Source of the DNA: a virus
Taxonomy: Duplodnaviria; Caudoviricetes
Length of the DNA: 34,019 bases
IMG/VR virus record: IMGVR_UViG_3300032242_004047
Coordinates: 1-34,019 of that record
Reading direction: 5' to 3' (one strand)
In this document: positions 1 to 34,019 of the stretch, piece by piece
Layout: the number at the start of each line of letters is the position of its first letter
Position numbering within the stretch: position 1 is the first letter of the stretch
Translations under genes and position numbers: made by a program
The notes under the pieces: generated by a model
Database searches by the model: none
What the model was told of the DNA's origin: nothing
The model's input: only the letters and a program-made list of their open reading frames with translations

Positions 1-5
1 AGAAT

Positions 6-32
6 AAAAAGGGCCCTGTTCTCCGTCAGGGC
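6..32 (-). terminator. Putative rho-independent terminator after the last tail-module gene
   Basis: Minus strand reads GCCCTG-ACGGAGAA-CAGGGC-CC-TTTTT, about 20 nt downstream of the stop of ORF 51..269. Confidence 0.55.
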
Positions 33-50
33 GCACGGGTGACAGATTGA

Positions 51-269
51 TTAGCCGAGGGCAGCAAGGGCGGTCTGGATTTTCGTCAGGTTTACCGGTC
101 CAAGAGCAGCCACGATCTGCTCGGCGGTTACTGCAGGCGCACCACTCTGTGGATTAGCGGCAGCGCCATTCGTAGTCAAAGAATGCACGCGTTGTTCGAA
201 CTGGTTGACCATGTTGAGTAGACCGTTGGCGTATTCAGCAGCCTGAGCTTCAGGAGTTTTGCTAAGCAT
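51..269 (-). CDS. Small helical hypothetical protein, possible tail-fibre chaperone
   Basis: 72-aa ORF directly downstream of the fibre gene, followed by a terminator, with TTGACAC at 331-337 upstream; weak similarity to ORF 3964..4233. Confidence 0.6.
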   Translation of the reverse strand: MLSKTPEAQAAEYANGLLNMVNQFEQRVHSLTTNGAAANPQSGAPAVTAEQIVAALGPVNLTKIQTALAALG

Positions 270-374
270 AGAAGTGTTGGTGTGGATTTTGAGTGCTGTC
301 CGAGCGAAGAACCCGAACGCCTACAATCCCGTGTCAACACGCCCGGATAGTCAGCGGGGTCATTCTGCGGCGTG

Positions 375-3300
375 CTACGCAGGAAAGGAAACAAGCGGGA
401 TAGTGGCGCTATCGCTTCCAGTCCCGGCGGCATTGGTAGCGGTCACCACGCATTGCAGACTGCCTCCATTGTCCTCGGGCATAACCGTGTATGCCGGTGA
501 GGTAGCACCACCGAGACTTTCGCCATTCCGGTACCATTGGTAAGCGTATGCCGTTGGATTGTCGCTCCAGCTACCAGCCGAGCAGGTGATGGTCTCTCCC
601 AATGACGGCGACATGTTGTCGATCGTCAGAGGTTCGCTGTTTGCGGGGATCAAAATAAACGGCCCAATCGGCACCCAGCCCAGCTCGCTCCCACAGTCCT
701 TTGGATCCAGGACGAGATACACAGTTCGGTTATCGAGCTGTTTGACTATCCACCCGGTCTTGAGCGGCGTCACACCTAAGCGCTCCACGGCAGATGCTAC
801 CTTGAGCGGGACAGGTGTGGCGGGTGCTGGTCGCCAGCTTGCTCCATCAAACATGGCTACATCTCCTCTACTAGGACTGCCTCCGAAGAAGTCCCACTTG
901 ATGTTTCCTGCGCCGTAGAGCTGGTTTCCCCAATCATCAGCACTCGCACGACTGGCGTGCTCAGCCTCGTATGCCAGATCCGCTGTACCCGCACCGAGCC
1001 AGCTGTAATAGCCTGTTTGCTGCGCGTAGCTGCCAAAGATACAATTTCCGTACTCGTCGCAGTAAGCGTTCTGCGCAGAAACGTTTTGCAGGAAGGTCCC
1101 GTCTCCACTGAATGAGCCGTAGATCGAGTCGGAACTGAGGCTTCCTAGCACCTGCCAGTTTCCGCCGCCCATATCGGAGATCGAGTAGCCATAGGGGCTC
1201 GTGAGCTGGCTGGGCGTAGCGTACACGTTGTACAGACCCGAGCCATCACCACTGAAGGCTCCGTAAAACGTGCTGGCACTCATGTTCCCACTCACTTGCC
1301 AGTTTCCCCAGCCGGTGTCGTAAATCGAATACCCGTAGGGACTCGTGATTTGGCTCGGGGTCGCATACACATTGGAAAGACCAGAGCCATCTCCGCTAAA
1401 ATGGCTCGCGGTGATGCTTCCATTCACCTGCCAATTCCCCCACCCCGCGTCGTAGATAGAGTAACCGTAAGGGCTGTTGAGCTGGCTCGGCGTGGCGTAC
1501 ACATTCGACAGGCCGGAGCCGTCACCGGTAAATGCGCCGTAAAAACGGTTGGCACTGATTGTCCCGTTCACCGACCAGTTTCCCCAACCTGTGTCGTAGA
1601 TTGTGTAGCCATAGGGACTCGTGACCTGACTCGGCGTTGCATACACGTTGTAGAGGCCCGATCCGTCTCCACTGAAATGGCTCGCTGTGACGCTCCCATT
1701 CACCTGCCAATTTCCCCAGCCTGCGTCATAGATTGATGAGCCATAGGGACTCGTGAGCTGGCTGGGTGTGGCATAGACGTTGGAAAGGCCGGAGCCGTCA
1801 CCCGTAAAGGCTCCGTAAAACCGGTTGGCGCTCATGCTCCCATTCACCGACCAATTGCCCCAACCCGTGTCGTAGATAGAGTAACCGTAAGGACTCGTGA
1901 GCTGGCTCGGCGTCGCATACACGTTGTAGAGTCCCGAACCGTCTCCGCTGAAATGGCTTGCTGTGACACTCCCATTCACCTGCCAATTTCCCCATCCTGC
2001 ATCGTAGATAGAGTAGCCATAGGGGCTCGTGAGCTGGCTTGTCGTGGCATAGATATTGGACAGGCCGGAGCCATCGCCGGTGAAAGCTCCGTAAAACCGG
2101 CCGGCGCTTACGGTCCCCTCAACCTGCCAGTTGCCGCTTCCAGAATCGTAGATTCTCGATCCATAAGAACTCGTGAGCTCGCCCGGCGAGGCAGACACAT
2201 TGTACAGCCCCGAGCCGTCTCCTATAAAAGCTCCGCTGAACCTGTTAGCCTTCATCTCTCCGTCCACATGCCAATTCCCCGAGCCTGTGTCGTAGATCGA
2301 GTAGCCGTAGGGGCTGTTCAGTTGGCTGGGCGTTGCATACACGTTTGAGAGCCCGGAACCATCGCCGCTAAAGGAGCCGAAAAACGTGCCGGCACTCATG
2401 TCTCCCGTCACGTACCAGCTTCCCCAGCCTTCATCGTAAATCGCCGACCCATAGGGACTGTTCAGCGCAGGAATGACAATGTTGCTCAACTGCGAGCCAT
2501 CCCCAAAGAAGCTCGACGCCGTCACACTGCCCGATACCTGCATATTGCCAAGGCCATCGGAGGAGATCTTGGTGGCATCGCAGTTAAAGGCACCTCCAAT
2601 TGTAAGGACTGAGTCTCCGGCCAGACTCAAAAGCCACTCATTAAACTGTGGTTCAGTTTCTTCGCTCAGGTACCCGGTATCATTCGTGAACCCTGAAATG
2701 TTCGGCATCGTTTCGAGCCATGCACCAAACACAGGGTCTAATTCGTTCAGACCGGTCAAAAGCGACCCGTCACCTGTGAAACTTCCCGCAAACAACGGAG
2801 CCGTCACACTCGCATTCGAAAGCCACGAGCCATCGCCAATATCGTAAAGCGATGCGCCGTAGGGGCTGCTCAACTGGATCGAGCTCACCCCAGAAAGAGC
2901 CGTTCCATCCCCGGAGAACCACGGCGCTTCAATTCCGGAGGAGGACCGCCACACGCCTAAGTCGTCGGTTAAGCTAGCCCCATCGGTTCCCATCAGGCTG
3001 GGAACTTGAATCAGGCCACCCGAAATCCACTGCCCGCTGCCGTCATCATAAAACTGGAGCCCAAACTGGCTCGTAAGCCCAATGCCAGTCACGCCAGTCA
3101 CGTTACTACCGTCTCCCGCCAATGCTCCAGTGTAGGCGGACAGATCCGGCAATCCCCATGAATCGTTCCCCAGAAAGGCGAGCCCCGCATCTCCAGGAAG
3201 CCTCGCTTCAAACCACTTCACCACATCAAGCGGACTCATCACCACGTCCGACCGCAATCCATCCGCTGCCTCATCCTCTGTGGCAAAGACTGGAATCTCG

Positions 3301-3941
3301 GTCTTGAGCGCAAACGCTCCGGGCAACTGGGACTCCACGAGCTTCCCATCAGCGTCGAGCGTGGCCACTCCATTTGGAACTCCAGCGTCCAGTGCTGCCG
3401 ATGTGCCGGTAACAGGGATTTCGCTCTTGAGCGCGTAGGGAGCAAGATCCAGCAACTGGGGAAGCTCGCTTTTAAGCGCTATGGTTGCAGGCGGGGGGTA
3501 AACCTCCGGATCGGGTGCCGGGATGGGGTTCGCGTCCGTGAGCGGAGTTTCGATGATTAGCGGAAACGTGCTCGAGCGAAACTTCAGCCCGTTGAAAGTC
3601 CATGTGACCTCTGCGCTTGCTTCAAGCTGTGCACGATCATTTGCAGGAACCGAGTCGCTGATTCCCAAAGCACTGAGGAGCGACAGCGATGCGCAGTTGA
3701 GAATGCCCGTGTAGATGTTCCCGCTCTCTAGCTCAAAAGCGTTCAGGTACGCGAGCAGACCGCCCGTCCATTGGTTGCGCGGCTTAACCGCAAGCTCGAG
3801 CACCGCTCCTTCAGAAAGCGCAACACTCCGTGAACCGCGAGTGAATGCGACTGCTATCGAAACAAACGCCCCCGCTTTGATCCGCAAAGGCGAGGGCTGG
3901 GTAATGACGGCTTGTGTGTCGAGGCTTACGGTGATCTTCAC
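375..3941 (-). CDS. Tail fibre / receptor-binding protein with tandem F-x-GDGSGL-x-N repeats and a C-terminal Ig-like domain
   Basis: About 1190-aa ORF; contains the tail motif GVATLDADGKL; 44/48-aa repeats; C-terminal GETITCSAGSWS..YQWYRNG..GAT...YTV...D.G..L.C.VTATNAAG (Ig-like). Start placed at the in-frame GTG 3941 (12 nt after TTGACAT at 3954-3960) instead of GTG 3947. Confidence 0.8.
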   Translation of the reverse strand: MKITVSLDTQAVITQPSPLRIKAGAFVSIAVAFTRGSRSVALSEGAVLELAVKPRNQWTGGLLAYLNAFELESGNIYTGILNCASLSLLSALGISDSVPANDRAQLEASAEVTWTFNGLKFRSSTFPLIIETPLTDANPIPAPDPEVYPPPATIALKSELPQLLDLAPYALKSEIPVTGTSAALDAGVPNGVATLDADGKLVESQLPGAFALKTEIPVFATEDEAADGLRSDVVMSPLDVVKWFEARLPGDAGLAFLGNDSWGLPDLSAYTGALAGDGSNVTGVTGIGLTSQFGLQFYDDGSGQWISGGLIQVPSLMGTDGASLTDDLGVWRSSSGIEAPWFSGDGTALSGVSSIQLSSPYGASLYDIGDGSWLSNASVTAPLFAGSFTGDGSLLTGLNELDPVFGAWLETMPNISGFTNDTGYLSEETEPQFNEWLLSLAGDSVLTIGGAFNCDATKISSDGLGNMQVSGSVTASSFFGDGSQLSNIVIPALNSPYGSAIYDEGWGSWYVTGDMSAGTFFGSFSGDGSGLSNVYATPSQLNSPYGYSIYDTGSGNWHVDGEMKANRFSGAFIGDGSGLYNVSASPGELTSSYGSRIYDSGSGNWQVEGTVSAGRFYGAFTGDGSGLSNIYATTSQLTSPYGYSIYDAGWGNWQVNGSVTASHFSGDGSGLYNVYATPSQLTSPYGYSIYDTGWGNWSVNGSMSANRFYGAFTGDGSGLSNVYATPSQLTSPYGSSIYDAGWGNWQVNGSVTASHFSGDGSGLYNVYATPSQVTSPYGYTIYDTGWGNWSVNGTISANRFYGAFTGDGSGLSNVYATPSQLNSPYGYSIYDAGWGNWQVNGSITASHFSGDGSGLSNVYATPSQITSPYGYSIYDTGWGNWQVSGNMSASTFYGAFSGDGSGLYNVYATPSQLTSPYGYSISDMGGGNWQVLGSLSSDSIYGSFSGDGTFLQNVSAQNAYCDEYGNCIFGSYAQQTGYYSWLGAGTADLAYEAEHASRASADDWGNQLYGAGNIKWDFFGGSPSRGDVAMFDGASWRPAPATPVPLKVASAVERLGVTPLKTGWIVKQLDNRTVYLVLDPKDCGSELGWVPIGPFILIPANSEPLTIDNMSPSLGETITCSAGSWSDNPTAYAYQWYRNGESLGGATSPAYTVMPEDNGGSLQCVVTATNAAGTGSDSATIPLVSFPA
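1090..2520 (-). repeat. Intragenic tandem repeat array with alternating 144/132-nt units (48/44 aa)
   Basis: Equivalent positions at 1203, 1347, 1479, 1623, 1755, 1899, 2031, 2175 and 2319 give spacings 144,132,144,132,144,132,144,144; unit TPSQLTSPYGYSIYDxGWGNWxVNGSxxAxxF(YGAF)xGDGSGLxNVYA. Confidence 0.9.
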
Positions 3942-3963
3942 GAGCACCGCCCCATGTCAACGG

Positions 3964-4233
3964 CTACGCCTGAGGATAAGTGCCCGGTGCGATCTGGTTC
4001 ACCGTCGCCTTGGCGTCTGCCACCATGCTGAGCAGGTTCGAGTAGCGTGCCCCTCCGGCAGCGATGATGTCGGCCTTTGCGATCGGTCTCTTATTGGCGT
4101 CCATGCTCTTATTCAGAGTGTCCTCAATTTGAGAAATCATCAGCACCAGCATGTTCACGCCACGATTGAGAGCCGTGTCGATCTTGGCGGCTGCCTTTTG
4201 GGCATCAGAAGGAAGCATGGAGATTTCGGACAT
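3964..4233 (-). CDS. Hypothetical protein (89 aa) in the tail module
   Basis: Fills the gap between neighbouring genes with tight spacing; helical amphipathic sequence. Confidence 0.65.
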   Translation of the reverse strand: MSEISMLPSDAQKAAAKIDTALNRGVNMLVLMISQIEDTLNKSMDANKRPIAKADIIAAGGARYSNLLSMVADAKATVNQIAPGTYPQA

Positions 4234-4240
4234 AGGACGT

Positions 4241-4483
4241 TCAGGACTGGGTTAAAGAGGGTGCACGAGACTCAGGCTTCACTGGCTTAAGCCCTGTCGG
4301 TTCAGTTCGTGCAGGTCGCTTTCTGTCCACCGCAGGGATGTCAACCACCCGCCCCGAACGCAGAGCGCCTCGGACACTTTGAAAATCCGCGATCTCGTCT
4401 GTCTGGATCTTGCAACGCCGATCCAGAAACTTGAGCAAGTCGTCGTACTGCTTCTTCGTCACTTGAAGGAGGATCTGTTTCAT
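4241..4483 (-). CDS. Hypothetical protein (about 80 aa, MKQILLQVTKKQ...)
   Basis: ATG at 4483 lies just after the upstream stop at 4488, suggesting coupling. Confidence 0.55.
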   Translation of the reverse strand: MKQILLQVTKKQYDDLLKFLDRRCKIQTDEIADFQSVRGALRSGRVVDIPAVDRKRPARTEPTGLKPVKPESRAPSLTQS

Positions 4484-4487
4484 AAAA

Positions 4488-4985
4488 TCACCACTTTCCG
4501 AGCGGACAATGTTCCTGCGCCCACGAGGCCTTTTTGCGAATCCAACACCCACACTGACCGCACCGGTTCTGTTCGCTGCGCCACAATTCGCATCCTCGGC
4601 AGATAGCTAAAATGGCCTCCACTTCGTCAGGAGTGCGTCTGGGTCGGCCAGCTTTCAAATCGCGCAGAAGAGCACCAGCAAAGTTCATCGCCATCTCTCC
4701 AACTCCAGGAGGACTTGGCTCTTCGCCCTCATTCAATGCAGCGGTATGCCGTTCGTAATTTGACCAGACCTCCCGCGCGAGGTTCGCTGCACTGGGATGC
4801 GCTGCAACCATGCGCTCCCAAAACGGGAGAAGGTTAGGGTGTCCGCACGCTTCAAAGTCCTCGCGCATGGAGGAACGTTGCGGAACGCAGCCGCAAAGGG
4901 CCTGCAATTCTTCCAACACCTCCGGAACCTCTGCTGCCCGGAGCGTCAGCGCGTATTTGATCTTCTCGAGTCGCTCAGTATCCAT
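4488..4985 (-). CDS. Hypothetical protein with a C-terminal Cys cluster (DUF6171-like)
   Basis: C-terminus ICRGCELW...RCGQCGCWIRKKASWAQEHCPLGKW; ATG 4985 follows the upstream stop at 4991. Confidence 0.7.
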   Translation of the reverse strand: MDTERLEKIKYALTLRAAEVPEVLEELQALCGCVPQRSSMREDFEACGHPNLLPFWERMVAAHPSAANLAREVWSNYERHTAALNEGEEPSPPGVGEMAMNFAGALLRDLKAGRPRRTPDEVEAILAICRGCELWRSEQNRCGQCGCWIRKKASWAQEHCPLGKW

Positions 4986-4990
4986 CGGTA

Positions 4991-5212
4991 TCACCCCACG
5001 TACACGCACCCACAATGCGGTCCCGTCGGCGCTTCATTTACGGGGCAGCAGCAGCACCGGGAGCCATCGGAGTAGTTTCCGCACTTGTGGCCGTCCTCTC
5101 CAGGACAACAGCCCTTTGACTCACAACACGACGGACTGTTCCCAAACTCGCTGCCCTGACATTCGCAGCAGTTACAATCAGAGGGCAAACTCACGGTTTC
5201 AATGATCACCAT
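4991..5212 (-). CDS. Small cysteine-rich protein (15 Cys in 73 aa)
   Basis: ATG 5212 abuts the upstream stop (5214) and its stop abuts the next start; CC, CxC and CCCC clusters. Confidence 0.6.
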   Translation of the reverse strand: MVIIETVSLPSDCNCCECQGSEFGNSPSCCESKGCCPGEDGHKCGNYSDGSRCCCCPVNEAPTGPHCGCVYVG

Positions 5213-5213
5213 T

Positions 5214-7439
5214 TCAGTAACTGTGGCTAAAGGTGACGCTCATCGAGTCGCAGTCGATCGTGGCCGATAAACTCTCAAGCCCTGCTCGGATGGATTCATC
5301 GATGTTCTCCGCGATCATGTCCCGGATGTCTTCAATCGCGTCTTTGGTGTCGTCCTGATCTGTCGCCAGCACCTCGATCGTGTGCCACTGACCATCGTCA
5401 CCAAAGAATGTGAATGTCTGGGGAGAAAATGTGCTCTCCCCAATATCAATCGTGCCGTCCTCGCCCAGATCCAGATTACCAGAGCTCAGCGTAGTTTCGT
5501 TCCCATCGGCATCCGTAAGCGTCAGGCTGCTAGAGTCCAAAACGACTGTGGCACCGTCTTCATCCGTGAGCGAAACCTCAGGCCCGTCACTGATATTAAC
5601 GCTCAGTTCGGCACCAGCCTCGTCACTCAGATACAGTTCGGGACCGCTCTCAAGATTCAGTCGGATCTGATTCCCCGAATGATCCTCCGTATCGTTCAAT
5701 TCAATCAGCGGCGTTTTGATCGAGTTGATCGTTAGCTCAGCTCCCATCTCGTCCCGGAGCAGAATCTCAGGCCCCTTTTTGAGGTTCAGATTGATCTGAT
5801 TGCCGAAGTCCGGATCGTCCCACGCATCGGCCAGAAGCAGAATCGGGTTTGTATCCTCGGCACTGAGCCTCAATCCTGCGTTTCCGTCGTTGCTGAGCTC
5901 AAAGAGCGGATACTTCACCCACTGACAAAGGATCTTGTTCTGCGCATCGTCGCTTCCCGAGGTGAAACACAGCATGTCGCTCTCCTCGCCGTAATCATCC
6001 CCAACAACCAGACTCAGGCCGCTCCCCGAGTCATCCAACGGATCGCCCACCTCCAATTCAAAGGCCCGAATCGGATCGGCTTGCCCCCGGGCGAACGAAC
6101 TCCATCCGGCTCCGGCGCACACATCCCAGCCTGAATCAGGATCACCGGAGCATTCCAGCCAGTCAGGCACGGCGTCCGGTGCAGCCAACGCGGCAGGGAC
6201 CAAACACTGAAGCGTCGTTCCAGTGGCCAGATCCTCCGCAAAGGTACTCACAACCTGAAGATGAGTACGCACCCTCTGTTCCACCACTGGGTTTCCAGTG
6301 TCGCCCACTGTGATCACAGCCAAAACGATTCGCGCCTTGGTCTGGGTGGGAGGATCTTCGCCGTCAGTCTCAATCTCGCCGCTCTCCCATTCATCGCCAT
6401 TACTGAAGGATTTGATGCTGGCCGTGTAGCTGTCGGGCCAGTCATCCCATTCAAGCTCCAGCCACACGAGGTCGAAATCGCCATTCCAACTCACCCAACC
6501 CGTGTCCTCCACGAGCAAGCCATCAATGTCGACCGTATCCTCGTAATCAAACGAGTTCAGCAGGAGCGATGCGTCCCGGACTCCGAACACGTAGGCATCG
6601 GGTTCCCAAGGATCGCTTCGAACCAGAACCTGAAATGGAAACTCGCCAGCGTTCTTGCTGCCAAACTCCCATGGGGTCCTCGCATCCGGTTGGTCCACAA
6701 TGGAAGCGGCTCCACCGTCTGCTCCGGTCCACGGTGAGCTAAAGGGGATCGCCACCGAAACCTTTAACCCCGGCTGATCTGCTTCCTCTGTGGTAACAGC
6801 AGGTACCAGCAGCAGATTGCTCTTAAGAAGCTGAACGAGCTTCACCTTGGTGCCATCAGGCAAGGTGATTGCAGTTCCCTCCCGCTTATCGCTCTCCGGA
6901 TCTGTTATCTCGGCGATGATCTGCCGGTAATACTCCTGGTAAGGCGTGTCATCCGTGTTGATTTCGATCGGATCAGGGAAGTTGCTCCATTCATCTTCAC
7001 CGACGGCACCGCTCTTGACCGCAATACCAACCAGCTTGTTATCCGAGTCGAAACTGCACTCGAGCCAGATCTTCCCGCCAACCGCTGGAACTCCGAAGGC
7101 GTTTTCTGGAGCCGATTCAGACCAAAGACCCCAGATCGTGTTGTCCTCCTCAATCCCATTCCGGTTTACGGAACTCATAACGTGGCTATCTGCCACAACC
7201 CCCAAAGTCGGCTCATCTCCTCCGGGGACCAATACCACTTCAAAAGGAAGCTGGGGCAAGGTGACAGAGCTTCCACCACTTCGGACCTGATCCACGGCGA
7301 GTGTCGTGCCACTCGCAGTTCGCTTCATCCGAACACCCGCCCCGGGACTGACCTGCGAGGCCCGCACAAAATCCAGTAACGCATTCCAGTCTGAAGCGCG
7401 AATCGGGTCACCGGGTTTGACCTTGGATGGGATGGGCAT
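5214..7439 (-). CDS. Large acidic tail-tip / baseplate-region structural protein
   Basis: 741 aa, very D/E-rich; N-terminal VKPGDPIRASDWNALLDFVR...PGAGVRM..T..GT motif of the kind seen in phage tail proteins; internal repeats; second gene after the tape measure. Confidence 0.65.
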   Translation of the reverse strand: MPIPSKVKPGDPIRASDWNALLDFVRASQVSPGAGVRMKRTASGTTLAVDQVRSGGSSVTLPQLPFEVVLVPGGDEPTLGVVADSHVMSSVNRNGIEEDNTIWGLWSESAPENAFGVPAVGGKIWLECSFDSDNKLVGIAVKSGAVGEDEWSNFPDPIEINTDDTPYQEYYRQIIAEITDPESDKREGTAITLPDGTKVKLVQLLKSNLLLVPAVTTEEADQPGLKVSVAIPFSSPWTGADGGAASIVDQPDARTPWEFGSKNAGEFPFQVLVRSDPWEPDAYVFGVRDASLLLNSFDYEDTVDIDGLLVEDTGWVSWNGDFDLVWLELEWDDWPDSYTASIKSFSNGDEWESGEIETDGEDPPTQTKARIVLAVITVGDTGNPVVEQRVRTHLQVVSTFAEDLATGTTLQCLVPAALAAPDAVPDWLECSGDPDSGWDVCAGAGWSSFARGQADPIRAFELEVGDPLDDSGSGLSLVVGDDYGEESDMLCFTSGSDDAQNKILCQWVKYPLFELSNDGNAGLRLSAEDTNPILLLADAWDDPDFGNQINLNLKKGPEILLRDEMGAELTINSIKTPLIELNDTEDHSGNQIRLNLESGPELYLSDEAGAELSVNISDGPEVSLTDEDGATVVLDSSSLTLTDADGNETTLSSGNLDLGEDGTIDIGESTFSPQTFTFFGDDGQWHTIEVLATDQDDTKDAIEDIRDMIAENIDESIRAGLESLSATIDCDSMSVTFSHSY

Positions 7440-7442
7440 GGC

Positions 7443-8090
7443 TTAGGTTCGGTTGTAAATCTCTGGATCCCACCCACCGGCTCCGCTTGCACGGTACTCG
7501 CGTGTCACTTTCCACGAGGCAGATCCCACACGCTCGGCATCGACTCCCACTAAAAGCCAGTTGCGACTCTCAGGCAGCGCAGGTGCGCCAGAAGGCGATT
7601 GGATTCGTCCAAGTCCACCAAGATCCGGCCCACTTTGTCCCTCCTGACTGACCCGCATTGTGACCGTCCCAAGCAGGTAGTCATCTACACCTCGATTCCG
7701 AAGGGCGTAATACCGCTTCATCCCGCTGGACGCATCACTACCATCGGGCTTCCATCCGCCCAGTTCCGGATCTTTGGGATCACTCTCCCAAATCCTCCAC
7801 TTTTTCCATTCATCTTCCCCGATCGAATAACCTCCCTGTGAGCCAAACATCGGATGCGTTCCGATCGGCTCCTGGCTCACGCCTCCTGTGATTGTGTAGG
7901 TGGCATCGGCTCCTCCAGTCACGATCGTGTAACGCACCACATACTTCCCGTCCTCCAGAGTCTTCTGGATGTTTTTGGCCCCGCCGGGAACATCCGAATA
8001 TCCAAGGAAACTTTCCACCGTGTAGGTGGTTTCCTCTCCGGTGGTCGGAGCCCACGTGATCGCTTCTGCGGTGCGGATCAAATCACTCAT
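7443..8090 (-). CDS. Tail protein downstream of the tape measure (distal-tail-like by position)
   Basis: 215 aa, ATGA overlap with the tape measure gene; function inferred from synteny only. Confidence 0.6.
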   Translation of the reverse strand: MSDLIRTAEAITWAPTTGEETTYTVESFLGYSDVPGGAKNIQKTLEDGKYVVRYTIVTGGADATYTITGGVSQEPIGTHPMFGSQGGYSIGEDEWKKWRIWESDPKDPELGGWKPDGSDASSGMKRYYALRNRGVDDYLLGTVTMRVSQEGQSGPDLGGLGRIQSPSGAPALPESRNWLLVGVDAERVGSASWKVTREYRASGAGGWDPEIYNRT

Positions 8091-9685
8091 GCGAATGCTG
8101 CGACTCCGGTTCCTGCCTTACCCGTAGTTCCTCGGGGGGCCGTGTTCTTTGCGATTTGTGAGAGCAACCCGGTCTGCCGCCGGTTTTCATCCAGTAGGGG
8201 ATCCTTCCCACCACCCACGGAGCGACCACCGCCTCCAATTTTGAAGAGGCTTTGCGTAAAGACTGCGCCAAACCTGCGCTTCTGCTCAGCTTCAATCTCA
8301 GGAATGGCTCCCGTGGCCTCTGGCCGGTTTTCAGCGTTGAACTTGTCTGCCGCCGCCTGATTGCTATCGACCATCTGCACCACTTTTCCCAAGGACTCCT
8401 CGAGCGCCTTCTCGGTGGAGGAGGTGTCAAACTTCGGAGCTGCGGCTGTTCCCGCCTGAAAAGCGTCACTCAGATTCAACACAAGCTCTGCCATTCGTAG
8501 CTGTACCTTTTCCAGTGCGGGGGAAAGCAGATCAGTGCCCTTATCACGATTCACTTCGCCTGCCGCTCTGATCTGCCCCGCTTCCGTCCGGACTGCTGCT
8601 GCTGCGCTCTCCGCCTTTTTGCCCACACCCGGCACGTCCTTGAGTTTTTCCAAGAGCAACGCCACGCCATCAAGCAGCAGCGCGATAAATTCCTGTGCAA
8701 TCCCCACCAATGCATCTCCGAGGCCCTTCCAGAACTCTGCCGTGGTCAGAACCTCGAATAGAGTGACAACATTAGGAATCACCTCGGCGAAGGCCTGTCC
8801 CATGGCAAAGACAATGCCCGTCAGGTTTTCCATCAGGAAATTGCAAGCAGCCTGGAAGCCGAGGATCAACGTGCCTGCAATTAGATTCCCAATCTCGCCC
8901 GAAGTGAAAGCCGTGATCAGCAGTGTGATCGCATCCCCGATCTGCTCACCGATCCCGCTCAGATCAATTTTGGAGAGAGAATCCAAAAGCGGCTTAATCG
9001 CAGGGCCAATACTCGCTGCCATCGGAGCCCACACTGCAGCAGTCTTTTTGGAAATCTTCTCCAGCTTCTTTGAAATATCCGCGAACAGGGCCGAGTTCTG
9101 ATCGAGAATCTTGGCGCGTTTTCCCACCTCATCGGCTGCGGTGGAAATCGCTCCAGAAGCAAACACCTTGAGCATCTCTTGTCCCTGTTTGCCAAAGATC
9201 GCCATGGCCGTGGCTGTGCGATCCGTTGGGTTTTGAATCTGCATGATCGCTGAGCCGATCGCCTTCATTTGATCGGCCGCGTTGAGTTTCCCGAGGTCCC
9301 GGATACTAAGGTGCAGTTTCGAAAATACATCCCGACTGGCACCGCCCTGCGCCGCATCGGCGATCACCTTTCGCATGCGCCCAATCATGGGAGCCACTCG
9401 GTCCGCCTCAACGCCACTCAGACTAAATGCTTTTTGCAGTACCACGAGGTCTTTGACCGAGGTTCCCGTAGCAGCCGAGAGATCCCTAAGTTGCCTCCCA
9501 ATATCAAACTGCTCCCGGATTTTAAGCGCCGTGGCGCTGGTCGTGATCGCAGCGAAGGCACTGATCAGAAGGCCCTTCACGCTCATCACACCTCCCTTGA
9601 GGGTATTGAGTCCCTTCTCAGCGCTTTTGATCCCCGCGCTGAATGCGCCGGTCTTGAGAATGAGTTCTGAGACGATCGCGCTCAT
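8087..9685 (-). CDS. Tail tape measure protein
   Basis: 532 aa, Ala/Gly/Leu-rich helical; typical segments QLRDLSAATGTSVKDL and DRTATAMAIFGKQG. Confidence 0.85.
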   Translation of the reverse strand: MSAIVSELILKTGAFSAGIKSAEKGLNTLKGGVMSVKGLLISAFAAITTSATALKIREQFDIGRQLRDLSAATGTSVKDLVVLQKAFSLSGVEADRVAPMIGRMRKVIADAAQGGASRDVFSKLHLSIRDLGKLNAADQMKAIGSAIMQIQNPTDRTATAMAIFGKQGQEMLKVFASGAISTAADEVGKRAKILDQNSALFADISKKLEKISKKTAAVWAPMAASIGPAIKPLLDSLSKIDLSGIGEQIGDAITLLITAFTSGEIGNLIAGTLILGFQAACNFLMENLTGIVFAMGQAFAEVIPNVVTLFEVLTTAEFWKGLGDALVGIAQEFIALLLDGVALLLEKLKDVPGVGKKAESAAAAVRTEAGQIRAAGEVNRDKGTDLLSPALEKVQLRMAELVLNLSDAFQAGTAAAPKFDTSSTEKALEESLGKVVQMVDSNQAAADKFNAENRPEATGAIPEIEAEQKRRFGAVFTQSLFKIGGGGRSVGGGKDPLLDENRRQTGLLSQIAKNTAPRGTTGKAGTGVAAFA

Positions 9686-10323
9686 TTGAACCCAGCCTCC
9701 TTCGCTGCCCGCTTTTGGAAATGATCAACCTGTCGGTCCATAGCAGTGGCCCGCTTGTCAAGTGAGCGCTGGATACGACTCACAAGCCCTTTCACGCTGG
9801 AAGCGAACTTCACCGCGTTCGAAATAACGATACGACATTCGCTCAGGGTAAACGTGATTTTGACGCTACCTCTGCCATTACCGTGGCGTGTGATCCAGTC
9901 CGGCACCTTCGCTCCGAGCTGCATTGCCGCTGCATTCCAGCCGCTGGCAAGAATACCCACTTTGCCGAGTTCCTTTTGAATGTAAGCAGCAAGGCTTGTG
10001 ACGCGGATCTTCTTCTTGAGCGCAACCCGGACTCGGCCGGTGGTCGGATCCCGAAACTTAGCGTGAATCCCTGCAAGATCGCTACTCGCCTTAGATGAGG
10101 CCGACTGCCGCATGATCTTGCGCAAGTCTGCCTTGATCGCAGATTCGCCTCCGCGCCGGTTGGCTTTGAAGTCCTTGTTGGGAGGCGTGATCAGAATGAC
10201 GTCCTGAACAAAGAGCTTCGCCTGTTCTTTAAGAACCTCAGCGCGTGTACGCCTTGAGTTTTCTTCAAACCGCTTGAGGGCCGCACGGAATCCCCGGTCA
10301 TCGAATTTCAGCTCAGCACTCAT
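9682..10323 (-). CDS. Basic neck / tail-completion protein (HK97 gp10-like)
   Basis: 213 aa, K/R-rich; FDDRGFRAALKRF...LITPP...G.LASGW pattern; TTGACAC-N12-ATG upstream. Confidence 0.6.
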   Translation of the reverse strand: MSAELKFDDRGFRAALKRFEENSRRTRAEVLKEQAKLFVQDVILITPPNKDFKANRRGGESAIKADLRKIMRQSASSKASSDLAGIHAKFRDPTTGRVRVALKKKIRVTSLAAYIQKELGKVGILASGWNAAAMQLGAKVPDWITRHGNGRGSVKITFTLSECRIVISNAVKFASSVKGLVSRIQRSLDKRATAMDRQVDHFQKRAAKEAGFK

Positions 10324-10547
10324 TCTTCTCCCTCAGTGTCAAATTGTAGAAACCTCTCTATCCTCGTGATTTGGTCCGAGGGATCGGGTAGCGGGGGTAC
10401 GGTCCAGCAGTTAGCCGCACGCAATGCGCAGTGGTGGTACTGGAGAGATTCCGCAAGCGAGAGTTCCCACAGGATGAAGTCACGGCTCCAACCGGTTTCT
10501 TTCGCCAGGGCGAACACGCGGGCGGCGGTCTGCCCCGGCTCAATCAG
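10320..10547 (-). CDS. C-terminal extension of the tail assembly chaperone (gpGT-like), reached by -1 frameshift
   Basis: The -1 frame is open from the slippery site C CCA AAC (10553-10547) and reads KLIEPGQTAARVFALAKETGWSRDFILWELSL... Confidence 0.7.
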   Translation of the reverse strand: MIEPGQTAARVFALAKETGWSRDFILWELSLAESLQYHHCALRAANCWTVPPLPDPSDQITRIERFLQFDTEGEE

Positions 10548-10954
10548 TTTGGGGGCGCATCCTCCGGCCGATCATCGGGTTTCGCTTGTACCTCCACAAA
10601 CGCCGCAGAAGCCGTGTCGATCACTCGCTGGATCTCACGGATCGCCTGCGGGAACGCCTCCATGGGGAGCTCAAGCGAGAACGCGAGGATCGTCTCATCA
10701 AAGAAACGCGACGATTGAATCGCTCGGAGCACTTCCGGGATCGGCTGCGACTGGACATAAAGGAACGCCACAATCTGCTGCTGCTTCTCTTCCTCGGTTA
10801 GCGCTTCCGGATCGGCTTCACCGGTGAGCATCGTGAGCTTAAGCCGTCGGCAGATGCTCAGGCTCCCGAGTGAGAACGGGCGCAGTTTGAGTCCTGCGAT
10901 CTCGACCGGAGCCTGCGTGAAGACGGATTCGAGTGTGTCTGTGCGCGTGCTCAT
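10544..10954 (-). CDS. Tail assembly chaperone (gpG-like)
   Basis: 136 aa, ends ...DAPPN* with an XXXYYYZ slippery heptamer immediately before the stop; lies upstream of the tape measure. Confidence 0.7.
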   Translation of the reverse strand: MSTRTDTLESVFTQAPVEIAGLKLRPFSLGSLSICRRLKLTMLTGEADPEALTEEEKQQQIVAFLYVQSQPIPEVLRAIQSSRFFDETILAFSLELPMEAFPQAIREIQRVIDTASAAFVEVQAKPDDRPEDAPPN

Positions 10955-11424
10955 AGGAGAGAGAGGATGCGGTCACGTGTATCTGCGTCGCAGCCTTGTG
11001 GGATAAACGCGATCCGCTTGCCTCGGCGCACCGTGAGGAGCGGTTTGTTCTCACGAATCTGTTCCTGCAACTTCAGGTGTGTTTCGTAGAACCACGCCAT
11101 GTACGCGATCGGGTGATGGGGATTGTTGCGCCGCCATTCTAGATCCCGAAACCGACGAACAAACTCAGCCGTAGTGAGAGTTTCAGGTTCAAACTCAGGT
11201 AGAAACTGTATCTCCATGTCTTTGAGGCACCACACAGTTTGCCTCGAGGTTTTCCCACTCAGCGGATCTTCCTCGATCGTCTGAACAAAGGGGCGCTCGT
11301 CGGCAAGCTCGATGCCGCTCGTAGTAGCCGCAGCTACGAGAGCAGTATTCGCGCTTTTGAGCGGGGCCTCCTGGTCTTTGAGGATGTGAAGGCGGCGCTC
11401 CATCGGACGGGGTTCTGTTATCAT
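10951..11424 (-). CDS. Hypothetical protein (157 aa) between the tail-tube-like genes and the chaperone
   Basis: ATGA overlap with the downstream gene; no family recognised. Confidence 0.7.
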   Translation of the reverse strand: MITEPRPMERRLHILKDQEAPLKSANTALVAAATTSGIELADERPFVQTIEEDPLSGKTSRQTVWCLKDMEIQFLPEFEPETLTTAEFVRRFRDLEWRRNNPHHPIAYMAWFYETHLKLQEQIRENKPLLTVRRGKRIAFIPQGCDADTRDRILSLL

Positions 11425-11442
11425 TGGCGGTTTGCAGTGGTA

Positions 11443-11760
11443 TTACGCGCTCGGGTAATTCGTGCCCGAGTATTCAAAGCTCTCGAAATCGTCGTTCTTC
11501 TGGCTGCGCTTCACTTTGAGGATCAGCGTCGTGCCGCTTGAGATTGCTGAAATGCCTGAGGCCCCCACTCCAACAGCCATCGAAGTATCGCCCCGCCCCT
11601 TCACGGAAAACTCGACCGTCGGATCAAATGCCTGTCCCTGTCCAAAGGCTCCATGAAGGTCCTTGATGACCTTCTCCTCCACCTTTTGTTCCCACTCCAC
11701 CGACTCGATCAAAGTGCCGGAAGCCTGTGAAATGCCGATGCTACTGGGGCCTGCAGCCAT
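11443..11760 (-). CDS. Tail tube-like protein, paralog B
   Basis: 105 aa, beta-rich Gly/Ser; shares SxKGRG and VKxSxxNDDFxxFExxGxxY with 11766..12080; sits at the tail-tube position. Confidence 0.6.
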   Translation of the reverse strand: MAAGPSSIGISQASGTLIESVEWEQKVEEKVIKDLHGAFGQGQAFDPTVEFSVKGRGDTSMAVGVGASGISAISSGTTLILKVKRSQKNDDFESFEYSGTNYPSA

Positions 11761-11765
11761 AAAGG

Positions 11766-12080
11766 TTAAGTACGGGAGGTGTATTTGACGCCGGTGACTT
11801 CAAAGGTTGGGAAGTCATCGTTTGTTTCGCTGTTCTTGACGGAAGTCACTTTCACGGAACCCGAGAGGGCTCCCGCCGCGACGGAAACATCAGCGCGGCC
11901 ACGGCCTTTGATGGAGACGGTGGTCTTAACCATGCGACTCGGGATGGCTCGGCAAGTGGTGCCAGTTTCATCCCGGATGGTTTTGGCTTCCACCTCATCC
12001 TCGCTGCTGGATTCCTCAACAACCCCTCCTGAAGGGGTGCTGAGTCCAAAGGTGCTGGTCACTCCGAAGTTCGCAGGCAT
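11766..12080 (-). CDS. Tail tube-like protein, paralog A
   Basis: 104 aa, alignable end to end with 11443..11760. Confidence 0.6.
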   Translation of the reverse strand: MPANFGVTSTFGLSTPSGGVVEESSSEDEVEAKTIRDETGTTCRAIPSRMVKTTVSIKGRGRADVSVAAGALSGSVKVTSVKNSETNDDFPTFEVTGVKYTSRT

Positions 12081-12084
12081 GGGG

Positions 12085-12285
12085 TTATAGTTCGTTGAGG
12101 ATGAAATCTGCGCGGTACACGCCGTCCAGGGTGCGGTCTAGCGAAGCGGCTCCATCTGGGACCGGCACCTCCTTGGGAGCTGAGAAGGTCACAATGAAAT
12201 GGCGACTGCCTTCACAGACAGGGAGGCAGCTTTGGATGGAGCCACCCACTTTGGACACGGCTGCCTGAATCAACTCGGGAATCAT
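12085..12285 (-). CDS. Hypothetical protein (66 aa)
   Basis: ATGA overlap with the upstream gene plus TTGACAC-N12-ATG (12298-12304). Confidence 0.65.
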   Translation of the reverse strand: MIPELIQAAVSKVGGSIQSCLPVCEGSRHFIVTFSAPKEVPVPDGAASLDRTLDGVYRADFILNEL

Positions 12286-12656
12286 CCCCCTGAAGCGGTG
12301 TCAACCCCTGCGACTAGCTCGATCTCCGCCACCCAACGGCTGTGCTCCAGAGAGGTTTGGCTTTTACGAACGAAGTAGCCGCGAATGTTTAGCCCGTTCG
12401 GCCGAGTAGCCGCACCCACAACCAGGGGCTGATCCAGCCATTGCCGCAGTGTATTGAGATGCGCATCATGACCTGCGGTGTCTCCCTCGAAAGCAGGCGT
12501 CTCCAATCGAAACCGGATCGTTGCTTTCCAGAGGGAGCCCACCGTGTGTTCGCAATCTGGGCAGTGAACGATGATAGCGGATCCCTCCACGGTACTTTCT
12601 TCAGCGGATACGCCGCTCAGGTATTGAATCCCCGAGAGCCCGTGGAGTGAACTCAC
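12282..12656 (-). CDS. Putative tail terminator / tail completion protein; true 5' end may extend to about 12692
   Basis: Lies between the head-tail joining and tube genes; the frame continues upstream as (ATA)NTLIEAAFLAAV with no ATG. Confidence 0.55.
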   Translation of the reverse strand: MSSLHGLSGIQYLSGVSAEESTVEGSAIIVHCPDCEHTVGSLWKATIRFRLETPAFEGDTAGHDAHLNTLRQWLDQPLVVGAATRPNGLNIRGYFVRKSQTSLEHSRWVAEIELVAGVDTASGG

Positions 12657-12687
12657 TGCCGCAAGGAAGGCAGCTTCAATGAGCGTG

Positions 12688-12793
12688 TTTATTCGCTTGC
12701 AGGTCCAATACCTCGAAGCTTGCTTCGTTCGTCCAAGCGTTCAAATCCGCCAGCATACTTAAATGCCTCGGGGCTTGCCCCGAGGATCTTTAC
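12688..12793. mobile_element. About 100-bp non-coding two-hairpin element resembling REP or IS200/IS605-type (HUH transposase) ends
   Basis: Perfect hairpins CGAAGC-TT-GCTTCG (12714-12727) and CCTCGGGGC-TT-GCCCCGAGG (12766-12785), both with a GCTTGC apex, in an otherwise tightly packed operon. Confidence 0.5.
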
Positions 12794-13095
12794 TTAGCCT
12801 GAACGGTGAGTGTCACCATCGGGTAGGAGGGCGAATCGCTGACACGCGAGATTCGGTAGGTTTTGCCATCGAACTGGAGCGCCTCATTCACCTTGGGTCG
12901 CCGGGAGCCAAGGGACACCTTGGGGATCTTGACTGAGAAATCGTATTCCTCAGTGAATCCACCGATCTGGAGGGTTTCCGAGGACTCAATGGAGGTGATA
13001 ATCGACGCGTAAGTCTGGCCGTTCCAGAGGACCGGTTCTCCAATGTCCGCCACGATCCCGGCCAGATCTGCAGCTTTTTCGTCTCGAATGTTCAT
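12790..13095 (-). CDS. Head-tail joining protein (lambda FII-like)
   Basis: 101 aa beta-rich; GEPVLWNG...P..NE.L.FDGKTYRI.RV pattern; first minus-strand gene after the capsid terminator; TTGACAC-N12-ATG. Confidence 0.65.
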   Translation of the reverse strand: MNIRDEKAADLAGIVADIGEPVLWNGQTYASIITSIESSETLQIGGFTEEYDFSVKIPKVSLGSRRPKVNEALQFDGKTYRISRVSDSPSYPMVTLTVQAK

Positions 13096-13148
13096 GCCAC
13101 AGAGGCGGTGTCAATGTGGGCCTGAATCGGCGGCGGGGAAAAAGCCCC

Positions 13149-13177
13149 TTGCAAACAATAACGCCCCACGTTATTAT
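13149..13177 (+). promoter_or_regulatory. Sigma70-type promoter of higBA with an overlapping palindromic operator
   Basis: -35 TTGCAA (13149-13154), 17-nt spacer, -10 TATTAT (13172-13177); inverted repeat AATAACG-N5-CGTTATT (13157-13175); GTG start at 13186 implies a near-leaderless mRNA. Confidence 0.75.
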
Positions 13178-13185
13178 TTTGCCTA

Positions 13186-13467
13186 GTGATTCAAAGTTTT
13201 AACTGCGAAGAAACCAGGAAGGTCTACGACGGAAAGGTCTCAAGGAGACTTCCTCAAGACCTCCTGAACGTCATGCAGCGCAAATTGCGAATGCTTGATG
13301 CCGCCGTAAAGCTCATCGATCTAAGAATCCCTCCAAATAATCACCTTGAAGCCCTAAAGGACGATCGAAAAGGCCAATACAGCATTCGCGTAAACCGCCA
13401 GTGGCGCGTATGTTTCCAGTGGACTGAAAATGGACCGTCGAACGTAGAAATTGTCGATTACCACTAA
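13186..13467 (+). CDS. higB: HigB-family (RelE/ParE superfamily) toxin
   Basis: MIQSF...RKLRMLDAA..L.DLRIPPNNHLEALK.DRKGQYSIRVN.QWRVCF.W......VEIVDYH is the typical HigB pattern. Confidence 0.92.
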   Translation: MIQSFNCEETRKVYDGKVSRRLPQDLLNVMQRKLRMLDAAVKLIDLRIPPNNHLEALKDDRKGQYSIRVNRQWRVCFQWTENGPSNVEIVDYH

Positions 13468-13472
13468 ATCCT

Positions 13473-13784
13473 ATGAACGCTGAAGATGAACTGCTACCGC
13501 TAGTAGCTCCCGGCGAAATTTTAGCTGAGGAGTTCCTTATTCCTCTTGGCATCTCCGAATATCGCGTTGCCAAAGAGATCGGCGTGCCTCCGCGTCGGAT
13601 CAATGAGATTATTCACGGCTTGCGAGCAATCACGCCGGATACAGCATTACGTTTGGCGAGGTATTTCGGCACCACGCCGCATTTCTGGATTAACCTGCAA
13701 ACTGATTACGAGTTGAGAAAGTTGGACAGGGAAGGGTCACTTCCCCCAATAAATCGCTGCGAAAAATTGCCAGCAGTGGCGTAG
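13473..13784 (+). CDS. higA: HigA-family HTH antitoxin
   Basis: PGEILAEEFL.PLGIS..RVA..IGVP.RRINEII.G.RAITPDTALRLARYFGTTP.FW.NLQ..Y. Confidence 0.92.
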   Translation: MNAEDELLPLVAPGEILAEEFLIPLGISEYRVAKEIGVPPRRINEIIHGLRAITPDTALRLARYFGTTPHFWINLQTDYELRKLDREGSLPPINRCEKLPAVA

Positions 13785-13846
13785 GTGTGCGCCCACTTCG
13801 TTGTTCCTCGGGACGAGTAACTATCTGCCCGACGCCGTTAAGTAAA

Positions 13847-14002
13847 ATGAAGTGGGGCATCGCGAGCATCCTATTCCTCATGGGGCTATTTGCGCCCCGT
13901 TTGGCAGGGAATCGTCCGACAAATAACTGGTTAGTTTGGATTGTGAGGCGATTACTCCGCCCAATCCTCTGGGCAGCAGCACTGGGACTTTTAGCTGCAT
14001 AA
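13847..14002 (+). CDS. Possible small membrane protein (51 aa)
   Basis: MKWGIASILFLMGLF...WLVWIVRRLLRPILWAAALGLLAA has two hydrophobic stretches; follows higA and its stop abuts the capsid terminator hairpin. Confidence 0.3.
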   Translation: MKWGIASILFLMGLFAPRLAGNRPTNNWLVWIVRRLLRPILWAAALGLLAA

Positions 14003-14034
14003 AAAGCCCCCGCACCGTCTCCAGTGCGAGGGCT
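14001..14034 (-). terminator. Rho-independent terminator after the major capsid gene
   Basis: Minus strand AGCCCTCGCACTG-GAGA-CGGTGCGGGGGCT-TTTT: 13-bp stem with G-U pairs, GNRA loop and U tract. Confidence 0.85.
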
Positions 14035-14069
14035 GTTTGTCTCCACCCATGTCCTCTCGGTTGTTTACC

Positions 14070-14972
14070 TCACGCTGAAACCGGAGCCACAATGCGTTCC
14101 AGCATCGGCTTGTTCGCGGCTGTGAAGCCGTACATCAGCGTGTAGCTCACCTCCTGGCGCCCAAGCCGACCGTCGTACCGGTCACGCACCTGCACCGAGA
14201 GCCCCGTCCGAGAGTCGGTCACCACGTAGATCTCCGTATCCCCGGTGTACTCCGGAACGTCCGGGACACGCGCGGCCATGATCAGGCCTTCCCGAATCCC
14301 GGCAAAACCCATGAGGCGTTCGCCATTCTCGGGCAGCGCGGAATACTCAACGACCGTAAACCCGTTCACATTCGGCAGCATCCCGGTCACCACCACATTT
14401 GCCACTTGAGGTGCTATGTAGGCCTTGTACAGAGCCTCGTCCTTCTGAAGCGCGTTGTAGTAGTCCGAGTTCACAAACATGAACCGGCCCATGTCAGGGA
14501 TGAATCGCTTGTTCAGTTTCGTCCCAATATCCACGATCGCATTCCGACCGAACTCATTCACCGCAGCCTCCGTGAGGTTGCTGAAATTCGCCGCCACAAT
14601 CAGCCCGAGCAAATCATCGCACACCTTGCGCCCAAGCGCGTAAGCCACCTTGTCCGCGTACCGTTGATTCAAGTCGATCACACTGGTGGAACGCTCCACG
14701 TCCGTGATCGCGTACCCAGCATAGGCGTGGCGATCGATCTTCACCCTCACATCCACCTGCGCCTGATCGCTCGGGACATATCCCGTGGCAGGATTAAACT
14801 CCTGCGCCACCGTGGGTGTGACAATGTGCGAAACAATGTCCTGCTGAAACTTCACCGATTGATCGCTGAAATCGGTGGCAATCTGGGTCAGGATTGGGAA
14901 CTTGGCTAGAAGGGTTGTCAGGGCCTGCTGGGCGATGAGCGGCGCATTTACCGTAGCGTTTTGATTTGGCAT
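14070..14972 (-). CDS. Major capsid protein (HK97 fold, P22-coat-like)
   Basis: 300 aa after the protease; YALGRKVCDDLL, IP..GRFMFVN...YNAL, G.LPNVNGFTVVEY, YTLMYG patterns; followed by a terminator. Confidence 0.85.
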   Translation of the reverse strand: MPNQNATVNAPLIAQQALTTLLAKFPILTQIATDFSDQSVKFQQDIVSHIVTPTVAQEFNPATGYVPSDQAQVDVRVKIDRHAYAGYAITDVERSTSVIDLNQRYADKVAYALGRKVCDDLLGLIVAANFSNLTEAAVNEFGRNAIVDIGTKLNKRFIPDMGRFMFVNSDYYNALQKDEALYKAYIAPQVANVVVTGMLPNVNGFTVVEYSALPENGERLMGFAGIREGLIMAARVPDVPEYTGDTEIYVVTDSRTGLSVQVRDRYDGRLGRQEVSYTLMYGFTAANKPMLERIVAPVSA

Positions 14973-14984
14973 AGGACTCGGGGC

Positions 14985-15449
14985 TTAGGCGTTGAAGAGG
15001 GTTTGGATGTGCTTCTGGTAGAACTCCGCCGCCGCTTTCGGCTGCTTGCGTTTAATCAGATCGTTGTAGTGCGCGATGCGTTCCTCAGGCGTTTGCCGCT
15101 CGGGACTGTGTCCCTCGGCATCACCATCGGGCGTGATCCGAGCAGGATTGGAAGTGCCAGTGCTCGCGACAATCTCTGCAGCCCGCAACGCAGCGCGCTT
15201 TTCGAGATCCTGTTCACGCGTTTCCAAACTCAGTGCCTTCGCGTTTGCTGCCTCAAGGGCTTTGCGAACGCTTCCTAGCTCTGTACCCACCTGATCGCGT
15301 TCGTGGGACAATGCTGCGATCTGTTGTTTGAATTTCTCTGCGCTGGCGGAAGCCTCCGTAAGAAGCGCGGCACTCGCTTGTGCGTCGGCCTCCAACGCAT
15401 GGACTCGGGCCACCGCTTCTGAAAGTTGATCCTCGATTGATTTACTCAT
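14985..15449 (-). CDS. Nested in-frame scaffold protein (lambda Nu3-like), MSKSIEDQL...
   Basis: Internal Met at the protease/coiled-coil boundary, preceded by TTGACAC (15463-15469) at 13 nt. Confidence 0.65.
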   Translation of the reverse strand: MSKSIEDQLSEAVARVHALEADAQASAALLTEASASAEKFKQQIAALSHERDQVGTELGSVRKALEAANAKALSLETREQDLEKRAALRAAEIVASTGTSNPARITPDGDAEGHSPERQTPEERIAHYNDLIKRKQPKAAAEFYQKHIQTLFNA

Positions 15450-16295
15450 TGCGAATGTCTTCGTGTCAACGCGAAGGCACATCTTCGCTGAAGATGCGTG
15501 ATACGAACGCAGCCGCCGTAGCGCCTCCGAGCGGTCACGTACCACTCCAGCGAGATTGAATTTCTGAGCCTGTTTGCCTGAGAAATCCTGTCCTTCCATG
15601 GCCTCTGCGGGGATCTTGCGCCCACGCGAAAGCACCGCTGCGTGGAAATCACCGGCCACCTCCTCGATATTCGACTGGATCATGAGCCGTTGATCTTCCG
15701 TAAGCGGAACACCCGGCGTGCACATCCCCTTAAACTTCCCAACCGAGAATACCTCCACTTTGATGCCCTGACTCCGTAGCGCTTCAGACTGATCAACAAC
15801 CGGCTGCACCACACCGATGGAGCCCACCCGTGCGCTTGGTGTCACGTAAATGGCCTGTGCCTGGCTCGCCACCCAGTACGCAGCCGAGCACATCAGCCCG
15901 GAGCTGAAGGCGTAGACCGGCTTTTCTTTGCAAGTGTCTGCCACTGCCTGAGCCAGTTCAGGCGTTCCTGTAACCGCTCCACCGGGCGAATCGACATCCA
16001 GAAAAACGGCTTCGATATCCGGCCGCTCCAGAGCTTCCTCCAGCGCCTCAAGTAACTCCTCCGTATCAGTCGCTCCGAACAGAATCTGCGAAAACACATC
16101 AGGCCTCCGCATCATCGGCCCGTTCAGCGCTACAATTCCAATCCCATCCTCAACGCAGAGCAGTGGTGAATTGGGCCCAGCGGTGAGTTCGCTACAACCA
16201 TTCGGGAACAGCCGTGAGGCCGCTGCCATTGCCTGAAACGCAGCAGGTTGAATCAACCACGGTTGTTTCAGGAGCAGGACTTCAGCGAGCGTCAT
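14985..16295 (-). CDS. Prohead protease, peptidase S49 (SppA/lambda C-like), with C-terminal coiled-coil scaffold region
   Basis: LDVDSPGG, MCSAAYWVAS and VGSIGV motifs; TTGACAC-N12-ATG. Confidence 0.9.
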   Translation of the reverse strand: MTLAEVLLLKQPWLIQPAAFQAMAAASRLFPNGCSELTAGPNSPLLCVEDGIGIVALNGPMMRRPDVFSQILFGATDTEELLEALEEALERPDIEAVFLDVDSPGGAVTGTPELAQAVADTCKEKPVYAFSSGLMCSAAYWVASQAQAIYVTPSARVGSIGVVQPVVDQSEALRSQGIKVEVFSVGKFKGMCTPGVPLTEDQRLMIQSNIEEVAGDFHAAVLSRGRKIPAEAMEGQDFSGKQAQKFNLAGVVRDRSEALRRLRSYHASSAKMCLRVDTKTFAMSKSIEDQLSEAVARVHALEADAQASAALLTEASASAEKFKQQIAALSHERDQVGTELGSVRKALEAANAKALSLETREQDLEKRAALRAAEIVASTGTSNPARITPDGDAEGHSPERQTPEERIAHYNDLIKRKQPKAAAEFYQKHIQTLFNA

Positions 16296-16310
16296 GCACT
16301 CGTGCTCGTG

Positions 16311-17771
16311 TCAATTATCCTGATCCCCAGCTTTCGTATTCGCTGGCTCAGGGACAGCAGCACCCGGAACGATTGCTCCCGTGCTCGGGTGCCACAGAAA
16401 ATCTAAAGGGACGCTATACTTCGCTGCCAAATCCATGAGGAGTCGCGCGTCCTGCGCCCGAATCTCAGCCTGCTCCTCAAAGTCCAAACCCAGTTCTGCA
16501 TACGACTCGGACAGCGTTTTGAGACCAGTCTCCACATCAGCACGGTTTTGCTGTGCCTCACGCCCGGCATCCACTGTTACCCGGGCCGGCTTTTGGAACC
16601 GAACTTTCCACCAATCTGCAACCACCGGAAGGGCACCCGTAGCAACAGCGTCTCCGATCACATACGCCCAGACAGGCCGCAAAAGACGCGAAATCAGAAT
16701 CAACTGCCGGAAAGCAAACCGGCGTCCCGCCTTGGCAACGATAAGACGCACACCCGCACCTCCCACTTTGCTCGAGTCTGCTGCGAACTCAAACGGAAGC
16801 ACACCCAGCGCTGAATTACGGTGTAAATGCTCGAGAAATCCAGTGAACACAGGACTCGGCCGGTTTGACTGGAAACTCTCGAGAGATTCGTTTGGTTTCA
16901 GCGCCACGAGTTTGCCTCCCACAATCCGCTGAAGCTCTGTGGGATCGCTTCCATCAGGGCCGGACGCCATTGAGGGCAGGCTGAAGTCGCCGCTCTCATC
17001 CAATTCTCCGCGCTCGGTTTTTAGCACCCTGGCAATGTCGGCATTGTCCTTTACCGCATGCTTTTCCAGGGCCAGCAGCTCCATCTCGTCGATGATGTGG
17101 TTGATTGAGTGCTGGAGCGTGGGTGCATGGCGGATCGCTGTGGCTGATTCAGGTTCAAATACATGAAGCACCGAGTCTGCCGGCAGATCTCGAACTCCTC
17201 CTCCGTCCTCGATAGTGCGATAAAACGTAGGGGCTCCGAACGCATCTACCCCAATCCCATCATGAGAAGCAGTGGAACCGGCAAGATCTCCGATTCGGTG
17301 GGACTCGATGAGTTGCAAGCGAGGGCGTCCATCGGCTCCTCGGGTCTTGTGAACGAAGTATTCTCCGTCCACGTCCATGGCGCGGCAGATAATCGACTGG
17401 CATTCCTCAAACGAAAACCGATTCGTCACCTCACAACGCGCAGCCCATCGGCTAAAATACTCCTCGGCCTGCTTGTTCCAGAGCGGATCCCCAGTTTGAG
17501 CCTGCGGCTTGATGCCGTCACCCGTCGAGTAGATGGCCATGTTCCCAACCAGCTCCCGAACAAAACCCGAGTTCTTGTGCAGGTAGCGCGAGCGTCGCAC
17601 GAGTTCCCGCCGGACTGCGGGCGATAGATCCCGTTTGCCGTCCTGCGGAGGCACACCCGGTACACGGTTCCTGCGCTGGGAGTAGTTGGCTCCTTCATAA
17701 GCCGACCACCACGCCTTCGGGACTAGTACAGGCGGCAGGAAGCGGAGCGCATACCGTACAAGCGGGTTCAT
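16311..17771 (-). CDS. Portal protein, lambda family
   Basis: 486 aa; RELVRRSRYL.KN.GFV, ..DGEYF, RLQLIES.RI, VDAGREAQ......V..GL.T patterns; between gpW-like gene and protease. Confidence 0.88.
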   Translation of the reverse strand: MNPLVRYALRFLPPVLVPKAWWSAYEGANYSQRRNRVPGVPPQDGKRDLSPAVRRELVRRSRYLHKNSGFVRELVGNMAIYSTGDGIKPQAQTGDPLWNKQAEEYFSRWAARCEVTNRFSFEECQSIICRAMDVDGEYFVHKTRGADGRPRLQLIESHRIGDLAGSTASHDGIGVDAFGAPTFYRTIEDGGGVRDLPADSVLHVFEPESATAIRHAPTLQHSINHIIDEMELLALEKHAVKDNADIARVLKTERGELDESGDFSLPSMASGPDGSDPTELQRIVGGKLVALKPNESLESFQSNRPSPVFTGFLEHLHRNSALGVLPFEFAADSSKVGGAGVRLIVAKAGRRFAFRQLILISRLLRPVWAYVIGDAVATGALPVVADWWKVRFQKPARVTVDAGREAQQNRADVETGLKTLSESYAELGLDFEEQAEIRAQDARLLMDLAAKYSVPLDFLWHPSTGAIVPGAAVPEPANTKAGDQDN

Positions 17772-18028
17772 AAGGGCAGGAATGTGGATACTCCGGACTG
17801 TGCGGTCCGGCGTCGCGCTCCGTAGGTTTCAGGATCAAGTGTTCTGAGAGCGAAGGCACACTCCTCCAGCACCTCTTTGACCGGCATCGCGAACTGGCGC
17901 GTTGCATTCGAGCCTCCATCCGCCCAGCTCATGAGCGTTTTGCCCTCCATGAGCATCTCCTTAGCCTTGCTCTGAATCAGCACGACCTCAGCGATGGTAA
18001 AGCCAACAACAAATAATCCCTGCGCCAT
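17768..18028 (-). CDS. Head completion protein (gpW-like by position)
   Basis: 86 aa immediately upstream of the portal with ATGA overlap; TTGACAC-N12-ATG. Confidence 0.6.
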   Translation of the reverse strand: MAQGLFVVGFTIAEVVLIQSKAKEMLMEGKTLMSWADGGSNATRQFAMPVKEVLEECAFALRTLDPETYGARRRTAQSGVSTFLPL

Positions 18029-18053
18029 GCTCGAGGTGGTGTGTCAACGGGGG

Positions 18054-18518
18054 CTAAGATGCCAGATGCGCTGCCCCACCGATGATGCGGTAATCGACAA
18101 CGATCTTCCCAATCGCCAAAGGAGCAAACTTCCTGAACGCAGCAACCGTCAGATCAATCCCGTGACCGGTTCCGGGAGACGGTCCCAGATCAATCACAGG
18201 CATCGAGATCCTTTTGTCAATGTGGGTCACTTCCACCTGTGTTCCCCAAGGCACGCGTGGGATCGGGGAACCGCCACACGGTCCAAAGTTCATCGGCAAG
18301 GCACATGCGACGATCTCCGGGCGTTTAACCGTGCTGATACCGCTTGCGGTTTCGCCGTTGTCCTCAGGGTCGTTAGCTCCTCCAAACCACGTCGCCACGG
18401 TCTGTCGCACCACCAGATCTGCTCCGTCCACCTCCACGACAAACTCAAACCGGGGATCGTCGCTTTTCACAGTTCGAGGTTTGCAGAACCCGAAGATCCT
18501 TTTAAGCCACGCAATCAC
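18054..18518 (-). CDS. Putative endolysin with RlpA-like double-psi beta-barrel (lytic transglycosylase) fold
   Basis: ATWFGG..D...GETASG...ACALP...PWGTQVEVT...VIDLGP....IDLTVAAF; GTG 18518 starts just after the upstream stop at 18521. Confidence 0.65.
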   Translation of the reverse strand: MIAWLKRIFGFCKPRTVKSDDPRFEFVVEVDGADLVVRQTVATWFGGANDPEDNGETASGISTVKRPEIVACALPMNFGPCGGSPIPRVPWGTQVEVTHIDKRISMPVIDLGPSPGTGHGIDLTVAAFRKFAPLAIGKIVVDYRIIGGAAHLAS

Positions 18519-18520
18519 GG

Positions 18521-19219
18521 TTAGCGCGAAGGAGGCCGAACCGAAGCAGCGGCATTGTTGAGCCCCGTGGCTATGTGTTCGGTGATCGTAGCGGCATTTT
18601 TCTCTCCCGCACGCGAGAGGGCGTCTGCTGCCACTGTCCCAAGCTGCCCCGCAAGCGTCTGCCACTGCGTGCCATCGTTGGGACTCCAGATCTTCACGAT
18701 CTTTTCTACATCCTCAGAAGAAATGACGGTGGTACCGTTCTCCCGTAAGCCCGCTGCCACTGAATCGAGAAAGTCAGCTTTGAATCCCTTGTCTGCCTCG
18801 TCCGTGGCAACAGCAAGCAGAACTCGGCTCGCCACCTCAAGTGCCCGTTGCTCCACGACTCGAACCGTGGCGTTCCATTGCTGCTGGTGGGCTGCAACCC
18901 AACTGCACGCTGTAAACCCAAGCAGCGACAACGAAGCCGCTATGATCAGGGCTGGAGTATTCTCTCCGGCCAGAGGTCTGCCTGAATCACCCTTGTCATT
19001 AGGCACGTTCCCGCCCGTGACCTGCTTATCTTTGGCCGCGTAGGCAAAGGTACCGCCGGAAACAACAGCGATCAGTCCTGCAATCCCAGTGATCGATTCG
19101 CGCACATGTTCGGGAAGGAACGCGATGAGCTTAGGATTCATCGCAATGGCAGAAGCCAATACCGTAATCCAGCCGGTGAGAGTCGTGCGCCAGTTAGCGC
19201 CAAGAAAGGTGGTCATCAT
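18521..19219 (-). CDS. Holin-like membrane protein with an internal lipobox-like motif
   Basis: NWRTTLTG, two hydrophobic helices and AKDKQVTGG, then a third hydrophobic segment ending LGFTA-C105; directly upstream of the putative lysin; TTGACAC-N12-ATG. Confidence 0.6.
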   Translation of the reverse strand: MMTTFLGANWRTTLTGWITVLASAIAMNPKLIAFLPEHVRESITGIAGLIAVVSGGTFAYAAKDKQVTGGNVPNDKGDSGRPLAGENTPALIIAASLSLLGFTACSWVAAHQQQWNATVRVVEQRALEVASRVLLAVATDEADKGFKADFLDSVAAGLRENGTTVISSEDVEKIVKIWSPNDGTQWQTLAGQLGTVAADALSRAGEKNAATITEHIATGLNNAAASVRPPSR

Positions 19220-20541
19220 TCCCCGGCCTCCGTGTCAATCTGGGTACGCGCTGAAAACTCAGCCATCGCATCGATCTCCACCCCATCGCGTACTCGCAAC
19301 ACCGCTCGGTCTTCCCCCAGACTCAGCCAGCGTTTTACGATCACATCGCAGTAAGCGGGGGAGATCTCCAAGCCGTAGACCCGCCGTCCCAACTGTTCGC
19401 CCGCAATCAGCTGGCTTCCACTCCCGCTAAATGGCTCGTAACACAGTCCGCTCCTCTTGGTGTGCTGGCGCATTGCGATCGCAAAGCACTCCAGCGGCTT
19501 TGGCGTGGGGTGATCCGGCCGCTCATCATTGTTAAGCCCCTCAATCTCCCAGACGCTCCGCTCATAGTCGCCAGTCTCCCGGGGTGGCTTGTTCCCTTTA
19601 ATCCAGCCCATGAAGCAGGGCTCGTGCGCCCATAGGTACCAGGAGCGGGTCAGAATCGGTCGATTCGGTTTGGCCCAAATGATCTGTTGATGGACAAACG
19701 CGCCGTTCTTCTCCCACGCATCCTCCACCATTCTCTGCCTGCGGCTTGCGTGCCAGCAGTACCACGCAGCCGCTGGCTCAATCGCCTCGGCAATGGCTAC
19801 CTTGATGAAGCGGTCATAGAGGTCGCAGTTTCGCTCATCATCGGCTTCATCCCACGTTGCTCCGTAGGTTTCGCTCCAGTCGGTGTTTTTCGTCGATGTC
19901 GATCCGGGATGATTCGTGCCGTTGTAGCCGACCAAGTACGGCGGATCGGTTGCGAAGAGGATCGCCCGCTCGCCATTCATCAAGCGCCTAACATCGTCTG
20001 CATTGGTTGAGTCACCGCAGAGCAACCGATGATTACCGAGCAGATACAAATCACCCGGCTTCGTGAGTGGATTGACTGGAGGCGGAGCAACTGTGTTTTC
20101 AGTCTCCTCCTTAGTTTCGAGGCGATCGAGTAAATCGTCGAGTGAGTCCTGATCAAAACCCGTAAGATCGAGATCAATCTGGCCATCGAGTTCTTTGAGC
20201 AACGCCTTGAGCGCGTCGTCATCCTGTTCAGCCAGTTCAGCAATGCGGTTGTCCCCGATCAGATCCGCCCACTCCGCAGCCTCGTTCTCGTAGTTTTGAA
20301 AGTCCACAGGCACTCGCTCGGATTCCAGGAGCTTCGCCGCTTCGAGTCTGCCGTGGCCTTTCACTACAAACCCGGAGCGCGAAGACACCACAATGGGGGA
20401 GCGCCATCTTTGAGCCCGGATGATTTTGGCGAGCAGTTTGATTTGGTTCTCCGGATGGCGATTCGGATTCCGGGGATTGGGTACCAGCTTCTCGATATCG
20501 ACGAGTTCGGTGTGGGCGCAAAAAACAGCGGGATCGGTCAT
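19216..20541 (-). CDS. ParB-N domain DNA methyltransferase (N6-adenine/N4-cytosine, beta-type motif order)
   Basis: LVPNPRNPNRH..GHGRLEAA (ParB-like), HRLLCGDST, TDPPY, HPTPKP, EPFSGSGS, GLEISPAYCDVIV; start placed at Met 20541 (13 nt after TTGACAC). Confidence 0.9.
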   Translation of the reverse strand: MTDPAVFCAHTELVDIEKLVPNPRNPNRHPENQIKLLAKIIRAQRWRSPIVVSSRSGFVVKGHGRLEAAKLLESERVPVDFQNYENEAAEWADLIGDNRIAELAEQDDDALKALLKELDGQIDLDLTGFDQDSLDDLLDRLETKEETENTVAPPPVNPLTKPGDLYLLGNHRLLCGDSTNADDVRRLMNGERAILFATDPPYLVGYNGTNHPGSTSTKNTDWSETYGATWDEADDERNCDLYDRFIKVAIAEAIEPAAAWYCWHASRRQRMVEDAWEKNGAFVHQQIIWAKPNRPILTRSWYLWAHEPCFMGWIKGNKPPRETGDYERSVWEIEGLNNDERPDHPTPKPLECFAIAMRQHTKRSGLCYEPFSGSGSQLIAGEQLGRRVYGLEISPAYCDVIVKRWLSLGEDRAVLRVRDGVEIDAMAEFSARTQIDTEAGE

Positions 20542-20552
20542 GCCCACACCCC

Positions 20553-20579
20553 AAGTGTCAACGACTTGCTTTGACACTT
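20553..20579. promoter_or_regulatory. Inverted repeat of the TTGACAC motif between divergent units
   Basis: AAGTGTCAA-CGACTTGCT-TTGACACTT, perfect 9-bp arms with a 9-nt spacer. Confidence 0.6.
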
Positions 20580-20715
20580 TTGCAGCATTGATAAGCCACA
20601 CGCAACCCGTGTGCCTGTTCGCCATAAATAGCTCTATTCCATGCAACTAAAGATCACGGAATCCACTCTAATTCACTTCCAATCACTAGCCATATCGAGG
20701 CTGTATGGCGTCGCA

Positions 20716-20937
20716 ATGAAAACGCTCAACAAACCACGCAAACCCGCTTCAAAGAACGCATTGGACGCCTTCACACACGAGGTTGGAAGCGCCAGAGAGC
20801 TGGTCACGCTGATCCGCCGCTTCCTCGACGAACACATGGAAACAACACCAGACGAAGTAAACTGGGCCAACGTCGGGGACGCCGCACGCATCCGGGCAGG
20901 ACTCCAAGAGATCGCTCAGACCTTCAACCTGAACTGA
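20716..20937 (+). CDS. Small phage protein (NALDAF...PDEVNWANVG type)
   Basis: Resembles small proteins commonly found next to phage methylase/terminase genes; first gene of a tightly spaced three-gene plus-strand cassette. Confidence 0.7.
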   Translation: MKTLNKPRKPASKNALDAFTHEVGSARELVTLIRRFLDEHMETTPDEVNWANVGDAARIRAGLQEIAQTFNLN

Positions 20938-20940
20938 ACC

Positions 20941-21159
20941 ATGAGCGCAAAACCCCAACCCACAGCTCACCCCGCCAGCGAACTCATCGCAGAAATCGCA
21001 CGCCAGATTCTGCTGATTGAAACACTCGAGGAACGCCGCATGGACAGCCTCGACTTCCACGAAGTGGCCGTCTGGCAGGTTCAAAAGGCTTTGGAAACAG
21101 CCTTCGACGCTGGCCGCAAGAGCCGCAACAAACGCACCCCCAAACAAAAGAAGGCATAG
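20941..21159 (+). CDS. DUF6900-like protein
   Basis: IETLEERRMDSLDFHEVAVWQVQKALETAFDAG pattern. Confidence 0.75.
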   Translation: MSAKPQPTAHPASELIAEIARQILLIETLEERRMDSLDFHEVAVWQVQKALETAFDAGRKSRNKRTPKQKKA

Positions 21160-21163
21160 GTCT

Positions 21164-21481
21164 ATGAAACACAGCAAAAGCAGCCCAAAGGAGAATTCGT
21201 CCCAACCTTCAGAACCGCTCGGCGAAACAAAACAAGCTGGCCGCAAAAGCAAAATCCTCGGCTTTTCCGCCTGCGCAGTAGCCAAGGCGCTGGGACGAGC
21301 CGGGATCAAGCTCGAGGAAGCCGATCTAATCCTGCGCAAACACGGAGTGGAGATGAGCCGCGCAAGCCTATCAGTGCAGCTCGGCTTCGGGCGAAACGAA
21401 GCTACTTGGGAAAAGCGGGGCGAACCAGCTCCGCTTACAGAAGACCAAATCGCCAAGCTGCGGCTGGCACTCAGTGAGTAA
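21164..21481 (+). CDS. Hypothetical protein (105 aa)
   Basis: ATG 4 nt after the previous stop; ends convergently 2 nt from the terL stop. Confidence 0.6.
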   Translation: MKHSKSSPKENSSQPSEPLGETKQAGRKSKILGFSACAVAKALGRAGIKLEEADLILRKHGVEMSRASLSVQLGFGRNEATWEKRGEPAPLTEDQIAKLRLALSE

Positions 21482-21483
21482 AC

Positions 21484-23295
21484 CTACTCATCCGCAGGCT
21501 CGAGCTCCTGGACGGCCTCGCGGCCAATGATCTTGAGCATCGTGGCTGCTGCCACCTGCATGCACTCGCAATCCCACAGGTGATTAGCGCGGTGGCCAAT
21601 CTGCAGCCATATCCATTTGCCCTTTTCCTTCACCCGGTGCTCGCTCTCCATCTGCGCGAGATAATCCTCGGGCACATTGTCTGGCACTTCCCATGTCACA
21701 CCGTTCGCCGGGTCCTGATTGCGCCGTAACCGAGCAAGGCTATCCTTGATGTTCAGGTTGCTCCAGTAGTGCACAAAGCACGAGCGCCCGTGTGAGATTA
21801 CCACTTTCCGACTTGGGCTGTAGAAGCGTTGGATCGGTTTTCCACTCTTGCCCTTGTGGACGAACGTTGCCCGCCGATCCCCAATCAGCGCCACCCAGCC
21901 GCGTTCGGAACATTGCCGGTAGACCTCATAGGCCGCGTGCCCCGCATCAATGAACACGAGATTGGAGTGAACTCCGAAGCGCTTCTGGACAGCATCAATG
22001 TCCTCCCACGACAGCACCCGTTCGCTCCATAGCAAGCGAGACGAACCTTCCACTGACCAGGAACGCACCACCAAAAAGAAGTGGTCCATCTGGCAGTCCA
22101 CCGTGAGGAACCTCAGGGGAATCAGCTTTGCCCCCGATTCAAATGGCGGAGCAACAATCCGGCCCGAGCCGTCCACTGCTCCCTCGTCCTTCCAGCCTTC
22201 CCCGAGTCGATAGCCACTTCGGGTGATATCCAGTTTGAAATCCTCGACGTACTCCCGCCACGGCAACCCCAGCCGCTTCTGATAGAACTGTTGCAGCAGA
22301 CTGGCGTCGCCCTTTCGTGCTGCCTGTTTTGCCCGCAGATACAACTCCGCAAGCTGCCCCCACGACATCGTGGCGATCGCGTTCCAGTGAAACCCTACGT
22401 TCTCCCGGGCAGCGCGGGGATTTTGGACGACGAACCGACCCGTCGCACTCAAGCGACGACGACTTTCATCCGAATCCGGGATACCCGCCCTACACGAAGC
22501 ACACAGCAACACCGTGGACGCCCGCAGCCGGGCGAAGTCGTACTGTTCATTCTCGTCCTTACAATCCTTGCTCCACTCCACGTTCTCCCAGAGGAACGGC
22601 TGCCGGTGCTGGCAGTAAGGACATTCAAACGTCCACTCCCGCTGATCGGTTGTTTCAAACTTCCGATGGAAATCGTCCTGTTCTTCGCCGCCCTGGCTCA
22701 TCCAGATACATTTCCCAAGCCAGCCAAAAGCAGTGACGCGAGCCTCGGCTTCGGCCATGTGACCGGGAGGAAACTGCCAGCATTCATCCGCAAAGATCCA
22801 CCGGATCGAACGACGCTGGAGATTGGTTCGGTTGTGCGCTCCGAGCATCCACAACGTCATCCCGCTCGCAAAATGGATCGTCTGGTTCCGCTTCTTGTGC
22901 GGATTACCGGGAAAGCGGTCTCTAACCGGCTGGCACACTTCAAAGAGCTTCTGGAGTCGTGACTCGCTCTGGTCTTTGGCGTCCTCGTCGGTTTCGTTGA
23001 GCCACAATGTGGGGCCCGGTTCGTTGGCGATCACATAGCAAAGGCCAATCTCCCCGGCGAGCGTCTTGGATGCCTGTACCGCTGCCATGACGCAAACATG
23101 CCGCACTTTGGGATCCACTATTGCTTCTAACACCTCACGGATTTGGGGCGAGTTCTCCACGCGGAACCGTCCCGGCATCGGGGAGTACGGGATGGATTCA
23201 ATGTGTTGCTCTGCCCACGCCCAAGGAGGCGAGCGATCCGGTGGTCGCCACGCATCCCTCCAGATGTCATCCAGTGTTACGGGAGTCCCGTTCAT
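21484..23295 (-). CDS. Terminase large subunit, lambda GpA family
   Basis: PPDRSPPWAWAE, AAVQASKT (Walker A variant), WIFADE (Walker B), CPYC..C..C, QQFYQKRLGLPW, LTVDCQ, FIDAG, NHLWDCE; ATG 23295 overlaps the upstream TGA. Confidence 0.92.
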   Translation of the reverse strand: MNGTPVTLDDIWRDAWRPPDRSPPWAWAEQHIESIPYSPMPGRFRVENSPQIREVLEAIVDPKVRHVCVMAAVQASKTLAGEIGLCYVIANEPGPTLWLNETDEDAKDQSESRLQKLFEVCQPVRDRFPGNPHKKRNQTIHFASGMTLWMLGAHNRTNLQRRSIRWIFADECWQFPPGHMAEAEARVTAFGWLGKCIWMSQGGEEQDDFHRKFETTDQREWTFECPYCQHRQPFLWENVEWSKDCKDENEQYDFARLRASTVLLCASCRAGIPDSDESRRRLSATGRFVVQNPRAARENVGFHWNAIATMSWGQLAELYLRAKQAARKGDASLLQQFYQKRLGLPWREYVEDFKLDITRSGYRLGEGWKDEGAVDGSGRIVAPPFESGAKLIPLRFLTVDCQMDHFFLVVRSWSVEGSSRLLWSERVLSWEDIDAVQKRFGVHSNLVFIDAGHAAYEVYRQCSERGWVALIGDRRATFVHKGKSGKPIQRFYSPSRKVVISHGRSCFVHYWSNLNIKDSLARLRRNQDPANGVTWEVPDNVPEDYLAQMESEHRVKEKGKWIWLQIGHRANHLWDCECMQVAAATMLKIIGREAVQELEPADE

Positions 23296-23618
23296 GCGGT
23301 TTTGCAAAAGGCGACGATGCGTTCAATGACGGGTGTCTTGATCTGGTCATCCACCAGCCGGATCACCCGCCAGCCAGCAAGAGCCGCCTCAAGGTACTTC
23401 TCTGCGTCCGCCGTGAATCCCGTCGGGGAGGTGTGTCGTCCACGCACCCAGATTCCGCCTTCAATCTCGATGAGGGTACGCGAGGGCAAATGCGCGAAGT
23501 CCGAGCGCCACTTGCGGGTTGGGTGAAAGCGAAACTCCCGCTCAAGAGCTGGACCATTCATCAGACGCCAAAGCCATTCGAAGTGGGCTTCGAGCTTGGA
23601 GACTTTCCCGGCACTCAC
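23292..23618 (-). CDS. PD-(D/E)XK endonuclease (Vsr/DUF559-like)
   Basis: EFRFHPTRKWRSDFA.....IEIEGG.W..GRH......D.EKY..A...GWRVIR; GTGA overlap with terS. Confidence 0.8.
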   Translation of the reverse strand: MSAGKVSKLEAHFEWLWRLMNGPALEREFRFHPTRKWRSDFAHLPSRTLIEIEGGIWVRGRHTSPTGFTADAEKYLEAALAGWRVIRLVDDQIKTPVIERIVAFCKTA

Positions 23619-24241
23619 GGTGTGACTCCTCCTCCCGAGTGCAGAACCCCACAAACCTCATCAATCGCCTTCGCACACTCCTCCCTGATGCCCTGTGCGT
23701 CTTTACCGCTCAAAATGGGAGGGAGTTCGTTTTCAAATTTCGCACGCAAGAGCGCGATCGCCTTTCCAACCCTTGCCACCCACGAGGTGCGCACATCGTC
23801 GAAGCGGACGAACTCACCCTTTTTGACCGCCACCTTCAACTCCCGCTCCTCCACCTCGGCAAGGAGTTTTCGAGCCTTGAGCTGCTCCACCTCTTGAGAG
23901 TCCTGTCCCTTCAGGCTCCGCGCCTTCACGAACCGCCGCCATTGAGCTAAGGACAGCCCTCCATCGGCCTCCGGTTGCGGTGCATCCTGAAGTTTTCGCC
24001 AGCGGTTGATCGTGCGCACATTCACTCCCAGAAGGGTCGCGAGTTCCTCGTAGCTTTTCGCGGACAGTGTCGGGTCTGTCGACTCCTCTGGAAGCGGACT
24101 TTCACCCGCAGCTTTAGATCGGATGAGCTCACGCTCCGCCGCGGTGAGGGGTTTTCCCTCTGCCACCTTTTTTGCGACGTTCCGAAAGTCAGCGGACAAG
24201 ATTTTGTCAGCCTGCTCGGGAGTGATGAAACTGCTGCTCAT
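23615..24241 (-). CDS. Terminase small subunit (Nu1-like, HTH plus coiled coil)
   Basis: ELATLLGVNVRTINRWRK HTH and KARKL.AE.E.REL.V..KKGEFV coiled coil; upstream of GpA terL. Confidence 0.75.
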   Translation of the reverse strand: MSSSFITPEQADKILSADFRNVAKKVAEGKPLTAAERELIRSKAAGESPLPEESTDPTLSAKSYEELATLLGVNVRTINRWRKLQDAPQPEADGGLSLAQWRRFVKARSLKGQDSQEVEQLKARKLLAEVEERELKVAVKKGEFVRFDDVRTSWVARVGKAIALLRAKFENELPPILSGKDAQGIREECAKAIDEVCGVLHSGGGVTP

Positions 24242-24314
24242 ATGCTGACAGCAGCGGTGTCAAACAGCGGCGCCTGAGGGGCAGTCCTTATGAAGATTAC
24301 GTCTGCGATGTGAC

Positions 24315-24528
24315 CGGACATTGCAGCTACAGGGCTGGCAGTCTTGTCCGGACATTTGAGCGGACATTTTTGGTCCAATGTCCGATTTTTTCAGGGGCCT
24401 CTGAGCGTGATTTGGGAGGATTTCCTCTGTTGGCTGCTCGGAAGGGCTTAAAAGAATCGGACATTCGAAAAAAATACTCCCTCTCTAACTGGCAGGGCGT
24501 CTGGGAGTCCCGCCGAAAACAATGTCCG
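24315..24528. repeat. Six CGGACATT boxes in the non-coding region upstream of terS (candidate cos/terminase-binding region)
   Basis: CGGACATT at 24315, 24349, 24361 and 24458; reverse copy AATGTCCG at 24377 and 24521. Confidence 0.65.
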
Positions 24529-24624
24529 ATGGGACCCCGAAATAGTTCTGAGCCTTCTGCTTATGCTCGGACGCTGCCTTAGGCCTCGCATTAACCCTTC
24601 CATTGCGGGGGGCAGTTGCGTCCA

Positions 24625-25185
24625 TTACTCGTCCTTCTCGGCGACGGTCTGCCGTGTGCGCTGCACCTCTGCGTGGAGATTCACGAACCACTGTAGCTCG
24701 TTGCTCAACACTCGCAGCGCGTCCTCACCCCAAGCCTCCATGGGAGCTTTCTTCGAGCGCGTGTTAAACCAGAGCCGGAACTTGTCCAGAGGCTTAACAA
24801 ACTTGACCCAAGGCGCATCGGCCGGGATGGCTCGTTCAGGCTTGGGTTCCTCGCGAAGGATGCCCGTTGCGAGGTAGGCTTGGCGTAGGGTGTTGCAGTC
24901 CTCCAAATAACCGCTCACATGTGAGCGCTTAAACAGGGCCATGTAACGGCGGGCTGTTTGCTCGGAGATGTCGGGGCAGTTAGCTTCGAGCCAGTCGAGC
25001 CAACCGCCCCGCTCCTTACCGAGCTGCTTCTGTAGGGCCTGCTTTTGATCGACCATCAGTCGTCCGCACTCGAACGCTCGCTCCACGGCTTTTGCGATTT
25101 GCTCCTTCGCGCCGGTGGCGAGAGATAGAGCGTCAGCGTGGGCGAGATTGATTTGTTCAGCGTGATTGACGACGATTTCGTTCAT
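24625..25185 (-). CDS. DUF3102-like protein
   Basis: A.ECGRLM...K......GGWLDWLEANCPDISEQTARRYM pattern; TTGACAC-N12-ATG. Confidence 0.7.
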   Translation of the reverse strand: MNEIVVNHAEQINLAHADALSLATGAKEQIAKAVERAFECGRLMVDQKQALQKQLGKERGGWLDWLEANCPDISEQTARRYMALFKRSHVSGYLEDCNTLRQAYLATGILREEPKPERAIPADAPWVKFVKPLDKFRLWFNTRSKKAPMEAWGEDALRVLSNELQWFVNLHAEVQRTRQTVAEKDE

Positions 25186-25711
25186 CCCACTTAGCGCGTG
25201 TCAACTGGGAGTAGACCATGCGGGCCTTCTCGGACTTCATCCCTCGACTGGGAGTGAGCCCAAAGGTCTTGCACCATTGCGTGGCGATCTTCGAAAAGGC
25301 CGCACGTGATACCCCATGTCGTTTGGCCAGAGCTGTTTGGCTTAGGCCATCTAGCGAAAGAACGCCCGTGGCAAAGCAGATCGCATCAAAGACCAGTAGC
25401 GGGTTTGGCGCTGACCGAATGCGGGCGCAGAATGATGCAAGTGTATCTGCGCGAAGCTCGGCGTCATCGGATGCGGCAGTCGGTGCAGGGTCGATCTGCG
25501 CGGCGATGTCGGGCGCGTACGAAGCGGCGGATAGGTCGCTTGCGTTCTGGCGTTGGCCGTGAGCGTCTTTCGGCACGTCCGCATGAGCCAACCCGGCTTC
25601 GGCGAGCTTTGCCTTCTCCTCGGCAGGCAGCGATGCCACCCAGGCTTCGTAGGCGCGACGGTACTCGGCGTCCCGGACATTTTGTCGGTGGGTGTAGTTT
25701 TCGTAACTCAT
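25157..25711 (-). CDS. Hypothetical protein with a C-terminal HTH, candidate transcription regulator
   Basis: LSQTALAKRHGVSRAAFSKIATQW; lies between the replication and packaging modules. Confidence 0.65.
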   Translation of the reverse strand: MSYENYTHRQNVRDAEYRRAYEAWVASLPAEEKAKLAEAGLAHADVPKDAHGQRQNASDLSAASYAPDIAAQIDPAPTAASDDAELRADTLASFCARIRSAPNPLLVFDAICFATGVLSLDGLSQTALAKRHGVSRAAFSKIATQWCKTFGLTPSRGMKSEKARMVYSQLTRAKWDERNRRQSR

Positions 25712-25813
25712 GATCTAGCACCTCCTGCGACGGCAAACTGGAGGCTGTAGCGCTTGCGCGAACTTCCAGTGAGCGCCAAAGCGCACGCGAGGACTGTGAA
25801 AGCAGTCTCGCGC

Positions 25814-25890
25814 TTTATTCTCGTAAGAGAATAAATAGGAACTTCCCAAGGAACTCCCAGGAACTTAGTTCCCAAGGAACCGCCAGGAAA
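25814..25890. repeat. Palindrome plus direct repeats downstream of the primase-helicase (candidate replication origin)
   Basis: TTTATTCTC-GTAA-GAGAATAAA (25814-25835), then AGGAAC at 25837, 25849, 25859, 25875 and AGGAAA at 25885; TTCCCAAGGAAC occurs twice. Confidence 0.55.
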
Positions 25891-25925
25891 AAGGCATCTG
25901 CAACGACTTACGACGAAACAGATAG

Positions 25926-27962
25926 TCATTTTACCCCCCTCTCAGCTTGATAGTTTTTGCCCTGCCAATACGGCATTTCGAACTTTAGAACGCCGACTTT
26001 TTTGTTGCGCAAACCGTCGAAAATCGACTTTGCCCGATCGAGGGTGCAAGGCTCGCCACACATCTCCAAATTCGACCTAATGTGTTGCAAAACCTCGCTA
26101 TGTTCTGCCTCCGCATGATTGGCCATCGGCGGCATCTTTTCGAACATGGCTCCGTAACGGTCCGCGTAGCTTCCGCGCCGATAAGAGGCCTGCGGCTCCG
26201 GTCTGGCCTTACTGCCGGGCTTGCTGGGCGCTTTGATACGGGATGCATCGGCGTTGACATCGCGCTCAAAGGTCCAAGTGTTCCAGCGCACGACAAAGGC
26301 CGGAATCTGGGGAAGAGCGCGCAGGGTTAAGTCAATGACATAGGCATCTGCATCCTCGTGAGGCGTCATGGTGAGAATGACGTCCGGATCACGAGCGAAG
26401 ACTCCTGAGCCTCCAATGCGATCTATGGCCTCCTTGCCGGCTTGGTTTCCCTTGCTGTAGTGCGCCCCAAAGACGACCGCTGCGCCGGATTGTACGGCGA
26501 GCTGTTCGACCTCATTACACAAGGAGGCGATGTCACCCGCCTTGTTTTCATCGCGCTTGCCGAGCCCTTTATAGATCGGGTCCAGCACAATCAGGGCGTA
26601 GCGTTGATCTTTTACCCGCGACAAGATTTTGGGGATGAGAACCGAGAAATCCGTGGCAAACCCGCGCAGGTTCCAGAGATCAATCCCGGCAAAATCCGCC
26701 GTGGCCCGCTGCCGAGCTATGGCATACAAGCGGTGTTGGAAGGCGAAATCAGGGAGTTCGAAGTTGATGTAAAGCACGCGGCCTCGCTGCGTAGGAAACC
26801 CCCACCAGGGCGCTCCCGTGCTAACCGCTAACATCATGTCAATGAGCGTCCAGGATTTGCGGCTTTTGCTCGCGCCACCGAGCACCATCTTGCTTCCCTG
26901 ATGCAGCACGCCGGCGATGAGTTGGGGAGGTTCCGGCTTAAGGGCGGCCATGAACTCCGTGCCGGAGACGATCTGCGGCAACTCCTCGACTGCGTGTGCT
27001 GCTTCCCATTCCACCCACGACTTTGCACCAAGCCCCAGCGCCAGCAGGCGTTGAGTGCGGAGCTCGCCGTCAACGGTTCGATAGCCATCAGGGGCACGCG
27101 AGAGCCGGGACGGATTTTTGTTCTGGGTGTCAATATTGTGGTCTTTAAACCACTCCCAGATTGCCTCTACTCGGAGCCGATATTCTTCGGCGTTGGCTGC
27201 GTCTACTCGGATCCAGGCGTGAAGAGATTTGTTGCCTGAATCGATTAGCGCTGACACCGGCATTTTACTCTGCAGCACGGCAGCAAGCTGTTCTTCCTTG
27301 GCGACCACTCGGCCATCCTGTGTCTTATCGAACTCCACGAGCACATGCCGGAAAGAGGTGACATCCTCGTTTTTGGCACCGCCCTTGGTCATGGGATTTA
27401 TCCGCACAAACAACCCCAGCTTCGTACTAAAGCAGCGGTCGATGCCTCCCTTGGTGCTCACGCGCTCTTGCTATTCTTCCCGCGTCATCGTGACGCCGCG
27501 GGTCGGGACGATATCACCAGACTCGTTTTCCTTCGCAGGCGCGACGGCTACGTGTTCGCCTTCTTTGAAGCAGGCCGCCAGCAGCCGTTGGAAACCATCC
27601 TGGAGGGCTTCCGGCAATGGCATAGGAGCGAGCTGCGCCTCGGACCTACTAGCCCGGCGGTAACGGGCCGTAGCGGGAGCCTGAGCGCGTTCTGGGGCAG
27701 CATGCGTGATTGCTTCCCGTTGGGGATGCCCAAAGGCCGAGCGAATGCTTTGCAGCGCCTCACTTTGGCTCAATTTATCAGCCAAGGCGCGTTGCATGAG
27801 TTGGCTTTCGGCTTCGGGTTGTGAAAACCCGGCATCTCGGAACTGGCACGCTGCATCAAAGAGAGCGGCATTGCGGCCGCCTTTGGCAGCGCCGTGGGCC
27901 AAGTAATCGAGCGTTACCGAAGGCAGCGCAGGGCGGAGCCCTATTGAGCGGTATCGTTTCAT
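25926..27962 (-). pseudogene. Primase-helicase (PriCT-like + primase + AAA_25/RecA-like helicase) interrupted by one in-frame TAG at 27473-27471
   Basis: ORFs 27471..27962 (GRNAALFDAACQFRDAG) and 25926..27461 (VLVEFD, DSGNKSLHAW, GASKSRKSW, LDPIYK) share a frame: ...TREE*QERVSTKGG... Confidence 0.75.
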
Positions 27963-29491
27963 ACTACGCTTGCCTCCCGGTTACCCCATTTTGCATCGAG
28001 GAACTGCTTAGCCTCGGCGAATGTGACAAGCTCCGGACTCGTGTGGCCAAGTCGCCGCAACCAGCGGACCTGTTTGGCTGTGGCAAGCCCGAGATCTCGC
28101 CGCAAGAACAGCTTGTCGAGCATCGCGGCAGCCTGTCCTTTGCAAGAGATCGTGGTGGTGTCCAAGCCGAAGCGGGCCAGCAGTTCCGCTTGCTTGGTGC
28201 TGACGGGATCCTCGTGCCAGACCATGGTGGGCTGGTAGTCGGCAAGGCGAACATCCCCAATGGACAAAGCGAACTCCATCACATCGAAGCTTTGCCCGGT
28301 GCGACGGGAGTTTTCGTGCAGCCGCTGGCTCAATGTTTTGGCCCGATTAGCAACTGCTTTCTCCTTGGCCTCCTCCAAGTCACCATTACCCCCCAACGCC
28401 TCGGTGATAGCTTCTGCCTCCTCTGCGTCATCGGCAATCAAGTGCGCCGGTTTTATAAGGGAGTGCTCCTCGCTCATCCAAAGGAAGTCGAGCAGGAGCA
28501 GGTGTTCCTTACCCGGGTAGAGCCTCGTACCGCGCCCCACGATCTGACTGTAGAGCCCGCGCACCTTCGTAGGCCGCAAACAGACCACGCAATCAATACT
28601 GGGTTCGTCATAGCCTTCGGTCAGGAGCATTGCGTTGGTCAGAACGCGGGTTTCCCCCCGGCTGAACCGAGCCAGGATCTCTTTACGATCAGGACTTTGG
28701 CCATCGACGTGTTCCGCTGCCAATCCGCGGGCGCGGCAGAGTTCGGCGAACTCCCGGCTCAAACTCACCAGCGGCAGAAACACGATAGTCTTGCGATGGC
28801 GATGCTCAGCAAGCACGTCAGCGATGCGCTCTAGGTAAGGCTCAATAGCGTGCCCCACGTCCTCTGCATTGTAGTCGCCAGCCGTGGTGCGGCAGCCGTC
28901 AAGGTTGATGGACAACGGGACGGTCTGGACCCGAATGGGCGAGAGCCAGTTCTGTTGAATCAAATCCAGCAACGACACCTCGTAGGCGATGTTTTGGTAG
29001 TAGCGACCGAGGTTCTTTTTATCTCCGCGATCTGGGGTGGCTGTTACCCCGAGAACAAAGGCGGTATCGTCGAAGTGATTAAGCACCCCTAGATAGCTGT
29101 CCGCCAAACTGTGGTGCGCTTCATCGACTACGATCAATCCGAAGTGATCCCGAGCCCAGCGTTCCCTGCGCTGAGCACGAACCAGCGTTTGTACGCTGGC
29201 AACGACGACGGGCGCAGTAGGCCGAGCCTTGAAGTCTGCCATCTCAATATCCGCGATCAGACCAGTGCTCCGGTAGATCTTGTCTACCGCTTGGGAGATG
29301 AGTTCCTCGCGATGTGCAAGGACCAGCGTGCGCTTGGGCTGGTAAGCCGCCGCAAGGTGCGCAAACTGAACGGTCTTGCCTCCGCCGGTCGGAAGGATCA
29401 AAAGCTGTTTTTGATACTCGGTAAACCCGCGCTGAATTGCCTCGTGCGCGGCCACCTGGTACCCACGGAGATCAAGTTTAGAAGGGTTCAT
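27959..29491 (-). CDS. Superfamily 2 DEAH-box helicase
   Basis: LRGYQ, LPTGGGKT, LAHREEL, DEAHH, GVTATP, LTEGYD, QIVGRGTR; start at MNPSKL (29491). Confidence 0.92.
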   Translation of the reverse strand: MNPSKLDLRGYQVAAHEAIQRGFTEYQKQLLILPTGGGKTVQFAHLAAAYQPKRTLVLAHREELISQAVDKIYRSTGLIADIEMADFKARPTAPVVVASVQTLVRAQRRERWARDHFGLIVVDEAHHSLADSYLGVLNHFDDTAFVLGVTATPDRGDKKNLGRYYQNIAYEVSLLDLIQQNWLSPIRVQTVPLSINLDGCRTTAGDYNAEDVGHAIEPYLERIADVLAEHRHRKTIVFLPLVSLSREFAELCRARGLAAEHVDGQSPDRKEILARFSRGETRVLTNAMLLTEGYDEPSIDCVVCLRPTKVRGLYSQIVGRGTRLYPGKEHLLLLDFLWMSEEHSLIKPAHLIADDAEEAEAITEALGGNGDLEEAKEKAVANRAKTLSQRLHENSRRTGQSFDVMEFALSIGDVRLADYQPTMVWHEDPVSTKQAELLARFGLDTTTISCKGQAAAMLDKLFLRRDLGLATAKQVRWLRRLGHTSPELVTFAEAKQFLDAKWGNREASVV

Positions 29492-29882
29492 TTTCGCTTG
29501 CTCCTTTCTCCTTGTTGGCCGAAGCCGGAACCACCCAAGCGGCCACCTTGTTGTGTTTGCGGCCGTTGTATTCCTCGACAACCAAGCGCGCCCGGCCTTG
29601 CCGACCAATCAGATCGTCGGCGATGATCTCGATCTCCTCGTTCGGGAGGACGGTCTCGCCGATGGCGGCACGGAAGGAGTCGATCTTCCAGAAGGAAGAC
29701 TCGGTAAAGACCAGATGGTCAAAGAAGACCGGACCATCGGGTTCGACGCGCAGTTTGAGCTCGATCATGTCGTGCCCTTTCTGGGACACGGTTTCTTCAG
29801 CATTGATGACTTCGACGCTGTATTCGCCAGCAGGTACGAAGTCGGGACGGAACGTGGGTTCAGCAGAACGGTAAGAAGGCAT
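29478..29882 (-). CDS. DUF669-like single-stranded DNA binding protein
   Basis: VPAGEY.V.V..AE...S.KG..MI.L.L...; EEYNG...NKV; acidic/aromatic tail ENEPF. Confidence 0.8.
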   Translation of the reverse strand: MPSYRSAEPTFRPDFVPAGEYSVEVINAEETVSQKGHDMIELKLRVEPDGPVFFDHLVFTESSFWKIDSFRAAIGETVLPNEEIEIIADDLIGRQGRARLVVEEYNGRKHNKVAAWVVPASANKEKGASENEPF

Positions 29883-29886
29883 AGTA

Positions 29887-30882
29887 TTAGCGATTGGTGG
29901 TTTTGGTGGTGGTGCGGCGCAGGCTGACGCTGCCTTTGCCTTGTTGGATCAGGTCTTCCGGGAAGGGCTTCTCAGAGGGCATCTTCTCCGCCCAAAGCTG
30001 CCGGAACTTGGACGCGCTCATGTTTCCATACGCCCCGAGGACAGCACCGAAACCTAGTCGATCGATGTAACGGCCGACGGCATCGGGGACGACGAACTCA
30101 GGGGCTTTGCGACTGGAAACTTTCCAACCGGGGATCAGCTTGCCAGCAAGGAGACGCTCCTTTGCGACCGCTTCCGCGCGCTCCCGGAAATCATCGAGCG
30201 TGGCGCAGGCGGTAAGGAACTGGCCGAGCTGAGCGTTGTCCGCCAGCAGCAGTTCAAAGTTGAACTCTGGGTCGGATTGCTTGAGGGCGGAGGCCGCAAG
30301 TTGGAGCCGTGCCGGGCAACTCTCCGCCTTGAAGCACCAGCTGCAGTAGTCGCAGGGCGTCGGCTCTTTCTCAGGCTGATTGTAGCGAGCAATTACCGCT
30401 GCAACGATCTCCCATGCCTCCTGGTAGCTGAACCGCAGGGTGATGAGTTGGCGCTGGTCGCAGAAAAGCAGATGAGTCGTCCACTCGCTCAGGAAATGAG
30501 CTTCCATGAACCCCAGCGCGTAAGCCGCCATTTGCTCGCGGTAGTTGCGAATCTGGCCAGTCTTCAAATCAGCACTGAGGCCAAGCTCTGGCACCCACGC
30601 ATCGACCGTCCCGGTCATGCCTTGTGTGGCGATCTTGCAGTCCGCATCCGCAGTAACAATGCGGCTCTCGCCAGCAATTGCTTTGAGGGTGTGAATGGCC
30701 CAATCCACTGCCGACAAATCCTCCGTCAACGTGGAACCATCATCAGAACGGTCTCCATGGATTCGACGCCGAAAGATCTCATCGAGCTTCGTGCCTCGAG
30801 CGGCTTGCGGGCCAGCATCCGGATTGGGCTCGTAGCAGGCGCAGACAGCCAGCTTTGGAAGCATTGAGGGTCGCAGGCTCAT
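29887..30882 (-). CDS. PD-(D/E)XK (Cas4-like/DUF2800-like) exonuclease
   Basis: LRPS.L..L..C, AARGT, GTVDA..DLKTG....QM..YA, PCDYCSWC....CP. Confidence 0.8.
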   Translation of the reverse strand: MSLRPSMLPKLAVCACYEPNPDAGPQAARGTKLDEIFRRRIHGDRSDDGSTLTEDLSAVDWAIHTLKAIAGESRIVTADADCKIATQGMTGTVDAWVPELGLSADLKTGQIRNYREQMAAYALGFMEAHFLSEWTTHLLFCDQRQLITLRFSYQEAWEIVAAVIARYNQPEKEPTPCDYCSWCFKAESCPARLQLAASALKQSDPEFNFELLLADNAQLGQFLTACATLDDFRERAEAVAKERLLAGKLIPGWKVSSRKAPEFVVPDAVGRYIDRLGFGAVLGAYGNMSASKFRQLWAEKMPSEKPFPEDLIQQGKGSVSLRRTTTKTTNR

Positions 30883-31859
30883 TGCGCACCTCCCACCGTG
30901 TTGAAGTCCGATACGGCCTTCAGGAAGCGCTCAGGAGCACTCAGAACCCGGGCGACGTAGTCGGGGGCAAGGTTCTGCCAGGTTTGGCCGGGCTTGATCT
31001 GTTGCCGGGCGAGGAGGAAGGCATTTACCGCGCTTTCATTGGAGTCAATCAGAGCGCCGAGTTGATCGAATAGATTATTTGCCGTGATCGGCCGCGGTTC
31101 AGGCTTTTGCGTTTGCGCAGCCTTACCAGATTGAAAGCTGCTAGCGATCGACTCGAAGGCAAACTTCACCTTCTCTTCGAAGCTATGGCGATTCTTGGCG
31201 TCCCAAGCAGCGGTGTGGGTGGTGTAGAGCACCCGTTCACGTCCGCCGACACCGCGCTTGGTGCCATTGTCGTTCTCAGCCACCTTAGTGAACCAGTTGG
31301 CGAAGAGCAGCATGTCGCACCATTCCTTAAAAAGAGGTGCCACCTGCTTTGAGAGCTTGAGCTCATAGCGGTCGTAGGCTCCTGCTGCGTCTGGTTGTTC
31401 AAATTTGACGATCCGGCAATGAGCCAAAACCACGACGTTCATGCCTCGCTTCAAAAGCCGATCCAGCGATGCAAGAAACTTGGCAGCTTCTTCTGCGAGC
31501 ACCACGTAACCCTTGCCGTATCCGAACTGCTCGATGTTGCTTTTGTTCTCTCGACGGCAAACCTCGTCGATCAGGAGCTTTTCCAGCCAATCCGCAGTAT
31601 CAATCACGAGGGTGTTAAACTCGTGCGGGAGTGTGGCCAGAGCGGTGATCGCTTGAGTCACATGTTCCCAAGACTCCGGGGCAGGCAGCCGGGCGCAATC
31701 TAGATGGTGAGTGCCGCCCTCAGTGTCGAGGAATACGGGGTTTGGAAACTGCGCGGCCAGGCTACTTTTACCGATACCTTCTGGGCCGTAGATGACGGCT
31801 TTTTGTGGACGTTGGATTCGGCCAACGCGAATCGATTGGATAGGGTTATTAGATGACAT
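30879..31859 (-). CDS. AAA_24 / Sak4-like ssDNA-annealing ATPase
   Basis: IYGPEGIGKS, FLDTEGG, TLVIDTADW, GYGKGY, VVLAH, EWCD.LLF, AWDAKNR. Confidence 0.88.
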   Translation of the reverse strand: MSSNNPIQSIRVGRIQRPQKAVIYGPEGIGKSSLAAQFPNPVFLDTEGGTHHLDCARLPAPESWEHVTQAITALATLPHEFNTLVIDTADWLEKLLIDEVCRRENKSNIEQFGYGKGYVVLAEEAAKFLASLDRLLKRGMNVVVLAHCRIVKFEQPDAAGAYDRYELKLSKQVAPLFKEWCDMLLFANWFTKVAENDNGTKRGVGGRERVLYTTHTAAWDAKNRHSFEEKVKFAFESIASSFQSGKAAQTQKPEPRPITANNLFDQLGALIDSNESAVNAFLLARQQIKPGQTWQNLAPDYVARVLSAPERFLKAVSDFNTVGGAQ

Positions 31860-32129
31860 AGAGTTTCAGACTTGGGTTGCTTTGGCGCACAGCGGAGTGC
31901 CGTGCGGTGTCTGAAACAAAGCGTGTCAACGCGCATTGGTATGTAGGGGGGCGAAAGGCCCATAAACGCCCATTTGGGTGGCAATTCGGGAGCGGATTTA
32001 CGCCACTCTGGGCGCTGGGTAGGCCCATATTTGTCCCACCCTCTCCCATATGGTGCGGAAAAAACCCATATTGGAACCGCAGTGAAAACTGCGGCCATGC
32101 TGGGCCGAAATGAATAGAAATGATCCGCT

Positions 32130-34019
32130 ATGCAATCCCAGCTTCCACCCCCAGCAGCCTTTCATCGTATCAAGCGCCTACGTGTCATCGGAGGGTTCCT
32201 CGACGGCACCGACATCGAGTTCTGCGACGGACTTAACTGTCTGATCGGTCCCCGCGGTGCGGGCAAAAGCACAATCTTGGAATTAATCCGTTACGCCCTT
32301 GACGTAATGCCGGGTCGAGATGGCGATCCACTGCGCAAGCGTATTGATGGCGTGATCACCCACAACCTCGACGGAGGCCGTGTCGAACTAGAAGTCGAGA
32401 CCAAGGATTCAATGGTCTATAAGATCGTTCGCGCTGCCGAGGAGGAGCCCATTGTTCTGGATGCCAACGAGTCTGCAGTCTCTTTGAAAAGCTCCAGGCT
32501 CATTCCCGCCGATGTTTATAGCCAAAACCAGATGGAAAGCATCGCCGAGAAGCCGCATTACCAGTTGGACTTGCTCGATAAATTCGCGTCCTGGGAGCTG
32601 TTCGAGATCGAGGGTGCCATTGAAGGCGTAACGCAGGCGATCCGATCCAATACCGGTCAACTGCTGCCACGGCTCCAACAACGCGATCGCTTGGCAGACC
32701 AGATCAAGGAGAAGGCGGTTGTTGAGGAAAAGCTCAAGACCTTCGCTAAATCCGGCGGGGACAATGCCGATGCGATTAACAACGCGCATGGCCTAAAGGC
32801 GCTACGCGATCGGGAGGGCCGCGCTTTTGATTCCTCCAGTGAGGCGATCAAATCCGTCGCCATGAAGCTCAAAAGCGTCACAGGGATGCTGGCCAGTGAA
32901 GTGCCGCCTATTTTCTCCCAAGAGATGCTTGGTGGGCCGAATGCCACGTTCATGGTTGATGCCCAAAGGGCTCTTCAGGTTGCGGCAGCGGATGTGGACC
33001 GGTTACTTGAAGAAGCGGTCGATCGGCTCCGTGCTGCGCATGAGAGCCTGAGGAAGCTGCGAGGCGGGCTTGAAACCGACCACTCCGCCCAGGAGATCGA
33101 GTTTAAAAAGCTGATCGAGAAGTATAAGGAAGCCCAGTCGCAGTCGGCAGAACGTGCCAAGGTGGAAAAGCGACGGAACGAGCTACTGGCCATGGAGCGG
33201 CAGTTGATCGACACCAATAAACAGATCACGGCTCTAGAGGAGGAGCGCATGCAGCTTATGGCCAAGCTCTCCGATAAACGCGATGAACGGTTCAATGCTC
33301 GGCAAGGAGTGGCCAAGCGGCTCAACGAAAACCTGCAACCGGCCATCAAGATCGAGGTGAAACAGTTTGGGGAACGCACCGAGTATCGGCAGCTTATTGA
33401 GCGAGCCCTAGCGAATGCCGGGGTGAAGAAGCAGGTGGTCGCCAGCCGAGTCTCCGCCAACGTCCCGCCCTCAGAACTCTATGATATTGTCCGCCGCCAG
33501 GCGACCAAGGAGCTGGTTCAGCGCTGCGAGCTCAATGAGAACCAAGCGGCGGCGGTCATCATCGAGATGCATAAGCCCGAAAACCTCTACGAGCTCGAGG
33601 TGGTTGAGATGGACGATCTGCCTTCCATCCAGCTCCGGGACGGGGATGACTATAAAGATTCCGCCTCGCTATCTACCGGCCAGAAGTGCACGGCCATCCT
33701 GCCGATTCTGCTTTTTGATAGCGCCAACCCGCTCCTAATCGATCAGCCGGAGGACAACCTCGATAACGGATTTGTGTTCGGTACCGTGGTCAAGAGCATC
33801 CGGAAGGTTCAGGGAACCCGGCAGCTGATCTTTGTGACCCACAACCCAAACATTCCGGTCTTAGGGGACGCGTCCCGGATCGTCCTGATGCACTCCGATG
33901 GTCGCGCCGCACGCCCACGGGCCGTTGGCGATGTGGACAGCTGCAAGGATCACATTGTCCTGCTCCTTGAAGGGGGGAAAGAAGCCTTCCAACGACGAAT
34001 GGAGCGCTACCAATATTAA
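32130..34019 (+). CDS. ABC/SMC-type AAA ATPase with a long coiled coil (TrlF/Ppl-ATPase-like), no PHP domain
   Basis: Walker A GPRGAGKST, Q-loop YSQNQ, signature LSTGQK, Walker B/D-loop LLIDQPEDNLDN, H-loop VTHNPNIPVLGDA. Confidence 0.85.
   Translation: MQSQLPPPAAFHRIKRLRVIGGFLDGTDIEFCDGLNCLIGPRGAGKSTILELIRYALDVMPGRDGDPLRKRIDGVITHNLDGGRVELEVETKDSMVYKIVRAAEEEPIVLDANESAVSLKSSRLIPADVYSQNQMESIAEKPHYQLDLLDKFASWELFEIEGAIEGVTQAIRSNTGQLLPRLQQRDRLADQIKEKAVVEEKLKTFAKSGGDNADAINNAHGLKALRDREGRAFDSSSEAIKSVAMKLKSVTGMLASEVPPIFSQEMLGGPNATFMVDAQRALQVAAADVDRLLEEAVDRLRAAHESLRKLRGGLETDHSAQEIEFKKLIEKYKEAQSQSAERAKVEKRRNELLAMERQLIDTNKQITALEEERMQLMAKLSDKRDERFNARQGVAKRLNENLQPAIKIEVKQFGERTEYRQLIERALANAGVKKQVVASRVSANVPPSELYDIVRRQATKELVQRCELNENQAAAVIIEMHKPENLYELEVVEMDDLPSIQLRDGDDYKDSASLSTGQKCTAILPILLFDSANPLLIDQPEDNLDNGFVFGTVVKSIRKVQGTRQLIFVTHNPNIPVLGDASRIVLMHSDGRAARPRAVGDVDSCKDHIVLLLEGGKEAFQRRMERYQY

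Follow-up and report, generated by a model that had tools for sequence, protein, structure and literature searches.

Bacterial promoters are classically opened by sigma region 2 acting on a −10 element, or by sigma-54 together with an ATPase. The phage T4 late factor gp55 lies on the β′ clamp helices and serves single-box late promoters (PMC7892883), and a similar arrangement is proposed here. In the window, i.e., the whole 34,019-nucleotide stretch of phage DNA analysed, the hexamer TTGACA with a 13–14 nt spacer probably serves late genes of temperate Verrucomicrobiota phages as a compact promoter, likely read by the protein of ORF184, which is predicted to sit on the β′ clamp helices in place of sigma. 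However, gp55 is built on a sigma-2 fold, recognises a −10-like box and depends on gp33 and the sliding clamp, whereas TTGACA here would lie at −19 to −14. In the lambda Q loading complex at PR′ (PMC9388147, PMC4604602), an HTH occupies a −35-like hexamer that directly adjoins the upstream edge of the bubble; the 13-nt arithmetic is the same, and ORF184 stands in the position of the Q gene. In contrast to the present locus, lambda Q acts at one site per genome, in elongation, with a −10-like pause element and with host sigma region 4 as the reader. A test for Q-type sites found no −10-like pause element spaced one base from the hexamer (0/219), and the window holds 12 start-linked sites, not one per late operon.

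Other systems share single features with this locus. D29 gp53 (bioRxiv 10.64898/2026.10.05.756390) is, like ORF184, a small phage HTH protein, reported to displace host sigma from the core and modelled in the sigma pocket. However, gp53 is expected to read a −10 element via sigma domain 2- and 3-like parts, whereas ORF184 combines one predicted docking helix with an HTH and its box has no −10 element. No sequence link between the two was found, and the gp53 family PF25684, whose model may be missing from the library used, is not among the 22 Pfam families matched by 138 ORF184 homologues at E ≤ 0.01. The Francisella factors MtvS1/MtvS2 (bioRxiv 10.1101/2024.09.12.612765) offer a small non-canonical factor predicted on the β′ coiled coil, but they are chromosomal, comprise two proteins and use a promoter with a canonical −10 element. 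The Thermus phage Lalka27a (bioRxiv 10.64898/2026.04.20.719267) likewise has many late promoters, mostly leaderless, with a suspected phage factor; its TAGGGT, unlike TTGACA here, is a −10 element in the normal position, 6 nt from the start site. In Cluster K mycobacteriophages, the start-associated sequences (PMC3203893) are, as here, a phage-specific repeat immediately upstream of many starts, yet their 13-bp GGGATAGGAGCCC has rRNA pairing potential, was proposed to be translational and bears no likeness to TTGACA. Phage P8625 (KP792622.1) has related head genes, with a capsid 30% identical, and combines TTGACA with an apparently leaderless design. However, it carries no ORF184 homologue, and its TTGACA stands 30 nt before four annotated starts (0/14 at 13–17 nt), a 17-nt difference from the 13 nt found here, with only partly consensus −10 words. 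Literature searches, covering few subscription journals, found no paper on the compact TTGACA motif or the ORF184 family.

In the window, TTGACAC occurs 14 times on the minus strand and once on the plus strand. The sequence-only reading of this DNA had given the same counts, against about two copies expected; 100 shuffles gave a mean of 3.73 and a maximum of 10 over both strands. The actual motif unit is the hexamer TTGACA (19 minus-strand vs. 2 plus-strand copies), which is the exact sigma-A −35 consensus and of which only the last base tolerates change. Counted from the hexamer, the spacers previously put at 12 and 13 nt become 13 and 14 nt, and all positions and spacers listed earlier agree on re-check. 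An ATG or GTG at 13 nt or an ATG at 14 nt follows 11 of the 19 minus-strand hexamers (background 0.048 per site, p = 1.7e-10), confirming the enrichment; all 11 are among the 16 copies downstream of ORF184, and 0/3 upstream copies are start-linked. With the terminase small subunit gene (terS) at 16 nt, the start-linked sites number 12 (Table 1), including TTGACAA at 9756–9761, which the earlier list lacked. Seven minus-strand copies (31929, 27133, 26842, 18220, 8430, 4344 and 337) have no start codon at 13–16 nt, and the capsid and tail-tube genes have no upstream box. The higBA promoter is ordinary, as had been claimed: TTGCAA-N17-TATTAT, with 31 nt from the end of the −35 element to the GTG.

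Table 1. TTGACA boxes and neighbouring features of the window
Feature	Coordinates	Strand	Remarks
ORF184, 184-aa candidate late factor	25157..25711	−	Last gene before the motif-led cluster
TTGACA 25199–25204, 13 nt, ATG 25185 of 186-aa gene	25185..25204	−	First motif-led gene; box situated in the 3′ end of ORF184
TTGACA 24258–24263, ATG of terS at 16 nt	24241..24263	−	
TTGACA 20556–20561, ATG 20541 of ParB/DNA methyltransferase at 14 nt	20541..20561	−	
Sole plus-strand TTGACAC	20571..20577	+	Faces away from the neighbouring methyltransferase box; lacks a start at 13–17 nt; some relatives have a start on the divergent gene
TTGACA 19233–19238, ATG 19219 of 232-aa gene	19219..19238	−	Gene judged holin-like from position and hydrophobic N-terminus
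TTGACA 18042–18047, ATG 18028 of 86-aa gene	18028..18047	−	Gene overlaps portal start
TTGACA 16309–16314, ATG 16295 of S49 head protease	16295..16314	−	
TTGACA 15464–15469, in-frame ATG 15449 at 14 nt	15449..15469	−	Within protease gene; ATG opens a scaffold-like protein of 154 aa, ahead of the capsid gene
Intrinsic-terminator-like hairpin	14005..14034	−	Follows the capsid gene; stem of 13 pairs with a T run
Canonical sigma-A-type promoter of higBA	13149..13177	+	Internal contrast to the compact sites
TTGACA 13109–13114, ATG 13095 of head-closure-like gene	13095..13114	−	First minus-strand gene past the capsid terminator and higBA insertion
TTGACA 12299–12304, ATG 12285 of 66-aa gene	12285..12304	−	Before two tail-tube-like genes
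TTGACA 10337–10342, ATG 10323 of 213-aa gene	10323..10342	−	
TTGACA 9756–9761, in-frame internal ATG 9741 at 14 nt	9682..9761	−	19-codon in-frame ORF; its TGA overlaps tape-measure ATG 9685
TTGACA 3955–3960, GTG 3941 of tail fibre gene	3941..3960	−	
TTGACA 332–337	318..337	−	GC|G signature at predicted +1 (318); ATG of last 72-aa ORF 49 nt beyond +1, at 269
Terminator-like hairpin	13..32		

The same spacing is found in related Verrucomicrobiota phages. Among 402 unique TTGACA sites over 90 loci, which are related so that the site counts are not independent, starts cluster at 13 nt (106 ATG, 49 GTG) and 14 nt (64 ATG) and tail off downstream (16 at 15 nt, 30 at 16 nt and 9 at 17 nt), with only 11 at 5–12 nt and 89 sites without a start in range. 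This one-sided cut-off, with starts rare below 13 nt, fits a 5′ end under the start rules of PMC5730371. At 13–14 nt the box precedes starts of 49 gene families, often from within the upstream gene, and conserved protein N-termini begin at the motif-linked ATG or GTG. A G occupies +12 in 127/155 sites with the start at 13 nt, 50/64 with the start at 14 nt and 41/83 with the start at 15–40 nt, compared with 143/804 control ATGs preceded by G two bases upstream. The scaffold family, whose start lies 13–23 nt away, keeps G12 (25/33) and a purine at +14 (29/33); a purine at +14 is not enriched for starts 17–40 nt away (22/37), and occurs in 26/64 sites with the start at 14 nt. The spacers are unrelated only in part, since they share a C-rich first half, G at +11/+12 and a pyrimidine at +13. 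The absence of a TANNNT box, as first noticed in the window, extends to 219 sites (0/219 at +2 to +7, 0/219 at 16 nt, 0/219 at 17 nt and 5/219 at 18 nt), where the stretch after the box is C-rich and A-poor and SD-like words occur in only 8/219. Spacer folding is mildly in excess overall (−2.99 vs. −2.49 ± 0.19 kcal/mol), but neither among 155 nor among 74 non-redundant sites does any position pair exceed z 2.0. An N4-type hairpin promoter was ruled out by the lack of a conserved hairpin register, and a sigma-54 promoter was considered unlikely because the spacing does not fit its consensus.

The motif had been called genome-wide, which holds for the late region of the phage but not for host genes, as only 0 and 1 of 195 host loci carry it. 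In genome G001, 30/57 N13/14 matches fall in four prophage intervals and the remaining 27 are at the level of the N10/11 control (23 of 25); a host-wide Verrucomicrobiota signal was rejected, given this clustering in prophages. Around 16 ORF184 homologues, the 121 kb upstream hold 7 TTGACA (1 with a start) vs. 71 (54 with a start) in the 130 kb downstream, and the downstream enrichment also appears in ORF184-bearing phages with unrelated head genes. Two records, G406 and G413, have the motif without ORF184, and replication genes are also missing there; five of the ten viral records searched contain no ORF184 homologue. Three genomes carry a distant orphan homologue without the motif; L097 and L099 showed no motif, and no variant motif was found de novo, by eye, beside the distant orphan homologues of L100, L101, L102 and L097.

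ORF184 belongs to an unnamed HTH family (1,181 cluster representatives at E ≤ 0.001) and is placed just before the first motif-led gene. Its model shows two helices in residues 3–38, a low-confidence linker and a C-terminal domain (residues 78–184) confidently predicted as an HTH (pLDDT 93.5). The best structural match of the HTH is AlgU (Z 5.8, rmsd 3.6, 69 aligned), although sigma region 4 and other HTH folds are tied (Z 5.0–5.8). Among 138 homologues, Sigma70_r4 is matched by 12 (best E 2e-5), Sigma70_r2 by none at E ≤ 0.01, and the NusG family by none; the profile match to 16 host ECF sigmas spans only 24 columns of region 4.2. ORF184 was thus found to lack a full region-2 domain of the kind that reads and melts the −10 element. 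A Foldseek search with the whole predicted structure returned no match at E ≤ 0.001, a PDB sequence search gave only AdcR (E 0.26), the Atlas matches are unnamed viral clusters, and the top BFVD matches are uncharacterised. Conservation is high in the docking helix (Y6 80%, Q10 75%, Y17 91%, W24 91%) and in the HTH (R136 81%, S140 94%, K141 86%), the recognition helix being conserved across the family as a whole.

A complex prediction placed the N-terminal helix of ORF184 on the host β′ clamp helices, the sigma-2 site, with a score of 0.67, compared with 0.00 for the best of three control complexes. The mark was reached by 116/157 solved and 2/215 mismatched pairs in calibration, outside which this prediction lies, as it used its own alignments and three chains. 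At least 49% of contacts recur between runs, with a partner pLDDT of at least 58, and the predicted docking residues (6–24) are the conserved ones. Binding of ORF184 to the clamp helices is thus predicted, but the docking may be a memory of solved sigma–clamp or NusG–clamp complexes. No confident contact between ORF184 and the β flap tip was listed, an absence that is not counted as evidence.

In the proposed mechanism, ORF184, made late in the early operon, would turn all boxes on. Its N-terminal helix (residues 6–24) would dock on the clamp helices while its HTH would bind TTGACA near the usual seat of sigma region 3, and transcription would start at the purine 14 nt past the hexamer, the box lying at −19 to −14 with no −10 element. 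Most transcripts would be leaderless, with ATG or GTG as +1, others would have leaders of 1–30 nt, and promoterless genes behind each box would be carried on the same message. The earlier suggestion of a single-box promoter, leaderless mRNAs and a phage factor is favoured by sequence comparison and the predicted polymerase contact, the 5′ ends themselves being putative. Melting of the GC-rich −12 to −1 stretch is not accounted for by the model. Tentatively, and with the balance tilted slightly against it, ORF184 could represent a new class of bacterial initiation factor, with one helix on the clamp and one HTH on TTGACA at −19 to −14, that lets the core start 13 nt downstream without sigma, a −10 element or a sigma-2 melting module and so yields leaderless late messages gene by gene.

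The same compact promoter might instead be read by host sigma-A region 4, displaced from the flap by a phage factor to a place next to region 2 as with lambda Q, ORF184 or another phage protein being the remodeller; we consider this unlikely. The box matches the −35 consensus, the host region 4.2 is canonical and ORF184 occupies the Q position. In PMC9388147, region 4 is moved immediately upstream of region 2 with region 3 displaced, and the lambda PR′ sequence in PMC4604602 has TTGACT one base before +1; by our own arithmetic, 1 + 6 + 6 = 13. However, no −10-like hexamer follows the box in the C-rich, A-poor stretch, ORF184 is predicted on the very clamp helices that sigma-2 needs (in a prediction without sigma-A), and its own recognition helix is conserved.

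Genomic context bears on two further explanations. Of 17 close relatives, 12 have the box 55–77 nt past the stop codon of the capsid gene, where it directly follows a GC hairpin; four of the other five have 0.5–1 kb insertions in between, and one has none. The claim that one copy heads the first gene after the capsid terminator is borne out in the window. At 5 of 12 portal–protease junctions a tRNA-Met gene begins 5–6 nt past the predicted +1, three of these having no start codon at 13–17 nt and the L245/L246 cases having an ATG at 15 nt. Rfam supports only L245/L246 among the five, which may stem from one insertion event; a relaxed ARAGORN run was mostly noise and is not the basis of these counts. 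At two further junctions the box leads a 108-nt multi-hairpin RNA.

It is improbable that no initiation occurs and that ORF184 acts in elongation, as an RfaH/NusG-like factor that is loaded at TTGACA and either makes polymerase pause at start codons or triggers cleavage 13 nt downstream, which would leave leaderless messages. NusG and RfaH do occupy the same clamp-helix site, and a DNA element is where RfaH is loaded (PMC6391919). Processing could yield a fixed 5′ end, and RNA contigs of a relative continue upstream past two boxes, that of the head-closure gene (by 141 further nt) and that of the scaffold gene, although these come from one metatranscriptome with 9% of words and are unstranded, without transcript ends. 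However, boxes stand behind the terminator hairpin or the insertions and head divergent genes, where no elongating polymerase is expected; the homologues have no NusG-family match, and the G-pyrimidine-purine junction fits initiation.

The other option raised at first, an RNA element in place of Shine-Dalgarno, which would attract ribosomes or a translation activator of the phage, has only a slim chance of being correct. The motif is exact, strand-specific and tied to starts, often from inside the upstream gene, and SD-like words are rare (8/219). However, the box also stands ahead of tRNA-Met genes and a structured RNA without a nearby start, the spacing is one-sided with one gene family tolerating starts 13–23 nt away, and the capsid and tail-tube genes of the window do without it. 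Complementarity to host 16S rRNA, which the first reading had suggested checking, was not found: three host 16S rRNAs share no conserved TTGACA complement (TGTCAA occurs in one of the three genes, internally), and the 3′ tail is CCUCCUUU in 3/3 hosts, a normal anti-SD. The G and purine that keep their distance from TTGACA as the ATG shifts, the position of the box next to the terminator hairpin of the capsid gene and ahead of tRNA-Met genes, and the lack of a −10 box, Shine-Dalgarno or 16S complement thus argue for a promoter-like rather than a ribosome signal. That the boxes are normal −35 elements of sigma-A whose transcripts begin about 16 nt within the genes, or that they reflect mis-called starts or chance, is scarcely credible, for despite identity to the −35 consensus the window p value is small, no −10 lies at 16–17 nt and conserved N-termini begin at the linked ATG or GTG.

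A compact single-box start with a small sigma substitute would add a mode of transcription initiation not previously described in bacteria. If true, a 184-residue factor without a region-2 module at GC-rich single-box promoters would be a minimal route to transcription start, the melting needs of core polymerase would become directly testable with purified parts, and a switch of one protein and 19 bp could be used as a small orthogonal tool for gene expression. The motif itself pins down where genes start in Verrucomicrobiota prophages of a widespread group.

On the minus strand of the window TTGACAC occurs 14 times, with one copy on the plus strand, which bears out the strand bias reported in the sequence-only reading (mean of 3.73 copies over both strands in 100 shuffles of the window). 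The hexamer TTGACA (the box, from whose end distances are counted) occurs 19 times on the minus strand vs. twice on the plus strand. The near-fixed spacing to a start codon claimed in that reading holds for 11 of the 19 minus-strand sites, which show ATG or GTG at 13 nt or ATG at 14 nt (background 0.048 per site; p = 1.7e-10) and include an overlooked one at 9756-9761, and the ATG of terS is at 16 nt, but 7 sites lack a start at 13–16 nt. The motif-led mini-ORF ahead of the tape-measure gene (Table) looks leaderless and appears to serve translational coupling. Across related phages (402 unique spacers in 90 phage-strand loci totalling 1.3 Mb), starts likewise pile up, the first start lying at 13 nt in 155 spacers (106 ATG, 49 GTG) and at 14 nt in 64; others lie at 15 (16), 16 (30), 17 (9), 18–39 (28) or 5–12 nt (11), and 89 spacers have none.

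The bases around the start follow the box. GTG enrichment is confined to 13 nt (51 vs. 2 at 14 nt), and G at +12 occurs in 127/155 spacers with the start at 13, 50/64 at 14 and 41/83 at 15–40 nt, while a control of 804 long ORFs without the motif has G two bases before ATG in 143. In the scaffold family the distance to the ATG varies between 13 and 23 nt, and G at +12 (25/33) and a purine at +14 (29/33) keep their places. The purine at +14 is not enriched with starts at 14 nt (26/64) or 17–40 nt (22/37), suggesting that the transcription start probably wobbles by one base and that the distant-start classes contain noise. Bacterial polymerase is described in PMC5730371 as favouring a purine at +1 and a pyrimidine at −1, the start rarely shifting more than one base up or two down. 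The absence of a TANNNT box noted earlier is confirmed (0/219 directly after the box and 0/219 at 16–17 nt; 5/219 at 18 nt), as are the GC-rich spacers (71% GC). Shine–Dalgarno-like words precede 8/219 starts, no fixed hairpin register was found in the spacer, and within TTGACA the sixth base alone tolerates change.

The window belongs to a virus record, and its minus-strand gene order is lambda-like: Sak4, exonuclease, SSB, helicase, primase, ORF184, terminase, methyltransferase, portal, S49 protease, capsid, tail, tape measure and fibre. Related-capsid genome loci are titled Verrucomicrobiota, Spartobacteria, Chthoniobacteraceae, Akkermansiaceae, Haloferula or Verrucomicrobiaceae in 12/15 cases; the other 3 carry other labels, on assembled bins. 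All 11 sites of the window with a start at 13 or 14 nt are among the 16 TTGACA sites downstream of ORF184 (25157-25711), a member of an unnamed family (97 near hits; 1,181 representatives). Upstream of 16 homologues there are 7 TTGACA in 121 kb, one with a start, and downstream 71 in 130 kb, 54 with a start at 13–17 nt, including phages with different head genes. Homologues at E 1e-11 to 1e-26 head motif-bearing regions in loci L092, L093, L098 and L103; those in L097, L099 and L100–L102 do not. ORF184 homologues are absent from 5 of 10 viral records searched, those five being 38–68% complete; the two of them that were inspected also miss the replication genes. The cultured phage P8625 shares head genes with the window phage and lacks an ORF184 homologue; its TTGACA stands 30 nt before four annotated starts, in contrast to 13–14 nt in the window phage. 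None of its 14 plus-strand TTGACA sites has an annotated start at 13–17 nt; at 13 and 15 nt stand two short ATG frames outside the annotation, of 20 and 6 codons. ORF184 is the likely reader of the box.

In the ORF184 model, helices at 3-38 are followed by a linker of low confidence and an HTH at the C-terminus; structural comparison places this HTH equally near sigma region 4 and other HTH folds. A predicted complex of ORF184 with the beta flap and the N-terminal 333 residues of beta′ from host G001 scored 0.67 vs. 0.00 for the best control. The pass mark is reached by 116/157 solved and 2/215 mismatched pairs, a calibration that is rough for custom alignments and three chains; the pass may stem from resemblance to complexes of known structure and falls short of demonstrating binding. 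Agreement between runs covers at least 49% of the contacts, with partner pLDDT no lower than 58. The contacts join ORF184 residues 6-24 and 39-46, the most conserved of the family, to beta′ 265-288, 302-304 and 125-131. From its sequence, beta′ 265-288 is presumably the clamp-helix coiled coil. Clamp helices are bound by sigma region 2 and T4 gp55, as described in PMC7892883.

That ORF184 is a sigma substitute is somewhat favoured. It would occupy sigma's seat on core polymerase, its HTH held on TTGACA at −19 to −14, and core would begin at the purine found 14 nt further along, in most cases that of the start codon. For an HTH at that position the lambda Q loading complex offers a parallel: there, sigma region 4 sits on a −35-like site directly upstream of region 2, displacing region 3 (PMC9388147). 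Melting of the GC-rich spacer might involve supercoiling, replication coupling or the conserved basic C-terminal helix of ORF184. Whether read by ORF184 or, as the main rival has it, by region 4 of sigma-A, the box is probably a compact promoter. Clean 5′ ends at the box are mildly opposed by unstranded contigs of one relative from a single metatranscriptome, two of which run upstream through boxes.

An RNA element replacing Shine–Dalgarno, the other earlier proposal, is disfavoured: boxes lead tRNA-Met genes, and the 16S rRNAs of three hosts carry a normal anti-SD and lack a conserved TGTCAA. At 12 portal–protease junctions of another subgroup (11 plus L106), five have a tRNA-Met gene 5–6 nt on from the predicted +1 (three without a start codon at 13–17 nt, two with ATG at 15; Rfam supports 2/5 calls), two a box followed by a 108-nt multi-hairpin RNA, two the protease ATG 16 nt from the box, and three an absent or variant box; the tRNA and hairpin-RNA junctions may be few independent events. 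A link of the late-operon tRNA-Met genes to leaderless initiation is possible. Among 17 relatives with capsid identity of at least 53% (8 distant rows left out), the box begins 55–77 nt after the capsid stop, directly behind a GC-rich hairpin, in 12; 4, including the window with higBA, have a 0.5–1 kb insertion between the two, and one has no box within 1.5 kb. The hairpin's U-tract is strong in some relatives and weak in others.

A host-wide signal is ruled out, since 30 of 57 TTGACA-N13/14-ATG matches in the complete genome G001 cluster in four prophage intervals and the 27 outside are near the N10/11 control (25, 2 of them inside); six 20-kb host stretches hold 16 TTGACA with no start at 13–14 nt, and pooled host loci gave 0 and 1 of 195. 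By these sequence counts the pattern is phage-specific. Host rRNA operons are preceded by canonical-looking sites, in which TTGACG lies some 17 nt ahead of a TA-led hexamer.

Features of the window and of related loci
Sequence	Position	Feature
Window	9682-9761 (−)	Motif-led in-frame internal ATG opening a 19–20 codon ORF; stop overlaps tape-measure ATG; site and peptide start also in L016, L025, L046, L004
Window; L016, L056, L033	13115-14005 (window)	Capsid terminator-to-box gap, cargo insertion site: higBA in window, 0.5–1 kb inserts in the other phages
Window; G001 prophages	20556-20576 (window)	Divergent back-to-back boxes, 7–9 bp between, ahead of methyltransferase gene
Window	32130-34019 (+)	SMC/AAA ATPase gene, divergently oriented to the replication module; may be defence cargo or host flank
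L056	4625-4700	tRNA-Met(CAT)-type gene, late operon
L061	17875-17949	tRNA-Met(CAT)-type gene, late operon
L106	19138-19209	tRNA-Met(CAT)-type gene, late operon
L241, L245, L246, L248		tRNA-Met(CAT)-type genes, late operons
L242, L249	108 nt before protease ATG	RNA with several hairpins (about −44 kcal/mol), its closing stem beginning 2 nt after predicted +1; no match in Rfam or by ARAGORN
L076-L081, L084, L107-L109	1.5–2.6 kb after ORF184 homologues	Conserved TTGACA-TAAGGTGGAGTAG site; no start at 13–17 nt
L100, L101, L102	~4500-5200 (−)	Distant ORF184 homologue, a single gene in antisense within a phage-like cluster without the motif
L273 (P8625)	5412, 10736, 15558	TTGACA 30 nt before ATG; shared inverted arms GTATC...GATAC/AATAC around the −10 position, operator-like

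This kind of system is already known, since phage sigma substitutes for late transcription (T4 gp55, D29 gp53) and dense leaderless late promoters (Lalka27a) are described. A literature search returned no description of this promoter layout or of a factor without region 2.
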